IMG/VR virus record: IMGVR_UViG_3300028610_002873
Strand: one strand, 5' to 3'
From: a virus
Length of the DNA: 64,000 nucleotides
Made by a program: the position numbers and the translations under genes
The notes under the pieces: model-generated
The model's database searches: none
The model's input: the letters and a program-made list of their open reading frames with translations, nothing else
What the model was told of the DNA's origin: nothing
Shown: positions 1 to 64,000 of the stretch, one piece after another
Layout of the letters: each line of letters begins with the position of its first letter
How positions within the stretch are numbered: the first letter of the stretch is position 1

Positions 1-100
1 AAGAAATCTTTCAACAAAATTATTACCTTGTTTTTGGTCAATTATCCGAATTGGACGATGGAGGAATTTAAAAATGTCATGTGCGAATTGTGGATCAATT

Positions 101-268
101 TTACCCATCTAAAGTTCCTTTTTGTAATAATAATGCACAATCATGACAATATAATTCCAATTCATCATCACCAAAAATATCAGCAGCAGGTGGAAAATAT
201 GCTAAAGATTCTTCACATTCTGCACAACGAATTATCTCCCATGCTGTAATATTCCCATTTCCGCCCAT
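101..268 (-). CDS. small zinc-ribbon protein, 55 aa (CAEC...CHDC)
   Basis: ORF below the track cutoff, translated by hand: MGGNGNITAWEIIRCAECEESLAYFPPAADIFGDDELELYCHDCALLLQKGTLDG. AGGA lies upstream. It sits directly downstream of the baseplate-J gene. It has the same length and Cys spacing as 3465..3632. Confidence 0.4.
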   Translation of the reverse strand: MGGNGNITAWEIIRCAECEESLAYFPPAADIFGDDELELYCHDCALLLQKGTLDG

Positions 269-282
269 TTAAATTATTTCCT

Positions 283-3090
283 TCATATTACAGAAACCGT
301 TACTGTTCCAGCTATTGGTAATTCCCTTGTAGCCAAAACTACATCGGCTGATGGAGTTGTTAAAACTACTTTTTTAATATTTACTGGATCGACTTCAAAA
401 ATTTCAGCAATGATTACTGAAAATGGTATCTCTTGCCCAAATTCCCATCTTTTTGTTACACCATCATCAAATGTTGCTTCAGGATTTAAAAGTGATGTAA
501 TTGCATTTTTAATTTGTTCTTCATTACCTCCTGTAACAGTTGCAACAACATCGATAATTTTTGGTGTAAAATTGACAATTGTAACTTCATGATTGGATAA
601 AATAATTGGACTAATCCCAAGTACTTTATTCCCATTAAAAAAATCAGTTAATTCTGTTCTTTCAGCTTCAGTTAATAAAATTCCACCTTGTCCTACAACA
701 ACTAGTTCAATTGTTTTAACTCCAAAAGTTTCTTCAATTCCTAATGCTCGACTTACAATTTCACTCCCACTAGCAGCAGTAAATTGAGTAGCTAAAAATT
801 CAAAGTCTGGAATAGTAATAGCTCTACCTCTAGTTCGAAGTGTTGCTGGGCCTTCAATTTTTAATCTTGCTAAATCTTCATCAGTAGAGCCTTCTTTAAC
901 TGTAAATCCTTTAGCTTGACGTGGATTAAAAATTCGGTCAACAAAACTAATTCCACTTTTATTAACTGTGATAGTTTCAGCGCCAACATTTCCATCATTA
1001 TCGGCACCAATTCGATAAATCGCTCGTATATTATCGACACCAGCAAGAGGAATTTTACCTCTAGTTCCATCTCCAAATTTTATTGTAGCTTGATCATCAG
1101 CGGCGATAGTAACTGTTAAATCTTTTGATACTGAAGTAGAATTTAGAAAATTTTCTACAATATTCCAAGGTTGAAAACCTGATCCCTCGTTTGCTTCAAC
1201 AATTAATGTTCCTTCAATAATAGGATTGAAAGTTAATAAAAATGCTTGATCAGGAGTACCATTTGAACTCGCTAATGGGTCTTCAGCTACAGATTGTCCT
1301 TGAACTACAGGTACTAATAAAAATTGTTTTCCAGTATCAATTCTTATTCGATCTACATTTGGATTTTTTCCAATTCCAATATTTTCATGAGGGAAAGAAG
1401 TTTCGCTTAATCCTAATATTTCAAATGTCGCATCGTTGCCTGATGGTGCGACTAATCGTACAAGACTTAGACCACCTACAATGGGTGAAGTTAATTTAAG
1501 TTGACCGCCACTATCGCTTGCAACACTAGAAAGACTTGCATCAACTACAGTTAATGCTGCATTTATATTTGAAACAATTGTACTGATTGTATAAGGAGAA
1601 CTAACACCTGCATCTCCAGTTACATCAATTTCAGTTTCTGCAAACGCATCAACTTTAATTTTAATATTAAAATTAGATGTATCAAGAGCACTACCATCAA
1701 AACCTGTTCCAGTTATACTAGCTGCTGTTTCGGTAAATTTTGTTACTCGAAATCTTGACCAAGATCCAGCTAAACTATTGACAATAGTTGATATCCAATT
1801 TTGTGTTTGATTTTGTGGTAAATCAAATGAAACTTTACCATCAGCTGTAAAAAATGAGGTTAAATCATTGGTATTTGCTACTTCATTCCAGACTGATCCA
1901 ACTACATAAGCTTGTTCATCAAGATCAACAACTGCTTGTCCTAAAAGACCTTTAGTTGTAATAATATTTTTTCCACCAGTAAATGTACTTACAACAGTTT
2001 CTGATGCACCTGTTGCTGATAGAACAACTCGAACAACAGTATCTTTTCTATTACTTGTTCCTAAAAAATCAGTTAAATCAAATTCAAGATTTGATCCAAG
2101 ATTTGTTACAGAATCAGGTTTATCATCATCTAATGTATTATCAAAAAATTCCCAAACCCCTTCAATACCTGAACCAAAAGAATTAAAAACAAATTCTACA
2201 GTATCCCATAAAATATCTAGATGATTTATATAAATAATATCACCAGCTTTTGGTTTATCATCAAATAAGTCAAAAAATAAACCATCTGTTGATGCTAATC
2301 CAACTCGATTTAATCCAAATCCTCCACTTAAAACATCAAAATTATCAGTAGCACCATCATCTTCAACAATAGAAATTGATTCTACATCTTGGGCTAATGG
2401 GATGATTGAAATTATATCAATTCCATCGTTAATTGCGAATACACGTCCATTAATTTCATCAGCAACAGAATTATTAATTGAATCTGTAATAGCTTGTAAG
2501 GTTAAAGCAATGGTTCCGCCTGGTGTCCATTCAATACCATTTCTAAAATCAACACCCTCAATAGTAAGTTTATCACCACCATCAAAAGCATTATCTTTAA
2601 TTAAAATTTTACCAGCTGTAAATGTGAAAATAGATGTAGGATTATCTGTTGGTGTTATTGTAAAACTTAAATCAGTTTCATAAATAATTTGAGGATTTTC
2701 TTCTGTTTCAACTGTAGCAAACTGTGAATTGATTGGAACAATATTTGTACTAGCAAGAAATACTTTTGAAAATTCTAAGATAACATCAGCTTGAGCAGGT
2801 TTAGCCTGGCTCAATCTAACATCAATTAAAGCTAATTGGCCTTTAACTGATTCTAAAAGCCGTGAAGTAGGTAATAAAGTTTCTGTTGCAGCAATATCCA
2901 ATAGAACATTGTTTAAATGCGCAACTAATGCAAACGCACTTAAAAGCTGGATAAAGGGTTCATTTGGATTTTCATCTGTAATTTCAGGTACAAAAGTTCG
3001 TTTAAATTGCAATAATGATCGAAAAATTTCAGGATAATAAAAGCCAGAAAAATCAAAATCAGGAATTTCTATTATGTCACCATTAGCCAC
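283..3090 (-). CDS. baseplate J-like wedge protein (gpJ/gp47/Afp11 class) with large central insertions, 935 aa
   Basis: The N-terminus (FYYPEIFRSLLQFKRTFVPEITDENPNEPFIQLLSAFALVAHLNNVLLDIAATETLLPTSR) is typical of Baseplate_J. It follows the gp25-like gene, as in P2/Mu/eCIS baseplate modules. Confidence 0.75.
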   Translation of the reverse strand: MANGDIIEIPDFDFSGFYYPEIFRSLLQFKRTFVPEITDENPNEPFIQLLSAFALVAHLNNVLLDIAATETLLPTSRLLESVKGQLALIDVRLSQAKPAQADVILEFSKVFLASTNIVPINSQFATVETEENPQIIYETDLSFTITPTDNPTSIFTFTAGKILIKDNAFDGGDKLTIEGVDFRNGIEWTPGGTIALTLQAITDSINNSVADEINGRVFAINDGIDIISIIPLAQDVESISIVEDDGATDNFDVLSGGFGLNRVGLASTDGLFFDLFDDKPKAGDIIYINHLDILWDTVEFVFNSFGSGIEGVWEFFDNTLDDDKPDSVTNLGSNLEFDLTDFLGTSNRKDTVVRVVLSATGASETVVSTFTGGKNIITTKGLLGQAVVDLDEQAYVVGSVWNEVANTNDLTSFFTADGKVSFDLPQNQTQNWISTIVNSLAGSWSRFRVTKFTETAASITGTGFDGSALDTSNFNIKIKVDAFAETEIDVTGDAGVSSPYTISTIVSNINAALTVVDASLSSVASDSGGQLKLTSPIVGGLSLVRLVAPSGNDATFEILGLSETSFPHENIGIGKNPNVDRIRIDTGKQFLLVPVVQGQSVAEDPLASSNGTPDQAFLLTFNPIIEGTLIVEANEGSGFQPWNIVENFLNSTSVSKDLTVTIAADDQATIKFGDGTRGKIPLAGVDNIRAIYRIGADNDGNVGAETITVNKSGISFVDRIFNPRQAKGFTVKEGSTDEDLARLKIEGPATLRTRGRAITIPDFEFLATQFTAASGSEIVSRALGIEETFGVKTIELVVVGQGGILLTEAERTELTDFFNGNKVLGISPIILSNHEVTIVNFTPKIIDVVATVTGGNEEQIKNAITSLLNPEATFDDGVTKRWEFGQEIPFSVIIAEIFEVDPVNIKKVVLTTPSADVVLATRELPIAGTVTVSVI

Positions 3091-3093
3091 GAT

Positions 3094-3465
3094 TTACCCC
3101 TTTGCGAATGATCGTCTGAAAGTTTCAACCTTATTTGTTTCTAAGTCTACATAACTAACAATTAATGCTACCTCACCTAAAGTATCTTCATCAAATGTAA
3201 TCGGTGTACTAGGTGCTAATTCTAATAATCCTAAAAATTGTCCAAAAATTCGTTGCACTTCTCTTTTTGCTTTTCCTCTAAAAGCAGCGTCTTTAATGCT
3301 AAAAATGAGATTTGGATTCAATCCTAAATTCTGAAAAGCATTGTCATCCCCACCTTCAGATAATGCTAATGTGAGCAATTTTTTCTTTTGCTCAGCGCCA
3401 TTTTTTTCAATAGCTGCCCCTCCAGATTTATTAACTCCGACTGGAATTTTTAATCCTGTAGCCAT
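3094..3465 (-). CDS. baseplate wedge protein, GPW/gp25-like, 123 aa
   Basis: Size and position immediately upstream of the gpJ-like gene fit. The C-terminal pattern (REVQRIFGQFLGLLELAP...GEVALIVSYVDLET) resembles gp25/W. Confidence 0.55.
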   Translation of the reverse strand: MATGLKIPVGVNKSGGAAIEKNGAEQKKKLLTLALSEGGDDNAFQNLGLNPNLIFSIKDAAFRGKAKREVQRIFGQFLGLLELAPSTPITFDEDTLGEVALIVSYVDLETNKVETFRRSFAKG

Positions 3466-3632
3466 TATATAATCTTCCTTTTAATCAATTTTTTATATTT
3501 TTGAAATTTTTCCATTTTACAATCTTTACAAATATAAACTTTATCCCCATTTTTGCCTTTTAAAATACCAGTGAGTTTTTTAAAATTTAACCCCTTTTCA
3601 CAATTATAACAATTTCCTAGTTTATCATCCAT
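3465..3632 (-). CDS. small zinc-ribbon protein, 55 aa (CYNC...CKDC)
   Basis: Hand translation: MDDKLGNCYNCEKGLNFKKLTGILKGKNGDKVYICKDCKMEKFQKYKKLIKRKII. Its TAA stop overlaps the gp25-like ATG (TAATG), which suggests translational coupling. Confidence 0.5.
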   Translation of the reverse strand: MDDKLGNCYNCEKGLNFKKLTGILKGKNGDKVYICKDCKMEKFQKYKKLIKRKII

Positions 3633-3640
3633 ATCTTTTA

Positions 3641-4141
3641 TCATTCAACCCTCACACTTATATCAATATCAATATCTGGAATATCAGGTATTGGTATTGC
3701 AGGTAAATCAGGCAGATTTGGAAAAGGAATGGCCAAACTTGGTGGAAATGGGATGCTTGGTAATCCTAATGATGGCAAAGTTGGTAAATCAAGATCTGGT
3801 ACATCAAGATCAGATGAAAATTCAGGTAAATCAAGATCAGGTTGATTTGGCGAATCAGGTAAACTAGGAAATGGTATAGTCAAACTAGGTGGAAACGGAA
3901 TAGAAGGTAAACCTAATGATGGTAAACCAGCTATATTAACATCAGGTACATCGAGATCAGATGAAAATTCAGGTAAATCAAGATCAGGTTGATTTGGCAA
4001 ATCAGGTAAACTAGGAAATGGTATAGTTAAACTAGGTGGAAAAGGAATACTAGGTAATTCAAGTATTGGTTGACGAAATTCAAAATTAAAAACTTCATCT
4101 TCATCAATTTTTCCAATTGCTGTTGTTACAAGAGTTGACAC
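3641..4141 (-). CDS. proline-rich tandem-repeat protein, 166 aa (baseplate module)
   Basis: Contains 2.8 copies of a 49-aa unit, LPSIPFPPSLTIPFPSLPDLPNQPDLDLPEFSSDLDVPD... It is contiguous with its neighbours in the gene chain. Confidence 0.6.
   Translation of the reverse strand: MSTLVTTAIGKIDEDEVFNFEFRQPILELPSIPFPPSLTIPFPSLPDLPNQPDLDLPEFSSDLDVPDVNIAGLPSLGLPSIPFPPSLTIPFPSLPDSPNQPDLDLPEFSSDLDVPDLDLPTLPSLGLPSIPFPPSLAIPFPNLPDLPAIPIPDIPDIDIDISVRVE
3644..4057. repeat. 147-bp tandem repeat (about 2.8 copies) inside the proline-rich CDS
   Basis: The DNA segment caggttgatttggc[g/a]aatcaggtaaactaggaaatggtatagt recurs with a 147-bp period. Confidence 0.85.
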
Positions 4142-4549
4142 TTATTTCACCTTTTTCTTTATTTTTACTAAATCTAATCCAGTTAAATCATCTGATGTAA
4201 TTTCACCAATATCTGGCGCATCTTCTAATTTTGCTGGCCCATCTACTCTAGCTTCATCTTGTAATTGAAGTTCTAAAATTTGTCGTTTTAATAATGAAGT
4301 AATCGTTGATTTTGGTACACCTGGATCAAATTCAAGTTCTAATGTTCGATAAACTGGAACCATTTCATATTGAAGTTTATTATCTTTATCCAAAATAGGA
4401 ACATTTGTATTTGGATCTAATTTTGGTTTAGGAACATCAGCAATTTTAATTGGATGCCCACCACGTAAAAATTCAAATTTAAATGCAATTTTATTTGTAG
4501 CTTGGTTTACATATTTTCTAACTTGTTTAATTGAATATTTATGTTTCAT
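4142..4549 (-). CDS. hypothetical baseplate-module protein, 135 aa
   Basis: ORF in the co-directional chain. It has a 4-nt overlap with the upstream ORF and abuts the downstream ORF. Confidence 0.5.
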   Translation of the reverse strand: MKHKYSIKQVRKYVNQATNKIAFKFEFLRGGHPIKIADVPKPKLDPNTNVPILDKDNKLQYEMVPVYRTLELEFDPGVPKSTITSLLKRQILELQLQDEARVDGPAKLEDAPDIGEITSDDLTGLDLVKIKKKVK

Positions 4550-4821
4550 AAAATTATACCTACTCCTGGTTGTGCGACAATTGGAAATGGGCCTCCTAAT
4601 GGTCCAGTACCTGTAATCCCATTGACAAGTGTATTTACTAAAGCATTTATTTGAAAATGTAAAATAACATCTAATGCTACAGCTGTTGCAATTGCATTTG
4701 CTAATTTAATTTGATTAGCAGCAGCAACAGGATCTGCTAAAACTTCAGGAAAATTAGTTTGAAGTTGAGTTTGAAGACTTGCAAACATTGTTGCTGTTAA
4801 TAATGGTGGATTTAAAGGCAT
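4546..4821 (-). CDS. hypothetical protein, 91 aa, downstream of the spike gene
   Basis: It has a 1-nt overlap with the spike gene and a 4-nt overlap with the next ORF. No PAAR motif was seen. Confidence 0.5.
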   Translation of the reverse strand: MPLNPPLLTATMFASLQTQLQTNFPEVLADPVAAANQIKLANAIATAVALDVILHFQINALVNTLVNGITGTGPLGGPFPIVAQPGVGIIL

Positions 4822-5756
4822 TAGAGTAAATTCCCTTTCAATTTAATAAATGAAGCAGTCGGCGCTGTAGGTGGAGATAAATCAAATAACGCATAAGTAA
4901 CTGGAGCAAATGGCGGCCCAGTTAATCCAACAGCTGATGGATGAAAATGTGTGTCAAATAAAACAGATAAGTTCTGAGAAATAACCGCATTAAAAACAGC
5001 AAATTTACCAAGATTTACTGACCCCGCTTCAATATTTGCAACTCCAGTATTTGCAATAAATTCATCAGTTGAAATAGCTTGAATCGTCCCATCTTTTATA
5101 GTTAAAAGATTTCCATCTTTATCAGACAAAACAACATCGTCTTTTAATTTAAAAAATGATCCATCTTTTGAAACACCTGAAACAGTATTAGTTTCACTAT
5201 CTAAAAATAAATAAGCACCATCTTTTCCAATTAATTTAAATGATCCATTTTTATCAATTTGAAATAAAGCGCCTGAATTGTGACGAATCACAATTTGTGG
5301 GCTATCTGCTTTATCATCTAAAATAATTGAATGTCCTTTTCCAGTATTTAATTCAAATCTTTCTTCACCTTCAGTGTCATCAAACATTAAAATATGACCA
5401 CTATTGGTTTTCCAGCCCATTCGTTTTGTATAATTTTTTTTAAATTCTTCAGCAATATCTGCTGATGTTGAATAAACCATACATCGCCATCTTGGTTCTG
5501 GTAATTCAACATCAGTAGTATCAAAACTTCCATCATCCATTTCAATTTCGATTTCTATTTCATCCCCAACTTTAGGGACAAAAAAGAATCCGGCTCCATT
5601 AGCTGAAGCATATGGATAACAAGGAAGTGCAGGAAGTGGGTATTCACCATCAAAAATTGTAGGCGCTTCAAAAAACACACCACCACGAAGTCCAACACCC
5701 AAATCTGGATCTGTATTTCGTGTTACAATTGCATTATGGGTTTGTTTAACAGACAT
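4821..5756 (-). CDS. central baseplate spike (gpV / gp5 / VgrG-like OB-fold plus beta-helix), 311 aa
   Basis: Motif GVFFEAPTIFDGEYPLPALPCYPYASANGAGFFFVPKVGDEIEIEIEMDDG resembles the Phage_base_V / gp5 OB fold. The C-terminal half has short beta-repeat character. It follows the hub gene. Confidence 0.7.
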   Translation of the reverse strand: MSVKQTHNAIVTRNTDPDLGVGLRGGVFFEAPTIFDGEYPLPALPCYPYASANGAGFFFVPKVGDEIEIEIEMDDGSFDTTDVELPEPRWRCMVYSTSADIAEEFKKNYTKRMGWKTNSGHILMFDDTEGEERFELNTGKGHSIILDDKADSPQIVIRHNSGALFQIDKNGSFKLIGKDGAYLFLDSETNTVSGVSKDGSFFKLKDDVVLSDKDGNLLTIKDGTIQAISTDEFIANTGVANIEAGSVNLGKFAVFNAVISQNLSVLFDTHFHPSAVGLTGPPFAPVTYALFDLSPPTAPTASFIKLKGNLL

Positions 5757-7171
5757 TAAAAACCTTCTCCCACTCCGCTTGAAATAGTACTACTACGACC
5801 ACTTTCTTCTTTTTTAACTTTTTCAAATCTTCGATCAGTTTCACTAATTTCAAATGCTGGCGGTGATTGAACAACTTCATCATCAATTACATTTCTACAA
5901 TTAAAACTTGTTGAATAAGGACCATCTTTTGACATTTTATGAACAACTTTTGTAAAATAATATTTGCCTGAAAGTGTATCACTAATTCCTTCTAGATTAT
6001 GAACTTGTCTAGATTGAATAACTTCATTACCCACTAATGAACCACTTCCAGTTACAAAATGTTCTTTTTGTCTTTTGATGAATTCTTGAATTGATTTTCT
6101 AGCATCGGATTCTGATTTAAATCTTTTATGTGGAGGAAATTTAAAACTTCTTCCAAAAGCTTTGAATGCAACTTGAATCCCATCTTTATTAAATGGTGGT
6201 TTAGAAAATGCTTTTGCTCCAATTCGTGCTTCTTTTAATTCAGCAAGTTGTTTTTGTTCTTCATTCCCAAATTTTTTAAACGGATTAAATGACGATCCAC
6301 CAACTTTTTTATTTGTTACTAAAAATATTTCAAAGTCTGTACCTTGGTCATATGCATCCAAAGTCGGATTAAATGATAGTAATGTATTTTTATATGAAAG
6401 ATCACCTTCATTATATGTAAAAGTAAATACTTCTCTTTGTTTGGCTAATGCCCCCGGTTGAAAAAATAAAACGAATTTCTTTCGATCAGGATCAAATTTA
6501 GAAAATAAATCAAAACCATTTATACCTGCGATCTTTTTTAAAAATTCATAATCACTAACGCCTTTTGGTTGAACTCGGTTAAATAAACCAGCTGTTCTAC
6601 GAATATTTTCAAATGATCGTGAATCTTTAATTTTGATATCAAAACCATTTCTTGACCCAATGATTGAAGCAATTTGACTATCACGAAAATTCTTATAAGA
6701 AACTCCACTTCTTGGACGTTTTCTAGAAGCTTTATAAAGTAAATCAAAACATTCAATACTTAATGTAGGTGGTGAATCCTTTGGAAAATCAGGTTCTTTT
6801 TTTACAATAATTCCTGCTCCAATTGTAACAAGACTTTTTCCATAACCCATTTTTAATTCAATAATATGCCCTTCAGCAAATAATTTTGAATCTAAAATTG
6901 ATAACACTTTACCACCACCAAAATTATCTATTTGATTACTAAAATTTATTATCAATTTATCAAATTGAGTAGCATTATCTTCATAACTAATTTCACTAAT
7001 AAAAGTTTTAATTTCTTCAGTAATTTGCATTGCCTGAGACCCAATACCAGCTCTAATAAATAATTCATAAACTGGGGTATGAATATCTCTTGGTTTTACT
7101 ACATTAGAACCAAGTGATTGTGTTTCAGTAGCTGAAATTTTTCCTTGATTTATTAATGATGTAACGGACAT
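5756..7171 (-). CDS. baseplate hub / late control gene D-like protein, 471 aa
   Basis: Its size and its position between the LysM protein and the spike match gpD/gp27/Mu gp44 synteny. Confidence 0.6.
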   Translation of the reverse strand: MSVTSLINQGKISATETQSLGSNVVKPRDIHTPVYELFIRAGIGSQAMQITEEIKTFISEISYEDNATQFDKLIINFSNQIDNFGGGKVLSILDSKLFAEGHIIELKMGYGKSLVTIGAGIIVKKEPDFPKDSPPTLSIECFDLLYKASRKRPRSGVSYKNFRDSQIASIIGSRNGFDIKIKDSRSFENIRRTAGLFNRVQPKGVSDYEFLKKIAGINGFDLFSKFDPDRKKFVLFFQPGALAKQREVFTFTYNEGDLSYKNTLLSFNPTLDAYDQGTDFEIFLVTNKKVGGSSFNPFKKFGNEEQKQLAELKEARIGAKAFSKPPFNKDGIQVAFKAFGRSFKFPPHKRFKSESDARKSIQEFIKRQKEHFVTGSGSLVGNEVIQSRQVHNLEGISDTLSGKYYFTKVVHKMSKDGPYSTSFNCRNVIDDEVVQSPPAFEISETDRRFEKVKKEESGRSSTISSGVGEGF

Positions 7172-7180
7172 GTATCACCT

Positions 7181-8044
7181 TTAAAGAAAAATTGTTGTTG
7201 GCCTATTACGTGAAGCCAATTTTAAATCCCTTAAGTCTAAATTTTCTGGAGTGTTTTTTAAAGCTATACTCTGTTGTGTAACTCTAATTTGTGAAATTTC
7301 ATCTGCTTCAATAAGAATAATTTCATCACCTGGAGTCAATGTAGCTTTGCCAGGTTGAACCCGTCTTAATACATCACCCAATAACGGATCTCCATATTCT
7401 TTGTCAGCAATTGATTCAAGAGTATCACCATCTTTCACGTTTACTGTTCTACTTTGTGTATGTAAAGACGCGCCTGGAATATTAACAAGGCTTTTTACAG
7501 TTGAAGCAATACCAATTCCACCAGCGATAATTCCAGCACCAAATTTAATTGCGCCAGCTAAATTAGAAGCTGAATCTTTTATTTCATTTTCGGTTGAAGT
7601 TTTTTGAAATTGAATATCAACAATAGCTCCACGTAAAGCGCCATTTGTTCGAATTTCATCATAACTAATCCGAACACCACGAATAAATCCGACAAATTCT
7701 AGATCAGTTCCAATGACTAATTGAACTTTTGGAGCGCGTTTTAAAGTTGAATCTCTACGTGCAAATCTTTTTAATTCAGCTAATTGTTGATTAATACTTG
7801 TAAAAAGATCAGAAGTTTTCCAAAGTCTAGCAGTAAAACTAATTGTTTCAGCTTCTCCACGAACCCATTGAAATGCTGGTGTAGATTTATTAATTGTAGT
7901 GGTTTCTCCTAAAAAAGCACCAATAGTTTCTTCTAAATTTTGGGCAATAAAATCACCTTCAAACTCAGTTTCAAAGCCTGAATCCAGTCCGATGATTTTA
8001 AAAGTTTTTGAACTAAACCCTAAAAGTTCACCAATAAAACCCAT
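7181..8044 (-). CDS. LysM-domain tail protein (gpX/Afp7-like tube initiator class), 287 aa
   Basis: C-terminal LysM-like motif VKDGDTLESIADKEYGDPLLGDVLRRVQPGKATLTPGDEIIL. It lies directly after the tape measure gene. Confidence 0.7.
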   Translation of the reverse strand: MGFIGELLGFSSKTFKIIGLDSGFETEFEGDFIAQNLEETIGAFLGETTTINKSTPAFQWVRGEAETISFTARLWKTSDLFTSINQQLAELKRFARRDSTLKRAPKVQLVIGTDLEFVGFIRGVRISYDEIRTNGALRGAIVDIQFQKTSTENEIKDSASNLAGAIKFGAGIIAGGIGIASTVKSLVNIPGASLHTQSRTVNVKDGDTLESIADKEYGDPLLGDVLRRVQPGKATLTPGDEIILIEADEISQIRVTQQSIALKNTPENLDLRDLKLASRNRPTTIFL

Positions 8045-8045
8045 T

Positions 8046-10412
8046 TTATTTTCCTATACCCAATCCGTTAGTTAAAAGTTCTGTTTTATTTAAAACTGTT
8101 CTTCCATTTGCTTCACTATTTTCAATCATTCCTTTTGTGACAGCTAATACTAAATCTTTATTTCTTAATCTAAATTCACCTTGTAAATTCACATTTGTTT
8201 GTTGAGATGCTTGCCCCTGTCTACCTTGATTGGCAGATAATTGTCTTATTTCACTCAATAAAGCATCTTCACTTGGGGTTTTAACAGATGCTTTTTGTTT
8301 TAATGTTTCAGTAGTAATTCTTTTAAAATTAAGATCAGCATTTAAATCACTATTATTTATTCTAGGTGTTACTGAAACTCCAATTCCAGCTAATGCATCT
8401 ATTCCTGCAATACCTGGAAGTGCTGATAAAGCTGATTTAATTCCACTTGTTGTTAAACCAAGTTTATCAAGAAATGAAGTTGGTAAAAAACCAACAAGTC
8501 CAGCAAATAAAATTTTAAGTGTGGATATAACTGCTTTGAATGGGAATAATAATGCTTGAATAATAGATGATCGTATTTTAAACAGAATACTTATTAATGG
8601 TTGTGCAAAAAAATCTTTTACTGAATTAAATGCGGATATGGCAGTATCCTTTATTTCTTTTCTAAAAATAAATAAAACTGCTCCAATTCCCGCTATTCCA
8701 GCAATTATTAATCCAATCGGGCTGAGTAGAAATGAAAAAAGACCAAAAGCTGCAACAAGAACAAATTTCATTACAGCAAATATTCCAAGTAAGACTGACC
8801 CCATTAAACTAAACAATCCAATTATCCCACTAATAGCACCGCCGATAACAAAAAATGCAATTCCAAGAAATCCTAAAATTGGTGCTGCAACGGCACCAAT
8901 GATAAGAATTTTTGCTGCAATTTTTCCAAAATCTTTTGCTGATAAACCAGTTAAATCAATAATTGGTTTTAAAAAATTACTAATTGTTTTAAAAGTATCT
9001 TTTGCTGTTGTTTTTATTTCTTTGAATCCTTCTTTAAATCCTTCTGCAAATAAAATTGATGAAATTAATAATCCTGCAAATTGATTATCTTTTAAATTTT
9101 TCATCTCTTTATTTAAATTTATTGTTTCACCACCAGCAAGTTGAAATCCTCTTACTAAAACTTGAATAAACTGTACTGATTTTTTTACAAGTGGTTCAAT
9201 CCCAAGAGCTAAAATTGCACCAATTTCAATTCCTAATCCTTCTGTAGCAGATTTTAAAAGTGTAAATTGGCCTATTAAACTTCTTAATCTAATTTTAGCC
9301 ATTAAAGTAGCTGAACCTGCTGCACCTAATAATTGAACTCGTAATGCAGTAATAAATGGAATAGTCCCTTCTGAAAGAATTTTATTAATTTCTTCTTGGC
9401 TTTTCCCTAATTTTTTAAATCCGGCAATTAAAAATCCTGAATTTTTGTTAGTAATTTTTACACTTCTACTAAATTGCGCATCAAAAGCACTAAAGGCCCC
9501 CGCGCCTCTTAATCCAAAAACTTCAAATGCAATTCTTGCTTTTTCAGCTGGATCTCGAATTGCAGCGATCTTTTTCGAAATGTTTGCCATAATAACAGGC
9601 ACTGGTCGAAGTTTAATTTGTCCATCAACTACTTCTTTCATTGCTCTAGCAAGACCTTCTTTTCCACCTAACGCTTTAAGTGCTAATTTACTAGGCTTAG
9701 TCAATCTGACTAAAGCATTTTTAAAAGCAGTTCCAGCAAGTGTACCTTTAATACCAGCATTTGAAATAATACCTAATGCAGCAGCAGTTTCTTCAAATGG
9801 AATTCCAAGTTGTTTTGCAGCTGGACCAGCAAGTTTTAAAGCATCTCCTAATTCAATCATGTTTGTATTAGTTCTTGCTGTCGCAAGGGCCAATACGTCT
9901 GCGACTCGAACGGCTTCTTTTGCTTCTAAACCAAATGCTCCTAATTGATTAACTGTAATTCTTGCTGAATCAGCCAAGGTAATTCCAGATGCAGCAGCTG
10001 CATCTAAAACGCCTGGGAGTGCAGCAATGACTTGTCGTTGATTTAATCCTGCTCTGGCAAGAAATTCTGCTCCTTCACCAGCTTGTTTTGCTGTAAAAAT
10101 TGTAGTCGCCCCAAGAAGTTTTGTTGTACTATTTAATTCTTTCATATCTTCATCAGTAGATAAAAGAATTGCCTGAACAGTTGCCATTTGCGCTTCAAAA
10201 CTTGCAAAAGTTTTAATAGCAGCAGCAGCTCCAATTGTAAGTGGTGCTAATCCAATTCCTGCTGAACGTAATCCTTGACCAACTCGACTTACTGCTTCAC
10301 TTGCTTTTCTGACTGAAGAACGAAAACTATTAAATTTTGCTTTAGTTCGTTGAAGGGAGCGTTCTGCACCAGTTGAGCTAAATCTTAAGATGGCATTTAA
10401 TTGAAAAGCCAT
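8046..10412 (-). CDS. tail tape measure protein, 788 aa
   Basis: The N-terminal half is Ala/Gly/Leu-rich and helical (TMP core-like: LGATTIFTAKQAGEGAEFLARAGL). Hydrophobic segments lie in the middle. Its position after the chaperone pair fits. Confidence 0.85.
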   Translation of the reverse strand: MAFQLNAILRFSSTGAERSLQRTKAKFNSFRSSVRKASEAVSRVGQGLRSAGIGLAPLTIGAAAAIKTFASFEAQMATVQAILLSTDEDMKELNSTTKLLGATTIFTAKQAGEGAEFLARAGLNQRQVIAALPGVLDAAAASGITLADSARITVNQLGAFGLEAKEAVRVADVLALATARTNTNMIELGDALKLAGPAAKQLGIPFEETAAALGIISNAGIKGTLAGTAFKNALVRLTKPSKLALKALGGKEGLARAMKEVVDGQIKLRPVPVIMANISKKIAAIRDPAEKARIAFEVFGLRGAGAFSAFDAQFSRSVKITNKNSGFLIAGFKKLGKSQEEINKILSEGTIPFITALRVQLLGAAGSATLMAKIRLRSLIGQFTLLKSATEGLGIEIGAILALGIEPLVKKSVQFIQVLVRGFQLAGGETINLNKEMKNLKDNQFAGLLISSILFAEGFKEGFKEIKTTAKDTFKTISNFLKPIIDLTGLSAKDFGKIAAKILIIGAVAAPILGFLGIAFFVIGGAISGIIGLFSLMGSVLLGIFAVMKFVLVAAFGLFSFLLSPIGLIIAGIAGIGAVLFIFRKEIKDTAISAFNSVKDFFAQPLISILFKIRSSIIQALLFPFKAVISTLKILFAGLVGFLPTSFLDKLGLTTSGIKSALSALPGIAGIDALAGIGVSVTPRINNSDLNADLNFKRITTETLKQKASVKTPSEDALLSEIRQLSANQGRQGQASQQTNVNLQGEFRLRNKDLVLAVTKGMIENSEANGRTVLNKTELLTNGLGIGK

Positions 10413-10431
10413 TTATTTTTTCTCCCCCTAT

Positions 10432-10689
10432 TTATTTCCCCAAATATTTCATTTTACCAGTTGTTGTAGGTTTAATGCTTGATTTTGATTTCTCCATTGC
10501 TCTAGTTTCATCAATTTTTTGTTTTGTTAATCTTTTTAAGGCAAAAAAGAAATCCTTCCTTTTCATCTTTCGAATCTCCGTCCAAGTCACACCGCCTTGC
10601 ATGTTGTAGGACAAAACAAATTTGCCCTCCAATATTTCATCCCTTGCGGTTATAGGGATGAACTGTCGAAAAAATATTGATAACTCCAA
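10432..10689 (-). CDS. -1 frame extension ORF (gpT-like part of a G-T fusion)
   Basis: It overlaps the 3' end of the chaperone ORF in the -1 frame and has no own ATG (TTG only in the track). The reading frame opens exactly across the T_TTT_TTC site. Confidence 0.55.
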   Translation of the reverse strand: MELSIFFRQFIPITARDEILEGKFVLSYNMQGGVTWTEIRKMKRKDFFFALKRLTKQKIDETRAMEKSKSSIKPTTTGKMKYLGK

Positions 10690-11519
10690 TCTATAGCTTT
10701 ATAAAAAGGTCTTTTACAATGGCTACATTTACCTTCCATCGCCATAAGTGGACCCCCACTATTATCTGTTATCAATTCTGAAATTTTCTCAATATCAATT
10801 TTTTTCAACTTTTTAATAATAGTTTTAATATCGAAAAATTTTGTATTATCTGGTTTAGAAGTGGAAACTTTTTCGATACTTGTTTCAAAAAGTAATTTTT
10901 TCATCTTACCTGCATTTTGAACAACACTAATATCCGCCTTTTCCATTGTATACCATTTTGAATGGTTTACCCAAATTGTAGTGATAATATCTTTATCAAT
11001 ATGAATTGGTTTTGCTAAATCATATCTTTTTAATCGTTCATGTTCTTCATTTTTTTGATGAATTTCTAAAGTTTTAAGATCTGCTTTAAAATTTTTCATT
11101 AATTTAAAACAACTTGGACACGATATTTCCATTTTTAATTCATATCCAAGTTCTTCAGTTCGAAGAAACATGTACATATACATCATGTTTGCAAAATCGA
11201 CTTGATTTAATTTTGCAGTTTTCTGATCGTCTGAAAATGATTTGAAGTCTTCACCCGCAAGTTGATCTAATAAAATGCCCATCATTTTATTAATCATTAT
11301 TCCGACATTATTTTCATCATTCCAAATTGCAGCGATTTTTTCTTCAATATCCATATCCCATTCAATAAAACTGAAACTACGATCCTTGATAAAAGCACCG
11401 TCTTCTCTCGTTGGGATAACAGGCAGGTTTGGTCCTAGATCAAATAGTGTTGTAATTTCATACGGTTTATCACTAAATGATTTTTTTTCTTGTTTTACGT
11501 TTTCTTCTTTATTTTCCAT
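10650..11519 (-). CDS. tail assembly chaperone (gpG-like position), unusually large, with two CxxC pairs
   Basis: Lies between the tube and tape measure genes. The track starts at a TTG (11534). The ATG at 11519 has GGGGGAA 7 nt upstream. Motifs CPSC...CSHC are present. It ends 18 nt after a slippery heptamer. Confidence 0.6.
   Translation of the reverse strand: MENKEENVKQEKKSFSDKPYEITTLFDLGPNLPVIPTREDGAFIKDRSFSFIEWDMDIEEKIAAIWNDENNVGIMINKMMGILLDQLAGEDFKSFSDDQKTAKLNQVDFANMMYMYMFLRTEELGYELKMEISCPSCFKLMKNFKADLKTLEIHQKNEEHERLKRYDLAKPIHIDKDIITTIWVNHSKWYTMEKADISVVQNAGKMKKLLFETSIEKVSTSKPDNTKFFDIKTIIKKLKKIDIEKISELITDNSGGPLMAMEGKCSHCKRPFYKAIDWSYQYFFDSSSL
10668..10674 (-). other. programmed -1 ribosomal frameshift heptamer T_TTT_TTC
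   Basis: The zero frame reads TAT TTT TTC (Y F F). After a -1 slip the reading continues CGA CAG TTC, which is FFRQF of the 10432..10689 ORF. Confidence 0.55.
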
Positions 11520-11590
11520 TTTGCATTCCCCCAATTAATAATCTTTTTGATTATTTTGTTTGGAACGTTAATTAATTTTATAAATCGTAC

Positions 11591-11609
11591 TGTTTTACAA
11601 TGTTATACA
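11591..11609. promoter_or_regulatory. TGTTATACA-type dyad (TGTTTTACA a TGTTATACA) upstream of the chaperone/TMP operon
   Basis: Direct dyad in the tube-chaperone intergenic region. It belongs to a recurring motif family. Confidence 0.5.
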
Positions 11610-11634
11610 ATTATCTTACTTTAAAACCTCTCGA

Positions 11635-12078
11635 TTAAACAGGGAGTGGTCTATCAGCAGAAAATGTCCATTCAAGCATTGCTGGTTCACCTTCATTTGC
11701 GAGATCCAAATCGGGTGTCTTTTTCTTCAGAATCCACAATCCAGTCAAAGAGGTAGTCGATGCTATGTTTCCAAAGATACTGCGCTTAACAAGCGTTCCT
11801 ACCTTCTTGTAGAGCGGATCTACAGGATCTCTACCTTGAACAAACCAAAATTGTAATGCTGTGCGCTCTGCAACATGATGTTCAAAGGTTGTTCCTGTAA
11901 ATTCGATTGGTTTGCTATTACCACCAGATGCTTTAGTTCTATCTGGTAAATCGACAGCTTCAGTTTCATCTTCAAATCCTGTAAGAGTTGCAAAAACAAT
12001 CGGAGGAAGGCCGACGATTATTAATGAATAATTATTTACAGGAATATGACCAGCTTGAACCGATCCTTGTAAAACCAT
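11635..12078 (-). CDS. contractile tail tube protein, 147 aa
   Basis: Size and position after the sheath gene fit. The N-terminus (IPVNNYSLIIVGLPPIVFATLTGFEDETEAVDLPDRT) resembles the gp19/TIGR02241-type tube family. Confidence 0.75.
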   Translation of the reverse strand: MVLQGSVQAGHIPVNNYSLIIVGLPPIVFATLTGFEDETEAVDLPDRTKASGGNSKPIEFTGTTFEHHVAERTALQFWFVQGRDPVDPLYKKVGTLVKRSIFGNIASTTSLTGLWILKKKTPDLDLANEGEPAMLEWTFSADRPLPV

Positions 12079-12109
12079 ATTGTTCTCCTTTTTTAATCAA
12101 CTAAAAATA

Positions 12110-14752
12110 TTATGTTTCTTCTGTAACTCCCAATTTCGAAATTCTGATAATGAATCTCTCAACGGTATCTGCCAATCTCAATTGAATTTCTGCATTCAAA
12201 TCGCCAGCAGCTCTTGTGGCATCAGTGTTATTTTCATCATCAATTTTAATTCGAGCAGCATCATCGACATCTTTACCTCGAATTGCGCCTTTGGCAAATT
12301 CAGGAATAAAGAATGCTCTAAATGCTGAAATAAGACTTTGTTGGGCCTCATCATCATTAAGTGCGAAAATAATGAAATCAAAGTTTTCAAGAAAGATGTT
12401 TTCAAAGTGAGACATCGTTTCGCGTTGGTGTTTGAATTTAAATGCTGTATCAAGACCAACAGTACGATCACCCCACATAATGAAGTTACCTTCTTTACGT
12501 TTGATAATATTAATTCCAGCAGGATTTAAAAATTCTTCATCCAATTCTTTTCCTTCTAAACCGTCTGGAAGTTTAACGATATTTGAAAGAATAACATCAA
12601 CACCAGCTGCTGCTTTATGAAATCCATCGAAATCATTTGCTACTCTAGCTTCTTTTCCATGAATAGCACCAGTCAGGCTAATTAATTTATTTCCTGGTCC
12701 TTCTGTATTTACAACAAATGCAAATGATGGAAAATGAACAACTCCAAAATCATTTTTTCCAAGTGTTTCAGAAATAAATTCATCAACTGCTTGTTCATCA
12801 ACAATATTGGATGGAACTTCATATCTATATTGCCAATTTTGACTTGCAGCAAATGCTACCCCTGCTTTTTGTACAGCAGCAACAGTGTTACCTGGACTTG
12901 CCAATTTAACTAATCCAAGATTTCTATTTCTTAAGCCTTTTAATGCTGAAGTTCCGGTATTATAAGCATCAATAAAATCTTGGTCAGCAATTTCAGAAAG
13001 TCCATCAAACCCAGCACTCAACTCCTGAATATATTCGACTCTAAAATTATCACCCAATGCTGCATCAACTGTCATATCTGATCCAGCTGCAACTGTTATT
13101 GAGCCAGCAGTATTAGAAACAATTCTAAAACGCTTTCTTCTTTCAATAACATTTGGAATTAAAATCCCATCAACAAGTTTACCAACTTCAAGTGGACAAA
13201 CTCGAAGGATAATCGTGTCGGCGACTGCAAATACTTTTGTCGAATCCTTTGAAGTATCAATAATTGTGAAACCAACTCCAAATTCATTTGGTGCTGCAAA
13301 CGCAACTCCTGAAGTTACTGTAAGACCAGTCAAGAATGGCATTTTTTCAGAAACATAATCCCAAATTTGATCTAATCCACCTGCAAGTGTAGCTCCGCCC
13401 CAAGTTGGTTGACCACCACCTCCAGCGGAAGTTGTAGTAAATGCATTACCAGCAAGACCTGCTGTTTGCGCAAACAAATCCATCGTGGATGCTGATGCTT
13501 TTTCAGCAAAAAGAAGATCAAGCAACAACACATCTTGGCTTGCATTAATAAACGCTACGAGATTATCAAGCGTTGCTTCCGCTGAACCGCCAATTAAAAC
13601 TTCAGCAGTTGCATCTGCAACTACAGTTTTGAAAGTGATTGTCTTACCATTAATTACAACAGTATCTGCATCAGCAGGTTGACCAGGGAAAGTTGCAAGA
13701 CCTGCGGCTCTTGCACCAGCAGTCGATACTGTCAAAGTTACTCGGTCTAAAATAACGGATGCTCCAAGAGTCAATGGCGCTGCTTTTGCAGTTGCAGCAG
13801 CAACAGAAGAAACTACTTCATCATGAATTTTTGCAGTCAATACTGTTGAAGTAAGTGTCAATGATTTACTAAACACGTTTGCTGGTCGAATTGCAGCGCT
13901 AACTGATCCAACAAATAAATCTTCTGCTTTAAGTAAGAAATCAGCATTTGGATCATCATTAATGGTATTTAAAAAATATTTCAATGAATTTGGATCAGAA
14001 CTAAGATTATCTAAATCTTTTACTTTAACTGCGATTCCACCTTCGACCAAATAAACTTCAAGCCCCCATTCATCAGCAGGTTGGTCTAAACCTTCTTTTA
14101 TTAAAACAGCTAAAGCTAATCCATCATTTAAAAGTTCAGCAGAAAATAATAAATTCGCACTTCCATCAATTTCAACTACTAAATCAATATCAGATGGTAC
14201 TGTAATAACTCCTAATGCGGTATTTGAAAGAATTTCAAAAGATTTTCCAGGTACAGCAGAAAGTGTTAATTTCCCACCTGCTAATTCATCTTTTTTCAAA
14301 CCAGCTGGTATATTAGTAAATGTGATTGTAGTAGGAGTAATAGCGGCATAAGAATCAACATGTTTTTGTTTCTTTCCAGCCCAACGTCCACCATTTCCAG
14401 CAAGCCATTTAATTGAATCGCCACGAACATCAAGACGATTTTTTTGAATTAATTCAGCGGCTTTTTCATTTCCATCAGTTACTCGACTAAGCCATAATGA
14501 GCCAGCAGCGGCACCTTGGTCAAAAAAATCAAAAGCGGCATCAGGACCAAGTGATTCAGGAATTCGATTTCCTGCTTTAAATTTAAATTGAGTTTCATTT
14601 AGGGCAAGAAATGCTTTTCCAACCGGGCCTTTTTGTAAAACGGTAGTATAAGCAGTCGTTCCTAAAGCGCCTGGTTCAATTGTACCAGCGGCTTGTTCTT
14701 CAATGATTGCAACTCCAGCACCCCTTAACGGTCCAAATCTTCGTTGTGCCAT
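12110..14752 (-). CDS. contractile tail sheath protein with large inserted domains, 880 aa
   Basis: N-terminus GVAIIEEQAAGTIEPGALGTTAYTT and C-terminus AIHGKEARV...NPAGINIIKRKEGNFIMWGDRT are typical of sheath proteins. It lies directly upstream of the tube gene. Confidence 0.85.
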   Translation of the reverse strand: MAQRRFGPLRGAGVAIIEEQAAGTIEPGALGTTAYTTVLQKGPVGKAFLALNETQFKFKAGNRIPESLGPDAAFDFFDQGAAAGSLWLSRVTDGNEKAAELIQKNRLDVRGDSIKWLAGNGGRWAGKKQKHVDSYAAITPTTITFTNIPAGLKKDELAGGKLTLSAVPGKSFEILSNTALGVITVPSDIDLVVEIDGSANLLFSAELLNDGLALAVLIKEGLDQPADEWGLEVYLVEGGIAVKVKDLDNLSSDPNSLKYFLNTINDDPNADFLLKAEDLFVGSVSAAIRPANVFSKSLTLTSTVLTAKIHDEVVSSVAAATAKAAPLTLGASVILDRVTLTVSTAGARAAGLATFPGQPADADTVVINGKTITFKTVVADATAEVLIGGSAEATLDNLVAFINASQDVLLLDLLFAEKASASTMDLFAQTAGLAGNAFTTTSAGGGGQPTWGGATLAGGLDQIWDYVSEKMPFLTGLTVTSGVAFAAPNEFGVGFTIIDTSKDSTKVFAVADTIILRVCPLEVGKLVDGILIPNVIERRKRFRIVSNTAGSITVAAGSDMTVDAALGDNFRVEYIQELSAGFDGLSEIADQDFIDAYNTGTSALKGLRNRNLGLVKLASPGNTVAAVQKAGVAFAASQNWQYRYEVPSNIVDEQAVDEFISETLGKNDFGVVHFPSFAFVVNTEGPGNKLISLTGAIHGKEARVANDFDGFHKAAAGVDVILSNIVKLPDGLEGKELDEEFLNPAGINIIKRKEGNFIMWGDRTVGLDTAFKFKHQRETMSHFENIFLENFDFIIFALNDDEAQQSLISAFRAFFIPEFAKGAIRGKDVDDAARIKIDDENNTDATRAAGDLNAEIQLRLADTVERFIIRISKLGVTEET

Positions 14753-14779
14753 AACTTTTTACCCCTTTTTATAGTTCAT

Positions 14780-14798
14780 AGTATAACAGTGTTTTACA
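14780..14798. promoter_or_regulatory. degenerate inverted TGTTATACA-type dyad (aGTATAACA g TGTTTTACA) 27 nt upstream of the sheath ATG
   Basis: Intergenic location; member of the motif family. Confidence 0.45.
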
Positions 14799-14812
14799 TT
14801 TCAACCAAAAAA

Positions 14813-16144
14813 TTATTGTAATGATGTAATTACCCCCAAACCACCATCCGCGACAAGTGGTACATCTTTTGACAATTTGTCATAAAAACTCACTGCTAAT
14901 AGTTCAAAACTACCTGTTGCAGTCATTGTATCAGTAGCGTCATCGGCACCACCAGCTTCTTTAGAAGCTTTATTACGACTCGTGTCAATTCTATCGACTA
15001 AATCTAGATCATATCCACTTGCTAGTCCAAAAGAAGTGATTGATTTTTTGTTTGCAAAAAACCTATTAAAATCATTTTGAAGTAATATTTGATCTAATTG
15101 TCGATCAGTAAATATAGCAAATTCAAATCGGATTGCTTCTTGTCTGGCACCAAATTGTAGAACAGCTGTAAGATTTGGTTTATCCCTTACAAAATCTTTT
15201 CCAATATTATTTGTATCTTGAACAGTAAAACCGGGCCTATCAAATGCACGAATGCTTTCAAAAATCATGCTAGGAAATTCTGGTACTTGAAAAAAGTCTT
15301 GTGATTGTCTCACATAAATCCTTGGAAAATATTCAAACGTTATTTCAATCAACTTTCCTAATGCAATCGGTGCATCGAAAGTTACAACCCCCGGTTCATT
15401 TGTAAATCCATCCTGTCTTAACGTGCCAAGTGCATAACTGAGAAATTTATTATCCAATTTTAAAGGATCGTCATCTCTAACAATGACCTTCTTAATTCCA
15501 GTTATGTTGTAATTTTTGTTTTCAAGCACAGTATTTAGATCAACGGTTGAGGCCGTTGCTGTTGCTCGATAAACGACTCGGCTCGTAGACCTGAATTCAT
15601 TATTCAGTGTCCTTATTACACTATCATAAATAAGATCTTCTAAAAATTCAATATCAAATTCACCAAGAATTTTTAATTCTTTGACTTTGGGTGTTAAAAG
15701 TGGGTCAGTTGTAACCAAATTAATAATTAAACCTATTGATTTATCTAAGATTACTGTAGCAATTGGAAGCGTATCAAAATTTGCATTTAAAACACTTTCA
15801 GTCATCCAATCAGAGGCTCCAGCTGTTGCCCATACTGATCCATTCCAAAATAAATCACTCCCAGTAGTTCTTACTTTAAATCCAATACTTGTTCCAGCTG
15901 GTAAATCTTCAAATAAACGTGCTTCAAATTTTAACCATTTTTGAACCGCATTAGGAGTAATCAATGGTGTTTTAATATAAAGATTAGCATCCAAAGGAAA
16001 TTTATCATTTACATCTGCTTTTAATTGAATGAAAGTTTCAGCTTTATTTTCTGTATTTAATCTTATTTTTGTTGCGTCTGAAAAGATAAGATCAGATCGT
16101 ATGCTTTCGTCAAAAGTAAAATTTTTAATTAATCGATTTATCAT
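14813..16144 (-). CDS. hypothetical virion (neck/tail) protein, 443 aa
   Basis: Large ORF immediately upstream of the sheath gene, with a 1-nt overlap with the upstream ORF. Confidence 0.5.
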   Translation of the reverse strand: MINRLIKNFTFDESIRSDLIFSDATKIRLNTENKAETFIQLKADVNDKFPLDANLYIKTPLITPNAVQKWLKFEARLFEDLPAGTSIGFKVRTTGSDLFWNGSVWATAGASDWMTESVLNANFDTLPIATVILDKSIGLIINLVTTDPLLTPKVKELKILGEFDIEFLEDLIYDSVIRTLNNEFRSTSRVVYRATATASTVDLNTVLENKNYNITGIKKVIVRDDDPLKLDNKFLSYALGTLRQDGFTNEPGVVTFDAPIALGKLIEITFEYFPRIYVRQSQDFFQVPEFPSMIFESIRAFDRPGFTVQDTNNIGKDFVRDKPNLTAVLQFGARQEAIRFEFAIFTDRQLDQILLQNDFNRFFANKKSITSFGLASGYDLDLVDRIDTSRNKASKEAGGADDATDTMTATGSFELLAVSFYDKLSKDVPLVADGGLGVITSLQ

Positions 16145-16788
16145 TATCTGTCCTTAAAATCTGGTGCTCCAATTTTAGTTTTTCTAAATGCTTCTTCTAC
16201 AGCTAATCTCCAATTTCTTTTTATTACTTCTTGTACAGCTTTATTTTTAAAAGTTCTTGTTAAAAATTTTCTTGGTGGTACACGAAAAGTATCTCTGCCA
16301 GATCCCGTATTAACATTTGCTGCTTTACGTGCGCTAGCTGCTTGTCTTCCCCCTTTTTCTCTTAATGCAGCTGCAATTGCTGCCCTCATTTCTTGAGTAA
16401 CAGTAATTGTATAGCCCTCATGTAATAATAGCACAACTTTTTTCATATCAAACGGCGGACTTCCACTTCCTTTACCGCCAGTAGTTTTTATATTTTTTAC
16501 AATTCCAACTTCAGCTTCAAAACTACTTTTTATTTCTTTTGATATTGCCTTTAATAGATTTCTTTGATCAATTAAAGGCGTATTGCCTCTTTTTAAAGCT
16601 ATTGTTAAAGGTGAATTTTTTGTAAATTTTTTCTGGCGTATTGATTCTTTTACTTTTCTAACTAAAAATAATGCATTTTTAATTGTGGATTTTCTAATTT
16701 CTCTTTCTAAAATTTTTAAAGTAATGCCTGAAGTCAAAAAGCGTTGATAATTAACAACGTCACCTGTAATGATGATTCCATCAGACAT
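16144..16788 (-). CDS. putative tail completion / HK97 gp10-like or virion morphogenesis protein, 214 aa
   Basis: Position fits, and the motif TPLIDQRNLLKAISKEI is reminiscent of the tG-L-rSi motif of these families. Confidence 0.4.
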   Translation of the reverse strand: MSDGIIITGDVVNYQRFLTSGITLKILEREIRKSTIKNALFLVRKVKESIRQKKFTKNSPLTIALKRGNTPLIDQRNLLKAISKEIKSSFEAEVGIVKNIKTTGGKGSGSPPFDMKKVVLLLHEGYTITVTQEMRAAIAAALREKGGRQAASARKAANVNTGSGRDTFRVPPRKFLTRTFKNKAVQEVIKRNWRLAVEEAFRKTKIGAPDFKDR

Positions 16789-17228
16789 TATCCTATTGGG
16801 TTCCTATCAGTAAATAACGCGCGAATAAAACTAAATCCACTACCACTAAAATGAGAACTTAAATCACCTGCACTATGAACAAAATAAAGAGGATTAGATA
16901 AAACTCTTTCACCACCATTTGAATCAATAAATTTTATAATTCTATCACCACGTTTAATAGTTTTGCCTAAATCTGTTAAATCTTTAGGACGAATAATTAT
17001 ATAACCACTTGCTTCTTCATCAGTACCAAGTTGGCTAGAATGTTGAACCTGTTCTGTATTTCCGAATACTACTTGTGCTGGAATTACAAATAAAGTTCGA
17101 ACAATATTATTAATTGGTTCTCTGCGACCACCTGGACCAATTGAATACGTTGTTTCGCCTTTATCAATTGATTCAATTTCAAGATTGATTGGTTCAATCA
17201 ATTCAGGTTCATCAAGAAAATTAGACAT
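16788..17228 (-). CDS. putative head closure / head-tail adaptor protein, 146 aa
   Basis: Called on size and synteny only. Confidence 0.35.
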   Translation of the reverse strand: MSNFLDEPELIEPINLEIESIDKGETTYSIGPGGRREPINNIVRTLFVIPAQVVFGNTEQVQHSSQLGTDEEASGYIIIRPKDLTDLGKTIKRGDRIIKFIDSNGGERVLSNPLYFVHSAGDLSSHFSGSGFSFIRALFTDRNPIG

Positions 17229-18183
17229 TATCGATATCCCGTAAAATTTTAAAACTTCCAGATACTAAAAATGGTCTTTTATAAATAGCCAAAATATTAT
17301 TGACCTCTTTATTCCCAGTAGCTTGAAAACCGCGATTAATACCACGATCTTCAAAAAATTCTTTTTCATGTAAATCAACTTTAACTCTACGTAAAGTTCC
17401 AGCAGAAGTTCCAGCAGCTTTTGTACTTCCAAGTTTTGCAATAAGATCAAAAGCAATTAACTTTGTTGCTTTTTGAACTAAAATAGGTGTACTTCCATCT
17501 GGTTCTAAAAATCCAAAACTACCTGTAATTTCAGTTCTAGTATCTTTTAAAAATACTCGATTTGTAAAAACGCCTGAAAAGATACTATCAGTTCGAATAT
17601 TAATTTTAATTTTTGGATTCCATCTGTCATCTTGAGGTTGTGCTCGACCTTTAAAAGCTTCAAAATCTTTATCTTCACCTTCTAAAAGTTCAGTTGAAGT
17701 ATCATTGATTATCAATTTAGTAATTTCAATAATAGGCACATCAAAATGCATCATATGTGAATTATTACCTTCAACTTTAAATACACCAGTTCGTTTATTG
17801 AAAAATCGACCTGTATGCCTATCAATTAATTCCATTGCTTCTAATATTAATTTATTACCCGTTGCTTTTGGAATATCATCAGAATGAAGTAAATTAGCAG
17901 TTCCATTTGCAATTGGATTTTCAGCACCTGTTTTAACAATCCTGAGTCGATCTGGTGAAGCAAGAATTTCAATAATGCAGTCTGGAAATCCTGCTTGGGA
18001 TATAACATCTCCAACTAAAGGTACAGGATCTGCACCAGCAACAACAAAATTATAAATATCTCCGCTGACATCTATTGTTTTAGAGGAAAGAGTAATACTA
18101 GATTTTTTAACTTTAGGATTACCAGCAATCGATAATTCTAAAAGTAAATCTGCATATTCAATATAATTACCTGTGTTATCCAT
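17221..18183 (-). CDS. hypothetical head-tail connector region protein, 320 aa
   Basis: Called on synteny only. Confidence 0.4.
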   Translation of the reverse strand: MDNTGNYIEYADLLLELSIAGNPKVKKSSITLSSKTIDVSGDIYNFVVAGADPVPLVGDVISQAGFPDCIIEILASPDRLRIVKTGAENPIANGTANLLHSDDIPKATGNKLILEAMELIDRHTGRFFNKRTGVFKVEGNNSHMMHFDVPIIEITKLIINDTSTELLEGEDKDFEAFKGRAQPQDDRWNPKIKINIRTDSIFSGVFTNRVFLKDTRTEITGSFGFLEPDGSTPILVQKATKLIAFDLIAKLGSTKAAGTSAGTLRRVKVDLHEKEFFEDRGINRGFQATGNKEVNNILAIYKRPFLVSGSFKILRDIDNV

Positions 18184-18212
18184 TTAGACTCCTTATGACA
18201 GTATAAGTTACC

Positions 18213-18518
18213 TTATAACGGTAATCCATCCCAAAAACCCTTTTTTAAAGTATCAGATTTTGATTTTTCTTCTTCATCAATTTTTAAAGCTTCTGCTTTA
18301 TTTACACATACCCCATTTCGACGAACTTTCCCTGGAGGGCATGGTCCATTAAGATGTGCAGATTTTTTTGTTCTACACATTGAATGAGCTACAGCTTGTG
18401 CTTGTTCAGGCGACATTCCTTCTCTAATTAAAATAGGAATACCACGCGCTACACAAGCTTGTTCTGATTCACCAGGTTTTCTTTCTACTTTATTAATATT
18501 TTTCATTTTACCTTTCAC
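18213..18518 (-). CDS. hypothetical protein, 101 aa, Cys-containing
   Basis: ORF in the gene chain. Confidence 0.45.
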   Translation of the reverse strand: MKGKMKNINKVERKPGESEQACVARGIPILIREGMSPEQAQAVAHSMCRTKKSAHLNGPCPPGKVRRNGVCVNKAEALKIDEEEKSKSDTLKKGFWDGLPL

Positions 18519-18519
18519 A

Positions 18520-19017
18520 TTATATTTTTACAGTTCTATTTATTTGTATTTTACCTGAATCACTTTCTCTTATTAAAAAAATACTGTTTTTTCCATCAAA
18601 CGATATCTCGTCATTGTTATTCAAAAAACCAAAAGTATTATCTACTCCGGTAACAAAACTATAATATAGTTTTCCTGTACCCAAAGAAATAACAGTACAT
18701 TTTAATTGATTTACAACTGCTTTTATTTCTAATTCAGATGTGGTAACTGTTTTTTTAATGGTAGTTAAATTATTTGATAATTTTTTATTATTCCATTCAG
18801 GTTTAGCTATTTGTGTTAAAATTTCATTATAAGTATATTTTATATAACCCTTCATAATATCTGGAAATTTTGTGTTAAATTTTAATATAGTTCTAGATCC
18901 ATCCGCAGTAAATCTTAAGGCATTACTATTATTTAACGAGGCGTTTATCATAGAATCTGTTATGTCTTCTTTATTTATAATAATATAAGTTTTTTGATTA
19001 CGGAACATCATTAACAA
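18520..19017 (-). CDS. hypothetical protein, 165 aa
   Basis: ORF in the gene chain; its start overlaps the upstream ORF by 20 nt. Confidence 0.45.
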   Translation of the reverse strand: MLMMFRNQKTYIIINKEDITDSMINASLNNSNALRFTADGSRTILKFNTKFPDIMKGYIKYTYNEILTQIAKPEWNNKKLSNNLTTIKKTVTTSELEIKAVVNQLKCTVISLGTGKLYYSFVTGVDNTFGFLNNNDEISFDGKNSIFLIRESDSGKIQINRTVKI

Positions 19018-20020
19018 TATCTCCTAATTCCATATTTATCATAGTGCCGTCATTTCCACCCTTATTGTCTGTTATTGTAGGAAATGTATCTCCATCACCC
19101 ATTCTCCACCAATGCAATAGGTTTGTAGAAGTTGCATCAGATAATAAATTTGTAGGGTTGCCGGTATTATACAGTCTAGTTATATCAGTGGAAGATAGAT
19201 TAATATTCCAAACAGCTACCTCATCCATAAGTCCTAATAAAAAACTGGAAGTAACTGCATTAGAGGTTATCGCAGCTAAATCAAATCTACTTATATTAAT
19301 AGCCCCAGGACTATATGTTTTAGTGGCGGAACTAGATGCATTATCAAATAATTCCCAACTAGAACCGTTTCTTACTAATACTAAAAAATGCCAAGTATTA
19401 TTTTCTGCATTTCCTTCGACTACCCCAGAATCTAAACCAGCATTATCTCTTATAAAAAATCCATAAAGATTGTTATCAGAGATTAATATTTGAATTCTAG
19501 GTTGCGTACTTGAATCATCACCACCACCAAACATAGTCCTAAAAGTACCAGTCAATCCATTACTTTTGACCCAAAAACCGATAGACATAGTAGTATCTGT
19601 TTCCAACCCCGGAATATCAGATATATTAACTCTTTCATCTATACCATCAAATATTAAACTTGAAGAACTTAGAAGTGAAGTAGGAGTAGCACTAATCTCA
19701 CTAGATAGAGCAGATTCTCCTCCTAAGCCTACTGAGGCTATTTTATAAAAATAAGTAGTGCCATTAATTAATCCGAGATGTTCAAAAGTTAATGCAGGAG
19801 CAAAAGCTTTAATTTTAGTATCAGCAGTAGTTACTCCTCCAGTAGTATTAAAATATATGTGATACCTTAATGCTCCAACAGTAATATTCCATTCTAAATC
19901 AATTTTAGAATTTCCAGATGTAGCTGTAAAACCTGTAGGAATTCCTAATGGAGAATCTGTGCTTCCTTTATCAAATTCCACGTCAGAATTAACAGGTAAA
20001 ATTATAGTGTTTCTTGACAT
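18998..20020 (-). CDS. FN3 plus LamG/concanavalin-like lectin domain protein, 340 aa (decoration or fibre candidate)
   Basis: FN3-like segment: PTGFTATSGNSKIDLEWNITVGALRYHIYFN...GTTYFYKIASV. LamG-like segment: LIFDGIDERVNISD...MSIGFWVKSNG...MDEVAVWNINLSSTDITRLYN. Confidence 0.6.
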   Translation of the reverse strand: MSRNTIILPVNSDVEFDKGSTDSPLGIPTGFTATSGNSKIDLEWNITVGALRYHIYFNTTGGVTTADTKIKAFAPALTFEHLGLINGTTYFYKIASVGLGGESALSSEISATPTSLLSSSSLIFDGIDERVNISDIPGLETDTTMSIGFWVKSNGLTGTFRTMFGGGDDSSTQPRIQILISDNNLYGFFIRDNAGLDSGVVEGNAENNTWHFLVLVRNGSSWELFDNASSSATKTYSPGAINISRFDLAAITSNAVTSSFLLGLMDEVAVWNINLSSTDITRLYNTGNPTNLLSDATSTNLLHWWRMGDGDTFPTITDNKGGNDGTMINMELGDIVNDVP

Positions 20021-20021
20021 T

Positions 20022-20624
20022 TTACCACCTAAACAAAGTAAATAAAGTTCCAGATCCTAGAGTAACTGAGTTAGAAGTATAATCAAGTCTAATAAATTTA
20101 CATGAAATACCGATCATTTCCCATACTTGAGAATCGGGGCTATCTATTAGAATTATACCTCCTTTCTGTCCTCCTAGATTATTCCAATTAGTTCCATCGT
20201 CTGAACCTTGTAATATAGCTCTAGCATTAAAAGCATTTAAACCAGTCCAAAGAAGTTGTATACTACCTCCAAATTTAAAATTAGATATATTTAAAGCAGC
20301 GGTAGTAAAATTTGAAGTTAAATCAAGAATTGTGGAAGTTTCAGAAACAGAAATTATATCTTTAGTTTTCAACTGACCGTTTAAAATATCGACTAAACCA
20401 AAAAGCGAATTATGTAAATTACCTCCTGCTTTAAAGTTGTCTTCGAAATCTACCTGATGAACATTTCTTGGTATATTCTTTTTAACTGTGTGCTCAAATG
20501 TTATATCACCCTTTCTAGCCATTAAAAAATAGTGATCCCCATTTTCAACAAATTGAATAGATACATTAAAGGTTGTAATTAATAGTTTAAATTCTGGCCA
20601 AGTATTTGTTATTAGTTGTTCCAT
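20022..20624 (-). CDS. hypothetical beta-rich virion protein, 200 aa
   Basis: ORF in the gene chain. Confidence 0.45.
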   Translation of the reverse strand: MEQLITNTWPEFKLLITTFNVSIQFVENGDHYFLMARKGDITFEHTVKKNIPRNVHQVDFEDNFKAGGNLHNSLFGLVDILNGQLKTKDIISVSETSTILDLTSNFTTAALNISNFKFGGSIQLLWTGLNAFNARAILQGSDDGTNWNNLGGQKGGIILIDSPDSQVWEMIGISCKFIRLDYTSNSVTLGSGTLFTLFRW

Positions 20625-20626
20625 AA

Positions 20627-21397
20627 TTAATTGTCCAATAAAATAAGATCATAACCAGACACTAATGAAAGTGATCCAGTTGCTGCTTGCCCAAAAATTT
20701 TGATATCTGATTTTTCAGTTAATATTAATGGGATTTTAAACTGATGGTCCACATGACCAGCAGATGCACTAATACGTATTTTTGTTTGAAACACTTGCCC
20801 AAAAGGTTTAATTTTTAAACTAATTCTAGGTGCCCTATTTGACTCACCCGAACCAAGCCACACCCTAATTAAAAGACCTGTTTTATTACTTGGAATGGTA
20901 AACATTGTCATCAGAGACTCGTTATCACTCGGATTTATCGCCGCAAGAGCATCTCCATTAGATTGATTTCTTGCAATGATTGTTCCATCATTTTCTCCAA
21001 GAATGCCTGCGCTGCGAATGATCATTAAAAATATACTGCGATATTGATTAGTAGTGTTTACTGTAGTTAATCCATTAAGATTTACAATTTCATTTTGAAA
21101 ATTAAAAAGATCATCAAGACCAAATACTTCCATGGTATTCGCGCCTGTTCCAAGTAAAGTATCGTTCACACTAGTACTATCTATATTTAATATAACAGCA
21201 GCAGTTGGAGATGGATATATAGATACATTGTCAGGATTATTCCAAATATCTTCTCCAGAAACAGGAACGGATAAATTTTCTCCTGCCTGTATAATTGCTG
21301 TAGCACCTGGAATAAATCCTCTTTGTACAGCTATGAAAAAATCATCAGATATAGTTCTTTTTTTATTAAAACCTGACATTATAGTCTCCAGGCCCAC
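20627..21397 (-). CDS. hypothetical beta-rich virion protein, 256 aa
   Basis: ORF in the gene chain. Confidence 0.45.
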   Translation of the reverse strand: MGLETIMSGFNKKRTISDDFFIAVQRGFIPGATAIIQAGENLSVPVSGEDIWNNPDNVSIYPSPTAAVILNIDSTSVNDTLLGTGANTMEVFGLDDLFNFQNEIVNLNGLTTVNTTNQYRSIFLMIIRSAGILGENDGTIIARNQSNGDALAAINPSDNESLMTMFTIPSNKTGLLIRVWLGSGESNRAPRISLKIKPFGQVFQTKIRISASAGHVDHQFKIPLILTEKSDIKIFGQAATGSLSLVSGYDLILLDN

Positions 21398-21660
21398 AAT
21401 CTAATATTTGCTGAAGCAGTTGCTCTAAACCAAATTTTTGATTCGCTTAGTCCATCAAATGTAATTGCACCGTCCTCATCAGTTAATATTCCATCAAGAT
21501 TAGGTCTACGAAAAGAAAAATCAATTGTTTGGTTTTTTGAATCATTTATGATTATAATTTTTGTTGCTAAAAACGGAAGTATGATTTGTGCTTCACTGGG
21601 AAAGCTAACGGCATTAATTGGTAATGATATAAAGAAGAAAGTTCGATTTGTTAAAGCCAA
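21379..21660 (-). CDS. small beta-rich protein, 93 aa, paralog of 21738..22028
   Basis: TTG start with GGGGAAAG 6 nt upstream. It shares the pattern DG-IT--DG--TF ... R-WA with the 96-aa ORF. Confidence 0.5.
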   Translation of the reverse strand: MALTNRTFFFISLPINAVSFPSEAQIILPFLATKIIIINDSKNQTIDFSFRRPNLDGILTDEDGAITFDGLSESKIWFRATASANIRLWAWRL

Positions 21661-21675
21661 TTTTTTCTTTCCCCA

Positions 21676-21768
21676 TTAATTATTTGCCCAAATTCTGACT
21701 AAAACATCAATTGTAAGCCTAAATTGCGACCAAAACATTAATTGTAAGCCCAAATTCTGACCAAAGTA
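21676..21768. repeat. three tandem 31-bp units; the third is the real 3' end of ORF 21738..22028
   Basis: Units 21676-21706, 21707-21737 and 21738-21768. On the minus strand they read VLVRIWANN*, VLVAI*AYN* and LVRIWAYN*. Confidence 0.8.
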
Positions 21769-22028
21769 TTTGTTCCACTAGGTTTTCTAACAGCAATTCG
21801 TCCTATATCTACATTTGTAAATGTAACCATTCCATCTGCAACAGTAATTAAACCGTCTTTTTTAGTCCCATCAGCCCCAGTAGTAGTAAATTCTAAACTT
21901 GCACCTTCTGTTTTAATTTTAAGATTCCGCATTGAATCTGTAAATTGAAAACTATTGTCTATGTAATTAATAGTTAAATTGCCTAATTCCACATAAAACA
22001 TTCCATTTCTATTTGCAAAAACTGTCAT
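21738..22028 (-). CDS. small beta-rich protein, 96 aa, paralog of 21379..21660
   Basis: See the paralog entry for 21379..21660. Confidence 0.5.
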   Translation of the reverse strand: MTVFANRNGMFYVELGNLTINYIDNSFQFTDSMRNLKIKTEGASLEFTTTGADGTKKDGLITVADGMVTFTNVDIGRIAVRKPSGTNTLVRIWAYN

Positions 22029-22029
22029 G

Positions 22030-22422
22030 TTAATCTCCTATTGCATCAATCGATTGGCCTGGAAACATTTGTTTACCGACTTTTCTTAAATCAATTCTTG
22101 CTGAAATTGGTGGAGGTGGGTTGTCATAAGTATAAACCATGATTTCTAATTTAATATAATCTGCGTGACAAATAAGTTTTTCTCCCACTTTTCTTTTAAC
22201 CCCGTTTTTTTCGTTATAAACTAATTCAGCATAAAATCTAACTAGATTAAACTTTTTTGGAAATGGTAATGTATGAAACTTCCCATTATGTAAAATCCCA
22301 ATTCCCGAAATCCTATTTTGAAAATCTGTTACGGATGACCATTCTAACCATTGCTTTTGATCTTCTTCTCGATTTAAATCAAAAGCTAAAGTTTGACCAT
22401 CACGTAAATTGACCTTTATCAT
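22030..22422 (-). CDS. hypothetical protein, 130 aa
   Basis: ORF in the gene chain. Confidence 0.45.
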   Translation of the reverse strand: MIKVNLRDGQTLAFDLNREEDQKQWLEWSSVTDFQNRISGIGILHNGKFHTLPFPKKFNLVRFYAELVYNEKNGVKRKVGEKLICHADYIKLEIMVYTYDNPPPPISARIDLRKVGKQMFPGQSIDAIGD

Positions 22423-22470
22423 TCGAACATTCCTTTTGTGCTAGGGCCAATTAAGGGATGCTAAAAACTT

Positions 22471-22794
22471 TTACCTCCGCTTATGCTTTGGTGCCTTTAA
22501 TTCCTTCTTTTGTTTTTTCTTCGATTCCTCTTTATCATCGGATTTCTTTGCAGGAGCCTCGGCACCAGCAGGTTTTGCTGGTGCTTTGGCTTTAGCTTCT
22601 TCAACTCTTTCTGCAACGACCTTGATTCGGGCTTTTGGATAAGCCATTTTAATGTAAGCCAACTCACCTTCAGTAACTGTGATTGGTTTACGCGGCATTA
22701 AATGGATTGAACCCTTACATGAGCGTTTGCAGTCCTTTGGAAACCCTTCGACATAAAGAGGGGAATAATCGTAATACATAATTAGTTTTTTCAT
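22471..22794 (-). CDS. small protein with polybasic Lys/Ala-rich C-terminal tail, 107 aa
   Basis: C-terminus AKAKAPAKPAGAEAPAKKSDDKEESKKKQKKELKAPKHKRR. Confidence 0.5.
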   Translation of the reverse strand: MKKLIMYYDYSPLYVEGFPKDCKRSCKGSIHLMPRKPITVTEGELAYIKMAYPKARIKVVAERVEEAKAKAPAKPAGAEAPAKKSDDKEESKKKQKKELKAPKHKRR

Positions 22795-22818
22795 ATTATT
22801 TAACCCCCTTTTTCATTT

Positions 22819-23094
22819 TTACGCCTTAGATTTTTTTCTTTTCTTCTTTTTTGATCCTAAAACTTTACGCTTTTTTAATTTCTTAGGTTTAGAAGATGCC
22901 ATTTCTGTTTTAAGCAAAGCGACATGAAAATGTCCATTTGCTTTATATTCAGCCACTACATCTTCACCTTTGATAATTCGTGGGACATCTCTGACCCATC
23001 TCATTTTTCCAAGTGTATAAGTTTTTGGACCTTTTAAAACGACTCTTGCAGTTACCATTTGTGCTCCTTTCATTGCCAAATATGGGCTACTCAA
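22819..23094 (-). CDS. small protein with polybasic C-terminal tail, 91 aa
   Basis: C-terminus SSKPKKLKKRKVLGSKKKKRKKSKA. It lies directly after the capsid gene. Confidence 0.5.
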   Translation of the reverse strand: MSSPYLAMKGAQMVTARVVLKGPKTYTLGKMRWVRDVPRIIKGEDVVAEYKANGHFHVALLKTEMASSKPKKLKKRKVLGSKKKKRKKSKA

Positions 23095-23106
23095 CTATTT
23101 ATCTAA

Positions 23107-24321
23107 TTAGGCTAATCCAATGTTAATGCCAAGAACAACAGCGTCAGTTTCTTCAATCTGACTTGCTACTCTTGCTGTCATAGCAAACTCTGTAACCGAA
23201 CCAAAGATGTTTCGATCACGTTCCAACCGAATGTCACGACCAATTCCAAGTATCATATTCCTGAATTCAGTCAACCACATTTGGCTTTCAGCTAGATAAC
23301 TTAATTTCACATCACTAGGATCAGAAATCGCTCCTGAACCTGGATGAGTAATAGTTCCAGCTGCGTTATCAATCGTGTAATCGGTAGGATTCACAAAAGG
23401 AGTAACAGGAACCTTCGGATTTGCATTGATAGTTTGCAAAACAAGAATGTCACTACCAGCAACAATATTCTTATTTTTCAATGCAACTGGACTTACACCA
23501 GTTCCCAAAGAAAATTCTTCGGTAATCAAAGGCGTCTGAGGAAGTAGAGCCAATGGCACCAATTCAATTCCAAATGGGCGAAGATTTACTTCACTTGTTG
23601 CAGCTGTATCACCAAGACCAGTTGCGCGTGAAGCCAGGTTATTCCTGAAAAGTTGTTCGGTGGTATCCGAAATGAAAAATTTCAGGTTACGCTTGTTACG
23701 TTTGAACTTGCTAGGCATTTCAACAATCATGTCACTGAAAATCTGATGCTTAATATTTTCGCCATCATTATCAACGATATGACTTAATCCAGCTAGTTTC
23801 ATCCAACCATCTTGCAATTTAAGATAAGTATCAACGATCACTTCCGTAGCTGATCCGCCATCGACCAATTCACTTTCGAATTTAACTGCACCAAGTTTAT
23901 CACCTTGGATATACAATTCTTCAAGATCGTTCGAAAATTGAGTCGCCATCAATCTCATGATGGTATCTTCAACAGCTTCACCTTCTAAGTTTTCAGAAAG
24001 GAACTCATCTGAAATTTCCCATGGAACCATAATTTCTTCTGGTTGTAGGGTGACCTTACTGGTGTTGATTTTTCGTCGAACACCTGGATCAACAGCTTCT
24101 TTCTTAGGAACAGCAACTCTGGCTCCAACTCCAATTTTATCGATATCTAATTTATCATTTCGAAATCGAATAACTCGAACGCGACCTTGAAGACCAGTCA
24201 CATCAATAACAAAATCAATGAAACGATCTGCTTGTGCATCGTTCAATCTTCCTGCTGCTGCGATTTCCGCAGTTGTGATTACTGCTTTTTCCAGCAATTC
24301 TTTATTAGTTAGCTTACTCAT
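23107..24321 (-). CDS. major capsid protein (HK97-fold class), 404 aa
   Basis: Size and position after the scaffold gene fit. The N-terminus (LLEKAVITTAEIAAAGRLNDAQADRFIDFVIDVTGL) is typical of phage capsid family proteins. A strong RBS, AAAGGGGG, is present. Confidence 0.8.
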   Translation of the reverse strand: MSKLTNKELLEKAVITTAEIAAAGRLNDAQADRFIDFVIDVTGLQGRVRVIRFRNDKLDIDKIGVGARVAVPKKEAVDPGVRRKINTSKVTLQPEEIMVPWEISDEFLSENLEGEAVEDTIMRLMATQFSNDLEELYIQGDKLGAVKFESELVDGGSATEVIVDTYLKLQDGWMKLAGLSHIVDNDGENIKHQIFSDMIVEMPSKFKRNKRNLKFFISDTTEQLFRNNLASRATGLGDTAATSEVNLRPFGIELVPLALLPQTPLITEEFSLGTGVSPVALKNKNIVAGSDILVLQTINANPKVPVTPFVNPTDYTIDNAAGTITHPGSGAISDPSDVKLSYLAESQMWLTEFRNMILGIGRDIRLERDRNIFGSVTEFAMTARVASQIEETDAVVLGINIGLA

Positions 24322-24341
24322 TTTTAACCCCCTTTAAGGTT

Positions 24342-24360
24342 TGTTATACAGTGTTATACA
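24342..24360. promoter_or_regulatory. perfect direct dyad TGTTATACA g TGTTATACA, 20 nt upstream of the capsid ATG
   Basis: Read directly from the sequence; intergenic. Confidence 0.55.
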
Positions 24361-24374
24361 AACAACTCAAATCA

Positions 24375-25667
24375 TTATTTAGTTCGACCTGATCCAGACT
24401 TACCACTATTCGCTGCATTTCTTTTTCGAATAGAAGTACGAATATTATCTAAATTAAGTAAATCTTTAAATACAGATTCAGTTTTAGTTGTTTGATTTTC
24501 ATCATTATCATCATCTTCGTCGTCGTCATCTTCGTCATCTATGGCTCCAGATGCACCTGCTGTAACTTCGAGATCATCAAATCGTTTTTTAAGTTTGTCA
24601 GAACTAGTTTTTACTTCAGTTTTGACAGATTCAACTGCTTCTTCAATAGATTCAACTGCTTCTTCCAGATTTTTTATCTGCTTCACAGTTTCATCCATAG
24701 ATTTTTTCATTGAAGAACCTTTCTTTTTTTGGCCCATCACCGAAGCGATAAGACTTGAAAGAGATTCAGCAATTTGTCTCAAAGTAGCCAATCTTTGAGA
24801 TGAAATTTTAGCACCTGCTTTTTCGACTTGATTTTCATCATCAGAATCTTCGTCAGAATCTTCATCTTCATCAGAATCTTCATCAGATACTTCCGATTTT
24901 ACAGCCTTGATACGGTCTAGAAGTTCAGCATACCCAGTTTCAGTTTCATCAGACTTGTTTTTGTCTGCGACCTGTTCAACTTGGTTTGAACTAGCTAACA
25001 TAGTAACTTGCTCTAAAGCTGCCATGTTTAACGCGACGACTTCATTAAGAGCACTCGCACTGCTCTCATGTAACGTTAACGACTGCTCTAACAAGCCTTT
25101 CAATTCACCTATATTCTTTTCTAACGCTTTAATACGTTTTTCTAAATTCATATTAATTTTTCCTTTTTCTTGATCATCAGAATCTTCATCTTCATCAGAA
25201 TCTTCATCAGTTTCTTCGTCTGAATCAACTTCATCTGTCTTTTCAAACTTTTCAGGATGTTCTGATTTGAATTTTTCAAAATCAAAATTACCATCCATAC
25301 AAGCGCCAGCAATATCATGTTCCATTGCACATGAGAAACAAACAGAACAAAGAAGTCCGATCTTAGGTTCGCTTCCACCTACTTGTTTACAGAAAACGCA
25401 AGTGCCTTCATCTGAATCAGATTTTTTTACTTTTTTAATCCAATTCCCACCTTTTACTGCTGCATCTTTATAAAGTTCTTGCAAAGATTGCGCTATATTT
25501 TTAAAATTTTTCGCATTGGCGTTTTTAAATAAATAAAATGATTCACCAATTGCTGGTTTATCGACACTTGAAACCTCATGCACTTCAAGATCAACAATTC
25601 GTTTCTTCCCATTTGATTTAATTTTCTTTTTTCTTTTTTTCATTATGAAGCCCTCTTTATTTCCCAT
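24375..25667 (-). CDS. scaffolding protein candidate: acidic repeats, coiled coil and Cys cluster, 430 aa
   Basis: Lies between the protease and capsid genes. Features are DSDEDEDSDEDSDD-type runs, heptad-like segments and the cluster CVFCKQ...CSVCFSC. Confidence 0.6.
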   Translation of the reverse strand: MGNKEGFIMKKRKKKIKSNGKKRIVDLEVHEVSSVDKPAIGESFYLFKNANAKNFKNIAQSLQELYKDAAVKGGNWIKKVKKSDSDEGTCVFCKQVGGSEPKIGLLCSVCFSCAMEHDIAGACMDGNFDFEKFKSEHPEKFEKTDEVDSDEETDEDSDEDEDSDDQEKGKINMNLEKRIKALEKNIGELKGLLEQSLTLHESSASALNEVVALNMAALEQVTMLASSNQVEQVADKNKSDETETGYAELLDRIKAVKSEVSDEDSDEDEDSDEDSDDENQVEKAGAKISSQRLATLRQIAESLSSLIASVMGQKKKGSSMKKSMDETVKQIKNLEEAVESIEEAVESVKTEVKTSSDKLKKRFDDLEVTAGASGAIDDEDDDDEDDDNDENQTTKTESVFKDLLNLDNIRTSIRKRNAANSGKSGSGRTK

Positions 25668-27436
25668 TTCATATTAGAATTGGGAGTAAATTCAATACAT
25701 TTGGTTTTTTGTCCTTCTTCAATAAGTCTAGCACGACCACCGATACTAAACCCAGTAATTTTTCCAGTTTTGATTAAAATCCATACTTCATCATCAAAAA
25801 CTTTAACAGTCATTACCCACGTTCCTTTAACAATCTTTCGACCATTAATCTCAAAATTGACAGGAGCCATATAACTTTCGACAACAGCAATTTTTCGACT
25901 AAAGTCAACATGCATAAATCCTCGATCTGCTTTGTCATCTAATCCGATAGAATTTAAAAATTCTGGGTCATTTTGAAATGTAAGCTTAATCATGTAATTA
26001 TGTCCAGCATTTTCAATTTCTTCTGCACTTACAATTTCATCTTGAAGATCAATACTTTCAGGAATTAAAACTGGCCCCATTACAAGTCTTTTTTCTTCAT
26101 CTTGTTTTACAATATCATATTTTAACGATTTAAATTTTGTTCCTTTTCGAAGTTCTAATTGTTTCAAAAATTCATTAAATGATAAATGTAATGGCCAAAC
26201 AATATCACTATCTAATTTTTTAACCCCTGCTTTTAATCGACCAAAAACACCTTTAATGCCGGATGTTAATTCTTTAGTTCGAAAAGAATCTCTTTTAAAA
26301 TCATTTGGTTTACGTTGGCGTAAACGAAAGAAATTTTCTGTTTCATCTACTTTACTTGATTTAAAATCATGATCTTTAGCCCATGATACTGCTTGAGATC
26401 TTGAAAATTTCTTTTTATCAAAAAGCAAAGTTTGAATAACTAACGATTCTTGTTTTTCTAAATAGGTTTGTTTTAATGCAATAATTCTTTTTTTCATATC
26501 TAACATAGATTCAGATTCCTTTGCTTCATTGTCTTCAAATGAATCAAGTGTGTCAGTTCTAGTTTCTGTCTGATTTTCATTTTGGACAGCATTTTCTGTT
26601 AATGAATCCGCTGCACTTGCATCTAAACTTTCTGCTACTTGTAATTCTTCTTTCAGGAAGCCTACTACTGCTTCGACTCCTTCAGTTAGTCGAACTCGAA
26701 TCAATGTAGCTTCCTGAAACTTATCATTTGATAATACCATAAAAGTGAAGGCATCATCTCTTTCTTCGGATGCCCGTACATTTAAACCATGATCCATTAC
26801 AAATCGTCTTGCTTGCCCTATATCAACAAATCGTTGACGCGAAAGAACAAGTGATTGAATTCGTAATCCATCTCCTAAACGACTCAAATTTTTTATTAAT
26901 GCTTTAAGACATGCTTCTTTAAGCACCGCATTAAAATTTGGACTATTTAATCGTTTAATCAACGCAAAATCCATTTCAACAGGATAATTTTTATCCCTTT
27001 TAATTTTATAATCTTTAAGCCCTGGCTTATTTTTTACAGAATTTTGAACTTCAGAAATTAAATCGCCTGGAAGAAGTGATACGAATTTCTGTTCATTAAT
27101 ATCCAAAATATGAGTATGAAGTCCAGATAATGTTGTGTTCTCTACTTGTAATTCATGTGGGTGTGGTGTGCCTGAATCAGTTTCAATAACCTGTATTCCT
27201 TCTTGAGTACGAATAGAGATTCTATGTATATGTTTAGGCTGTGATTCAGCACCTACTTCACTTTCTTTTGCATTAATTGGATGCCAGTGTTCTCCATCCA
27301 ATTCAGTCATAATTAATCTATCTTGAACAAAAAATAAATGTTTGTGAATTCCATCTTTGAGAGTTTTTGTAGGCGACTCAAGTCTGTGAAGATGAGCACC
27401 ACCTTCACCGATAACTTTTATTTTTTTATTACCCAT
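25643..27436 (-). CDS. prohead protease candidate, XkdF-like (Peptidase_S78_2-type) C-terminal domain with long N-terminal extension, 597 aa
   Basis: C-terminus VMGPVLIPESIDLQDEIVSAEEIENAGHNYM...GFMHVDF...VVESYMAP...GTWVMTVKVFDDEVWILIKTGKITGFSIGGRA matches the XkdF family pattern. The N-terminus carries six HxH motifs. Confidence 0.75.
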   Translation of the reverse strand: MGNKKIKVIGEGGAHLHRLESPTKTLKDGIHKHLFFVQDRLIMTELDGEHWHPINAKESEVGAESQPKHIHRISIRTQEGIQVIETDSGTPHPHELQVENTTLSGLHTHILDINEQKFVSLLPGDLISEVQNSVKNKPGLKDYKIKRDKNYPVEMDFALIKRLNSPNFNAVLKEACLKALIKNLSRLGDGLRIQSLVLSRQRFVDIGQARRFVMDHGLNVRASEERDDAFTFMVLSNDKFQEATLIRVRLTEGVEAVVGFLKEELQVAESLDASAADSLTENAVQNENQTETRTDTLDSFEDNEAKESESMLDMKKRIIALKQTYLEKQESLVIQTLLFDKKKFSRSQAVSWAKDHDFKSSKVDETENFFRLRQRKPNDFKRDSFRTKELTSGIKGVFGRLKAGVKKLDSDIVWPLHLSFNEFLKQLELRKGTKFKSLKYDIVKQDEEKRLVMGPVLIPESIDLQDEIVSAEEIENAGHNYMIKLTFQNDPEFLNSIGLDDKADRGFMHVDFSRKIAVVESYMAPVNFEINGRKIVKGTWVMTVKVFDDEVWILIKTGKITGFSIGGRARLIEEGQKTKCIEFTPNSNMKWEIKRAS

Positions 27437-27445
27437 ATGTTTTCC

Positions 27446-27464
27446 TGTTATACATTGTTATACA
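27446..27464. promoter_or_regulatory. perfect direct dyad TGTTATACA t TGTTATACA, 9 nt upstream of the protease ATG
   Basis: Read directly from the sequence. Confidence 0.55.
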
Positions 27465-27547
27465 GACTACTTAAAAAATATCAAACCTTTTAATTTTTTG
27501 AAAGCTTTAAAATATAATCCCCTAATTAATATAATAGCAAATAAATA

Positions 27548-28621
27548 CTAAACTGGCACGATTTCAGATCTACATCTGAAATGCGCTGGTGGAACAATTG
27601 GTACACCGTTTCTTGCCAACAAATTCGCAGCATCATTTGAATTCAATTTTTGGCCTCTAGATAAATTAAATTCCGATAAATCTTTTCTCCATTTGAAGTT
27701 TTCTACGATGTCTTGGCTATTCTTTTGTTTAAGAATATCCTGCATTTGACTCTGCGCTAACTCAATTGGAAAAACTCGACCATCCATTTGTAGACAAATA
27801 GTAGAAGTTCGATTATCAACTATAGAAGACCATCGAAGTTGTGTAATTCTGGCTCCGACCATAAGATTTAAATTACTAAAAGCCCTTGCTCTAGTAATTG
27901 TTGTTGCGGATAATCCTTCAAAATAAGATGTAATAGATTTTTGGCCATTTAATAAAATCGATCTTGGTACAAGTTGTTGAAAACCACCAATTCTTTTAGA
28001 TATTTGATTTCTTAAAACCACACCAGCTTCTTTTTTAGACAATCCTTTTTCAAAAACTCGTTTTTGAATTATATTAATTAAAGTTGGTTTTATATTTTTA
28101 AAAAAATAAGCTCCAACTGCAATAACATGAAGCCTATTTAATTCTTTTAAAGTAGATGTATCTGTTTCTGTGAATGATGAACTTAATTCTGGAGTGATTT
28201 CTCCTTCATCTTGTTTCCTAACAATTGATGTTATTTTTATATCAAGATAATAAAGACTTTTTTCTTTAGTTTTGAATCGACGAACAAATTGTTTTCTTTC
28301 TATTCTATAAGCTGTTTTTACATCTCTTTTAATTCGTTTTTGAACTGCTGTGTCAAATGTAGTAAAAGGTTTGTCTAAAGCTGCAATCATACTTTTTGTT
28401 TCGCTTTTTGTAACCTTCTTATTTGAACGTAAATTGATTTTAGAAACGACATTATTCACTAATTTAGTAGCTCTACGATTCCATTCTCTCATAATAAAAC
28501 GGGTAAGATTTTTTTCAATTCGATTAATTGCACGACCATCATTATCCCCAATAGACTTCTCTAAAATAATTGAAGTCAAATCGAAGATAATTTCTTTTTG
28601 ATCAAATGTGAGTTGTTTCAT
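27548..28621 (-). CDS. head morphogenesis protein, Mu F / SPP1 gp7 family, 357 aa
   Basis: Motif WSSIVDNRTSTICLQMDGRVFP ... PPAHFRCRSEIVPV. It follows the portal gene with a 4-nt overlap. Confidence 0.8.
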   Translation of the reverse strand: MKQLTFDQKEIIFDLTSIILEKSIGDNDGRAINRIEKNLTRFIMREWNRRATKLVNNVVSKINLRSNKKVTKSETKSMIAALDKPFTTFDTAVQKRIKRDVKTAYRIERKQFVRRFKTKEKSLYYLDIKITSIVRKQDEGEITPELSSSFTETDTSTLKELNRLHVIAVGAYFFKNIKPTLINIIQKRVFEKGLSKKEAGVVLRNQISKRIGGFQQLVPRSILLNGQKSITSYFEGLSATTITRARAFSNLNLMVGARITQLRWSSIVDNRTSTICLQMDGRVFPIELAQSQMQDILKQKNSQDIVENFKWRKDLSEFNLSRGQKLNSNDAANLLARNGVPIVPPAHFRCRSEIVPV

Positions 28622-30369
28622 TTAAAATAATCGGAGCGATCAGAGCCGAATCCCTCTTTATCTAATTCAAGTTCCAAAATATGTTGAATATCCATTAAAT
28701 TTTTAATTAAAGTGTTTGGATTCTTAAAAAGTTTTTTCAAGACTTTTTGTTGTTCAGCATTTGGTGCTTTAGGTATTTGACCTTGTGGGGCAAAAGTTCC
28801 ATTGGCATTTGCATTTCCAGCTGAGTGCATCAACATAGCAAGGCTAAGAGAGAACGGAATATCAGGATGAAAGAATTTCTTAAATTCTTCAGGAATATTC
28901 TCATCAACTTCGGGAAGGTCTTGATTCAAAACATCACTCAGAAGTTCCCGCGCAATCCTTGGGCTCAATCCACCTGTCTTCTCGCCCCCAACAAGAATTC
29001 TCACTATATCCTCATCATTAGTGACATTTGGACTATTTGATTTGAAAGTCCAAAATCGAATACCTTGTTGCATCATAATCTTGTTAAAAGCAGTATCAAA
29101 ATCTTCTCTTTCTGGATTGTATACATACTTCTCAGCAAATCTTTCAGATTCTTGAGCAATAGATCGATTTAAATTTTCAACTCTACCTACCATTAATGGG
29201 GGAACTCTAAACGATCTACGCAATTTATCAGCGTTATTTGAATCATATTTTTGCCACAATTGATCAGAATGTTGAGCCTGGGTAAGCGGTTTAATTTCAA
29301 TTTTTACATTAGATGGATTGGATAAACCATCGTGACTTGATTCGGCTTCAATCAATAAAAATTTTGAATAATTAGAATTACCTTTTACTTGTGAATCAAC
29401 AAACTCTCTCAATCTTTGAACTGATCCAGATGTTAACATTCCACCATTTGCTAAAATTGCCATTGATGGAACATGGTTATTCATCATTGTTAAAATATTA
29501 GTTTCATCCGTTTGTCTAGATCCTTTAATGGAAATAATATTGCCTGTGAATCGTGGCATTCCATAAGGTGTTCGTCTTGTAGTTGGAATTTTAAAATGAA
29601 AAAGTTCATTAGCATGGAATTTTTTATTCAAGCGTTTATTAGCAACATCTCCATTTCGGAGATCAATAATTCGAGTATCACCAAATTCCTTGAAGTAAAC
29701 TTTCTTTGTACCTACAACTTGTACATAGCGTCTAAACCGTCGCATAAAACTTCGTCTTACCAGTTTCAAATCATCTCTTACAAAAAAAAGGCTCATTCTT
29801 GTAAGTTCTTTATCAGGTTTAGAAATTAAAACCGTTGCAGCAGAAATATGATTAATACATGAATATCGTTTTGCATTAGTAAATGAAGGAATTAATTCCC
29901 ACCAAGCATTCCCTGTTTGTTCTCGATCTTTTCTGCTTTTTCGTCTTAGTTTAACAAAAGAATCCTCTGGATTAGGATAAGTTAAAAGGCCATCAAGAAA
30001 TGCTTTTTCTTCAGCCATTTTTGATTTATTTGCTGCCATTTGGCTTTCAGTCATTTTTCTAGATTTTAATCTTCCACCAAAACCATCAATACCAATTTCC
30101 ATTTGTTCAATTGTTTGACCTAATTCAGTAGAAAACTCTGAAAGAACGGCCAATTCACTTAATGATAATGGTGGAGCAACGATTTTACTTCCAAGTCTTA
30201 ATTGTTCATGTTCAGTTTCTAGAATTTCATTACTTTGAAATTTTTTAATTTGGGTTGGGCTTACACTTATAACTGTAGCTTTAAGAATATGACGATTACC
30301 TTTTTCATCTATAACAGGAATTTTTTTACTAACAGTATTTTTTGATTTTTTAATTAATTTTTTTGCCAT
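28618..30369 (-). CDS. portal protein, 583 aa
   Basis: Called on size and position between terL and the Mu F-like gene. Confidence 0.75.
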   Translation of the reverse strand: MAKKLIKKSKNTVSKKIPVIDEKGNRHILKATVISVSPTQIKKFQSNEILETEHEQLRLGSKIVAPPLSLSELAVLSEFSTELGQTIEQMEIGIDGFGGRLKSRKMTESQMAANKSKMAEEKAFLDGLLTYPNPEDSFVKLRRKSRKDREQTGNAWWELIPSFTNAKRYSCINHISAATVLISKPDKELTRMSLFFVRDDLKLVRRSFMRRFRRYVQVVGTKKVYFKEFGDTRIIDLRNGDVANKRLNKKFHANELFHFKIPTTRRTPYGMPRFTGNIISIKGSRQTDETNILTMMNNHVPSMAILANGGMLTSGSVQRLREFVDSQVKGNSNYSKFLLIEAESSHDGLSNPSNVKIEIKPLTQAQHSDQLWQKYDSNNADKLRRSFRVPPLMVGRVENLNRSIAQESERFAEKYVYNPEREDFDTAFNKIMMQQGIRFWTFKSNSPNVTNDEDIVRILVGGEKTGGLSPRIARELLSDVLNQDLPEVDENIPEEFKKFFHPDIPFSLSLAMLMHSAGNANANGTFAPQGQIPKAPNAEQQKVLKKLFKNPNTLIKNLMDIQHILELELDKEGFGSDRSDYFK

Positions 30370-30379
30370 AAAATTTCCT

Positions 30380-31936
30380 TCATATTAATCCAGGTTCTTC
30401 ATCTCTTGTTTTTTTTGATCCACCAAAAGCTAAATTTACTGCAATATCAAGAGCATCAAATAAATCTTTAAATCGACCTGACGGCATTTTTAAAAGATGT
30501 TCCATTAAATCATGCATCCCTTCAAGAAAATAAATTTGCCCTCTTTCAAAATACGCTGAAAGTTTCCAAGCCCTCACTGTTTTATCTTTATCGGTAAAAA
30601 CTGGTACTGCTCTTATATTAGCTAATTTTTCATCAGTTTGCATATCCTGAATTAAGGCCCGTTGATATCCATTAGCTTCAATTCCCAACTTAATTGGGTC
30701 ATATCTGTCAAATTCACGCTTAATAATAGCCTTTTGGTCAGTATAATGCGTTACAGCATTATGGTAACTTAATACATAAATATTTTTTGTTTTCTTGTCA
30801 ATTCCGATTGTAATGTGCGCAAATTTATCAGCATCATCACTTTGTTTAATCGCTAAATCCGCTCCTTGTATTTTAATCAATTTACTAACATTGATATCTT
30901 CCAGACGATACCATTTGAACCAATCAATCTTAAATATTTTTCCTTTCATTCCTTCGACATCATTTTGCATTTGAGCATTAAAAATAATTCTGCCCATAAT
31001 TTTACGTAATCGAAGTAAATATCGAACACTTGCTTTTTCAGGCCATAAAGCTAAATACTTTTTTGACTCTGGAGTATTTCGTTTTAAAAGTTTTTTAATT
31101 TCTATTAAAGCTGGATAAACTTGATAATATCGTTTTTTTATTTTTCCTTTTTTAGTTTTTTTACAAAGAATATTATGTTGAAGATACCCCCACAAGTCTT
31201 CTGGATAATATCGAGTACCAATCAACGACATTTCCCCACCATCAGGTTCTAAACAAGGTAATAAAACTTTCAAAAACCAAGTTCTAATTTTTTCACGTTG
31301 TCCTTCAGTGCGTGAATTTTCTTCATCAACTAAATCATCACCAATAATTAAATCAAAATGCTTTGAGGCTGGACTTCCACCAACTCCCATCGTTGTAATT
31401 GTATCTTCTTTAGCATCTGATTTTCTTGGTGCTACTCTTATATTACCATCATTCCAAATCGTTCCAATATGATTACCAAATAAAGCTACGAATTCTTTTC
31501 TTTTTAATTTCTGTTTAATTTCAGAAAGAAATGTAACAGCATTATCATCAGTTTTTGAAGCTATAAGAATTCGAATATCTGGATTTTGTATTATTTTTAA
31601 AACACAACGAGAAATATTTAAAATTGTTGATTTACCATGACCTCTAGGAGCTAAAGTTAAATTCCATCGTTGATCTTTTCCATCTACTTGATTAGGGATA
31701 ACTAAAGAATTAAACTTAATTCCAAGATACATAGCCCAATGAAAATCTTTAATCTGATAACCTAAAACTTCAGTCATTAAAAGATCCATTCGATCATGAT
31801 TCTCAATCTGGTCTTTTAACCAATGTTTCTTAGCTAGCCTTTTCTTTTTTAATTCATCAACAATTGTTTGACGATTTCTTAATTTTTTAGTTTTAGACCC
31901 ACCTGAAGTTTGTTCGCTATCAGTAATAAAAACCAT
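30380..31936 (-). CDS. terL: terminase large subunit, 518 aa
   Basis: Walker A-like LAPRGHGKST and Walker B-like DLIIGDDLVDEEN are present. The C-terminal nuclease-like region has GADLAIKQSDDADKFA, GIEANGYQ and KDLFDALDIAV. Confidence 0.9.
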   Translation of the reverse strand: MVFITDSEQTSGGSKTKKLRNRQTIVDELKKKRLAKKHWLKDQIENHDRMDLLMTEVLGYQIKDFHWAMYLGIKFNSLVIPNQVDGKDQRWNLTLAPRGHGKSTILNISRCVLKIIQNPDIRILIASKTDDNAVTFLSEIKQKLKRKEFVALFGNHIGTIWNDGNIRVAPRKSDAKEDTITTMGVGGSPASKHFDLIIGDDLVDEENSRTEGQREKIRTWFLKVLLPCLEPDGGEMSLIGTRYYPEDLWGYLQHNILCKKTKKGKIKKRYYQVYPALIEIKKLLKRNTPESKKYLALWPEKASVRYLLRLRKIMGRIIFNAQMQNDVEGMKGKIFKIDWFKWYRLEDINVSKLIKIQGADLAIKQSDDADKFAHITIGIDKKTKNIYVLSYHNAVTHYTDQKAIIKREFDRYDPIKLGIEANGYQRALIQDMQTDEKLANIRAVPVFTDKDKTVRAWKLSAYFERGQIYFLEGMHDLMEHLLKMPSGRFKDLFDALDIAVNLAFGGSKKTRDEEPGLI

Positions 31937-31937
31937 T

Positions 31938-32591
31938 TTATCTTTTTCTCACAATAAATTTAATTTTAGTTTTAGCTTTAGTTTTAATTTTAGTCTTTGA
32001 TATATTTTTATTTTCCAATAATTTTTGAGGAATAAATTTTCTTACTTCTTCTGGCATAACCCCTAAAAGTTCAGGACGCATATCAATCACACCCGTACTC
32101 AATCGTTGAATATTTTCAACTTCTTTTTGTATTTCTTCTTTTACTTCTTTTTCAGACATTGTACTAAAACTCATCTCACCTGATACTTTAAATTCAGTAG
32201 CTTTCTTTTCAATAAATCCAAAATCTTGACCCATTTTAATAACAGAATCATAAATTTCTTTTTTCTGTTTTACAGCGGCTACCAACGCTGTCCATTGACC
32301 TTTATTTCTAAATTTAACTTTTAATTCATCTAGTTCTTTAACCATCTGTCTGGATTTCAATAAATAGTCTGAATAAACACCAACTGAATCAAGATTTTCT
32401 AAAACGTCTTTATCATTTCGTAAAATTTGTTGTTTATAATGGGATAAATCATCTGGTCTAATTTCCAGTTGTTCCATTATTTCATAATCAGTATAATTTT
32501 TTCCTATTAAACGACGAATGTCCGACATCAAATGGCGTTGTTGTTTTAAACTTCGTTGAGCAGGTTTTTTTTTAGACTTATTTTTTTTCAT
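31938..32591 (-). CDS. terminase small subunit candidate, 217 aa
   Basis: Lies immediately upstream of terL. It has a basic N-terminus and a helical central region. Called on position only. Confidence 0.45.
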   Translation of the reverse strand: MKKNKSKKKPAQRSLKQQRHLMSDIRRLIGKNYTDYEIMEQLEIRPDDLSHYKQQILRNDKDVLENLDSVGVYSDYLLKSRQMVKELDELKVKFRNKGQWTALVAAVKQKKEIYDSVIKMGQDFGFIEKKATEFKVSGEMSFSTMSEKEVKEEIQKEVENIQRLSTGVIDMRPELLGVMPEEVRKFIPQKLLENKNISKTKIKTKAKTKIKFIVRKR

Positions 32592-32594
32592 TAT

Positions 32595-32613
32595 TGTTAT
32601 ACAGTGTTATACA
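32595..32613. promoter_or_regulatory. perfect direct dyad TGTTATACA g TGTTATACA, 3 nt upstream of the terS-candidate ATG
   Basis: Read directly from the sequence. Confidence 0.55.
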
Positions 32614-32633
32614 AAATGGATAAAAAGAAAAAA

Positions 32634-32975
32634 CTAAGATTTTATTTTAAGAAATCTCATACCTTTACATTTTGTACAAACTTTTCTTCCCTCTAATTCA
32701 AACGATAAAGCTTCTTTGATCACATCTGACATAAGAACTACTTTTTGATCTTTCAAAGTTTCTAATGGATCAATACCCCCAAATCTAATCATAGCAGTTT
32801 TTCTAGTTTTTCGATTTTTTTCAATTATAAACCCTTTACCCTTACAACCTGTACATATTTTTTTACCTGAAAAAAATCGAACTAATGTTTTATAATAAAA
32901 TTCACTAGCATTTAAATTCTTCTTTGGTTTAACTTTTGGAATATTCCGCATTGAAATCCAACCATATTGTCCCAT
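32634..32975 (-). CDS. small protein with DnaJ-type CxxCxGxG zinc-finger motifs, 113 aa
   Basis: Motifs CTGCKGKG and CTKCKGMR. I place the start at the internal ATG 32975, which has AGGAG 6 nt upstream and lies just after the TAA of the upstream 64-aa ORF. The track ORF extends to 33080. Confidence 0.55.
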   Translation of the reverse strand: MGQYGWISMRNIPKVKPKKNLNASEFYYKTLVRFFSGKKICTGCKGKGFIIEKNRKTRKTAMIRFGGIDPLETLKDQKVVLMSDVIKEALSFELEGRKVCTKCKGMRFLKIKS

Positions 32976-32988
32976 TTTTTTCTCCTTA

Positions 32989-33183
32989 TTAAACTCTTTT
33001 TTTACTTGGTGGTAATGGCGTATATCTTTTTCGAAATTTTGCCATATCTGTTTTCTCATAAGATCCAATTGCTTTTCCATTCATTGAATAAACAACAAAA
33101 AGTATGTTTGGTGGATCTCCAACCCGTTCCACTCTCACCTTGTTACCCGTTTTATTTCTAGTATGCGATGGTCTACTATTCAT
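32989..33183 (-). CDS. hypothetical basic protein, 64 aa
   Basis: Its ATG overlaps the dUTPase stop (ATGA). Confidence 0.5.
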   Translation of the reverse strand: MNSRPSHTRNKTGNKVRVERVGDPPNILFVVYSMNGKAIGSYEKTDMAKFRKRYTPLPPSKKRV

Positions 33184-33617
33184 AATCCGGTACTTCCAAA
33201 TCCATCAACACCTCGTTCAGTTTGTGTGAGATGTTCAATAGCTACCCAATGTTGTTTTATATAATCGGCTAAAACAGCTTGGCAAATTTTCATTCCTATT
33301 TCGATTTGAAAACCTTGATAACCTAAATTAATAATAGGAACTTTTATTTCTCCACGATAATTTGAATCAATAGTACCTGGTGCATTTAAAACTGTAATTC
33401 CATGTTCAATTGCTAAACCAGAACGCGGTCGAATTTGTAATTCTGTGCCTTTAGGTAATTCAACATACAATCCTGTTTTAATTAAAGTCCTCCTATGGGG
33501 TTCTAAATAAACTGATTCGGTTGAACATAAATCAACCCCTGCATCACCTTCATGAGCATGAAAAGGCGCTGAACCTTTAATTTTAGATACAAAATGAATA
33601 TGTGTCCCTTTTGACAT
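33180..33617 (-). CDS. dut: dUTP diphosphatase, 145 aa
   Basis: Trimeric dUTPase motifs are present: GDAGVDL, RSGLAIEHGITVLNAPGTIDSNYRGEI and ERGVDGFGSTG. Confidence 0.9.
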   Translation of the reverse strand: MSKGTHIHFVSKIKGSAPFHAHEGDAGVDLCSTESVYLEPHRRTLIKTGLYVELPKGTELQIRPRSGLAIEHGITVLNAPGTIDSNYRGEIKVPIINLGYQGFQIEIGMKICQAVLADYIKQHWVAIEHLTQTERGVDGFGSTGL

Positions 33618-33637
33618 AGTGTAACCTCATTTAATGA

Positions 33638-33665
33638 AATATACTACACTGTAATACTAAGTCAA
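33638..33665 (-). promoter_or_regulatory. sigma70-type promoter for dut (TTGACT-16-TATATT)
   Basis: -35 at 33665-33660 and -10 at 33643-33638 on the minus strand. A GAGG RBS follows. Confidence 0.5.
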
Positions 33666-33699
33666 TGAAATCATTTAAAAAGTTTTTTGCAGATAGTCA

Positions 33700-33728
33700 T
33701 TGACATTTATATTACAGTGTGTTATAGT
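33700..33728 (+). promoter_or_regulatory. near-consensus sigma70 promoter TTGACA-17-TATAGT with TGn extended -10
   Basis: TTGACA at 33700-33705 and TATAGT at 33723-33728. The ATG at 33735 lies 7 nt after the -10, which predicts a leaderless mRNA. Confidence 0.65.
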
Positions 33729-33734
33729 ATTAAT

Positions 33735-33935
33735 ATGAAGTCAAGAGAAAGAGAAAATTTTGATAAAGGTTTTAAAAAGGGTGTCGAAGACGCTAAAGAT
33801 TTAAACCCAAACGAAACCAACGCTCGATCAAATGAAGATTATTCAACTGGATATATGCTCGGAACTATCTATTTTACTGAAGGTAAAAATACCGATTCTA
33901 CTAATGACGCTTGGTCTGAGATTCAAGCTGCTTAA
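33735..33935 (+). CDS. hypothetical protein, 66 aa, plus-strand, probably leaderless
   Basis: One of only two credible plus-strand genes in the window. The track ORF starts at a TTG inside the promoter (33687), so I use the in-frame ATG 33735. Its 3' end overlaps the convergent gene by 4 nt. Confidence 0.5.
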   Translation: MKSRERENFDKGFKKGVEDAKDLNPNETNARSNEDYSTGYMLGTIYFTEGKNTDSTNDAWSEIQAA

Positions 33936-34216
33936 TTTTTTAATAATTCATCTCTGACATCCTTATCTAATCGTAAAAGTTCTTTAATGAGAGGTTTCAA
34001 AGTTTTCAATGTCACTTGAGACATATACCTGTTTCTTTGTTGATCTTGTAAAATCATTAGTATTGAAGGTTTGTCATCCAATGCGCCATCAGGTTTGATA
34101 TAAATAATATTCAATCCTACATTGATCATATTAGTTGCAATAATTGGATAAGGTAGATTCCGTTCTACTCTAAAAATTGCAAATGGATTGATTTTATCTT
34201 CATAAATTTTTTCCAT
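33932..34216 (-). CDS. hypothetical protein, 94 aa
   Basis: ORF in the gene chain, with a 1-nt overlap with the upstream ORF. Confidence 0.5.
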   Translation of the reverse strand: MEKIYEDKINPFAIFRVERNLPYPIIATNMINVGLNIIYIKPDGALDDKPSILMILQDQQRNRYMSQVTLKTLKPLIKELLRLDKDVRDELLKN

Positions 34217-34440
34217 TATAATAATTCCCTACCATCTAATCGATATTTATTTTTTGGATGAAACAATTCAATCTCTGGCCCTAACCATTTATTTGTCTTT
34301 TTATCCTTCAATCTAAATCTCTCATACATCCCATCTAAAAATGAACCCCAAACTAATTCATAACCGTCAAACTGTTCTAAAAATCGGTAAGCGTTAATCC
34401 ACCATTGACCAGTTCTTTTCATGCTACTTTTTTCTTCCAC
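34216..34440 (-). CDS. hypothetical protein, 74 aa
   Basis: ORF in the gene chain. Confidence 0.5.
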   Translation of the reverse strand: MEEKSSMKRTGQWWINAYRFLEQFDGYELVWGSFLDGMYERFRLKDKKTNKWLGPEIELFHPKNKYRLDGRELL

Positions 34441-34985
34441 ATTTTATTCATACATCCACGAATCTTTTCTGAACTTTCAACATAATCTAAATATTTTAAA
34501 GTATTTTCGATTATTTTATGTCCTAAAACGGTCTGAACTAAATGAATATCTCTAGATGAATCATAAAGTCTTACTCCTTGAGTATGCCTGAGTGAATGCA
34601 ATCCTTTATTTTTATTTGGTCTATATTGATCCCAAATTTGTCGGCATCTTCTAACAGATATTGGAAAAAGTTTTTGATTATCAGAGAAGTGTTTTGCGTA
34701 TTCTTTTAACTCATTAAAAAAGGGTTTGGGTAAAGGAATAGTTCTATCATTACTTCTTTTTCGCCCTTTTATAGTAATACATTCATCATTACCTAAATTT
34801 GATTTTAATATGTTAATTAATTCAATCCCTCTCGCGCCTGTAAAAAGACTAAGCCGCAACATGATTGAATCTCTTTCACCTTTATGGTTTTCAAGTAAAG
34901 TGAAAAGTTGATTTACTTCACTATCACTTAAAAATTTATTTTCAGTTAACCTAGAGTCTTTTTTATTAAAATTATTCATTTTCAA
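34419..34985 (-). CDS. short tyrosine recombinase (catalytic domain only, FimB/XerC-like size), 188 aa
   Basis: Catalytic signature: TGARGIE (R), HSLRHT (HxxR), LGHK (H) and LKYLDY (Y). Confidence 0.75.
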   Translation of the reverse strand: MKMNNFNKKDSRLTENKFLSDSEVNQLFTLLENHKGERDSIMLRLSLFTGARGIELINILKSNLGNDECITIKGRKRSNDRTIPLPKPFFNELKEYAKHFSDNQKLFPISVRRCRQIWDQYRPNKNKGLHSLRHTQGVRLYDSSRDIHLVQTVLGHKIIENTLKYLDYVESSEKIRGCMNKMWKKKVA

Positions 34986-35449
34986 TTTCTCCTTAAATCA
35001 AATTCAGGATAATCATCAACATACCAACCTTGTTTTCTTGCCTGGTTTTCAATAGACGACCCCAGTTCACCACATTCTTGAGCATCCTTTTTAATTTTGG
35101 ATGTTTCTTTTTTTGAATCTTCATGCTTAGCAAGTGAATAAAATGTATTCGCAGTATTGAAAAGAACTTGTATAAACATTTGTACCTGAAAAGGAGATAA
35201 TTCAAAGAATCCTAAATTAGAATTTATATCTGCTTTTTTACATTTAATTTTTAAATTATTAGTATTCATTAAATCTATATATTCATCAAAAAATTTCGGT
35301 ATTTTTTTTCCTGTTTTTTTTACTCCATTCACGAAATGATATAGATCAAATAAACAAACTAATTCTGATTTTCGTAATAAAATTTCTATCACTTCTGGCT
35401 GTTTAGACTGGAATTTGTGATCGACTATTTTTAATTTAAATTTTTCCAT
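34982..35449 (-). CDS. hypothetical protein, 155 aa
   Basis: First gene after the promoter at 35493-35521. It has a 4-nt overlap with the recombinase gene. Confidence 0.5.
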   Translation of the reverse strand: MEKFKLKIVDHKFQSKQPEVIEILLRKSELVCLFDLYHFVNGVKKTGKKIPKFFDEYIDLMNTNNLKIKCKKADINSNLGFFELSPFQVQMFIQVLFNTANTFYSLAKHEDSKKETSKIKKDAQECGELGSSIENQARKQGWYVDDYPEFDLRRN

Positions 35450-35492
35450 TCCATATCTCCATTTTCAATTTCATTTTCCTAATTATCTACAA

Positions 35493-35521
35493 ACTATAAC
35501 ACAATGTAATATGAATGTCAA
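35493..35521 (-). promoter_or_regulatory. near-consensus sigma70 promoter TTGACA-17-TATAGT (minus strand)
   Basis: TTGACA at 35521-35516 and TATAGT at 35498-35493. It matches the 33700 promoter at 28 of 31 positions, in inverted orientation. Confidence 0.65.
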
Positions 35522-35550
35522 GTAAAAACGGAAGTATTTTGTCGTTGAAA

Positions 35551-36855
35551 TTACAGGTTTTTCAGACGTGTCATTGCTGACACATATCCACCATCATAAG
35601 AATCACATAATATAGGTGTTCTCATGACCATACCTAATTCTGGATTATTAATCCATAAAGCTTGCATAGGACGTTGGAATGTAAAATTACACATATTTGC
35701 AAATTCACAATATCCTTTAATTGAACCATTAACAATGATGTTATTTGTATGAATATATTGATGAAAATGCCCTAACATCATAACGTCAAAAGAAGCATGA
35801 ATTGCAGCTTGTTTCGTTTGTTTACGATGTAATCCCAAATGAAGTGGGGTAAAAATTCCAGAAATTCCACTACCCCCTTTAAATTGATCTCCATGAGTTA
35901 AAAGAAAAGTTTTATCATAAACTGTGAAAACCGCATCTGGTCCATCTGGAATAACAAAATTCACATCCTTATTATCATTAAATTGTCGCGCTAAATTTTG
36001 ATAAATGAGCCATTCAAAATTATCAAATACCCGATTTTTCATTCTAGGCTTTTTATGAAGACGACCATGATTTCCTACAACACAATAAACACTAACTTTT
36101 TTAAAAATTTTAGAGCACTCAGAAATACCTTGATGTAAAAGTTCAGTTAAATCAATAATAGATTTCATAATTGGTTTTTCATTTGTTTCATTTAATTCTT
36201 CATGAATATTGCCTGAAAGGAGATCACCACCAAGACAAATTATTAAGCCGTCATACTTTGGATTTGAAACATAATTCATTAAAATATTAATAGCAGTTTT
36301 AAAAGTATGTTGAATTCTTTTTATAGCAACTTGTCGATTGTATTCATTTACATAACCTATTTGAGCTGGATCAACGTATTCATCGAAATGGATATCGGAA
36401 ATAAATAAAATTGGAATACCATGAATTGTGCGAACTTTTATTGGATTTTTTAACCATGAAGCATGTTTATTAAAACTAACCCCTTTAATATCATGAATAA
36501 GAGCTGAAAGAGCACCTGAAGTCAGCGCTCTTTTTTCAGCTTCTTTAAGATCTGAACTTAATCGTGAAATTTGTTCTTTTAATTGTCGAACTTTTAAATG
36601 TTCATCAAATGTTAAAGGTTCTTTGGATGTAGGTGCAGACGGCTGAATACCACCAGTTCTTTGAACGACATGGTAATTTTCACGTCTTAATATTCTTACC
36701 CATCTTTCAACTGTAGTTATACTAATTTTTATTTCTTGAGCGACTGACTCAACTGTTGAAAATTTCTCAATATTATTATAAACGTCAAGAAATTGATCCC
36801 TTTTATTTTTATCCTTTAACCCATTTGGAACCTTCCGTTGGTTCTCTTTGCTCAT
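35551..36855 (-). CDS. HTH domain fused to calcineurin-like metallophosphoesterase, 434 aa
   Basis: N-terminal HTH-like segment VESVAQEIKISITTVERWVRILRR. MPE motifs: SDIHFDE, GGDLLSGN, VGNHGR, LTHGDQ and GHFH. Confidence 0.75.
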   Translation of the reverse strand: MSKENQRKVPNGLKDKNKRDQFLDVYNNIEKFSTVESVAQEIKISITTVERWVRILRRENYHVVQRTGGIQPSAPTSKEPLTFDEHLKVRQLKEQISRLSSDLKEAEKRALTSGALSALIHDIKGVSFNKHASWLKNPIKVRTIHGIPILFISDIHFDEYVDPAQIGYVNEYNRQVAIKRIQHTFKTAINILMNYVSNPKYDGLIICLGGDLLSGNIHEELNETNEKPIMKSIIDLTELLHQGISECSKIFKKVSVYCVVGNHGRLHKKPRMKNRVFDNFEWLIYQNLARQFNDNKDVNFVIPDGPDAVFTVYDKTFLLTHGDQFKGGSGISGIFTPLHLGLHRKQTKQAAIHASFDVMMLGHFHQYIHTNNIIVNGSIKGYCEFANMCNFTFQRPMQALWINNPELGMVMRTPILCDSYDGGYVSAMTRLKNL

Positions 36856-36893
36856 ATTACCCCTTAAGGATGGTTAAACAATTTGATATATAA

Positions 36894-36899
36894 ATTATA
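36894..36899 (-). promoter_or_regulatory. candidate -10 element TATAAT upstream of the metallophosphoesterase gene
   Basis: Perfect hexamer in the intergenic region. No good -35 is present. Confidence 0.3.
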
Positions 36900-36940
36900 G
36901 CTGATTTGTAGAAAAAAAGAAAAAATAAACAAAAATATTA

Positions 36941-37138
36941 TTATAATCGAGTTTTGTTGTTTGACTTTTTTTGCTTTTTAAGTTTCTTCCAGGCTTTCCA
37001 TAGAGCTACTTCTTGATTACTGGCACCCATAATAGTGCTATATTTGCCATAAATAAGTTTTATATAATATTCTGTTTTTCCAGATTTATCTATTTCTTTA
37101 AAAATTTTAAAATTCTTACCTGGTTTTGGCAACTTCAT
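36941..37138 (-). CDS. hypothetical protein, 65 aa
   Basis: ORF in the gene chain. Confidence 0.45.
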   Translation of the reverse strand: MKLPKPGKNFKIFKEIDKSGKTEYYIKLIYGKYSTIMGASNQEVALWKAWKKLKKQKKSNNKTRL

Positions 37139-37141
37139 TAG

Positions 37142-37408
37142 TTAAATCTTTTTTAATTTAGTGCAATGCTTTTCAATATCACTTTCAATATTTTCAATAT
37201 CCATTAAAACATATACTAAAATATTTTTAACTTCCTTTTCAGTACAACTTGATAAATTATTTTTAATAATCTTATAAACATCATGATTATCAAAATCGTC
37301 TAAATTAGAAAGTTCTTCTATAATATTAGTTATTTTTTTAAACAATAACTTTTTTGAATTAAATTTTTCCTGTATTATATCTAACGATGCTTTTCTGGAC
37401 TGTTCCAT
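37142..37408 (-). CDS. hypothetical protein, 88 aa
   Basis: ORF in the gene chain. Confidence 0.45.
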   Translation of the reverse strand: MEQSRKASLDIIQEKFNSKKLLFKKITNIIEELSNLDDFDNHDVYKIIKNNLSSCTEKEVKNILVYVLMDIENIESDIEKHCTKLKKI

Positions 37409-37577
37409 CTTTTTTAAAACTCTCTCTTTCTTCCTGATACATTTTCATTACAATATTACTTTTACAATTAGGGCATTTCTTAGTCAAGTACACAGAATAG
37501 TAATAATTACAATTTACACAACGCCACACAATAGTTCGTTTAACTTTACGAACTGTAATATCAATAAAATTTCCCAC
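37359..37577 (-). CDS. zinc-ribbon protein, 72 aa (CVNC...CPNC)
   Basis: GTG start and two CxxC pairs. Confidence 0.45.
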   Translation of the reverse strand: MGNFIDITVRKVKRTIVWRCVNCNYYYSVYLTKKCPNCKSNIVMKMYQEERESFKKDGTVQKSIVRYNTGKI

Positions 37578-37612
37578 GTTGTTTTATACCACAATGCAAT
37601 AATAAATCAAAC

Positions 37613-37708
37613 TTATTTTCTAGTGATAAAAGCTACAATAATAATGGTTATACAAAAAACAATAACTGAGAAAATAATACCTAATCCAGCATCAACCGCC
37701 ATATACAT
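37613..37708 (-). CDS. possible 31-aa single-pass membrane peptide
   Basis: Hand translation: MYMAVDAGLGIIFSVIVFCITIIIVAFITRK. A strong SD, GAGGGGGG, lies 6 nt upstream. Confidence 0.35.
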   Translation of the reverse strand: MYMAVDAGLGIIFSVIVFCITIIIVAFITRK

Positions 37709-37735
37709 AATAAGCCCCCCTCATAATAAATCATA

Positions 37736-37969
37736 TCATGAGGCTATTGGATCATCATCATTTGACCATTCCATAAATATACGGCGCTTTTTTGTATCAG
37801 TATAACAATATCTTACAATTTTTCGAATGCCTGTTAATGGACAAACCAAACTGAAACCGTTTAAATGACCTTTAGAGATTGGCAAAATACGAACTGACCC
37901 ATTTTTAAATCGAACTACAGCAACAGCGGCTTTTCTTACTGACTCAATTCTAATTGCCATCTCAAACAT
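37736..37969 (-). CDS. hypothetical protein, 77 aa
   Basis: ORF in the gene chain. Confidence 0.45.
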   Translation of the reverse strand: MFEMAIRIESVRKAAVAVVRFKNGSVRILPISKGHLNGFSLVCPLTGIRKIVRYCYTDTKKRRIFMEWSNDDDPIAS

Positions 37970-37973
37970 TTTA

Positions 37974-38573
37974 TCAGCTTATTTGTTTCGTGTATTTACT
38001 TATTGCATTATAATAATTAAATCTTCTATCAAAAAAAGTATCACCGTCAAATTCTTGAAGAATGGGGTATACATGTCCACCACTGTATAAACGATGCCAC
38101 AACCATAACAAACGTCCTATTCTACCATTACCATCAAAAAAAGGATGAATTCGTTCAAACTCATAATGTAATTGTAAAGATTTATATAAAAATCCTTTTT
38201 GAAAATTTTTAATAAAATTTATTAAATGGTAATGAACAACTTCCGCTTTAGGTGGAACAGAATCGCCTACAAAAACTTGACCAGTACGAAATGAACCAGC
38301 CTGTTCGTCACCCATTAATCCGTTCATTAATTTAAAATGTAAAGTTAAAATGTCTGTAATATCTATAGCTCGTCTATAATTTTGTAAAATATACTGAAAC
38401 GCAAAAATTGATCTCGTAATGACTAATTTAGATGATAACGATTCTGGATTCATTAGAACCTGAAGATACGCAGATTCAGGATAATCATACCCCTCAATCA
38501 TATTACTTTCTCTTAAAAACTGAACAATTATTTTATTATCTATTTTCATTAGCTTTAAACCTAAAAATATCAT
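37974..38573 (-). CDS. Fic-domain protein (AMPylase family) with N-terminal inhibitory-helix motif, about 191-199 aa
   Basis: Canonical Fic motif HPFFDGNGRIGR. The N-terminal SNMIEG fits [S/T]xxxE[G/N]. An alternative start is the ATG at 38549. Confidence 0.85.
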   Translation of the reverse strand: MIFLGLKLMKIDNKIIVQFLRESNMIEGYDYPESAYLQVLMNPESLSSKLVITRSIFAFQYILQNYRRAIDITDILTLHFKLMNGLMGDEQAGSFRTGQVFVGDSVPPKAEVVHYHLINFIKNFQKGFLYKSLQLHYEFERIHPFFDGNGRIGRLLWLWHRLYSGGHVYPILQEFDGDTFFDRRFNYYNAISKYTKQIS

Positions 38574-38811
38574 TTAATTTATTCAAATTCAAAAATAATT
38601 CTTGAGCCAATCTTTGAGCATCAGAACTTTGAGGGCAACGAAAAGCCTCTCTCTGAATAATATCATATAATTGTAAAAGTAGCTTTTTTGCGGATTTGAT
38701 TCGAACTAATCGATATAATTTGTATTCATGCAAAAGTTCAACAGATTTTTCTAAATCTTTAATATTTACAATCCCGTATTTCTTTTCATCAATATCTAAA
38801 ACTATTTTCAT
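38536..38811 (-). CDS. hypothetical protein, 91 aa, overlapping the Fic gene start
   Basis: It overlaps the Fic ORF by 14-38 nt. Confidence 0.45.
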   Translation of the reverse strand: MKIVLDIDEKKYGIVNIKDLEKSVELLHEYKLYRLVRIKSAKKLLLQLYDIIQREAFRCPQSSDAQRLAQELFLNLNKLNDIFRFKANENR

Positions 38812-38820
38812 AATTCCTAC

Positions 38821-39045
38821 TCAATCATATTTTCCTTGTTTCACATCATTACCCATATCATTAAATCCAGCATCATTTAAATCCATAACCAATTGAATTT
38901 TAGGAGTAGCAATTGAACATTCAAAATCGTGATAAAAACCTATTTGTGCTCTTTCAATAATGCGATTTCGTTGTGGGCTTTCTGGTTGTTTTTTTAAATC
39001 TTCAATTAACAAAGTTTTTGTTTTATCATTTATTTTCATTTCCAT
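38821..39045 (-). CDS. hypothetical protein, 74 aa
   Basis: ORF in the gene chain. Confidence 0.45.
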   Translation of the reverse strand: MEMKINDKTKTLLIEDLKKQPESPQRNRIIERAQIGFYHDFECSIATPKIQLVMDLNDAGFNDMGNDVKQGKYD

Positions 39046-39370
39046 TTTCCTTTTTTATTTTTTGTACCCATTGCTCATTACACGAATGCATCTCCTCAAA
39101 TGCTAAATGTAAACCACCAAGTAAACTATTAACATGTTCGACATAAGAAAAAAATAAACCTAAATTTTCAGTTGTCACTCTTTTCTTATCAGGCCCAAAT
39201 CGAAAATCATGCCCCTTATGACCATATAAACGTATTGGAAGCCATTTAGGAAATTTACAAAGTACACCTGATCCTTCTTTATCTGCAATAACAACAATGG
39301 CTGATAAATCTTTTTCATCTAAAAATTTTGCTAATTCTTTGCTTTTAATTTCAATATTAGAACTCATCAT
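39026..39370 (-). CDS. hypothetical protein, 114 aa
   Basis: ORF in the gene chain. Confidence 0.45.
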   Translation of the reverse strand: MMSSNIEIKSKELAKFLDEKDLSAIVVIADKEGSGVLCKFPKWLPIRLYGHKGHDFRFGPDKKRVTTENLGLFFSYVEHVNSLLGGLHLAFEEMHSCNEQWVQKIKKENGNENK

Positions 39371-39582
39371 TATTGATCCAGAACCCTTTCAATATGTTCT
39401 CTAATATTTTTAGCTGATTTTAATACAAAATCTTTTTGATCTCGCATTGACATAATATTAAAAATTTCATTAAAAATAAAAACAAGTACAGTTTTATATT
39501 TTTTATTTTGAAGTTTTAATTCATTATTTTTAATATTCGCAAAACGAAGTTCACATTTTAATTTTTCAATTTCAAATTCCAT
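39370..39582 (-). CDS. hypothetical coiled-coil protein, 70 aa
   Basis: An AGGAG RBS is present. It has a 1-nt overlap with the downstream ORF. Confidence 0.5.
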   Translation of the reverse strand: MEFEIEKLKCELRFANIKNNELKLQNKKYKTVLVFIFNEIFNIMSMRDQKDFVLKSAKNIREHIERVLDQ

Positions 39583-39593
39583 TTATTTTCTCC

Positions 39594-39773
39594 TTAAAAA
39601 CTATCAACAAATCTAATCTCCCAAGGATGTTCAAAAAACACATGGCCTTTTTCATCTTCTATAATAGCAACACTTTGACCTTCATCATTTGTGCCCCATT
39701 TATGGAAAAATGCATTCAAACCATTTCTCGATTTAATTTTTCGTAAATTTTCTGTAAATTCTATATTATCCAT
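39594..39773 (-). CDS. small protein, 59 aa, FHxWG...IEDE-G family (paralog of 44380..44634 and 51206..51478)
   Basis: Hand translation: MDNIEFTENLRKIKSRNGLNAFFHKWGTNDEGQSVAIIEDEKGHVFFEHPWEIRFVDSF. It falls just under the track cutoff. Confidence 0.5.
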   Translation of the reverse strand: MDNIEFTENLRKIKSRNGLNAFFHKWGTNDEGQSVAIIEDEKGHVFFEHPWEIRFVDSF

Positions 39774-39782
39774 AATATTATT

Positions 39783-39811
39783 GTATTACAACGTGTTAAA
39801 TAACATTGCAA
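39783..39811. promoter_or_regulatory. overlapping divergent promoter candidates sharing an ATTACAacGTGT core
   Basis: Plus strand: TGtTAAATA extended -10 at 39794-39802. Minus strand: TTGCAA (39811-39806)-17-TAATAC (39788-39783). Confidence 0.4.
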
Positions 39812-39836
39812 TAAAAACTGTGCTAAACTATTTTAG

Positions 39837-40214
39837 ATGAGATGGCTTTTCATAATTCTATTTATACCTAATTTGTGCAATGCATTAGAAATAACTGAAT
39901 CCTATTTCGAATTCAGAAAATTCTATTTCTCCTCTAACATGGCTGAGATCCCACAATACAAGCCTAAAGAGTCAGTAGCGCTCCTTATGGACGTCAACCT
40001 ATACAAACCCCTACACTGGAACAATCGCGTCCACGGTGTCTCTACAGACGGGCAATTTCGACTCATTGGGTGGCAATTCTATCTGCATTTTAAAATTTTG
40101 ACGCACTTCGAAATTGGATGGGAACATCATAGCCAACATATTTTAGAAAATAGACACCCTATTTTACGATTCCCACATGAAGATAGTTTCTTATTAAGAA
40201 TAAAATTAAAATAA
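39837..40214 (+). CDS. secreted / outer-membrane protein candidate, weakly PagL-like, 125 aa
   Basis: Plus-strand gene with a signal-like N-terminus, MRWLFIILFIPNLCNA. C-terminus EIGWEHHSQHILENRHP...FLLRIKLK parallels the HISN...FLLAKLIFPI end of 40682..41164. Confidence 0.45.
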   Translation: MRWLFIILFIPNLCNALEITESYFEFRKFYFSSNMAEIPQYKPKESVALLMDVNLYKPLHWNNRVHGVSTDGQFRLIGWQFYLHFKILTHFEIGWEHHSQHILENRHPILRFPHEDSFLLRIKLK

Positions 40215-40217
40215 AAT

Positions 40218-40466
40218 TTAATACTTTTCAATGGTAGAGCCATCTTCAAATGGACCCATAATATCATAAGCATAATCATCTAAAAGCACGATACTTTTTT
40301 CTTCATTACCTTGTTGTTCTTTTATTACAAAACCAACAATTGGATTTGCAGTAAATCCCTTTTTGTCTGAAAGTTGAGCCAAATTAATTGGCAAATTTCC
40401 ATGCTTTTTTTGTATTCCAGCTAACCAATCAATACATTTACTAATAGTCATCGTTTCCTTATCCAT
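40218..40466 (-). CDS. hypothetical protein, 82 aa
   Basis: ORF in the gene chain. Confidence 0.45.
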   Translation of the reverse strand: MDKETMTISKCIDWLAGIQKKHGNLPINLAQLSDKKGFTANPIVGFVIKEQQGNEEKSIVLLDDYAYDIMGPFEDGSTIEKY

Positions 40467-40669
40467 TTTTCTAAACTGCCTTTCATATTTTCCATTGCAT
40501 TTACCATTTCAGGAGTTTCACATTCCATATATTCTGCGCTTTCACAAATATCTTTTGCTTTTTTCATTACACTTTCAGAAAATTCTTGAGCCGGTCCATA
40601 GTTTGAAATTTGTTCAGCTAAATCTTCCATGTCAGAATATATTTCAACAACTTGAAGTGGTGCGCTCAT
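40448..40669 (-). CDS. hypothetical acidic protein, 73 aa
   Basis: ORF in the gene chain. Confidence 0.45.
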   Translation of the reverse strand: MSAPLQVVEIYSDMEDLAEQISNYGPAQEFSESVMKKAKDICESAEYMECETPEMVNAMENMKGSLEKWIRKR

Positions 40670-40681
40670 TAATAAGTTCCT

Positions 40682-41164
40682 TTATATTGGGAATATAAGT
40701 TTTGCTAAAAGAAAATCCCTACCCCTATTTGGTTTTTTAATTCCTGTATTACTAATGTGATCAATAAAATTTAAACCCACTGCAACACCAGATGAAGGAT
40801 CACGAAAACCAACGCCTATTGAAATATTAAATTGAACAATTGACCCTAAAATATCATCGGTACGAGTAATAAATCCAGGTCCAAATGTATTTTCAATCCA
40901 AAACCATTCTGCTGGCTTAATCATTGGTCCGAATTTCACAAATCCATAACCAGTAATTGAATTGCGTCTATTATCAAAAAACCCCCCACCATTCATACGC
41001 CAACATAATAATTGATTGATTTCTCCCCCAATACCAATACCAATATTCTTAACTTGACTATCGGGGGTAAATGCTTCGCCCGTTCCTAGACCATATTTAA
41101 TCATAAAATCCGTAGCGAAAACTGGTTGCGATAAAAACATAAATAGTAAAACTAATTTTTTCAT
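40682..41164 (-). CDS. outer-membrane beta-barrel protein, lipid A deacylase (PagL)-like, 160 aa
   Basis: Signal peptide MKKLVLLFMFLSQPVFA. The body has alternating Gly/aromatic beta-strand character. The C-terminal motif DHISNTG fits the PagL His-x-Ser active-site pattern. Confidence 0.45.
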   Translation of the reverse strand: MKKLVLLFMFLSQPVFATDFMIKYGLGTGEAFTPDSQVKNIGIGIGGEINQLLCWRMNGGGFFDNRRNSITGYGFVKFGPMIKPAEWFWIENTFGPGFITRTDDILGSIVQFNISIGVGFRDPSSGVAVGLNFIDHISNTGIKKPNRGRDFLLAKLIFPI

Positions 41165-41165
41165 T

Positions 41166-41315
41166 TTATTTTCCTTTTATTAATTTCTTTTTCTTTAAAT
41201 CTTTTATTAAAAGGCAATTAAGATATTTTTGCCAATTCTGATCACTATCAATTAAATATTTTTTAGCAATTTTATAAATATTGCCCTCTAAAGCAACTTG
41301 AACATGTTTTTTCAT
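41166..41315 (-). CDS. possible 49-aa ORF upstream of the PagL-like gene
   Basis: Hand translation: MKKHVQVALEGNIYKIAKKYLIDSDQNWQKYLNCLLIKDLKKKKLIKGK. No SD is present, so it is speculative. Confidence 0.3.
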   Translation of the reverse strand: MKKHVQVALEGNIYKIAKKYLIDSDQNWQKYLNCLLIKDLKKKKLIKGK

Positions 41316-41380
41316 AAAGTCATGGTTACATGATTACATGCATCATGTCAAGAACAATAATTTCTTCAATAATATTCAGT

Positions 41381-41389
41381 ATTATAACA
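41381..41389 (-). promoter_or_regulatory. consensus extended -10 element TGTTATAAT (minus strand)
   Basis: It overlaps the stop codon of 41382..41723 and is positioned to drive the 41166-41315 ORF and the PagL-like gene. Confidence 0.4.
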
Positions 41390-41723
41390 ACGGTTTTAAT
41401 TGATTTTTCAATTTTTCAGCATCTCTTAAAGCGCGTTCAATAGCGGATTTGAAAATTTTATTTTCCATTTCATAGTAAACCATCTTTTCACGTAATGTAG
41501 TAGATGCAACGGACATTAAACCACTTCCATCACACATACATTTACTGCCCGATTCTGGTCTACCTGTGCCACAACAAACATCACACATATTTTCCAATTT
41601 TAATGTTTTAATTTCGGATAATAAAATAATACAATCATTTTTAAAATCTGAATAACCAAAATGATGATTTATTCTATCTTCAATTTGTTTAATCTGTGTT
41701 TGTCGTACTTTTTTATTTAACAT
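41382..41723 (-). CDS. small protein with DnaJ-type CxxCxGxG zinc finger, 113 aa
   Basis: Motifs CDVCCGTG and CMCDGSG. Confidence 0.5.
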   Translation of the reverse strand: MLNKKVRQTQIKQIEDRINHHFGYSDFKNDCIILLSEIKTLKLENMCDVCCGTGRPESGSKCMCDGSGLMSVASTTLREKMVYYEMENKIFKSAIERALRDAEKLKNQLKPLL

Positions 41724-41725
41724 TT

Positions 41726-42199
41726 CTAATCTCGATATTGAATTAATGGGCAGATTTTCTGTTTAGTTGCTTGAAAAGACTTTATACAAATTTCTCCAAA
41801 ACCGTCTGAAGTAACATGGTCCCATTTATCAGATGTGATATCTTTAGCATCAGAAAATCCTGATTTAATTTTATCTTCAAAAAAGATCGCCATAAAAACT
41901 AAATCAATAATCGAAACTGCAATTAAACCCCTCATTGCATTTGAACTACCATTCATAAGCCAACTCCAAGTGAAAATAAATGGTCCTATAACAAGAAATA
42001 GAATAAGACAACCTGCGGCCAAAAGTAAAATACAAAGCCCTATCGCCATCAAATTTGTCAAAACAAATGTCCAAAAATATGTACAAATACTTTTTGGGGC
42101 ATCAAATCTCAAATCACTCGTAGATTTACAAAACATCATAAGCAACTCCAACCAACGGTAATGCCAACTTTTTCTACTTATTTTTATTTCCATTTTCAT
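41726..42199 (-). CDS. integral membrane protein, 157 aa
   Basis: Three or more hydrophobic segments are present. Confidence 0.5.
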   Translation of the reverse strand: MKMEIKISRKSWHYRWLELLMMFCKSTSDLRFDAPKSICTYFWTFVLTNLMAIGLCILLLAAGCLILFLVIGPFIFTWSWLMNGSSNAMRGLIAVSIIDLVFMAIFFEDKIKSGFSDAKDITSDKWDHVTSDGFGEICIKSFQATKQKICPLIQYRD

Positions 42200-42395
42200 C
42201 TCCTTTTATATTAATTTCTATTTCAATTAACTTATAATCACCAATAGATGGTTGTCCAGTAAATTTAGTTTTATGGCTAAAAATATACAACGCAGTATCA
42301 CCATTCACTTGATCACGCATTTCTTCTAAAGTTTCAAGTGTGTCTTCACGCATAAAAAATCTATGATTTGTTATTTTTTTCATATTTTTTTTCAA
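42174..42395 (-). CDS. hypothetical protein, 73 aa
   Basis: ORF in the gene chain. Confidence 0.45.
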   Translation of the reverse strand: MKKNMKKITNHRFFMREDTLETLEEMRDQVNGDTALYIFSHKTKFTGQPSIGDYKLIEIEINIKGDENGNKNK

Positions 42396-42398
42396 ATT

Positions 42399-42614
42399 CT
42401 ATTTATTTATCCCTAAAATCTTATGCTCTAATTTTAATTTTTCTAAAACTATTAAATTATGAAAAAATGATTTCATAACGCTATTAAAAATAATAACGCC
42501 AAAAAAAGATAAAAATCCCCAAGCAATACTGTTTGTTACAAACCCAATAGCTATGCCAAATCCAATATAAATAAAAAAGAAAAAAACTCCATCCCAACTA
42601 TCAATATTTCGCAT
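42399..42614 (-). CDS. small membrane protein, 71 aa (2 TM)
   Basis: Hydrophobic segments are present. A holin-like role cannot be supported because no endolysin lies nearby. Confidence 0.45.
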   Translation of the reverse strand: MRNIDSWDGVFFFFIYIGFGIAIGFVTNSIAWGFLSFFGVIIFNSVMKSFFHNLIVLEKLKLEHKILGINK

Positions 42615-42801
42615 TAAATGCTCCTTTTATAATCCCGACTAAAAGAAAAAAAGCAAAAACTGGCGATGCAAAACCAAATAAAATCGAGCTAAGAATACGA
42701 TTCAAAACAGGCACATATCTTAATTGTTTTCGAAAATAAAAAAAATTACAAATTGCAACCAATAATGATATTAATAAATAAATATAAACAACAATAATCA
42801 T
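42601..42801 (-). CDS. small membrane protein, 66 aa (2 TM)
   Basis: Hydrophobic segments are present. Confidence 0.45.
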   Translation of the reverse strand: MIIVVYIYLLISLLVAICNFFYFRKQLRYVPVLNRILSSILFGFASPVFAFFLLVGIIKGAFNAKY

Positions 42802-43025
42802 TTTTCAATTTCTCCTTCTTTATTTTTATAATCTATAACAATTAACTTACCTGATTCTTGAGCCTTAATAAACCATCCCATAAAATTTTCAAAAACATGT
42901 GTAATATATAATCCTTCTTTTTTTACAGATGCAACAAAATTTTGATAAAGTTCTGCTTTTGCCCAAAATGTTATTTGATGATTTGGGCTTTTATTCTTTG
43001 CTCGTTTTGTAAAAATTAAACTCAT
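42798..43025 (-). CDS. hypothetical protein, 75 aa
   Basis: 4-nt overlaps on both sides. Confidence 0.5.
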   Translation of the reverse strand: MSLIFTKRAKNKSPNHQITFWAKAELYQNFVASVKKEGLYITHVFENFMGWFIKAQESGKLIVIDYKNKEGEIEK

Positions 43026-43240
43026 TTTATTTCTTCCTTTTTATCGTTAGATGTTATGTACCGCTCTCCACACACTCTGCATGATTCTATTTTAGGTTTT
43101 CCAAGTCGTTCCATTTTAATTTCAATCATGGGGTTCATGAGCGCGCTGGGCGTATAAATGAGTTCCTTTTGTTCACGCGGGAAAAGTAACGTCAGAGATT
43201 TTTTCCTGTTCAGCCATACTGTTAATTCAATTGTGTCCAT
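43022..43240 (-). CDS. hypothetical protein, 72 aa
   Basis: ORF in the gene chain. Confidence 0.45.
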   Translation of the reverse strand: MDTIELTVWLNRKKSLTLLFPREQKELIYTPSALMNPMIEIKMERLGKPKIESCRVCGERYITSNDKKEEIK

Positions 43241-43243
43241 TTC

Positions 43244-43534
43244 TTATTCCACCGTTCTTGTAAATTTATTTTGTTTTAAATCAAGATATCCATCTGGTTT
43301 AGGAATTTTCATGCCTATACATACTTGTTCTATAATCTTAGGTATCTCTAATTTCATAGCCTGAATTGCAACATCCTTAGAAATGTATTTCTTTTTATCA
43401 AACTTCATATGAATAGGATGATTATCGTCAGTCTCTGGACCAATAGTTATAAATACTTCAAATGCAAATGACTTTCCAATAGGATATGCGCGTCCTCGAA
43501 TTCTTGGCATGTATCCTTCTTTAAAATTATTCAT
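43244..43534 (-). CDS. hypothetical protein, 96 aa
   Basis: ORF in the gene chain. Confidence 0.45.
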   Translation of the reverse strand: MNNFKEGYMPRIRGRAYPIGKSFAFEVFITIGPETDDNHPIHMKFDKKKYISKDVAIQAMKLEIPKIIEQVCIGMKIPKPDGYLDLKQNKFTRTVE

Positions 43535-43604
43535 TTATCGATCCCCTTTTGTTCGCTATTCACATTTTTTTCAATGATATTTAATCGTTTTTGTTCTTTA
43601 TGCA

Positions 43605-43955
43605 TTATTCTTTTCTTTTCTTGGTTGCCAAAATGGCTTCATAAGAATTATTAGCATCTATTAATTTTTCTAAATGTTTTTTAAGTACCTCCGGCTCAGC
43701 CACACTCGCATGAGCCATCGCAATACCAGCTAAAACACCACTTAAGTGTGCATGAAAAATAATACGTGCTTTTTCTTTGTCTACAAATTTCATGCACCTT
43801 TGTAACTCGAAAAAATCATTTTTAGTTGCAGCTCCAGGTGCAGCTTTTACAATATCAAAAAATCTTTTATTTTTTGTCCGCGCAGTGGGACCGGATATCC
43901 CTCTTGGTCCCATTTCTGATATAATTTTTTCACATAGATCAAAATCAATTTCCAT
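43605..43955 (-). CDS. hypothetical protein, 116 aa
   Basis: ORF in the gene chain. Confidence 0.45.
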   Translation of the reverse strand: MEIDFDLCEKIISEMGPRGISGPTARTKNKRFFDIVKAAPGAATKNDFFELQRCMKFVDKEKARIIFHAHLSGVLAGIAMAHASVAEPEVLKKHLEKLIDANNSYEAILATKKRKE

Positions 43956-44207
43956 TTATCGACCTCCTTGAGATTGTTGATTTTCAGCCCATTCCGCATA
44001 TCGAATTAACCATGCAGATATGGCTCTTGCTCTTTTACCTGTAAGTCTAAAACTAATTACATGATTTTTTATTTGAATTAATAATTTGGGTGTTTGTCTC
44101 ATATGAAACTCATTAGCTCTAAAAACAACACGACAATCTTTTTCTGCATTCCAATCAAGTTTTGTTGGTTTTGGGGGGGTTAATTCTTTTACAGATTCTA
44201 ATATCAT
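43956..44207 (-). CDS. hypothetical protein, 83 aa
   Basis: It abuts the downstream ORF, and its ATG overlaps the stop of the upstream small ORF (ATGA). Confidence 0.5.
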   Translation of the reverse strand: MILESVKELTPPKPTKLDWNAEKDCRVVFRANEFHMRQTPKLLIQIKNHVISFRLTGKRARAISAWLIRYAEWAENQQSQGGR

Positions 44208-44380
44208 TTAAGTCTCTTTTCAATAGGAACACAAAACATGAAACCAACTGTTATTGATTGAATAATAATCATAAACATTTTTAGAATTGCTGAATGAGGT
44301 TCTGTATTATGTAGAACTATTAAAAGAGAAATTAAACAAATTATAAATCCTACATAATCAAATACGCGATCAAAATTCAT
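44204..44380 (-). CDS. small membrane protein, 58 aa
   Basis: Hand translation: MNFDRVFDYVGFIICLISLLIVLHNTEPHSAILKMFMIIIQSITVGFMFCVPIEKRLK. TAATG and ATGA overlaps link it to both neighbours. Confidence 0.5.
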   Translation of the reverse strand: MNFDRVFDYVGFIICLISLLIVLHNTEPHSAILKMFMIIIQSITVGFMFCVPIEKRLK

Positions 44381-44634
44381 TAAATCTCTTTCATCGGTTC
44401 TTTAAAAGTAATAAATTCAGGAAGTACCCGAACTATTTGACCATCTTCTAGTTCTACAATTCCTATTGTCTGATAAAGTATTGGGCTTTCTTTTTTACGA
44501 ACTAGATTACTTCCCCATTGATGAAAAATACCAGTTTCAACAGTATCAACAGGTTCTTTTTTTCCACCTTCTTCTGGTTTTTTCCAAACTCTTAATTGAA
44601 CTTCAAGTTTACGACCTAAATTTGTTAATTTCAT
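44380..44634 (-). CDS. small protein, 84 aa, FHxWG...VELEDG family
   Basis: Segment FHQWGSNLVRKKESPILYQTIGIVELEDGQIVRVLPEFITF is shared with two other ORFs. Confidence 0.55.
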   Translation of the reverse strand: MKLTNLGRKLEVQLRVWKKPEEGGKKEPVDTVETGIFHQWGSNLVRKKESPILYQTIGIVELEDGQIVRVLPEFITFKEPMKEI

Positions 44635-44674
44635 AATGATCCCTCTTTCACTTGTTTAAAAAATTTATTTGTCT

Positions 44675-45043
44675 TCATATTATTTCTGGGTGTCCTTTAC
44701 TAAAATTACAATATATACAATCCCATTCTTTAGTGGGTGTTGTTCTTCTACAATAATTACACCAATGGGGCTTATTCATCCATTTTTTAGACCATTTTAC
44801 TTTTGGGTCTTCTAAAGTATTATCTTTATAAAACAACATGCTTACTGATTCATCAATTTCTGCCTCAAATAAAACACTCGTTCCATCATTAAAATGAATT
44901 ATCTTATTACCAAGCCAATTTTCTATTGAATCAATCATTTTTCCAATCATTTGTGGGCCACTTTTAATTTCTTTAATACAAGCATGGAATTTTCGACCAA
45001 GAATAATTGATCCACATTGTCTGCATCTTCCAAGCCGTTTCAT
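44675..45043 (-). CDS. Cys-rich (multiple CxxC) protein, 122 aa
   Basis: Motifs CRQCGS, and CNYC...CIYC at the C-terminus. Confidence 0.5.
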   Translation of the reverse strand: MKRLGRCRQCGSIILGRKFHACIKEIKSGPQMIGKMIDSIENWLGNKIIHFNDGTSVLFEAEIDESVSMLFYKDNTLEDPKVKWSKKWMNKPHWCNYCRRTTPTKEWDCIYCNFSKGHPEII

Positions 45044-45249
45044 TTATTCCTTTCAAAGAGTTGTTCTAATTTGTTATGGCATTCTTCCAATGCCGGTTCA
45101 ACTTCTTCAACCAATTGTGAATCAATAACTTCCAATTTATTAAGACATCTTTTAAACATAGGTGCAGTCATATAATATAAAATAGTTCCACGTATTAAAA
45201 AAATAACTGCAAAAACATAAATAAATTTATAAATAACTTCTAATTTCAT
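45040..45249 (-). CDS. small membrane protein, 69 aa
   Basis: It has an N-terminal TM segment and a 4-nt overlap. Confidence 0.5.
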   Translation of the reverse strand: MKLEVIYKFIYVFAVIFLIRGTILYYMTAPMFKRCLNKLEVIDSQLVEEVEPALEECHNKLEQLFERNK

Positions 45250-45581
45250 TATTTCTTCTTTTGTAATTTAAGGGCTTCTTCCCAAGCACCAGACGATACC
45301 ATCAAAATTTGTCGTATATAAATGAATTCCCTTTTTGGCATTTCTGGCGCATAATGTTTTATTAAAAATAAAACCCTAAATTTTTCTAATTTTTCTAAAT
45401 CCTTAAATCGTATAAGATAGTCTCCACACTTCGGACACACTGAAACTTCTTTATCTATTACAAATATTTCAGGGTAAGCTATATCAGGTTTAATAATTGT
45501 CTTTTTCTGATAAACAATATTTTCACCACAATGTATACATCTATTGGGTAATTTAGACATTTCTTTTCCTTGCCAAAGCAA
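45249..45581 (-). CDS. zinc-ribbon protein (YgiT/MqsA-like N-terminal CxxC...CxxC), 110 aa
   Basis: Motif CIHCGEN...CPKCGD. The resemblance to MqsA-type zinc fingers is by eye only. Confidence 0.4.
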   Translation of the reverse strand: MLWQGKEMSKLPNRCIHCGENIVYQKKTIIKPDIAYPEIFVIDKEVSVCPKCGDYLIRFKDLEKLEKFRVLFLIKHYAPEMPKREFIYIRQILMVSSGAWEEALKLQKKK

Positions 45582-45756
45582 CTAATGATTTCATTATTTC
45601 ATGTGACGATACAAAATCTGGTAAATTGCCAACTGGTTCTTCACCAGCTAATTCCAACATTCGATTAATGTGTTGTCTACTAAACAAAGCACGTTCAGTT
45701 TCTGAATGTAAATCACAATAATCAATTAGCTGTTCATCAGTCATTTTATCGGTCAT
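45553..45756 (-). CDS. hypothetical protein, 67 aa
   Basis: ORF in the gene chain. Confidence 0.45.
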   Translation of the reverse strand: MTDKMTDEQLIDYCDLHSETERALFSRQHINRMLELAGEEPVGNLPDFVSSHEIMKSLVALARKRNV

Positions 45757-45986
45757 ATTGAATCACCTCTATGTTTTGGATTTTCTTCAACTGCGATTAA
45801 TTTTTCCAAATAAGCCCGAGCCTTGTATAAAGCTTTTATCCCATCTTTATGTCGATATCTGGTAACGTATTTCACCACATTACCATCTAAAAATCCCATT
45901 TTGTGTGAAACAATATAATCCCAACATTCAATTCCATGTGTATAATGTTTTGGGTGTTTGATTTCTGAATCATTTTTCTTAATCAT
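45753..45986 (-). CDS. DUF3310-family phage protein, 77 aa
   Basis: Segment KHPKHYTHGIECWDYIVSHKMGFLDGNVVKYVTRYRHKDGIKALYKARAYLEKLI. I place the start at ATG 45986 (ATGA overlap with the upstream stop). The track extends to 46004. Confidence 0.65.
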   Translation of the reverse strand: MIKKNDSEIKHPKHYTHGIECWDYIVSHKMGFLDGNVVKYVTRYRHKDGIKALYKARAYLEKLIAVEENPKHRGDSI

Positions 45987-46174
45987 AAAAGTATCCTTAA
46001 ACATCGAACTACTCTAGCTCTTTTTATTGAAGACAACGGACCCAATGCCGCACATACCTGTTCAATAACACCTGTCTCTTTCCATGCTTTTGCAACAGTC
46101 ATTTCTTTTCGACGACGATGCACCCGAAAATAATCACATGCTACTTTACGTCTTCGCCATTCTTTTCTAGTCAT
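45983..46174 (-). CDS. hypothetical basic protein, 63 aa
   Basis: 4-nt overlaps on both sides. Confidence 0.5.
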   Translation of the reverse strand: MTRKEWRRRKVACDYFRVHRRRKEMTVAKAWKETGVIEQVCAALGPLSSIKRARVVRCLRILL

Positions 46175-46566
46175 CTTGCACCTTTCAAAATTTGCTCAAT
46201 TCTTTGTTTACTAACCCCATATTTTTTACCTAGCTTACTCATAGTTGTTTTATGTTGAAGATGTAAAGCATATCGTCTTAGAATATCTTCCTTATGTTGT
46301 TTATCAATTTTCATCACACTATTTTGATGAGATGGTTTTACGCATTTTTTATCACCGCATTTTGAAGTTAGATGCCCATTATTAGAATAAGAATATGTTA
46401 GACTAAATAATAATTTTCTTACAGAACGAGTAGGAATACCACGAATATAAAATTCAGGACTATTATAACCATTAGTATGCCCAGTCCAATACCAATGTGG
46501 CTCTTTTTTTTCTACATACTTCCAAATTCTTTCCTGCCAGGGTTTTATTTTTGGTCCTCGTTTCAT
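46171..46566 (-). CDS. DNA-binding protein candidate: degenerate HNH_3-like N-terminus plus sigma70-region-4-like HTH, 131 aa
   Basis: The segment CGDKKCVKPSHQ resembles C-n--CvNP-H. The C-terminus LGKKYGVSKQRIEQILKGA is HTH-like. Confidence 0.45.
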   Translation of the reverse strand: MKRGPKIKPWQERIWKYVEKKEPHWYWTGHTNGYNSPEFYIRGIPTRSVRKLLFSLTYSYSNNGHLTSKCGDKKCVKPSHQNSVMKIDKQHKEDILRRYALHLQHKTTMSKLGKKYGVSKQRIEQILKGAR

Positions 46567-46868
46567 TGCTTCACCTTTTTATATGTGTCTTTAAAAATAC
46601 TCGGTTTACATGGATAAAATTCCCCCACAATATCTTTAATAATCCAATCATTAGGACAAACTTTATACCCATCTTCTTTTATATCTATCCAACCATGATC
46701 ATGAAATTTTTCATTGCATTCATTACATTTTTTATCCCCAGAAATATCTGGCCTTCTAAAATATCTTACAAGATCGTTTTCTGGTTCATGAAGATTATGT
46801 CCAAACCATTGAAATGCAATCACCTGAATAGGTAATTTTTCAAAAAAAGCTCTATTTCCTCGTTTCAT
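46563..46868 (-). CDS. conserved phage protein with GEFYPCKP-IF motif, 101 aa
   Basis: Segment DWIIKDIVGEFYPCKPSIFKDTYKKV. The family has no known function. Confidence 0.5.
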   Translation of the reverse strand: MKRGNRAFFEKLPIQVIAFQWFGHNLHEPENDLVRYFRRPDISGDKKCNECNEKFHDHGWIDIKEDGYKVCPNDWIIKDIVGEFYPCKPSIFKDTYKKVKQ

Positions 46869-46879
46869 TCTTGCATCTC

Positions 46880-47236
46880 CTAATCTAAAAATTTATTTGC
46901 TCTTAATACAGCTTCAAATGTATCTAATCTTTTCACATTATCATTATTCCAATTATATGCGCGCTCTGCAAAAAGTCTTGATGCCTTCACTTCTTCCACC
47001 AATTTTAATCCTTGATTTTTATCATCACGAAAAAACTCAGTCAAATCCTCAAGTTTCTGTTTTATGTCCCAATAATTATAAACATAATTATTTTTTAACT
47101 TATCTAATTCGTCTTTAGCTAATTCTTTAATTTGATTAATCTCAGAATATCTACAAGTAATTTTTACAGCATAATATCCAAAAATACCCATTAAGAATCC
47201 ATTAAACGCGGTCAAAAAATATAATACATTTTCCAT
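46880..47236 (-). CDS. membrane-anchored protein, 118 aa
   Basis: An N-terminal TM segment is present. Confidence 0.45.
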   Translation of the reverse strand: MENVLYFLTAFNGFLMGIFGYYAVKITCRYSEINQIKELAKDELDKLKNNYVYNYWDIKQKLEDLTEFFRDDKNQGLKLVEEVKASRLFAERAYNWNNDNVKRLDTFEAVLRANKFLD

Positions 47237-47241
47237 TTTTC

Positions 47242-47679
47242 TTACTCCTTAATTATTATTTTTCCATCTTCCCAACCATTACAAACTGTATCAACCCAAG
47301 GTTCAATGTCTGGGTATTTAGATGTAATATATTTCTTACATCCAAAAATTTCTTCCATATTTTGTTGGTCTACATATTTGCAAGTTCCACAACTTATAAG
47401 TTCAAATTTTCTAAACTTTGGCGCTTTCAATTTCTCTATTTTTTCAAAAGTTTCTTCAGAATAATATGTTTTAGTTAATTGATCCATCACAGTTATCGGA
47501 TCACAAACAGTATTATTGGCTAATCTTAATATTGATTCAGCAAAAGTCCATTTATGTTTAACTGACAATACTTGAAATCGTTTGTCTTCTGAAATTAAAT
47601 CATAAAGTTGTTTAATTGTTATTGAACTAAATGTATATTTTTTACTTAATTGTTCTTCTATATTATTCATCGCTATCAT
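47242..47679 (-). CDS. hypothetical protein, 145 aa
   Basis: ORF in the gene chain. Confidence 0.45.
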   Translation of the reverse strand: MIAMNNIEEQLSKKYTFSSITIKQLYDLISEDKRFQVLSVKHKWTFAESILRLANNTVCDPITVMDQLTKTYYSEETFEKIEKLKAPKFRKFELISCGTCKYVDQQNMEEIFGCKKYITSKYPDIEPWVDTVCNGWEDGKIIIKE

Positions 47680-47965
47680 CCACTTCTTCTTTTAATCCAA
47701 GCATTTCTGTAAATAAAGTTGAAAGCCCATTCATATCTTCCAGATCAAGTTCACCGACTTGTTTTTCAGTAAGATTACTAATCCTAGAAATTAATTTTGC
47801 AAGATGTAATGGGTCTGAACCCTCTTTCTTTAATTGTAATCCAAAATAGTCTCTTGTTTTTGGTCTACGCAAAGTAACCGTCTGGATAATATCAACCCCA
47901 ACAAACCATTTTGATGGTGTTTCAAGTGGGTATTTTAGATTATAAGTTCTAACTAAATCCTTCAT
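47663..47965 (-). CDS. hypothetical protein, about 100 aa
   Basis: I place the start at ATG 47965 (ATGA overlap with the upstream stop). The track extends to 48007. Confidence 0.45.
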   Translation of the reverse strand: MKDLVRTYNLKYPLETPSKWFVGVDIIQTVTLRRPKTRDYFGLQLKKEGSDPLHLAKLISRISNLTEKQVGELDLEDMNGLSTLFTEMLGLKEEVDDSDE

Positions 47966-48345
47966 ACAATTTTCTCTAAACGAGTTTTTTCTTTTCTCCT
48001 TACGCAAGCATCTTTAACCGCTAAGGCAATTGATCTAATCGAATAACTTTTTGCATAAGCTGTGAAATATAAATCCAACCATCTTTCTTCTGATATTTTA
48101 CCCGCTTTGTAATTAATAGAAGTGATTGTTGAAGCGATTATTTCAAAAACATGGGGTTCATAGACAAGACTATTACCAGTTATCTCTTTCACTTGTAATC
48201 TATAACCAGCTCCTATGCCAGCACTCAGCATACCAAGTTGAATCGCAAAATCTCGTTTGGAATATTTGTCCGTTAAATTATCAGCCCAGCGGCTGTGTCT
48301 CGAATATAGTTCCAACCATGGTTTTTTTATTCTAAATGGCCACAT
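47962..48345 (-). CDS. hypothetical protein, 127 aa
   Basis: ORF in the gene chain, with a 1-nt overlap with the upstream ORF. Confidence 0.45.
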   Translation of the reverse strand: MWPFRIKKPWLELYSRHSRWADNLTDKYSKRDFAIQLGMLSAGIGAGYRLQVKEITGNSLVYEPHVFEIIASTITSINYKAGKISEERWLDLYFTAYAKSYSIRSIALAVKDACVRRKEKTRLEKIV

Positions 48346-48539
48346 TATTCCTCCTCAATCATTCTTGGTGAATTAGAATTTGTAAATATCTGATTTTCTA
48401 ATCGTTCAATCTCATCACAAAGTGCTGGAACAGCCATTCTTAAACTTTCATAATTTTTAATATATTCTTTTTGTATACCTAATTTTATTGAATGTGGGGT
48501 TCGATGATGTTTATTTCTTAGGCGCTTTATATTAATCAT
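48345..48539 (-). CDS. hypothetical protein, 64 aa
   Basis: ORF in the gene chain. Confidence 0.45.
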   Translation of the reverse strand: MINIKRLRNKHHRTPHSIKLGIQKEYIKNYESLRMAVPALCDEIERLENQIFTNSNSPRMIEEE

Positions 48540-48781
48540 TTTGATATTTTCTTACTTATGCATTCAATTTTTTCTTTAAACTGTATAGCATCTTCTATAT
48601 AAATAAAAGAACTATTGGGGATTTCTTCACACGATCGTATAAACTTTTTAAATAATGCATGTTGTCTCAAAAGTTTATCGCGTTCTTTACTTAAACTATG
48701 AATCTTATCCCTTTTTCGATTCATTCCCGTGTTTACTTTTTTTACTTCATTTCGATATTTAGTAGATTTTTGTTTTCTCAT
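48536..48781 (-). CDS. hypothetical basic protein, 81 aa
   Basis: 4-nt overlaps are present. Confidence 0.45.
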   Translation of the reverse strand: MRKQKSTKYRNEVKKVNTGMNRKRDKIHSLSKERDKLLRQHALFKKFIRSCEEIPNSSFIYIEDAIQFKEKIECISKKISK

Positions 48782-49101
48782 TTCTTTACCTTATCAAAAT
48801 GTTTAGCAGCATTTAATCCCACACCCAAAAAACAATTCTGACCATTTTCAATAAGCCAACCTATTTGTACTAAAACCCCAAATTTGACTTTTCTATCTTT
48901 CATATCTTTTCCAAATGCTTGTTCAGATTCATGGGCTTCGGTTCCCACTATTGGATCTGGAATTTCATACCACGGTGCTACCTTTACAATCTTTCCTGAT
49001 ACTTTATGCTTCCATTGTGTTGCTATTTTAGGATTGGGTTGTTTGATTTTATTCATTTCTTTTCTTGCTCTTTCATTTTTTCCTTTCACTTTGATTTCCA
49101 A
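48778..49101 (-). CDS. hypothetical protein, 107 aa
   Basis: ORF in the gene chain. Confidence 0.45.
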   Translation of the reverse strand: MEIKVKGKNERARKEMNKIKQPNPKIATQWKHKVSGKIVKVAPWYEIPDPIVGTEAHESEQAFGKDMKDRKVKFGVLVQIGWLIENGQNCFLGVGLNAAKHFDKVKK

Positions 49102-49304
49102 AACACTTTCGCTTCTTTATTAGCTTCATGCCATAATGATCCACTTTTTAAATAATCCTTTTGACGATAACCTTTCCAAATTTTATCACGAATCTTTTTA
49201 GGCAATATCATCCAGTGATAATAACATGCATAATTATCAATTGGTTTTTTCCTAAAGCATCTAGAATGAGGACAATATACTCCAAATTTTAATTTTTGTT
49301 TCAT
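49086..49304 (-). CDS. hypothetical Cys/His-containing protein, 72 aa
   Basis: ORF in the gene chain. Confidence 0.45.
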   Translation of the reverse strand: MKQKLKFGVYCPHSRCFRKKPIDNYACYYHWMILPKKIRDKIWKGYRQKDYLKSGSLWHEANKEAKVFWKSK

Positions 49305-49425
49305 AAAAAAACACCTCCAAACACATTATTGCAATAACCCACAATCCTAATGTAGTCAAAAATCCAAAACCAAAAAAAAGTCCAAATTCATATCCATTTT
49401 CAATCTTCATTTATATTGATTTCCT

Positions 49426-49737
49426 TTATTTTATAGGTAGGGCACATGTGATAACAAAATCAAGATCTTTCCAAATATGACAAACCTTATTCTTAATTTT
49501 ACAAGTTTCTACAATCACATGTGATTTTACAACTTCAGTTTTACAAACCCAATCAAAAACTACATCTTGTTTAATATCACCTGCAAGAACACAATAACAA
49601 ACTGCGGATGATCTCTTAAGTTCAAGCTGTGTTTTACCTGTAGAGATATCAACAACATTATTGATACCTGTACTAGAACGAATAGCTGGTGTACCCAATT
49701 GGAAAATAATACTTGCGGCTATTAATAATTGTTTCAT
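49426..49737 (-). CDS. secreted Cys-rich protein candidate, 103 aa
   Basis: Signal-like N-terminus MKQLLIAASIIFQLGTPA. Confidence 0.45.
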   Translation of the reverse strand: MKQLLIAASIIFQLGTPAIRSSTGINNVVDISTGKTQLELKRSSAVCYCVLAGDIKQDVVFDWVCKTEVVKSHVIVETCKIKNKVCHIWKDLDFVITCALPIK

Positions 49738-49760
49738 AAAATTAACCTACTTTTTCTTTC

Positions 49761-50138
49761 TTAATGAACATAATTAGATTGAGAACTGGTTTTTTTCTTA
49801 GCAATAACTAACATCTTTGATGCCAATTTTTTCTCAATCCTTTTCTTAAGCACACCTTTATAATCTAAATGACCACCTGGATTAAATATTCTAATCAATT
49901 CAGATAAACAATTTAAATCTAAACGTTGATCATTATCCAAACGTAAATAAGTAACAACATTTTGATTGGTGCTTTTAGAAAATAATTTTAATTTATTACG
50001 TTTTCTATTAATAAAAGCAACATGCTCACCTTGATCCAATCGTTTCAAATTTACATTTGATTTGGAAGCAAGTTTAACCAATCCATCATGTTGGCCTCGT
50101 AAATCAGTATTAAAAAATACTCTTAATATTTTATTCAT
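49761..50138 (-). CDS. IS66 Orf2 (TnpB_IS66)-like protein, 125 aa
   Basis: Segment RVFFNTDLRGQHDGLVKLAS...GEHVAFINRKRNKLKLF...TYLRLDNDQRL parallels the IS66 orf2 pattern D-R-g-dgL ... G-lfvF-Nrr-d-lKiL ... KRLe-g-f. Confidence 0.5.
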   Translation of the reverse strand: MNKILRVFFNTDLRGQHDGLVKLASKSNVNLKRLDQGEHVAFINRKRNKLKLFSKSTNQNVVTYLRLDNDQRLDLNCLSELIRIFNPGGHLDYKGVLKKRIEKKLASKMLVIAKKKTSSQSNYVH

Positions 50139-50152
50139 TTATAATTCCTTTT

Positions 50153-50452
50153 CTATAATCTTTCTAATGCAGCTACTACTTCGTCTGGTGAACCAACCAA
50201 AGCAATTAATCTTTTATTAGAAACATTTTTTACCTTTTTTATCTTCTTTTTAGTTGGGTTACCAGCATTATAAGTAATTACTTTTGGAATTTGATTAGTT
50301 TTCCAATCATAATACATAGAAGGGTGAATATTATATTTTTTACAAGCATCACCAATACTCGTTCCAGTATTACGAAGATTAGTAATCTTATTAACAAGAT
50401 CTTCCTTTTGTTCAATTGTTCTTCTAGTGAATTTTTTTATTTTCATTTTCAA
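50153..50452 (-). CDS. IS3/IS66 Orf1-type HTH (HTH_Tnp_1-like) protein, 99 aa
   Basis: Segment TRRTIEQKEDLVNKITNLRNTGTSIGDACKKYNIHPSMYYDWK fits the transposase orf1 HTH pattern. Confidence 0.5.
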   Translation of the reverse strand: MKMKIKKFTRRTIEQKEDLVNKITNLRNTGTSIGDACKKYNIHPSMYYDWKTNQIPKVITYNAGNPTKKKIKKVKNVSNKRLIALVGSPDEVVAALERL

Positions 50453-50462
50453 TTTCTCCTTT

Positions 50463-50768
50463 TTATTTTTTTAAAACCGAATTAACTAAATCTTGATTTG
50501 TTGGATATTTATTTATCCATGATTGATAATCGTATGTTGGTTCACCATGTATAATTTGCCATTGGTTATCTCCTTTATGTTTAATATTTAATTTGACCAT
50601 TCGGCCTTGAACATAATCTAAATTCAATCCAAACTTATCAATATTAAAATCTTTATTAGTAAAAACACGATTTGTATAATGCAAAAATCCCATACCCATA
50701 GGTTTTGACGCATTTACTGCATTAGCAGCAATTTGTTTCACTTGTTCTTCAGTAGCTTTAAATATCAT
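50463..50768 (-). CDS. hypothetical protein, about 101 aa
   Basis: I place the start at ATG 50768, with AGGAG 8 nt upstream. The track N-terminal extension overlaps the 49-aa ORF. Confidence 0.45.
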   Translation of the reverse strand: MIFKATEEQVKQIAANAVNASKPMGMGFLHYTNRVFTNKDFNIDKFGLNLDYVQGRMVKLNIKHKGDNQWQIIHGEPTYDYQSWINKYPTNQDLVNSVLKK

Positions 50769-50790
50769 TTTCATTTTCTCCTTTTTAATT

Positions 50791-50940
50791 TTACTTTGCA
50801 TAAAATATAACATAAGTATTAACATCTTTTTCAAGCATCTTTTTTATTTTTGTAATTCGCATAAATGCAAAATAATCAGCTAATAATTCTGCTTCAATTT
50901 CATTACATTTATATTCTTTCAAAAATTCTATAAAACTCAT
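50791..50940 (-). CDS. small ORF, 49 aa
   Basis: Hand translation: MSFIEFLKEYKCNEIEAELLADYFAFMRITKIKKMLEKDVNTYVIFYAK. Its ATG overlaps the upstream stop (ATGA). Confidence 0.4.
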   Translation of the reverse strand: MSFIEFLKEYKCNEIEAELLADYFAFMRITKIKKMLEKDVNTYVIFYAK

Positions 50941-51209
50941 TGTTTCTCCTTAAAAACATGAAAAACTAAATCACCATCTGCCAATTGAAAAGTTCCAATG
51001 TATTTCTTATGTTCATCATCATGAACATTGTGTCCAGTTCCATAAACATAAAATCTATGCGTAACTTTTACAACTGATTCAGTATCAACCAATGCCCACA
51101 AACATAATTTACCTCTTTGCACCTGAACAGTTAAAATTTCTGCATCAATTGGTAATTCAATTTGTTGTTCACCCCCTATTTGTAATTTATATTTATAAAC
51201 ACTTTTCAT
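50937..51209 (-). CDS. conserved small phage protein, 90 aa
   Basis: The beta-rich pattern VYKYKLQIGGEQQIELPIDAEILTVQVQRGKLCLWALVD is seen in many prophages. The function is unknown. Confidence 0.5.
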   Translation of the reverse strand: MKSVYKYKLQIGGEQQIELPIDAEILTVQVQRGKLCLWALVDTESVVKVTHRFYVYGTGHNVHDDEHKKYIGTFQLADGDLVFHVFKEKQ

Positions 51210-51478
51210 TTTTTCTCTCTGTCTGTGAATCTCACCAATTTAGGTTTAACAAAAACTATCTGGCCATTTTCTTTTTCAATAACTGCATATGTAGATTGTT
51301 CAGAAATTTCACCAATTTTTCGTCCTTCATGCGACCAACAATGAAACCAACCACTATAATCTATCTTCACTCCTGATGGGTTAGTCTCAACATCATGTTC
51401 AGTAGTGTTTCGATCGTAAATTTCAACTGGTCTTTGGCTTTCCATTATCATTTTTTTACCTCTTTCACATTGATCCAA
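51206..51478 (-). CDS. small protein, 90 aa, FHxW...IEKENG family
   Basis: Segment FHCWSHEGRKIGEISEQSTYAVIEKENGQIVFVKPKLVRF. Confidence 0.55.
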   Translation of the reverse strand: MDQCERGKKMIMESQRPVEIYDRNTTEHDVETNPSGVKIDYSGWFHCWSHEGRKIGEISEQSTYAVIEKENGQIVFVKPKLVRFTDREKK

Positions 51479-51714
51479 TCCCCACCGATTGCTGGATTAT
51501 GATCAAATATATCTATCTCTCTCACCCAACCCTTCCTTGGCTCTTTTTCGATTACCCACAAATTAGATGTAATTTCATCAGGCCCAAGATTGAGCCGTTT
51601 GCCTTGTAGGTCGAAGAAATATTCATCCCCAAGTTTGTAACCACGTATCCAACACATTCCACTATTAAGGATTGTGTAGTTTTTACCGCTCTGGATAACT
51701 TCATCGATTTTCAT
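51448..51714 (-). CDS. hypothetical protein, 88 aa
   Basis: ORF in the gene chain. Confidence 0.45.
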   Translation of the reverse strand: MKIDEVIQSGKNYTILNSGMCWIRGYKLGDEYFFDLQGKRLNLGPDEITSNLWVIEKEPRKGWVREIDIFDHNPAIGGDWINVKEVKK

Positions 51715-51995
51715 CCATTCACCTTCTCTATTGCTTCATTAATTAAATTATAAAAGTAGTGCCAATTTTTAGCGTGGTCATTTTTCTGGCAAAGAATAGC
51801 GGCCCTTTTCATGCCTCGGAGTTCAGCTTGATCTAAAGCCGATTTAATATCTGCTTCTTGATCATCAAAAAGTGATCCGTCATCTGTTTTATCTTCTAAT
51901 CTATCTTCTAAATGGCCTACTAACTCAGTGGCTCGTACAAGATTACTCATTATTTTATTTGTCATTCTGGTTCTCCTGCTCCATTTGCTTTTCAA
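51711..51995 (-). CDS. hypothetical protein, 94 aa
   Basis: ORF in the gene chain. Confidence 0.45.
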   Translation of the reverse strand: MKSKWSRRTRMTNKIMSNLVRATELVGHLEDRLEDKTDDGSLFDDQEADIKSALDQAELRGMKRAAILCQKNDHAKNWHYFYNLINEAIEKVNG

Positions 51996-52377
51996 TTTTT
52001 TTTATTTTTACTAAAGCCACATTCATGCAACTTGCTACTTCAACAGGTTTCCCATTTTGACCAGTAAAATGATATTTTCCTTCCCCACGAACTATCTTCA
52101 TCACATCTTTCTGGTTCTCTAATAAAATTTCTATCACCTGATTGGCTCTTTCAATGGTTACATCCCTTTTCAGCATCTCATCAACTATTTTTTTCTCCTT
52201 TATCCGATCCAAAATTATTTTTGCCAATGCACTATTAGGACATGACATTCTTAACCAAGATGGCTGAAAATTTTTAGTTCCATAATAAAGTTCCTCAATT
52301 CGATAACCATTATTCGTTTTCACAATGCGATAGCTGTCACTTAATTGGAGTACTACTTCAAACCATTGCTTACTCAT
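51955..52377 (-). CDS. hypothetical protein, 140 aa
   Basis: ORF in the gene chain. Confidence 0.45.
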   Translation of the reverse strand: MSKQWFEVVLQLSDSYRIVKTNNGYRIEELYYGTKNFQPSWLRMSCPNSALAKIILDRIKEKKIVDEMLKRDVTIERANQVIEILLENQKDVMKIVRGEGKYHFTGQNGKPVEVASCMNVALVKIKKIEKQMEQENQNDK

Positions 52378-52571
52378 TTTTCTGACTTTCCTTTTGCTTC
52401 ATCCATCAAAGCTAAAACATCTTTTGATGAATCATTTTCTGTTTCATACATACAATAAATATTTGCGTCTGGTAACATCTTCGCAATATTCTTTTTATCT
52501 TGGTCAGTCAAAATCAAAATTAGAGGTTGGTCTTGCGGAGTAATCATTTTCCTATTAACATAAAATTTCAT
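52374..52571 (-). CDS. hypothetical protein, 65 aa
   Basis: 4-nt overlaps are present. Confidence 0.45.
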   Translation of the reverse strand: MKFYVNRKMITPQDQPLILILTDQDKKNIAKMLPDANIYCMYETENDSSKDVLALMDEAKGKSEK

Positions 52572-52792
52572 TCTGGTTTTTCTCCTAAACCAAATAACGC
52601 CCCTTTAGCCAAACCTAATGCTTGCCATACATTGGCGTCATTTGTAGTTTTTATCCCATTTTTTAGATTCCAAACAATCTCATTGAGCAACTTGATATAT
52701 TGGTGCCGTTTCATTGCAACGTCATCCATTTGATCAATACAAGACCAAATTCCCTCTAACGCTTCTGTAGTTGGGCCTTTTTTCTTTTTCAT
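52568..52792 (-). CDS. hypothetical protein, 74 aa
   Basis: 4-nt overlaps are present. Confidence 0.45.
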   Translation of the reverse strand: MKKKKGPTTEALEGIWSCIDQMDDVAMKRHQYIKLLNEIVWNLKNGIKTTNDANVWQALGLAKGALFGLGEKPE

Positions 52793-53106
52793 TTTTCTAT
52801 ACCATAAATTCCACGTCCGGCCCTGGCCATGTTTCTTCCAGATTCAAACGCTTCCTTGATTGTAGGTGTACGATCACCGAATATCGGATGTTTCACATTG
52901 AACAACTTTCGCATCCCTGTTCCTGTCTTTGGATTAAAATAGCCTGTCATGTAACCAATATTATCTTTAAAATGTTGCCCACATTTTTCACCAGTTTCCA
53001 TAAATTTATCTGCTTCCTTTTGATCACCACATTCGTAAACGGCTTCCATCACTTCTATGACATCACCCATTGTTCCCAATGTTTTATTTTTCCAAACAAA
53101 CTTCAT
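52789..53106 (-). CDS. hypothetical protein, 105 aa
   Basis: ORF in the gene chain. Confidence 0.45.
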   Translation of the reverse strand: MKFVWKNKTLGTMGDVIEVMEAVYECGDQKEADKFMETGEKCGQHFKDNIGYMTGYFNPKTGTGMRKLFNVKHPIFGDRTPTIKEAFESGRNMARAGRGIYGIEK

Positions 53107-53115
53107 TTTATTTCC

Positions 53116-53481
53116 TCAATCTATAATCCGGCCACATCCCCCACACACTTTCAAATCTGGATTACGATAATGTGGAGCCAGTTCTTTATGTTGACAACCA
53201 TTATTAATTTTCTTCAACATCTTCGAATATTCATAGTCTTCAAATTTAAAGTCTGGGACCTTATTAAGTTTCTTTTTTTTATTTAATTGCTCAAACATAT
53301 GCTTTTCACATACCAGTGGTGGTCCAAAACTATTCTGACTATGGGTAAGTAATTCACACTTAGGACAACTGGCAATTTCAGCGGCTACTCTTTTCTCTAA
53401 TTCACCATAATCAAAATGAATATGTTGATTAATTTTTTTCTTACTGAAAAAATTTTTCAACCAATTGGTCAGCTTTTTCAT
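53116..53481 (-). CDS. leader-family protein 1 (N-terminus NWLKNFFSKKKINQHIHFDYGELEKRV), Cys-rich, 121 aa
   Basis: It shares its first ~30 aa and about 100 nt of DNA with 56279..56476. Confidence 0.55.
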   Translation of the reverse strand: MKKLTNWLKNFFSKKKINQHIHFDYGELEKRVAAEIASCPKCELLTHSQNSFGPPLVCEKHMFEQLNKKKKLNKVPDFKFEDYEYSKMLKKINNGCQHKELAPHYRNPDLKVCGGCGRIID

Positions 53482-53483
53482 AA

Positions 53484-53675
53484 CTATTTTTTAAAAAAAT
53501 TAAAAATCCAAGCCGCACCACTCACCCATTGACCCATGCTCATCTTCTGATTATTTAATGGAATTGAATCGCCACAAATTGCACATGGGTAAGGATCTTT
53601 TCCAGATGATCCACCTTTCTCGTAATCCATGTGACTTGTAAATAAATGCCCAATCCAACCGAATATAAATATCAT
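53484..53675 (-). CDS. small membrane protein, 63 aa
   Basis: It has a hydrophobic N-terminus. Confidence 0.45.
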   Translation of the reverse strand: MIFIFGWIGHLFTSHMDYEKGGSSGKDPYPCAICGDSIPLNNQKMSMGQWVSGAAWIFNFFKK

Positions 53676-53715
53676 TTTATTTCCTTTCGTTTATTCATCT
53701 GAGTTCACCTTTATG

Positions 53716-53922
53716 TTAACTGTCATCTATGTTGAACTTTTCTTTCAGCCCATTTATAACTTCTTCAAGATTACTCATTGAAGTCTTAGCAACTAGCATT
53801 ATTTTTTCATACTCAGTCCCAATTAAATCCTTAAGATATCCATTTTCTAATGCATACCATGGCCCCTCAGCGTCCCACTTGTAACAAATTATTTCTGCTT
53901 GTTCTTTTGTTAACTTTTTCAT
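53716..53922 (-). CDS. hypothetical protein, 68 aa
   Basis: ORF in the gene chain. Confidence 0.45.
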   Translation of the reverse strand: MKKLTKEQAEIICYKWDAEGPWYALENGYLKDLIGTEYEKIMLVAKTSMSNLEEVINGLKEKFNIDDS

Positions 53923-54221
53923 TTTTTCTCTTTATTTTTATTGATAAATTCCCAAACTTCTTTCTTTGGAGCAACAGTCGATAATATTGATGCTGACAAT
54001 GCATTATGAATTTCATGGCTTACATTTTGTTCTTTCAGAAACTTCCACGTTACTTCAGAAAAATACTCTTTAGCATCATCCCAACCTTTTTCGTAATCAG
54101 CCAATAACTTTCGCAATGTTAGATTTGGAACAGCAGTGGACTTCATAACCCCCAATTGCATATCCTTAAACAATTTCCGTTTTTCATCGCCAGTCAAAAT
54201 AATATTTTTATTATCAGTCAT
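53919..54221 (-). CDS. hypothetical protein, 100 aa
   Basis: ORF in the gene chain. Confidence 0.45.
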   Translation of the reverse strand: MTDNKNIILTGDEKRKLFKDMQLGVMKSTAVPNLTLRKLLADYEKGWDDAKEYFSEVTWKFLKEQNVSHEIHNALSASILSTVAPKKEVWEFINKNKEKK

Positions 54222-54441
54222 TTTTTATCTCCTGCGTTTTATAATTTCTTTGGCTTTTTCTAACCGATCCGTTTGTTCTCTTTTCTAAAAACTTCATAAA
54301 ATCTAAAATACGTAGATAATCGTTTAGATCAAATTCTGGAGTAGATTTTTTCCCAATAGGAATGTACTCATTCGCCAGTTTAATCAATCGACTAAATCGT
54401 ATTGATTTGTTTTTAAAACGAATACGAATTTTTTTAGTCAT
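54214..54441 (-). CDS. small basic protein, 75 aa, possible ribbon-helix-helix DNA binder
   Basis: It is the first gene downstream of the repeat array. The N-terminus KKIRIRFKNKSIRFSRLIKLANEY has a strand-helix character. The RHH call is speculative. Confidence 0.4.
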   Translation of the reverse strand: MTKKIRIRFKNKSIRFSRLIKLANEYIPIGKKSTPEFDLNDYLRILDFMKFLEKRTNGSVRKSQRNYKTQEIKND

Positions 54442-54460
54442 CGCGCACCTCTTTTAAATA

Positions 54461-54899
54461 ACTTTACTTTACATTACTTCACAAAACTACACTCTACATT
54501 ACAAAACCTGACAGCACTTTCTTCACTTTACAAAACAGCACAGAACAGCACGCTACTACACTCCACGATACTTCACTTTCTTTACTTTACAAAACAGCAC
54601 AAGACTTCACAGCACACAACGTAACAATACGCTACTTTCTTTACTTCACAATACTCTACGAGACATGACTCAACGATACACTACTCTACTTTCTTTACTT
54701 CACTTTACTGAACCGGACGCTACGATACGAAACATGACGTTACTTTCTTTACTTCACCCCACATCACAAAACAACACATCACTTGACAATACTTTCATTA
54801 CTTTACTTCACAATACTACACACTACTTCACATTATTTCACTTTCATTACTTTACAAAACAGAACCAAACTATACACAACTACACAACACAATAAATTT
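54461..54899. repeat. G-depleted periodic repeat array: about 8 units of 49-59 bp headed by yACTTTCwTyACTTyAC
   Basis: Perfect 17-mers TACTTTCTTTACTTCAC lie at 54633, 54687 and 54741, exactly 54 bp apart. Degenerate heads lie at 54461, 54515, 54574, 54790 and 54839. By my count there are only 26 G in 440 nt on the plus strand. Confidence 0.85.
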
Positions 54900-55517
54900 T
54901 TAACATTTTAAATTCTTTTTCTCCTTCCATCGAATTACTTGAAATTGACCAAAATAACCACCTTTATTAACTCGAAAAGATCCTAATCCTGATCGTCTAC
55001 CAGCATCTTCTAAAATCTGTAATGCAATTTCAGGTTCTAAAATTGAATCGTCTACTTGTACATCAAATTGAATATTCCATTTTTCAAATCTAGGTCTACA
55101 AACTATAACTGCACCAGCTTTATAATTTGTTGCTTTTCTAATATCAACTTCAAATTTCTTAATTGGTTTCTTTTTCTTATCAATTAATGTAGCTGATTCA
55201 CCAATTGGTCTAAATACTCCACCAGCAACTGCTTTGATACTTTTTCTACCAGAATTTTTTTGTTTATAATCAGAAGCAACATGGTTAAACGCGCCTGAAA
55301 CATAACCCAATGGAATACAAAAACTACCATCAGTATTTTTATAAACATGTTTCTCAGCAATTTGTCTTGGTGTTAATTCTTCTTTAATTTTTTTCTTACC
55401 AGACTTAGCACCAAGTAATTTAAACTTGTCTTCATCACTCATCTTATGATGTAAAAGCGGTGTGGTTCCTTCTAAATTTACATTATACATTTTCATTTTC
55501 AATTTCTCCTTTTCCAA
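54900..55517 (-). CDS. hypothetical protein, 205 aa, with C-terminal glycine-rich loop (GLGSFRVNKGGYFGQF)
   Basis: The ORF ends at the first base of the repeat array. I recognise no family with confidence. Confidence 0.5.
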   Translation of the reverse strand: MEKEKLKMKMYNVNLEGTTPLLHHKMSDEDKFKLLGAKSGKKKIKEELTPRQIAEKHVYKNTDGSFCIPLGYVSGAFNHVASDYKQKNSGRKSIKAVAGGVFRPIGESATLIDKKKKPIKKFEVDIRKATNYKAGAVIVCRPRFEKWNIQFDVQVDDSILEPEIALQILEDAGRRSGLGSFRVNKGGYFGQFQVIRWKEKKNLKC

Positions 55518-55779
55518 GTTTTAATTTAAATAATCGTCTGTATACATTATCTAACGCAACCATCGGGTCTTTATTAAATATATTAGCAATGATCAATGCT
55601 AATTCAACCAATTGCCATCTATTATTAATATGAAATTGATTAAACAAGCCATTCTTCCCAGTTGCATCATAAATTTGATTAATTGTTTTCAAACTATACG
55701 GATACTTTTCAAGCAATTTAATACGATAATCAATTTGGGGGGGCTTCTTACTGAAAAATTTTTTCAACCAATTAATCAT
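55483..55779 (-). CDS. leader-family protein 2 (N-terminus MINWLKKFFSKK), 98 aa
   Basis: It carries the shared N-terminal leader. Confidence 0.5.
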   Translation of the reverse strand: MINWLKKFFSKKPPQIDYRIKLLEKYPYSLKTINQIYDATGKNGLFNQFHINNRWQLVELALIIANIFNKDPMVALDNVYRRLFKLKLGKGEIENENV

Positions 55780-56282
55780 ACTTCCACACCAAGTTTAATT
55801 TTATAAATTCCCCAAAGTCCCAATCGAAACGCAAGTTCTTCTTTTACCGGCCTTCCGCCATTGCAAATGATTTTTCCTTCCCACGCTTTAATGCCGGCCA
55901 AAATTGATTGCAACGTGGGTTCAGTTACCTTTTGTCCCATATAATATTTCAAATCAGGTAAATAATCATCCATAACCTTTTCACAAATTTCTAAAACTTT
56001 GGGTTTGTCTTCCGGTGGAAATATTTCAAACATAGGAATCCATTCACGATTGTTAAGATTCCAGACTAACGGGAATTCCAAACCGCAATGAATATCTGAA
56101 CGGATCTGGTCTGACGGACCAACAATCCAACTGCCTGTCCGTTTCACAAAATCGGTCAACATGATTTCAGCAGTCATCCAATTCGGAAACAAATTCGTCA
56201 CTGAAACACCTATGTTTTCAATCCAATCAATTGGCCGATTGTCTGCTGGTGTTTGTTTTATATCAAAAATAATAGGTTTCAT
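55776..56282 (-). CDS. hypothetical protein, 168 aa
   Basis: 4-nt overlaps on both sides. Confidence 0.5.
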   Translation of the reverse strand: MKPIIFDIKQTPADNRPIDWIENIGVSVTNLFPNWMTAEIMLTDFVKRTGSWIVGPSDQIRSDIHCGLEFPLVWNLNNREWIPMFEIFPPEDKPKVLEICEKVMDDYLPDLKYYMGQKVTEPTLQSILAGIKAWEGKIICNGGRPVKEELAFRLGLWGIYKIKLGVEV

Positions 56283-56476
56283 TTCTTTTCCTGCATCATC
56301 CTTTTTATCAATATCTTTTTTTCTAAATCTATTTGATTAATTATAGCTGAGGCGTCCAAAGTCGGGAGAACTGGCAATTTTATCGCAATTACCCTTTTCT
56401 CTAATTCACCATAATCAAAATGAATATATTGGTCATTAATCTTTTTCTTTCTGAAAATTTTTTTCAACCAATTCAT
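56279..56476 (-). CDS. leader-family protein 3 (MNWLKKIFRKKKINDQYIHFDYGELEKRV), 65 aa
   Basis: I place the start at ATG 56476, which overlaps the stop of the 55-aa ORF (ATGA). The track extends to 56533. Confidence 0.5.
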   Translation of the reverse strand: MNWLKKIFRKKKINDQYIHFDYGELEKRVIAIKLPVLPTLDASAIINQIDLEKKILIKRMMQEKK

Positions 56477-56640
56477 ATCAATCTTCCCAACATAATTAAA
56501 ATCATCACAATTCCCCATATAATAAAAACCCATCTCGGCGGTAAAACATCAGTGATTGATGGTAATGGTGGAGGTGGGTCTGTATTGATTGTCCCATCAT
56601 CATTAAATATACGTCTGGTGTCTTCACATCGTTTAACCAT
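56473..56640 (-). CDS. tail-anchored small membrane protein, 55 aa
   Basis: Hand translation: MVKRCEDTRRIFNDDGTINTDPPPPLPSITDVLPPRWVFIIWGIVMILIMLGRLI. Confidence 0.4.
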   Translation of the reverse strand: MVKRCEDTRRIFNDDGTINTDPPPPLPSITDVLPPRWVFIIWGIVMILIMLGRLI

Positions 56641-56661
56641 TATTTTTTTAACCTATTTCTT

Positions 56662-57285
56662 TCATAAAATTGCTCCATATCCAACAGCCCAATCATTCTT
56701 ATCAACATGATACATTTTTTGTACTGACTTAAAATAGAAACCTTTTTCATCTTTTCGCAAAACTAATACAGAAATATTATTCACTTGTGCCTGTTTAATT
56801 TCACAAAAACAACCTTTACCAATATGTTTTCTATATTCAGATACAACAACTAATTTTGATTTCTTAACTCTATCGAGATAAGGCTGAATTCTTCCTTTTT
56901 CTCCCATATCACGATTAGGGCATATAACCTTCTTAAAGATCTTTTCCAAAAAAACCAGCTCTTGTTTTTCTCTTTTTGTTCCATAAATCTTTTTGCTATG
57001 CGCATAATAAACCATATAATCCTCTATAGGTTCTAAATTAGAATTAACTGAAGATTCTAATCTTTTCAATTCAATGTCTGTCAATCCATTAATTTCATCA
57101 GATATAGGTTCTAAATAAGCAATTGTATCCATAATTTGTTTTTTAGTAAGCAATTTACAAATACATCTATGTTTACAAATTTCTCCACCACAATTTTTAA
57201 TTGAATTGTTATATTCAGAATAGCATCTTGGTAAATTAGATAGTTTCTTACTGAAAAAATTTTGGAAAAAATTTTTAAGTGACAA
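56662..57285 (-). CDS. leader-family protein 4 (MSLKNFFQNFFSKK), Cys-rich N-terminal region, 207 aa
   Basis: TTG start with GGAGA 5 nt upstream. It is the first gene after the 1.15-kb ORF-free region. Confidence 0.55.
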   Translation of the reverse strand: MSLKNFFQNFFSKKLSNLPRCYSEYNNSIKNCGGEICKHRCICKLLTKKQIMDTIAYLEPISDEINGLTDIELKRLESSVNSNLEPIEDYMVYYAHSKKIYGTKREKQELVFLEKIFKKVICPNRDMGEKGRIQPYLDRVKKSKLVVVSEYRKHIGKGCFCEIKQAQVNNISVLVLRKDEKGFYFKSVQKMYHVDKNDWAVGYGAIL

Positions 57286-57544
57286 TTGGTTCTCCTGTTT
57301 GGCCCAATTCGTGCCAATTTCAATTAAATTGTTTCAATTTGATTGATATTACATTGTATTATGTCTTGTCAAGTAAATGGTGCGAATTTACAGTGTTTCC
57401 TTGCCCACTATCAAAACCTTAGACAATCCTCAACTTGGGCATACCGGGGGGGTGCCATACTATTGTAATCATTGAATAATATAGTTCAACTACATTAGTT
57501 ACAATAAGCCCTTTAAAAAAACGTGTTAGTTCAATAAGTTATCC

Positions 57545-57561
57545 TGTCTAAAGTTTAGACA
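57545..57561. promoter_or_regulatory. perfect palindrome TGTCTAAA g TTTAGACA (second operator-like motif)
   Basis: Related copies lie at 60565-60581 (TGTCAAACTTTTAGACA) and 63896-63912 (TGTTAAACTTTTAAACA). Confidence 0.45.
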
Positions 57562-58213
57562 CCCTGCTGGACTGCTGATCTCGTAATGATATCAAATAGA
57601 TATTCAATATGCGTATTGAATATTCAATTCAAAACATAGTCTATGAGCTACAATATAATGCGCCATAATATACTGTAACACAATGTAATATATGGACTAA
57701 TACCTAATCCTTAATTACATCAACCCAATCGAACCGCTGTATTGACATTGGATAAAATCAAACTAACTACTGATGCCCGTCCGTGTCCACTACAGGGCAT
57801 AGTTTCCGGGTATACCTATAAGCGGTAGTGCTGAGTCACGGTATGATAGGGCTATTGCAGTCTGAGTCTGGTCGAATTCAAATTGAATCAAATTACTTTA
57901 TATTGTGTCAATTTAAACATGTGTCCTCAGCGACACAATAAGAGAGAGAAATCGATGTCTCTTTACAGCGCTTGGTAAGGATTATCGGGCCCATTGTTCA
58001 ATTATCAAGTCTATTGTTTAAGTATGTATATGTATATACCATAGGTATTGCATGTATATGTATATACATCTAGGAATTAACAGTCCTATAGTCTGATACC
58101 AATTGACTTCTTAACATGCCTTACAATCGATCCTTATAGGGTCTATACTGTATTCTATTACACTGTATTATCTAATTTAGATTGTCTTAATTGTTTGTTT
58201 TTATTGGATTATC

Positions 58214-58232
58214 TGTATAACACTGTTATACA
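58214..58232. promoter_or_regulatory. perfect palindrome TGTATAACA c TGTTATACA
   Basis: It is flanked by 17-bp direct repeats TTAGATTGTCTTAATTG at 58177-58193 and 58257-58273. Confidence 0.55.
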
Positions 58233-58455
58233 CTTGATTAGTATTTAGATCATTAATTAGATTGTCTTAATTGAATTGCTTATAGTTTAGATACCATTCA
58301 ATTGTATTGATTAATCTATTATTTAAAATCTTATTATGCTTTATTATCTAATAGTCCTACACTATTAGTAATATTAAATAACTATGTATTTTTAGCTGTA
58401 TAAATAGCTAAATATCAGTAATTAGCTAAGTTAGTAGCTATTTGTTATTGATCTA

Positions 58456-58794
58456 TTATTTAAAATAGCCCGGATCAATTATAAATTGCTTAGATTTAAC
58501 AACTTGATCTAAAAATAACTTAGCATTGTTAATCATAGTGAGTGTAGTATTATGTTTACAATTAGTAGTTCCGTTTGTTTCATTACATTGGTAACATGGA
58601 GTAAATCCGAAATGTATTGCTAAACTTGGCCAGTTCCAATCTGTTTGAACTAGTTTACCTCTACCGTCTAAATGTCTGATTGTATAACACCCGAAATATT
58701 CGAATTCTAATGAGATAAGATTGGATTGACTTTTTTTGATTTCTTTTTGTCTTAATAGTCGTTTTATTAATTGTCTTAATTGTGAATATTTCAT
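58456..58794 (-). CDS. hypothetical Cys-containing protein, 112 aa
   Basis: It is the last gene before the ORF-free region. Confidence 0.45.
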   Translation of the reverse strand: MKYSQLRQLIKRLLRQKEIKKSQSNLISLEFEYFGCYTIRHLDGRGKLVQTDWNWPSLAIHFGFTPCYQCNETNGTTNCKHNTTLTMINNAKLFLDQVVKSKQFIIDPGYFK

Positions 58795-58799
58795 TATTA

Positions 58800-59120
58800 T
58801 TAATCAATTGATTCAAATGTTACATAAATATATCTATATGCACCGTCGTCCGAATCAATATCGTTCAATTCATTGAATTGTTTTTGTGTTATATCATTCC
58901 CATCATTATCGTAATATCCTGTAATAAGTTCATATCCATTATCTAATTCAGTTAAGTCTGATTTTTTACATTTGTAATTTTTTAATATCCATTTTTTACA
59001 CTTTTTAAAGGCGTCGTCAATATCAGTAACTTGAATATCATTATCATCAATATAATATCCATTATTAAATCCCATTATAGAATCACAATCGTGTCCGTAA
59101 TATCGTCTAATTTTTTTCAC
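58800..59120 (-). CDS. hypothetical acidic protein, 106 aa
   Basis: GTG start with AAGGAAAGGG upstream. Confidence 0.5.
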   Translation of the reverse strand: MKKIRRYYGHDCDSIMGFNNGYYIDDNDIQVTDIDDAFKKCKKWILKNYKCKKSDLTELDNGYELITGYYDNDGNDITQKQFNELNDIDSDDGAYRYIYVTFESID

Positions 59121-59274
59121 TGTTTACCCTTTCCTTTGTTTCGATTAGTTCAATTAGTTTTATTGCAAGTTCGCCGATTTCTTTTAGCTCTGGGTTATCA
59201 AGCGATGCCAACTCTTTGGCGTCCTTTATTGACAACCCATTTTTTATTGACTCAAGTGCATATGATTTTTTCAT
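59107..59274 (-). CDS. small HTH-like protein, 55 aa
   Basis: Hand translation: MKKSYALESIKNGLSIKDAKELASLDNPELKEIGELAIKLIELIETKERVNSEKN. Confidence 0.4.
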   Translation of the reverse strand: MKKSYALESIKNGLSIKDAKELASLDNPELKEIGELAIKLIELIETKERVNSEKN

Positions 59275-59277
59275 GAT

Positions 59278-59547
59278 TCACCCCTTTAAGATTAATTGTC
59301 GGATAAATCTAATTTCATCCGGGTATGATTGACCGGCGCAATATTCAACGGTCTGTTTATTTATAAAGACGCGTTGATATATACCATAATTTGGCATTAA
59401 TGATGTTAAAGACAGTCGGCGCTCTAGTCTGTCCTTTGTGTCTTGTCGGCACCCTTTGCCTAGTAGGTCGATCAACCAATAAATTTGTTCACTACTTAGG
59501 TCGATCTTTTTACTTACGTAATGGTCAAGCGTTTTTTGTTTTTTCAT
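59278..59547 (-). CDS. hypothetical protein, 89 aa
   Basis: 1-nt overlap with the upstream ORF. Confidence 0.45.
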   Translation of the reverse strand: MKKQKTLDHYVSKKIDLSSEQIYWLIDLLGKGCRQDTKDRLERRLSLTSLMPNYGIYQRVFINKQTVEYCAGQSYPDEIRFIRQLILKG

Positions 59548-60101
59548 TATGTACCTCTCTTTTCATTTAAATTAATTAAAAACACATTATTATATCGATC
59601 GACTGAAAAGAGACCAGGAAAATAACCGTTTTTTTCCATCCAATTATTAACTAATTTATTCCTTTTTGATTTATTGGTATATTCACTATGATCAATTATA
59701 AATTCTTGTGAATCTTCATCGTATATATTCCCATCATGATCTAAAATTAAATTAAAGCCCTCGTTTTTCATAATTGCATCATTCTTAATATCAATATTTA
59801 TAAAATGGTGTTCATTTAGATATTGTTCTAAGTATTCTATTACTTCATTGTTATCCTTATAATCATCAAAATCGAATCTATTCCATCTATATATTCCATC
59901 ATCAATACCGAATTCCTTTGAATCTTCTAATTCTTTTATAGCAGTCTGTAATTTAGTATCTTTTTCAAATATTTTTGAATATTCCTCAAGTAATTGTGAC
60001 TCGACTTGACTCACTACTTGATTCATTTCAAGCCTATGTTTTTCTAATGATTTAATTTTAATTCTCAACTCATTCATTTTTTTATTATCCATTTTTATCA
60101 C
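59547..60101 (-). CDS. hypothetical protein, 184 aa (coiled-coil N-terminus)
   Basis: GTG in the track. The ATG at 60092 has AGGTGA upstream. Confidence 0.5.
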   Translation of the reverse strand: MIKMDNKKMNELRIKIKSLEKHRLEMNQVVSQVESQLLEEYSKIFEKDTKLQTAIKELEDSKEFGIDDGIYRWNRFDFDDYKDNNEVIEYLEQYLNEHHFINIDIKNDAIMKNEGFNLILDHDGNIYDEDSQEFIIDHSEYTNKSKRNKLVNNWMEKNGYFPGLFSVDRYNNVFLINLNEKRGT

Positions 60102-60194
60102 CTATGCCCTTTCAATTATATTGATTTATTATTAGAACCAATAAAATGATTAATAAGTTAAATCCATTTATTAGATCAATTTTTAAACTTTGCA

Positions 60195-60371
60195 TTATAA
60201 TACTCCATCATTTAAAGCTAACTGTAATTTATATCGTCTATATGATTCCCTATATAATTCTAAATATCTCTTTTTTTCATTTTCATTAGGAGTCACTTGA
60301 GATCGTCTATATAGCTCGTTACATGACTTTTTAAATCTTTCAATTATCTGTTTTTGCTTTTCATTATTCAT
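60195..60371 (-). CDS. small basic protein, 58 aa
   Basis: Hand translation: MNNEKQKQIIERFKKSCNELYRRSQVTPNENEKKRYLELYRESYRRYKLQLALNDGVL. It is the first ORF after control-region copy 1. Confidence 0.45.
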   Translation of the reverse strand: MNNEKQKQIIERFKKSCNELYRRSQVTPNENEKKRYLELYRESYRRYKLQLALNDGVL

Positions 60372-60411
60372 TTTAATACCCGTTTCCTTTCATTTCATTC
60401 AATATCTAAAC

Positions 60412-60606
60412 ATTGTAATTGCAACGAGCATGCCAGTTTTGTATAACAGTGTTATACACATAATCATTGGATATTTTGTATAACAGTGCTATACATGATT
60501 GATTAAAATGACAAAAATTGTAATGGTGTATAACACTGTTATACAATATCGAGCACTTATAAACTGTCAAACTTTTAGACAGTGTATAATACTTAGACAC
60601 TATAAC
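60412..60606. repeat. control-region repeat, copy 1 (about 195 bp) with three TGTATAACA-n-TGTTATACA palindromes
   Basis: Palindromes lie at 60440-60458, 60477-60495 (one mismatch) and 60527-60545. A second motif lies at 60565-60581. The region aligns with 63743-63937. Confidence 0.8.
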
Positions 60607-60607
60607 A
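60599..60607 (-). promoter_or_regulatory. extended -10 candidate TGtTATAGT preceded by the ATTACAacGTGT core
   Basis: It has the same core as the 33700 and 35493 promoters but lacks a good -35. Confidence 0.35.
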
Positions 60608-60670
60608 CGTTGTAATAACAAGTGTTTTTCCCGGCCTGAATAGCACAATAGTTTAAACACTACATGAAAG

Positions 60671-60880
60671 TTAATCATACTTAGAACGCCTAACTTTCAA
60701 GCCAAAAACAGATAATCGTAATTTAATGTCTGTTATCTGCAATTGTAAATCTTCAAGTAAATCTATACTCGGTTCCCTCACATAAATTGAATTACGCAAA
60801 CGTAAACGTATTGCTTTTAAATTTTCTTTTAATCTTTCAATTTGTAATTGTTTTTCTGATTCACTCATATCACTCCTCAC
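60671..60880 (-). CDS. hypothetical coiled-coil protein, 69 aa
   Basis: ORF in the gene chain. Confidence 0.45.
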   Translation of the reverse strand: MRSDMSESEKQLQIERLKENLKAIRLRLRNSIYVREPSIDLLEDLQLQITDIKLRLSVFGLKVRRSKYD

Positions 60881-61109
60881 TTTCAGACTTAATTTTAGAT
60901 ATTAATTTTTCAAATGGTTTTTGAGCGCATGAACATGATTTTAAACTACCTTGCACTATAGTTAATTGATTAAACATAAAATCACAAAAATTTGCCTCAA
61001 TAATTCTAATCATATCAACTGAACATTCAATATTATTATCATCGGCATCACATTTAATATGAATTAACATCTGTTTCAAAGTTTTTGAGGTTCCTCTAGG
61101 CTTATTCAT
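60870..61109 (-). CDS. hypothetical protein, 79 aa
   Basis: ORF in the gene chain. Confidence 0.45.
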   Translation of the reverse strand: MNKPRGTSKTLKQMLIHIKCDADDNNIECSVDMIRIIEANFCDFMFNQLTIVQGSLKSCSCAQKPFEKLISKIKSESEE

Positions 61110-61112
61110 AAT

Positions 61113-61586
61113 TTATTCCTTTCCTTTATTTTTCTTTTCTAAAAATTCCAAATAAGGAATTCTCTTTTCTTTTTCTGACAAATAAACAGCAGAACATAAA
61201 ATTGTTTTAATAGCATGTTTTTGATCCAAGCCCGAATCAATTGCTTCGTAACCTAATAACTGAATGTGTTTCAATGCATTTCTAAAATCCTTTTTTTTCT
61301 GTGCTCGACTTTTTAAATCGCCTGAAAAATTCGAATCAAGATTTTTAAATAGATCAATTGCATTCAATCCATTTTTAACATCTGAAAAAGGCTTATCATC
61401 AATTACGGAATGTAATTTAATATTATTGTAACTAGTTACTTCGCCGCATTGAGGGCAAGCCGACCGCATCTCAAATCGAATCACTCGACCGAAAAATGGC
61501 AAGTAGGCCGTCTTAAAAGGTTTTATCTTAAAAGCATAAAAGAAAAAATCAGCTATAAAATTGATAAGCGGTCTAAAAATTTTCAT
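61113..61586 (-). CDS. hypothetical protein, 157 aa (CPQC motif)
   Basis: Its ATG overlaps the stop of the 55-aa ORF (ATGA). Confidence 0.5.
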   Translation of the reverse strand: MKIFRPLINFIADFFFYAFKIKPFKTAYLPFFGRVIRFEMRSACPQCGEVTSYNNIKLHSVIDDKPFSDVKNGLNAIDLFKNLDSNFSGDLKSRAQKKKDFRNALKHIQLLGYEAIDSGLDQKHAIKTILCSAVYLSEKEKRIPYLEFLEKKNKGKE

Positions 61587-61750
61587 TTTCTTTTTCCTTT
61601 AATTTTAAATAATTTTTTAATTCCCTCAATTATAATTTGTACAATTTCATAATTATTAGTACTTGCTACACATTCATCATTTACCATTATATGAAATCTT
61701 TCTTGATGATAAATAGGATCATCTTTTCTATCAATTATTTCAATTTTCAT
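61583..61750 (-). CDS. small protein, 55 aa
   Basis: Hand translation: MKIEIIDRKDDPIYHQERFHIMVNDECVASTNNYEIVQIIIEGIKKLFKIKGKRK. A strong RBS, GAGGTG, is present. Confidence 0.5.
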   Translation of the reverse strand: MKIEIIDRKDDPIYHQERFHIMVNDECVASTNNYEIVQIIIEGIKKLFKIKGKRK

Positions 61751-61782
61751 TTTACACCTCTTTTTTCATTTTCAAACTACCT

Positions 61783-61829
61783 TTTAAAAATTGGGTGCCG
61801 GTACAAAGGTAGTTTGAAAACCGGCACCC
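61783..61829 (-). terminator. rho-independent terminator candidate: GGGTGCCGG-19 nt loop-CCGGCACCC followed by AATTTTTAAAA
   Basis: A 9-bp all-GC-rich stem lies 38 nt after the stop of the 397-aa gene. A T-tract follows on the minus strand. Confidence 0.6.
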
Positions 61830-61866
61830 TTGATTAATTGAAATTGCAATTACAACTAATCAAAAC

Positions 61867-63060
61867 TTAATCGACATCACCTGTTATAGTGAAAGATTTA
61901 ATCGCTGTATTCGGTATCGCTAAGTGCCAATCTTTCAAAATTAAATCAGCATGTTCACGCCCACTATGACTAATTTTACCTTTCACATAATTCTTTTTTT
62001 GAATACCATATTGCGCTTTATTCGGCCTATTAGGTCCGGCTTGTAAAGTCATAGGTCTGAATTCCGGCAACCAACGCCTATCATGTTTTGGCGTTTTATC
62101 AGCTTTTAATTCTTGTGTGTGTTTAATTGGAATAAAAAACCATTCGCCTTGACGTTTTATTTTTAAGCCTTTCATTTCTGCTTTTCTCACTTCTTTAGGC
62201 TTAAGCGATGCATATGCTGCTTTAATAGAACTAACCATAACTGGTAACTCGACTAAAAACGCATTGAATACATTATGTTTAATTTCACGCCTATCAATAT
62301 CGAATAAGAAATATTTTTTATTAACTTTAAATAAACTTGCACCCGTGTAATGTGTTTCAAGAATTCGATATTTAGTTTTATTTTCTTTTCGATCATAATA
62401 TTCCTCTTTTCGCTTTACTATTTCATTAGGACCGCGTTCTAAAATCTCAATATCATCCAATTTTAAGCCGGCTTCATGAAAAACATTAAAAGGCAACATT
62501 GGAATAAGATTCGATAACCTTGCTTGAATCTCAGTTTGCTCATTATTATCCTTTTCATGACCAAAACAAACAGTTCGACCAATCAAAGACAATACTGAAC
62601 TATTAGCCAAAAAGAATGAATTATTATTAAGTTTGATTTTTTGTGCGATTAGATCAGACCTTAAAACCCTGACCTTAAGTGAATGGACACAATGAGGATT
62701 ATCTAATTTTTCTTGTAATTCTTGCAAGGTAAAATCACATACTACAATATAATTCTTTTTAACAGCCTTGATTAATTTTCTTAAATCAGCCTTGTTACTC
62801 CTATCATTTTTTGAATTCAAACGAAGTGAATCAGTAATAACCGTTTTATAAAACAATTTTTGATTTTCAATAAAATATCGACCGAATTTTTTATTAGTTT
62901 CATCTTTCAAAAACGCTTGAATTACTTTATCAATATCATCCTTTGGTTTTTTAAATTTAAATTTAAGTTTTTTAAATTTAGAATCCATTAATTTTGACAT
63001 GCCATCTGATAATTTTTCACTTTTCATTTTCTTTCCCTTTCTTTTATAAATCGAATTCAA
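61867..63060 (-). CDS. hypothetical protein, 397 aa
   Basis: It is the largest ORF of the early region. C-terminal pattern KRQGEWFFIPI...HSGREHADLIL; I cannot name a family with confidence. Confidence 0.55.
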   Translation of the reverse strand: MNSIYKRKGKKMKSEKLSDGMSKLMDSKFKKLKFKFKKPKDDIDKVIQAFLKDETNKKFGRYFIENQKLFYKTVITDSLRLNSKNDRSNKADLRKLIKAVKKNYIVVCDFTLQELQEKLDNPHCVHSLKVRVLRSDLIAQKIKLNNNSFFLANSSVLSLIGRTVCFGHEKDNNEQTEIQARLSNLIPMLPFNVFHEAGLKLDDIEILERGPNEIVKRKEEYYDRKENKTKYRILETHYTGASLFKVNKKYFLFDIDRREIKHNVFNAFLVELPVMVSSIKAAYASLKPKEVRKAEMKGLKIKRQGEWFFIPIKHTQELKADKTPKHDRRWLPEFRPMTLQAGPNRPNKAQYGIQKKNYVKGKISHSGREHADLILKDWHLAIPNTAIKSFTITGDVD

Positions 63061-63634
63061 CGCCAGTTTTCATTAATTTAGTTGAATTTCTGGCGACTCG
63101 ATTTGTTTTTTCTCTTTTCTTTTTCTCATAACCTTTATTATCTAAATCATTTTTAATCACTTCTTTTTTTAATTCTTTCATTTGTAATTTAGTGAATACA
63201 GCACCTAAAGCGCGATATTCTTTTATTGTTTTTTTCAATTCTTTGATTTGATTTTTTCTGTTTTTGATTAATTTTTTTTGCGCATTTTTTCGGCCTAATT
63301 GCAATTCAATATGAAAAATTGATTCATATAAGGATTTTAAAGCCGAATGTTCAAAATCATTCAAACTTTGACGTATACAAACAATATGATCAATTTTGAT
63401 TTTTAATTGTTTTAATAAACTACGCATTGCTGATTGATGCCCACTAGTAGATGGAGAATAAGAATAATCATTAAATACGACTTTTCCTTTGATTTTCTTA
63501 ACAAAAACCCACCAATTATAAGAATCAGCCTGACATATCTCTGGATTGAAAGTACAATTACCCGTACTTATTTTCCAAATGTTAGCCATTTTATAATATT
63601 TTAAACTTCCACAAACTCCATATCCATAACTCAT
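63044..63634 (-). CDS. hypothetical protein, 196 aa
   Basis: N-terminal pattern ADSYNWWVFVKKIKGKVVFNDYSYSPSTSGHQ, with a basic coiled-coil C-terminus. It is the first gene after control-region copy 2. Confidence 0.55.
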   Translation of the reverse strand: MSYGYGVCGSLKYYKMANIWKISTGNCTFNPEICQADSYNWWVFVKKIKGKVVFNDYSYSPSTSGHQSAMRSLLKQLKIKIDHIVCIRQSLNDFEHSALKSLYESIFHIELQLGRKNAQKKLIKNRKNQIKELKKTIKEYRALGAVFTKLQMKELKKEVIKNDLDNKGYEKKKREKTNRVARNSTKLMKTGVEFDL

Positions 63635-63654
63635 AAAAATTCTCCTTATTATAT

Positions 63655-63679
63655 GAGGCCAGATTTATTGTCTGGCCTC
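63655..63679. promoter_or_regulatory. GC-rich hairpin GAGGCCAGA-tttattg-TCTGGCCTC in the leader of the 196-aa gene
   Basis: A perfect 9-bp stem lies 21 nt upstream of the ATG, next to the AAGGAG RBS. Confidence 0.45.
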
Positions 63680-63742
63680 ACTTAATTTCTTTTCTCATGT
63701 TAATCTTTCTTTTTTAGATTGATTAACTACCTTTGTTGATAA

Positions 63743-63937
63743 ATTGTAATTGCAACGAGCATGCCAGTTTTGTATAACAGTGTTATACACGTAATTACTG
63801 AATATTTTGTATAACACTGTTATACACGATTAGTTAAAATGACAAAAATTTGTATTAAACATTATCAGACAATGTAATATCAACCACTTATAAACTGTTA
63901 AACTTTTAAACAGTGTAAAATCCTTAAACACTAAATT
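63743..63937. repeat. control-region repeat, copy 2 (about 195 bp)
   Basis: Palindromes lie at 63771-63789 and 63808-63826. The third site is degenerate. The second motif lies at 63896-63912. Confidence 0.8.
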
Positions 63938-64000
63938 ATGAATTCATATAATAGCTATTATTCAAATTATTAAAATCATTACATTTAAAATTATTTTAAT

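Follow-up and report, generated by a model that had tools for sequence, protein, structure and literature searches.

A dyad of paired 7-bp units at early and late operons of a phage of Bdellovibrio-like bacteria is a candidate genome-wide operator for a small phage regulator

In an uncultivated phage infecting Bdellovibrio-like bacteria, a short DNA dyad heads the terS, protease, capsid, sheath, tail-chaperone and lysis operons and forms clusters in the early control regions. With modest confidence, we read this dyad as a genome-wide operator for a regulator family, overlying the -10/+1 region of the transcription units of the phage. The analysis covers a window of 64,000 nucleotides plus flanks of about 10 kb at either end, drawn from the 106-kb contig to which it belongs; this gives a composite of 83,352 bp.

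The first-pass annotation of the window had singled out a 9-mer, and this word is real and non-random: the exact count of TGTTATACA/TGTATAACA in the window is 19, against a mean of 0.93 expected from dinucleotide shuffles (largest shuffled count, 6). The word is not similarly frequent in coding sequence. A single exact TGTTATACA unit lies inside a coding region (58681-58689, within the ORF at 58456-58794), and no dyad was found within coding sequence in the window. In the composite, 12 of 12 matches to the 17-bp core GTWWWACANTGTWWWAC at one mismatch or fewer are intergenic, while intergenic DNA makes up only 7.7% of it; at three mismatches, the matches are at background level (26 coding, 10 intergenic). 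The phage carries about 13 dyad sites in 83 kb, and the late sites are the following.

32595-32613, minus strand: direct dyad TGTATAACAcTGTATAACA, 3 nt before the ATG of the terS-candidate ORF (217 aa, 31938-32591) and 20 nt past the stop of a 113-aa zinc-knuckle ORF
27446-27464, minus strand: direct dyad TGTATAACAaTGTATAACA, 9 nt before the ATG of a prohead-protease-like ORF (597 aa, 25643-27436), with a T6 tract ending 9 nt upstream
24342-24360, minus strand: direct dyad TGTATAACAcTGTATAACA, 20 nt before the major capsid ATG (ORF 23107-24321)
14780-14798, minus strand: dyad TGTAAAACAcTGTTATACT with the second unit inverted, 27 nt before the tail sheath ATG (880 aa, 12110-14752); its right unit, TGtTATACT, is extended -10-like and points toward the sheath gene
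11591-11609, minus strand: dyad TGTATAACAtTGTAAAACA, about 71 nt before the ATG at 11519, which opens a 289-aa ORF preceding the tape-measure gene
L077:20552-20570, outside the window: dyad 22 nt before the first lysis-cassette gene
L077:14855-14873, outside the window: degenerate dyad 18 nt before a 702-aa tail-fibre gene

These positions bear out the earlier description of three perfect direct dyads (32595, 27446 and 24342) and two degenerate ones (14780 and 11591) at the heads of late operons, and the start-codon distances given then for the first four (3, 9, 20 and 27 nt) are correct. The further claim that the upstream copy always reads TGTAWAACA holds within the window and fails at the degenerate tail-fibre site and at two sites in relatives, L019:4926 and L022:11288.

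In the early control regions the dyads are palindromic and carry no strand assignment.

63808-63826: perfect palindrome TGTATAACAgTGTTATACA, putative distal operator of early control region B
63771-63789: perfect palindrome, putative proximal operator of region B, with a sigma-54-type -24 element 4 nt past its end
60527-60545: perfect palindrome in early control region A, directly downstream of a sigma-70-like TTGACA-16-TATTGT
60477-60495: palindrome TGTATAgCAcTGTTATACA with one mismatch, region A
60440-60458: perfect palindrome, putative proximal operator of region A, with a sigma-54-type -24 element 4 nt past its end
58214-58232: single perfect palindrome within a 1-kb non-coding stretch (57423-58455)

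All had been proposed as perfect, which is true of those at 58214, 60440, 60527, 63771 and 63808 and not of the one at 60477. The idea that one DNA specificity joins early and late control stands. The common core proposed for the sigma-70-type early promoters, ATTACAnnGTGTTAYAGT, was likewise found, near 60607, 57692 and 35501, the last being a complete promoter (TTGACA-17-TGtTATAGT). The early control region further contains three perfect sigma-54-type promoters. Promoters of this type accompany the dyads, from which they are separate, at two positions.

63751-63766, minus strand: sigma-54-type promoter TGGCATgctcgTTGCA
60420-60435, minus strand: sigma-54-type promoter TGGCATgctcgTTGCA

The true unit of the site is a 7-bp pseudo-palindrome, GT-W3-AC (TGT-W3-ACA), and the whole site can be written as TGTWWWACANTGTWWWACA. 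Two units stand in a 10-bp register, GTATAAC being followed across an A-n-T spacer (GTATAAC-AnT-GTATAAC) by a second GTATAAC or by GTTATAC. At the late sites, the W3 of the right-hand unit is variable (ATA, TAT, AAA or TTT), with TGT and ACA constant. Direct and inverted dyads differ only in the central W3 and, because the units are nearly self-complementary, the direct dyads of late sites and the inverted dyads of early sites represent one and the same site in two forms.

Relatives retain sites at orthologous positions, with a unit sequence that depends on the lineage.

GTATAAC: L002, L003, L005, L006, L200
GTGATAC/GTATCAC: L007, L032-34, L204, L206, L207
GTGTTAC/GTAACAC: L001
GGCATAC/GTATGCC: L031, L203

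All lineages share the 10-bp register and the A-n-T spacer, and both arms vary jointly. In fact, several relatives carry a perfect 17-bp palindrome whose arms co-vary by lineage (GTGATACAATGTATCAC, GTGTTACAATGTAACAC, GGCATACAATGTATGCC), a signature that belongs to an oligomeric DNA-binding protein rather than to a sigma -10 element. Five phages keep direct dyads at their late sites. The L007-type phage also has the identical 17-mer ahead of its tail-fibre gene, its lysis cassette and its replication operon, and in relatives a dyad also precedes a small opposite-strand regulator gene; the dyad is therefore without late specificity.

This variation between lineages also bears on a reading that we consider very improbable, namely that the dyad is the site of a host regulator (e.g., a response regulator using 10-bp direct repeats) or an RNA element of the 5′ UTR, such as a stabilising hairpin or a translational operator. 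Regulators of the OmpR/PhoB type typically use direct repeats with a 10-11-bp period, in favor of the host version; however, the unit differs among phages related closely enough for their capsids to be about 80% identical, which fits a phage-encoded factor. As for RNA, the palindromic versions could fold as 7-bp hairpins, but the direct dyads of this phage, which occupy the same positions as the relatives' palindromes, cannot form one; moreover, the distance to the Shine-Dalgarno and AUG varies from 3 to 71 nt, and an Rfam search gave no family match.

A candidate for such a phage-encoded factor is a family of about 67-96 residues that is ribbon-helix-helix (RHH)-like and ends in a CxxCxGxG zinc knuckle. 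Its pattern is β-helix-helix (AFRC / helix / N-x-SE-x-I-x-KA), then CPxCxGxG. In relatives it is encoded by the small opposite-strand gene located between the lysis module and the replication module; dyad units lie immediately upstream of this gene and overlap an extended -10, TGtTATACT.

L019:7396-7196: small regulator gene
L028:309-548: small regulator gene
L200:10001-10243: small regulator gene
L201:779-1069: small regulator gene
L071:8087-8554: small regulator gene, fused tandem version
32634-32975 of the window, minus strand: 113-aa ORF with two helix-plus-CxxCxGxG modules, candidate dyad-binding protein (148 aa if started at the first ATG, 33080)

The last of these is the one member that the family profile finds in 83 kb (E = 1.6e-5 in that set), and its place just upstream of terS is conserved in relatives; its first module lacks a clear helix A. 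The phage's own orthologue of the opposite-strand regulator was found neither in the 83 kb nor by a database search; we expect it within the remaining 22.6 kb of the contig. The RHH fold of the family is putative. The regulator is covered by no Pfam family, the best match to RHH_1 being E = 0.064 for one member, and hhalign aligns helix B alone with NikR. The AlphaFold monomer of a family member has a pLDDT of 60; that of the in-window protein (pLDDT 43) is unusable. Alternative binders are the small winged-helix (TrmB/MarR-like) proteins heading the replication operon.

Cellular homologues of the regulator (P0015-P0020) extend this picture. Those with readable downstream genes (P0016, P0018 and P0020) each open an operon encoding ZnuA / ABC ATPase / permease, while P0017 lies on a 1-kb contig with unannotated neighbours. 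These four homologues have exactly one dyad of the same type each, right upstream, either direct (GTATTATaaaGTATTAC in L208 and L215, GTATTATtaaGTATTAC in L211; form GTATTAT-aaa-GTATTAC) or inverted (GTATTACtacGTAATAC in L214; form GTATTAC-tac-GTAATAC). These dyads are located between the -35 element and the gene, which is a repressor geometry. We infer that the candidate protein binds the dyad and that its binding represses.

A possible though doubtful alternative is that the dyad is the core promoter of the non-early operons, used by host RNA polymerase with a phage sigma-like or activator protein; a start at the 3′ end of the dyad would then give very short or leaderless mRNAs. Dyad and ATG are separated by 3-27 nt in this phage and by 16-24 nt at seven L007-type sites, and the Shine-Dalgarno alone occupies this gap. 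With so short a gap, any transcription start would fall within or just upstream of the dyad, and a class II or -35-type activator site is excluded. What stands upstream of or inside the dyads is limited to weak -10-like hexamers and T tracts. Among these, TGnTACAAT or TACAAT at the centre of the palindromic relatives speaks for a promoter, as does a T5-7 tract that, despite the lack of a -35, ends 8-10 nt before most of the sites in every lineage. Read in the direction of the gene, 10 of 14 sites have A as their centre base, although this bias is weak (approximately p = 0.09). Promoters of phiEco32 gp36 carry AATGTA centred at -11.5 (PMC12276001), an element that the A-n-TGTA of the dyad centre resembles, and their geometry would start the terS transcript exactly at the A of the ATG. 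Like these and the T4 late promoters (TATAAATA; gp55/gp33/gp45), the dyad is a conserved A/T-rich element that lacks a -35 and is placed near the start codon at late operon heads. However, a sigma-read element is not expected to be palindromic with both arms changing, and the T4 and phiEco32 elements share neither this symmetry nor the co-variation across lineages. Moreover, the identical site stands before both the replication operon and the gene of the regulator itself, sites cluster in the early regions, some relatives' sites are reversed relative to the downstream gene, and the cellular dyads described above stand between -35 and gene. A search of the 83 kb and of about 40 kb of the relatives' replication/lysis regions turned up no sigma r2 domain, no gp55-like protein and no phage RNA polymerase. 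These points speak against the T4-like, -10-only late promoter proposed by the first-pass annotation: its sites are real, intergenic, at operon heads and linked between early and late regions, while the T4-style analogy and the late-only role fall away. There is no independent support for a plus-strand reading in which TGnTATACA faces away from the genes.

The T tract enters a further reading, which we judge unlikely, in which the dyads are pure elongation blocks in the manner of stoperators, with the late dyads stopping read-through polymerase and having no promoter function. A polymerase stalled with this tract 8-10 nt upstream of the dyad would sit on a weak rU:dA hybrid and so tend to release its transcript, and the tract's position fits the distance from a roadblock to the polymerase active site. 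The genes are all on the same strand, most late dyads have no strong terminator before them, and further upstream, near 35.5 and 33.7 kb, are strong sigma-70 promoters. Mycobacteriophage L5-type (cluster A) repressors work in this way, at more than 20 sites that occupy short gaps between genes and share their sequence with the true operators (PMC9283540). Similarly to L5, one specificity is found here at early promoters and in many short intergenic spaces including those of late operons, and orientation correlates with transcription direction within this phage. However, the L5 sites are strictly oriented, asymmetric 13-mers bound by a monomeric two-domain HTH protein, whereas the sites here are dyads whose probable ligand is a dimer of dimers with a different fold; they lose their orientation in relatives and are far fewer (about 13 in 83 kb), and a temperate state is putative for this phage. 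The TACAAT and extended -10 inside the palindromes suggest initiation there as well.

Under the favored reading, an operator of a phage regulator, each 7-bp unit would bind one dimer of a small phage-encoded protein, and a dimer of dimers would occupy one DNA face, the unit centres being 10 bp apart. The likeliest binder would be the RHH-like zinc-knuckle family, to which the two-module protein encoded upstream of terS is related. Its sites would cover either the -10/+1 region or the very beginning of the transcription units that open the early, replication, packaging, head, tail and lysis operons. The most likely outcome would be repression or silencing, with initiation blocked at overlapping weak promoters and read-through from upstream same-strand operons blocked as well. 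The conserved direct orientation at late sites suggests that orientation matters for some function, something not accounted for by a purely symmetric binder, and if the sites only repress, late promoters still need explanation.

Known RHH repressors (P22 Arc/Mnt, MetJ with its met-boxes, omega of pSM19035 and NikR) resemble the candidate in being small proteins with short pseudo-palindromic units, spaced about one helical turn or less, and an operator of their own before the regulator gene. Omega binds 7-bp repeats in mixed direct and inverted arrangements with similar affinity (PMC9499535), and both arrangements occur here as well. As in NikR, the cellular homologues join DNA-binding and metal-binding parts and head a metal-uptake operon. 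In contrast to the named systems, the fold is here a prediction and the regulon covers the whole 106-kb phage genome. To our knowledge, no named RHH system has the C-terminal CxxCxGxG zinc knuckle or the GT-N3-AC unit with its 3-bp spacer. In the large myovirus P1, one repressor, C1, controls many operons through many scattered operators, a regulon similar to ours in having one specificity at many genome-wide sites. The C1 operators are asymmetric 17-mers with no sequence relationship to the dyad, and P1 late promoters use a separate activator, Lpa.

Capsid relatives are found on Bdellovibrionales MAG contigs of 157 and 280 kb, as compared with 106 kb for this phage, and these oversized contigs hint at a prophage state. 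In sum, the phage may be capable of a temperate state, and a single protein acting at these dyads would place the whole phage genome under common control.

The 9-mer unit that the first-pass annotation had noticed ahead of several structural operons is strongly enriched, with 19 copies in the window against 0.93 expected, and that annotation placed all the sites correctly, five late dyads and six early palindromes. The window (G+C 31.6%), whose real genes are all on the minus strand, is part of a circularly assembled contig of 106,127 bp (ena:ERZ27251120:k141_3673653). The window and its flanks on the same contig, 9.6 kb upstream (RecA, Mre11/Rad50-like and other genes) and 9.7 kb downstream (tail fibres, holin and lysis genes), make up a composite of 83,352 bp. 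The sites and structural genes in the window are as follows.

Dyads, palindromes and structural genes of the window
32595-32613, late dyad before terS
27446-27464, late dyad before the protease gene
24342-24360, late dyad before the capsid gene
14780-14798, late dyad before the sheath gene
11591-11609, late dyad before the tail-chaperone gene
58214-58232, early palindrome
60440-60458, 60477-60495 and 60527-60545, early palindromes of control region A
63771-63789 and 63808-63826, early palindromes of control region B
31938-32591, minus strand, terS candidate
23107-24321, minus strand, major capsid protein
12110-14752, minus strand, tail sheath, 880 aa
33 kb-to-0 part, minus strand, TerL, portal protein and head-morphogenesis protein
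33 kb-to-0 part, minus strand, protease-like protein, 597 aa
33 kb-to-0 part, minus strand, tape-measure and baseplate genes

Intergenic sequence makes up 7.7% of the 83 kb, yet all 12 sites that these 83 kb contain with at most one mismatch to the 17-bp core are intergenic; at three mismatches, matches to this core occur at background level. No dyad falls within coding sequence; a single lone unit does (58681-58689). Directly beyond the window are two further late sites, a degenerate one 18 nt ahead of a tail-fibre gene and one located 22 nt from the start of the lysis cassette's first gene. In the late region, a site is present in 7 of the 11 intergenic gaps of at least 30 nt. The gap at 21661-21737 lacks a dyad and has a direct repeat of a different kind, itself imperfect (TTTTGGTCGCAATTTAGGC / TTTTAGTCAGAATTTGGGC). 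The first lysis-cassette gene and the holin gene, outside the window, are separated by a hairpin that resembles a terminator (GAGAGGAAGT...AGCTTCCTCTTTTTAT; L077:20968-21029). In IMG/VR the exact early palindrome turned up on scattered contigs, once on each, none of them from the known relatives.

All sites fit the pattern TGT-W3-ACA-n-TGT-W3-ACA, in other words two 7-bp GT-W3-AC units that are separated by A-n-T and spaced 10 bp from centre to centre. Since the unit TGTATAACA is itself near-palindromic (TGT-ATA-ACA, with the reverse complement TGT-TAT-ACA), the "direct" late and "inverted" early forms are distinguished solely by the three A/T pairs in the middle of one unit; in the right-hand unit of the late sites these read ATA, TAT, AAA or TTT. 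The early control regions hold two or three perfect palindromes each, and the late and lysis operons one site each. We note that the two early control regions (60360-60640 and 63690-63960) are paralogous with diverged flanks, and that they share an identical 48-nt block comprising the proximal palindrome, a sigma-54-type element and ATTACAAT.

Relatives of this phage retain the site at equivalent positions before terS, protease, capsid and sheath, in lineage-specific versions.

Lineage-specific versions of the site in relatives
unit (T/G)GTATAAC, direct, in L002, L003, L005, L006 and L200
GTGATAC-AAT-GTATCAC, palindrome, in L007, L032-34, L204, L206 and L207
GTGTTAC-AAT-GTAACAC, palindrome, in L001
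GGCATAC-AAT-GTATGCC, palindrome, in L031 and L203

Register, spacer and the central ACA-n-TGT are constant across lineages, while the arms vary in concert. Judged by sequence comparison, this concerted change is the pattern left by oligomeric DNA-binding proteins that co-evolve with their operators. The late sites of this phage share one orientation, as had been described, whereas in the relatives some sites are reversed. A 67.5-kb contig of the L007 type contains the exact 17-mer six times plus one variant, all 16-24 nt before a start codon, ahead of terS, protease, capsid, sheath, a tail-fibre gene, the lysis cassette and a replication operon encoding AAA_24, YqaJ, RepB-primase-like and DnaB proteins. 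Because the site also precedes lysis and replication operons, it marks the heads of transcription units generally and not late genes. The suggestion that one DNA specificity joins early and late control is borne out, the same site being present in the early regions and at the late operons.

The proposed analogy to the T4 late promoter, in contrast, is not supported. The T4 element read by gp55 is a single asymmetric -10 restricted to late genes, whereas the site here is a dyad, perfectly palindromic in relatives, that is also present in the early regions and at the relatives' replication operon and regulator gene. None of the sequences examined showed a gene for a sigma factor or a polymerase. 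Searches of the ORFs for Sigma70_r2 or a gp55-like protein found none, the only sigma-related match being a weak region-4-like helix-turn-helix at the C-terminus of a 131-aa ORF (46171-46566; E = 5e-4, under the Pfam cut-off). The N-terminal half of this ORF is cysteine/histidine-rich and, as read by eye, HNH-like, and it may be a homing-endonuclease remnant rather than a regulator. The dyad centre (A-n-TGTA) recalls the AATGTA centred at -11.5 that the ECF-like sigma factor gp36 of phiEco32 uses; in the 83 kb of the 106-kb genome that were covered, no sigma gene was found.

The position of the dyads constrains where transcription can start. The ATG follows the dyad by 3 nt at terS and 9 nt at the protease gene, and both the protease start and the terS N-terminus are backed by homology. 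Transcription must therefore begin inside the dyad or upstream of it, in agreement with the earlier expectation of start sites very close to start codons. The same distances leave no space downstream at these two genes for a -10 element and start site, as a class II or -35 (or -41) activator site would require, and they also exclude a MerR-type spacer site and a P1 Lpa-type -22 site. NifA (TGT-N10-ACA), CRP, LexA and TyrR boxes were rejected by inspection for mismatched spacing. Intrinsic terminators 5' of the late dyads were likewise discarded, a plausible hairpin being found in the protease gap only.

Promoter-like features accompany the sites. In every lineage most dyads have a T5-7 tract whose end lies 8-10 nt 5' of them; in this phage weak -10-like hexamers (TATATT, TACAAT, GATAAT) are located at this tract or shortly before it. 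The palindromic relatives carry TACAAT at the centre, often as TGnTACAAT, with A as the centre base in gene direction at 10 of 14 sites. A good extended -10 element, TGtTATACT, can be read in the units 5' of the relatives' regulator gene and likewise in the sheath dyad; in region A, TTGACA-16-TATTGT stands just before the palindrome at 60545-60527. The dyad overlaps -10/+1, and its position alone is compatible with a core promoter, with an operator placed on one, or with a combination of the two. Elsewhere on the minus strand we observed a full sigma-70-type promoter (35493-35521; TTGACA-17-TGtTATAGT) and two extended -10 elements (~60599-60607 and ~57684-57692) sharing ATTACAnnGTGTTAYAGT. Between the TGTTATAGT of the sigma-70-type promoters and the dyad unit TGTTATACA, only the final two bases are different.

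A candidate for the protein that reads these sites comes from the relatives. In four of them (L019, L028, L200, L201), a small opposite-strand gene between the lysis and replication modules has dyad units directly 5'; in the L007 type, a fused tandem version adjoins the palindrome that heads the replication operon. The encoded proteins (67-96 residues) combine a strand-like K-A-F-R-C, two helices, the second preceded by N-x-S-E-x-I, and a CPxCxGxG zinc knuckle. In the alignment, phage members read AFRC / helix / N-x-SE-x-I-x-KA and cellular members ITFKVD...NKSEFIRNSILEAL. This pattern suggests a ribbon-helix-helix (RHH) fold, which has an N-terminal beta strand and two helices with a G/N-x-S/T turn ahead of helix B. 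Formal tests for the fold are weak: Pfam RHH_1 gave just E = 0.064 with a single member (P0017), hhalign aligned NikR over helix B only and returned nothing useful for CopG, and a PDB sequence search matched the CxxCxGxG motif alone (Anti-TRAP, DnaJ, TMEM106B). An AlphaFold monomer places helices at 46-53 and 58-73, where they are expected, with a pLDDT of 60. One further match to the regulator profile (L218) was set aside as a DNA polymerase with a CPTC motif.

No protein from the 106-kb contig was among the matches of the regulator profile search. By synteny, the opposite-strand orthologue of this phage should lie ~4-5 kb beyond the 83-kb composite. Searched against these 83 kb, the family profile found one member, a 113-aa ORF as called publicly (32634-32975; P0021), which stops 20 nt short of the terS dyad and contains two helix-plus-CxxCxGxG modules. 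Homologues of this ORF lie upstream of terS in L001, L004, L007, L203, L204, L206 and L207; its AlphaFold model (pLDDT 43) is unusable.

The regulator profile search also recovered cellular homologues (P0015-P0020), one of them from a Spirochaeta MAG. The genes of P0016, P0018 and P0020 each open an operon for ZnuA, an ABC ATPase and a permease, and P0017 lies on a 1-kb contig (L214) whose neighbouring genes are without annotation. In four cellular loci with different flanks, a single GTAWWAY-N3-GTAWWAY match is located immediately 5' of the regulator gene, which thus adjoins its own predicted operator as it does in the four phage relatives.

Sites 5' of cellular regulator genes
GTATTATaaaGTATTAC, L208 and L215, direct
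GTATTATtaaGTATTAC, L211, direct
GTATTACtacGTAATAC, L214, inverted

GT-N3-AC units 10 bp apart, in direct and inverted form, are therefore found both in the phage and 5' of four cellular homologues, and this shared site type is the strongest argument for regarding the phage dyads as predicted operators of this family. TTGACC precedes the dyad in the three direct cellular cases, and such a placement, with a -35 element on one side and the gene on the other, points to repression. The proteins of these four loci (~82-87 aa, unannotated) have an RHH-like N-terminus and a cysteine/histidine-rich C-terminus; with their dyads, which all fit GTATTAY-N3-GTAWTAC, they probably represent an undescribed family of metal-responsive repressors.

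The arrangement resembles known RHH systems in its short (pseudo)palindromic units, held in fixed register and occurring in both direct and inverted form, and in the regulator gene lying beside its own operator (in relatives and cellular loci; the window itself shows only the related 113-aa ORF beside the terS dyad). The RHH protein omega tolerates mixed orientation of its 7-bp repeats, which it binds with similar affinity (PMC9499535). Mycobacteriophage stoperators offer a parallel in that one sequence occurs at early operators and in short intergenic spaces of early and late operons, but they are asymmetric, bound by a monomer and orientation-dependent, whereas the sites here are dyads or palindromes that are reversed at some positions in relatives. 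The operators and stoperators of the L5 type (PMC9283540) resemble the silencing proposed here, but the protein is another one in the present case and the site is symmetric.

We propose that a small phage regulator would bind, as a dimer of dimers, the GT-W3-AC dyads that head the individual transcription units. Early palindromes overlap promoter-like elements, and the late, lysis and (in relatives) replication operons would each be addressed through one site. Common repression or silencing is the most economical function: the repressor would block initiation at overlapping weak promoters and would also halt read-through in a genome whose genes all run in the same direction. Two features are unexplained by this operator model, namely the trigger of the late operons and the retention of the direct form at the late sites of five phages. 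As a repressor does not account for them, the dyad as a positively controlled late promoter keeps appreciable weight.

Three elements of the form AAAC-TGGCAT-N5-TTGCA, all in early control regions, match the sigma-54 pattern (GG at -24, GC at -12; TGGCAC-N5-TTGCW), against a chance expectation of ~0.06 per 64 kb.

Sigma-54-type promoters
60420-60435, minus strand, facing the genes, 4 nt after the palindrome 60458-60440
63751-63766, minus strand, facing the genes, 4 nt after the palindrome 63789-63771
L074:9599-9614, minus strand of L074, divergent, 21-36 nt past the window's right end

The ORFs scanned gave no match to Sigma54_activat or an AAA+ enhancer-binding protein, and our literature search turned up no description of sigma-54 promoters being used by phages. 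Scanning for AACTGGCAT-N5-TTGCA proved unspecific, with at least 120 stretches and no recognisable relatives among the matches listed. These three promoters constitute a separate lead.

As to the phage itself, no GenBank phage matched the structural region by megablast, and no isolated phage is close, protein-level matches being below 35% identity. Capsid relatives from metagenomes share 72-84% identity (G+C of those metagenomes 28 to 50%). Close capsid relatives (L203-L207) also lie on Bdellovibrionales / Pseudobdellovibrionaceae MAG contigs of 71, 118, 157 (JAWKNX010000004.1) and 280 kb (JBFWQY010000001.1, like the former from Bdellovibrionales), with two copies within one MAG. These MAG labels alone point to the host clade. 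The 157- and 280-kb contigs are longer than the phage genome, which hints that relatives perhaps exist as prophages. Few of the ~85 small ORFs at 33-64 kb were matched (dUTPase, Fic, a short tyrosine-recombinase domain, metallophosphatase, PagL), and PHROGs, run on 86 ORFs of this part, gave no transcription factor in the best 25 of 49 matched families. Pfam had no match for ten ORFs of 58.4-63.6 kb, and neither tRNA genes nor Rfam families were found in the window.

Accessory genes
34419-34985 and 34982-35449, short catalytic domain of the tyrosine-recombinase type (188 aa), following a 155-aa ORF
37974-38573, Fic/DOC protein
between 33 and 64 kb, PagL-like lipid A deacylase
directly upstream of the window, Xre/MbcA/ParS-type antitoxin domain

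This set is unusual for a strictly lytic large myovirus, and the PagL-like deacylase implies a Gram-negative host. Separately, the 1 kb at 57423-58455 is free of ORFs. Besides one palindrome (58214-58232) it contains promoter-like elements, patches of higher G+C and short inverted repeats; Rfam reported nothing there at gathering score, and the region may encode a non-coding RNA or serve as an origin or for packaging.

In sum, the sites are best read, on sequence grounds, as a set of operators spread over the genome and probably bound by one small protein of the repressor type, for which we have a candidate family. The link to bacterial zinc-uptake operons is unexpected. One speculative scenario, which we regard as improbable, is that phages of Bdellovibrio-like predators captured a zinc-uptake regulator family (RHH-like, with a zinc knuckle) as a whole-genome master switch; zinc-dependent binding to GT-N3-AC dyads ahead of every operon would then couple the silencing of the phage, and its release, to how much metal the host has, with the sigma-54-type early promoters as a second, host-signal input. 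The lineage-specific units GTATAAC, GTGATAC, GTGTTAC and GGCATAC provide a natural series on how this protein family reads DNA, and may also delimit immunity groups. With the phage operator tied to cellular metal-operon regulators of like architecture, phage and bacterial sites inform each other. The result is a regulatory map, comprising an operator, its rule of variation, its positions and a candidate regulator, for an uncultivated ~100-kb phage lineage, apparently of Bdellovibrionota.

What the first reader, a model, noticed from the sequence alone, without database searches (positions are those of the whole stretch)
54442..55517. G-depleted 440-bp periodic repeat array between a 205-aa glycine-loop protein gene and a small basic (RHH-like?) gene
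The whole 54461-54899 intergenic space is a tandem array of about eight units. Each unit is headed by yACTTTCwTyACTTyAC. Three heads are perfect 17-mers (TACTTTCTTTACTTCAC at 54633, 54687 and 54741) spaced exactly 54 bp apart. The flanking units have 59-bp and 49-bp periods. Units fall into subfamilies: three continue ...TTTACAAAACAGCAC and two continue ...CACAATACT. The inter-head segments also share shuffled words (ACGATAC, ACATGAC). The plus strand is almost free of G (26 of 440 nt by my count), so a minus-strand transcript would be almost C-free. No other intergenic region in the window looks like this. The arrangement of a protein gene abutting an iteron-like array, followed by a small basic protein gene, is the classic layout of three things: iteron origins with their initiator, centromere-like par sites with their binding protein, and long autoregulated operator arrays. 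The ~5-turn spacing is unusual for all three. The 205-aa protein has a C-terminal G-rich loop (GLGSFRVNKGGYFGQF) and an N-terminal strand (VNLEGTTPLLHH ... FCIPLGYVSGAF) faintly reminiscent of RAMP-type RNA-binding folds. An RNA-level role, with processing of a repeat-containing transcript, therefore cannot be excluded.
Basis: partly seen in the sequence, partly recalled or inferred. Interest (0 to 1): 0.75.

Follow-up and report, generated by a model that had tools for sequence, protein, structure and literature searches.

The report
Phage VIPR guide-RNA array and protein
The odd G-poor repeat block is the guide-RNA array of a phage VIPR system, a CRISPR-like RNA-guided DNA-silencing module first described in 2026 preprints, and the 205-aa gene next to it encodes its RAMP-type Vipr protein; so this is a new, somewhat unusual member of a known kind.

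Summary
Window 54461-54893 is a nearly perfect five-base lattice, (ACNNN)n on the + strand, which is (NNNGU)n on the gene-sense minus strand. It forms eight in-phase runs of 9-12 pentamers. Each run is separated from the next by a 4-nt phase slip inside a conserved 9-mer, RAWGAAAGU. The slip explains the 49/54/59/64-bp periods.

The adjacent gene (54900-55496, minus strand) matches the solved SUSP1 Vipr protein (PDB 36pp, profile E=2.7e-23). Its predicted structure resembles Cas7/Csm3 RAMPs. A scan of viral contigs for the lattice alone retrieved 120 loci, and 45 of them encode a Vipr homologue. In 10 of 11 close relatives the lattice lies on the vipr sense strand next to vipr. GU and the 9-mer are conserved there, and the triplets between them are completely different.

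This is a VIPR system (bioRxiv 10.64898/2026.04.26.720920 and .720927). It is not an iteron origin, a par site or an operator. The 75-aa gene is not a conserved partner.

The local differences are:
- The constant motif is HGU, not GGY, and the G-loop carries Ser where SUSP1 has Asp177.
- There is no structured 3' tail.
- No conserved accessory gene was found.

No natural target of the eight window guides was found. A related phage's guide matches the window's vipr gene under the published one-base-skip rule.

The parts
54900..55496 (-). vipr gene, 198 aa. It encodes a single-RRM RAMP protein that is predicted to polymerise along the guide RNA, one protomer per pentamer.
   Evidence: A profile of 37 family members matches PDB 36pp_D 'SUSP1 Vipr protein' at E=2.7e-23 over residues 1-192. 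The single sequence gives E=2.3e-6. It belongs to phrog_4652. The AF2 model has pLDDT 82.6, and its top Foldseek PDB hits are Csm3/Cas7 of type III-A and type VII, E about 5e-5, TM about 0.5. The equivalents of SUSP1 H17, R138 and R179 are kept, W178 is Phe, and D177 is Ser. The start at 55496 follows homologue N-termini and a GGAG 9 nt upstream.
54461..54893 (-). vrRNA array. It holds eight tandem guide units of 9-12 pentamers (NN-H-G-U), 81 pentamer positions in all, and is predicted to be co-transcribed with vipr.
   Evidence: Lattice shown. It is on the same strand as vipr and immediately 3' of it, as in 10 of 11 close relatives. The RNA has no more structure than shuffles, z=-0.70. No consensus sigma-70 promoter or terminator lies between vipr and the array.
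54849..54893 (-). Guide unit 1, 9 pentamers. Variable triplets 5'-3': AUU GUU GUA UGU AUA UUG UCU UUU AAA.
54800..54844 (-). Guide unit 2, 9 pentamers, one of them degenerate (GAAAU in place of NNNGU).
54751..54795 (-). Guide unit 3, 9 pentamers.
54697..54746 (-). Guide unit 4, 10 pentamers.
54643..54692 (-). Guide unit 5, 10 pentamers.
54584..54638 (-). Guide unit 6, 11 pentamers.
54525..54579 (-). Guide unit 7, 11 pentamers. Read in coding sense, its NN code spells [KN][DE][IM]GV[SR]ASA[FL][KN], which resembles a helix-turn-helix motif.
   Evidence: The HTH reading is an inference from the exact-match hits, which fell in LysR-type 'EIGVSASAL' motifs.
54461..54520 (-). Guide unit 8, 12 pentamers, the last unit. 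It is followed by UAUUUAAAAGAGGU, which carries the ribosome-binding site of the next gene.
54741..54757 (-). In RNA sense it reads GUGAAGU-AAAG-AAAGU-A. It spans a unit boundary and contains the 9-mer AAAGAAAGU, where two pentamers share one base (a -1 slip of the lattice).
   Evidence: The same punctuation, RAWGAAAGU, is conserved in relatives: L125 (15 copies of GAAGAAAGU), L129 (13 copies) and L121 (AAUGAAAGU).
54214..54441 (-). 75-aa basic protein gene downstream of the array. It is not a demonstrable part of the system.
   Evidence: No Pfam or PHROG family. No homologue in any lattice-bearing or vipr-bearing locus.
55483..55779 (-). 98-aa gene that overlaps the vipr start by 14 nt. By position it is the only candidate for an accessory (vap) gene, but it is not conserved.
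   Evidence: no homologue next to vipr in 10 relatives.

Best explanation
The locus is a VIPR (Viral Interference Programmable Repeat) system of an uncultured contractile-tailed phage.

Proposed mechanism:
1. vipr and the 433-nt array are transcribed together from the minus strand.
2. The RNA is an unstructured chain of pentamers, 5'-N4 N5 x1 G U-3'.
3. Vipr protomers bind one per pentamer. They sequester the constant G-U (positions G2 and Y3 of the canonical GGY) and present the N4N5 dinucleotides.
4. Each in-phase run of 9-12 pentamers is one guide.
5. At each unit boundary the 9-mer AAAGAAAGU shifts the lattice by -1, because two pentamers share one base. I infer that this ends one filament and starts the next, so it would replace the structured 3' tail of the SUSP1-type vrRNA.
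6. Each ribonucleoprotein then recognises double-stranded DNA of a competing mobile element. The NN dinucleotides pair and every third target base is skipped (NNx). In coding regions this puts the skipped base on the wobble position. Binding represses transcription.

What is shown here:
- Protein homology and fold.
- The lattice, its strand and its position next to vipr.
- Conservation of the scaffold together with hypervariability of the triplets.
- One natural guide-target match in this clade that obeys the NNx rule.

What is inferred from the two preprints or from anatomy:
- Transcription of the array and formation of a ribonucleoprotein.
- DNA binding and silencing.
- The stop function of the phase slip.
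For: (1) Protein. The family profile matches PDB 36pp_D 'SUSP1 Vipr protein' at E=2.7e-23 over the full length. The single sequence gives E=2.3e-6. The AF2 model (pLDDT 82.6) matches Csm3/Cas7 RAMPs.

(2) Genetic linkage found without using the protein. An HMM of the family finds a Vipr homologue in 45 of them. Many of the rest are plain pentanucleotide microsatellites.

(3) Geometry. In 10 of 11 close relatives (52-75% identity) the GU-every-5 lattice lies only on the vipr sense strand and directly flanks vipr. None lies on the antisense strand in 8-12 kb of sequence.

(4) Guide-like evolution. GU and the RAWGAAAGU punctuation are conserved. The triplets use 60 of the 64 possible sequences, and no guide is shared between phages. 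Unit number varies from about 2 to 15.

(5) Rule test. The first vrRNA of L126 matches the NVASDYKQK codons of vipr, in frame and with the skipped base on the wobble position. The scores are 21/22 in L125 (same metagenome) and 20/22 in the window (central 18/18). None of 1500 pentamer-order shuffles reached 20.

(6) The published description fits. It reports 9-16 pentamer repeats per vrRNA, alternative consensus motifs including YNNNG, and staggered arrays whose vrRNAs overlap by 1 nt (10.64898/2026.04.26.720920). The structural paper reports one protomer per repeat (10.64898/2026.04.26.720927).

(7) The window's guides have no match in the 64-kb window above the shuffle null. This fits outward targeting.
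Against: - There are no expression data, so transcription and processing of the array are not shown.
- The constant motif is HGU, not GGY. At x1, G is 0.07 in the window and 0.15 in the clade.
- There is no structured tail.
- No conserved accessory gene was found.
- No natural target was found for any of the eight window guides. Exact NNx scans of viral contigs gave 0, 1, 0, 8 and 0 hits, and one metagenome scan gave 28, all about chance level.
- The rule test rests on one guide from a relative. That guide also matches its own vipr at 20/22, so an autoregulatory role is not excluded.
- I could not see the preprint's figures S17 and S18, so the assignment to a VIPR type and to the 'staggered' architecture is by text only.
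Confidence: 0.9

Rival explanations
1. The array is a DNA-level element, that is an iteron origin, a partition centromere or an operator array. Its repeats would be bound as double-stranded DNA by the 205-aa protein or the 75-aa protein.
For: The layout is a tandem array between two genes. The 75-aa protein is small and basic, with a strand-helix-helix-like N-terminus by eye. The head 17-mers sit at exact 54-bp spacing.
Against: Only 2 of every 5 bases are fixed, and the remainder is hypervariable between relatives. The lattice is strictly strand-specific and co-oriented with vipr in all 10 lattice-bearing relatives. There are no inverted repeats. Cumulative GC skew does not turn here. The 75-aa gene is absent from every related locus. 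The 205-aa protein is an RNA-binding RAMP.
Confidence: 0.02
2. It is a VIPR system used mainly on the phage's own genome. The guides would regulate the phage's own genes over time, including autoregulation of vipr, rather than attack competitors.
For: The L126 guide matches its own vipr at 20/22, above the preprint's 80% threshold. The locus sits among small early-type genes.
Against: The eight window guides have no match in the 64-kb window above shuffled guides; the best fraction is 0.68-0.86, which equals the null. The preprint found no self-targets for its guides. The two mismatches of the L126 guide against its own gene fall in one central dinucleotide (Ser AGC versus UC), which looks like self-avoidance. 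Only part of the genome is in the window, so this is not excluded.
Confidence: 0.06
3. The array is a decoy or sponge RNA, or a degenerate remnant. It would titrate a rival phage's Vipr, or be a decaying array with no guide function.
For: The motif departs from GGY. There is no structured tail. One pentamer in unit 2 is degenerate. No targets were found.
Against: The lattice is almost flawless over 81 pentamers. It sits beside an intact vipr whose RNA-contact residues are conserved across the clade: H15, R132 and R173 are invariant, and S171 and F172 are at least 90% conserved. The same HGU motif and punctuation are kept in relatives at 52-75% protein identity, which indicates purifying selection on a matched protein-RNA pair.
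Confidence: 0.02

Closest known systems
VIPR systems (Vipr protein plus vrRNA), exemplified by Escherichia phage SUSP1 type II; bioRxiv 10.64898/2026.04.26.720920 and 10.64898/2026.04.26.720927; PDB 36pp
   Same: - A protein of about 200 aa with a single-RRM RAMP fold, a G-loop and a thumb.
- Phage-encoded.
- Tandem pentanucleotide repeats in the intergenic space next to vipr, on the same strand, with 9-12 repeats per unit.
- A constant G-pyrimidine with hypervariable remaining positions.
- In this clade, one natural target match obeys the 1-nt skip rule with the skipped base on the wobble position.
   Different: - The constant part is HGU, not GGY. Position G1 is U-biased and G-depleted.
- The G-loop residue that reads G1 in SUSP1 (D177) is Ser.
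- There is no roughly 40-nt structured tail or pseudoknot. Units abut through a 9-nt AAAGAAAGU junction with a -1 slip.
- There are eight units in one uninterrupted block, against 1+3 in SUSP1.
- No conserved vap gene was found.
- Protein identity to SUSP1 Vipr is low; the single-sequence E-value is only 2e-6.
VIPR variants named in the first preprint: alternative consensus 'YNNNG', and 'staggered arrays' whose vrRNAs overlap by 1 nt (Methods and legend of fig. S18)
   Same: (NNNGU)n is YNNNG in the preprint's register. The 9-mer AAAGAAAGU can be read as two pentamers, AAAGA and AAAGU, that share one base. [quoted passage not shown]
   Different: I could not see the figures or data files, so I do not know whether this clade, its HGU bias or its junction sequence is among the examples shown, nor which of types I-VII it belongs to.
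Class 1 CRISPR-Cas backbone proteins (Cas7: Csm3, Cmr4, type VII Cas7) with crRNA
   Same: The RAMP fold is shared; the best structural matches are Csm3/Cas7 at E about 5e-5. In both, a protein filament lies along a guide RNA with periodic base flipping.
   Different: - The period is 5 nt, not 6.
- The guide is non-contiguous.
- There are no CRISPR repeats or spacers.
- No other CRISPR-type RAMP or second vipr was found in the window; cas1, cas2 and other cas genes were not specifically searched for.
- There is only one protein.
Type III toxin-antitoxin arrays (ToxIN: tandem 36-nt RNA repeats processed by the adjacent endoribonuclease). Comparison from general knowledge.
   Same: A tandem non-coding RNA repeat array sits next to a gene of about 170-200 aa for the protein that binds it. 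These systems are often carried by or exploited by phages.
   Different: In ToxIN the array precedes the protein gene with a terminator between them, the repeats are near-identical in sequence, and the protein is a ToxN-fold nuclease. Here the array follows the gene, the units differ at most positions, and the protein is a RAMP.

Membership tests
VIPR system | Vipr protein: homologue of the SUSP1 Vipr RAMP (RRM core, G-loop, thumb) | tested here: met
   Profile against PDB 36pp_D: E=2.7e-23, residues 1-192. Single sequence: E=2.3e-6. AF2 model plus Foldseek: Csm3/Cas7.
VIPR system | Residues that hold the constant trinucleotide (SUSP1 H17, R138, D177, W178, R179) | tested here: inconclusive
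   The window has H, R, S, F, R at these positions. Four of five are kept or conservatively replaced. D177, which reads G1, is Ser, in step with loss of G at that RNA position. Across lattice-bearing loci, 10 of 13 with Asp or Glu there have G at 0.72 or more at x1. The Ser clade has G at 0.06-0.43, and at 0.22 or less in the loci with at least 19 pentamers. The loci are phylogenetically non-independent.
VIPR system | vrRNA: tandem pentanucleotide repeats with constant and hypervariable positions, 9-16 repeats per guide | tested here: met
   Eight in-phase runs of 9-12 pentamers; GU is fixed and the other three positions vary. The motif is HGU/NN (YNNNG register), not canonical GGY/NN.
VIPR system | Array lies in the intergenic space flanking vipr and on its strand | tested here: met
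   In the window the array starts 7 nt after the vipr stop. The same holds in 10 of 11 close relatives.
VIPR system | Scaffold conserved while guide positions are hypervariable among related systems | tested here: met
   Shown for L121, L123, L125, L126, L127 and L129 against the window.
VIPR system | Target recognition by NN pairing with one skipped base (xNN), skip on the codon wobble position | tested here: inconclusive
   Met for one guide of a relative (L126 against vipr genes: 21/22 and 20/22, in frame, 0 of 1500 shuffles reach 20). No significant target was found for the window's own guides.
VIPR system | Invariant structured 3' tail (a pseudoknot in type II) | tested here: not met
   Units abut with only a 9-nt junction, and the whole array folds no better than shuffles (z=-0.70). 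The preprint describes other architectures (staggered arrays, ribozyme-interspersed arrays, single vrRNAs), so this feature defines type II, not VIPR as a whole.
VIPR system | Accessory vap gene next to vipr | tested here: not met
   No neighbour is conserved among the window and 10 relatives. p98 and p75 have no family hits. The preprint says loci 'typically' include a vap gene.
VIPR system | vrRNA is expressed, co-purifies with Vipr, and the RNP binds and silences DNA | not testable with these tools
   Needs small-RNA sequencing, pull-down and reporter assays.
CRISPR-Cas | Identical direct repeats of 25-40 nt separated by unique spacers; cas1/cas2 or several cas genes | tested here: not met
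   No such repeats were found. The only RAMP in the window is vipr. No Rfam family matched.
Iteron origin or partition site | Sequence-conserved repeats of 11-22 bp bound by a cognate Rep or Par protein encoded alongside; the partner gene is conserved with the site | tested here: not met
   Only GU and a 9-mer are conserved. The 75-aa gene is not conserved with the array. GC skew does not turn at the locus.

The most novel reading that the evidence does not exclude
This clade may be a distinct VIPR subtype in two respects.

(a) Recognition of the first guanine has been given up. The G-loop has Ser where SUSP1 has Asp177, and the RNA motif is HGU instead of GGY.

(b) Guides are delimited by a -1 slip of the pentamer lattice ('G without U', AAAG|AAAGU) instead of a folded tail. 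One long unstructured transcript could then partition itself into separate Vipr filaments without a dedicated processing structure.

In addition, phages of this clade appear to aim guides at the most conserved codons of each other's vipr genes. They may protect their own copy with the one kind of synonymous change that wobble-skipping cannot cover, a switch between the serine codon families TCN and AGY.
Probability: 0.3. Interest if true: 0.6.

Novelty: new member of a known kind. Interest (0 to 1): 0.5.

Why it matters
VIPR was described only in two 2026 preprints, as an RNA-guided DNA-recognition system that its authors propose pre-dates CRISPR. This window adds an eight-guide example from a phage with no cultured relative; its large terminase is at most 28% identical to any deposited phage.

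The locus also gives three testable leads:
- A G-loop Asp-to-Ser change that tracks loss of the first constant guanine. This could help engineer or predict repeat codes.
- A lattice phase slip as a minimal guide delimiter.
- A natural anti-vipr guide with an apparent synonymous-codon self-immunity.

The lattice alone, (ACNNN)n, retrieved Vipr loci directly from raw DNA. This gives a simple annotation rule for such arrays.

Tried and rejected
- Pfam on the 205-aa protein and six neighbours gave nothing. Pfam on all 37 family members gave only noise.
- Rfam on the whole window at gathering thresholds gave nothing. No tRNA or tmRNA was found.
- Megablast of 52-58 kb against deposited phages gave no match. 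tblastn of Vipr against deposited phages hit only Listonella phage phiHSIC ORF22, at 26% identity.
- The search for related loci with the broad alignment failed because no stretch was conserved enough. With the close alignment it returned only four IMG/VR loci.
- Skip rules other than NNx (2+0, 2+2, 3+0, 3+1) gave no guide-target match above shuffles in 2.5 Mb of held sequence. The period-5 rules only re-found the arrays themselves.
- Searches for targets of the window's own guides:
  - Units 7, 6 and 5 had no exact 18-nt NNx match in viral contigs.
  - Unit 4 had one match, L135, in frame in an ORF of at least 819 aa. One match is what chance predicts, and the window has no homologue of that ORF.
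  - Unit 8 had eight matches. Six are one Photorhabdus-type prophage tail-fibre gene at 21-22/24. I estimate this at about p=0.04 before correcting for the guides tried. The host GC content does not fit, so I do not claim it.
  - Unit 7 in metagenomes had 28 matches, mostly LysR-type HTH motifs in GC-rich bacteria, which is chance.
- The sigma-70 promoter and intrinsic-terminator scan was no better than shuffles.
- I considered TRAP-like ring proteins, Rho rut sites, SSAP rings, RHH heptad arrays and ToxIN before the PDB hit. All were dropped once the Vipr homology and the lattice-protein linkage were found.
Full report
**1. What is in the sequence**

The region 54461-54899 is intergenic. It lies between two minus-strand genes, one of 205 aa (55517..54900) and one of 75 aa (54441..54214).
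- Three perfect 17-mers at 54633, 54687 and 54741.
- 26 G in 439 nt.
- Eight units.

The deeper regularity is a five-base lattice. Splitting the + strand before every AC gives ACNNN almost without exception, and 61 of 91 AC-to-AC gaps equal 5. There are eight in-phase runs of 12, 11, 11, 10, 10, 9, 7(+2) and 9 pentamers. Consecutive runs are separated by a 4-nt slip, so the unit lengths are 5n+4, namely 64, 59, 59, 54, 54, 49 and 49 bp.

Nothing comparable exists elsewhere in the 64 kb for any dinucleotide. A 12-pentamer pattern never occurs in shuffles.

On the gene-sense strand the RNA reads (N N N G U)n. Units are joined by AAAG|AAAGU, AAUG|AAAGU or GAAG|AAAGU.

**2. The protein and the linkage**

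Pfam is silent on the 205-aa protein. PHROGs places it in phrog_4652, of unknown function. It has 185 relatives in the metagenomic protein collection, all unnamed.

I then asked whether the lattice occurs elsewhere, without using the protein. About half are plain microsatellites. The rest have 7-22 distinct pentamers.
- tblastn with the window protein hits 26 of the 120 loci.
- An HMM of the family hits 45 of them.

The lattice and the protein family are therefore genetically linked across phages that share only 22-34% protein identity.

A profile of 37 members matches one solved structure over its whole length: PDB 36pp chain D, 'SUSP1 Vipr protein', E=2.7e-23. The window protein alone gives E=2.3e-6. 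An AlphaFold2 model (pLDDT 82.6) finds Csm3/Cas7 backbone subunits of type III-A and type VII CRISPR complexes as its best PDB matches, with E about 5e-5 and TM about 0.5.

**3. What is known**

Two preprints describe VIPR systems: 10.64898/2026.04.26.720920 and 10.64898/2026.04.26.720927. Their main points are:
- Vipr is a phage-encoded protein of about 20 kDa with a single-RRM RAMP fold.
- vrRNAs are made of 9-16 pentamers, GGY/NN.
- One Vipr protomer binds each repeat. It hides GGY and presents NN.
- NN pairs with double-stranded DNA, and every third target base is skipped. In coding sequence the skipped base usually falls on the wobble position.
- Natural targets are rival phages, satellites, prophages and other VIPR systems.
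- There are seven types.
- Alternative repeat consensus motifs are NNNGG, YNNNG and NNNNG.
- Architectures include type II arrays with a pseudoknotted tail, 'staggered arrays' whose vrRNAs overlap by one nucleotide, ribozyme-interspersed arrays and single vrRNAs.

The window's (NNNGU)n is YNNNG in their register. Its AAAGAAAGU junction can be read as AAAGA and AAAGU sharing one base, which matches the wording for staggered arrays. I could not see the figures.

**4. Tests of membership made here**

- Geometry. In 10 of 11 close relatives fetched by protein identity (52-75%), the GU lattice lies only on the vipr sense strand and directly flanks vipr. None lies on the antisense strand.
- Evolution. 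GU and the RAWGAAAGU junction are kept: L125 has 15 copies of GAAGAAAGU, L129 has 13, and L121 uses AAUGAAAGU. The triplets use 60 of 64 possibilities and no guide is shared between phages. Unit number ranges from about 2 to 15.
- Structure. The array RNA folds no better than shuffles, z=-0.70. It has no inverted repeats.
- Self-targets. There are none in the window above the shuffle null.
- Accessory gene. No neighbour is conserved. The 75-aa gene is therefore not part of a conserved module. The 98-aa gene that overlaps the vipr start is a candidate by position only.

**5. How this clade differs**

Position x1, just 5' of GU, is G in canonical VIPR. Here it is U-biased and G-poor. In the window U is 0.55 and G is 0.07. 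In the clade U is 0.45 and G is 0.15.

In the SUSP1 structure G1 is read by H17 and D177, G2 by R138 and W178, and Y3 by R179. The window has H, R, S, F, R at these positions.

Across the lattice-bearing loci:
- 10 of 13 with Asp or Glu at the D177 position have G at 0.72 or more at x1.
- The Ser clade, L088 and L027 (Ser), L028 (Ile), L010 (Ala) and L089 (Thr) mostly do not have a conserved G there; G is 0.22 or less where at least 19 pentamers were counted.
- The exceptions are L071, L072 and L083. In L072 and L083 W178 is also changed.
- L036 and L109 have Arg at this position and G at 1.0.

This is a correlation among related sequences, not proof. It does point to a simple protein-RNA co-variation.

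**6. The targeting rule in this clade**

I took 48 guides from seven arrays and scanned 2.5 Mb of held sequence under seven pairing/skip rules, with pentamer-order shuffles as the null.

The only outlier used the published rule (two paired bases, one skipped). The first vrRNA of L126 matches L125 at 21/22. The match lies inside L125's vipr gene, on the codons of the invariant motif NVASDYKQK. It is in frame, with every skipped base on the wobble position. L125 and L126 come from the same metagenome.

The same guide also matches:
- the window's vipr at 20/22, with the central 18 of 18 matching;
- its own vipr at 20/22, where both mismatches lie in one central serine codon (AGC against guide UC).

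None of 1500 shuffles reached 20. My extrapolated estimate of significance, after correcting for all guide-rule tests, is about 0.03.

x1 matches the skipped base only 3-5 times in 11, so x1 seems not to pair. This supports NNx for the HGU clade. It also shows phages of this clade aiming at each other's vipr genes, which the preprint reports for other clades.

**7. Targets of the window's guides**

None was established. Details are under 'tried and rejected'.

**8. Verdict**

The finding is real and is a VIPR locus. Because VIPR is already described, including YNNNG repeats and 1-nt-overlap arrays, I rate this a new member of a known kind. It has variant features worth a specialist's look.

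Noticed in passing
L126:6614-6668 (guide); L125:4024-4056; window 55225-55257 (approximate, minus strand, codons NHVASDYKQKN of vipr); L126:6205-6237: The first vrRNA of a related phage (IMGVR_UViG_3300022707_004719) matches the most conserved codons of vipr genes under the NNx rule. It scores 21/22 in a co-occurring phage and 20/22 in this window's vipr. Against its own vipr both mismatches fall in one Ser codon (AGC against guide UC). A switch between the TCN and AGY serine codon families is a synonymous change that wobble-skipping cannot cover, so it may give self-immunity. Alternatively the guide autoregulates vipr.
   Followed up: partly
window 53386-53457 and 56390-56461: Two 72-nt direct repeats (78% identical), 3004 bp apart, bracket the whole VIPR segment (p84' to p168, p98, vipr, array, p75, p100, p68, p63). 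They are the 5' ends of paralogous small genes whose products share the N-terminus NWLKK.F..KKKIN.Q.IHFDYGELEKRV. p98 and p207 start with a similar motif. The only other public contig with this vipr (L134, Logan SRR5210996, 100% identical) ends inside both repeats. This may be a recombination cassette or just an assembly break.
   Followed up: partly
window 11591-11609, 24342-24360, 27446-27464, 32595-32613: The doubled 9-mer TGTTATACANTGTTATACA occurs four times (none of 100 shuffles had four). At least three copies lie just upstream, on the minus strand, of structural-gene starts at 11534, 24321 and 27436; the fourth (32595) was not checked against a gene start. It is probably a late promoter or regulator site of this phage.
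   Followed up: partly
L020, L062, L101, L114, L118 (GAC+NN); L046, L100 (CAC+NN); L016, L053 (ACA+NN); L037 (AAC+NN): Other Vipr clades retrieved by the lattice scan carry, on the vipr sense strand, pentamer lattices whose constant trinucleotide is GAC, CAC, ACA or AAC rather than GGY. If they are transcribed antisense the motifs are GUC, GUG, UGU and GUU. In these clades the thumb Arg (SUSP1 R138) is replaced by Phe or Leu, and D177 by various residues. I could not tell whether these are among the preprint's 'related consensus' types.
   Followed up: partly
window 3705-4057: A 147-nt tandem repeat, 2.4 copies at 84% identity. TRF found it in the tail-gene part of the window, near the 935-aa baseplate-wedge-like ORF. 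It may be a repeated domain in a fibre protein.
   Followed up: no
L123:4900-5350: In one relative the short vrRNA array is followed by a terminator-like hairpin and a GC-rich stretch of about 400 nt that looks structured and has no called gene. It could be another non-coding RNA or a mobile element.
   Followed up: no
L142:3251-9165 and Photorhabdus loci L144-L158: The best near-match of window guide unit 8 (22/24) lies at the junction between the conserved N-terminal part and the variable C-terminal part of one of several stacked tail-fibre and tail-fibre-assembly cassettes of a Photorhabdus prophage or tailocin. It is statistically marginal, and the GC content (window 0.32, Photorhabdus about 0.42 from general knowledge) argues against a shared host.
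   Followed up: partly
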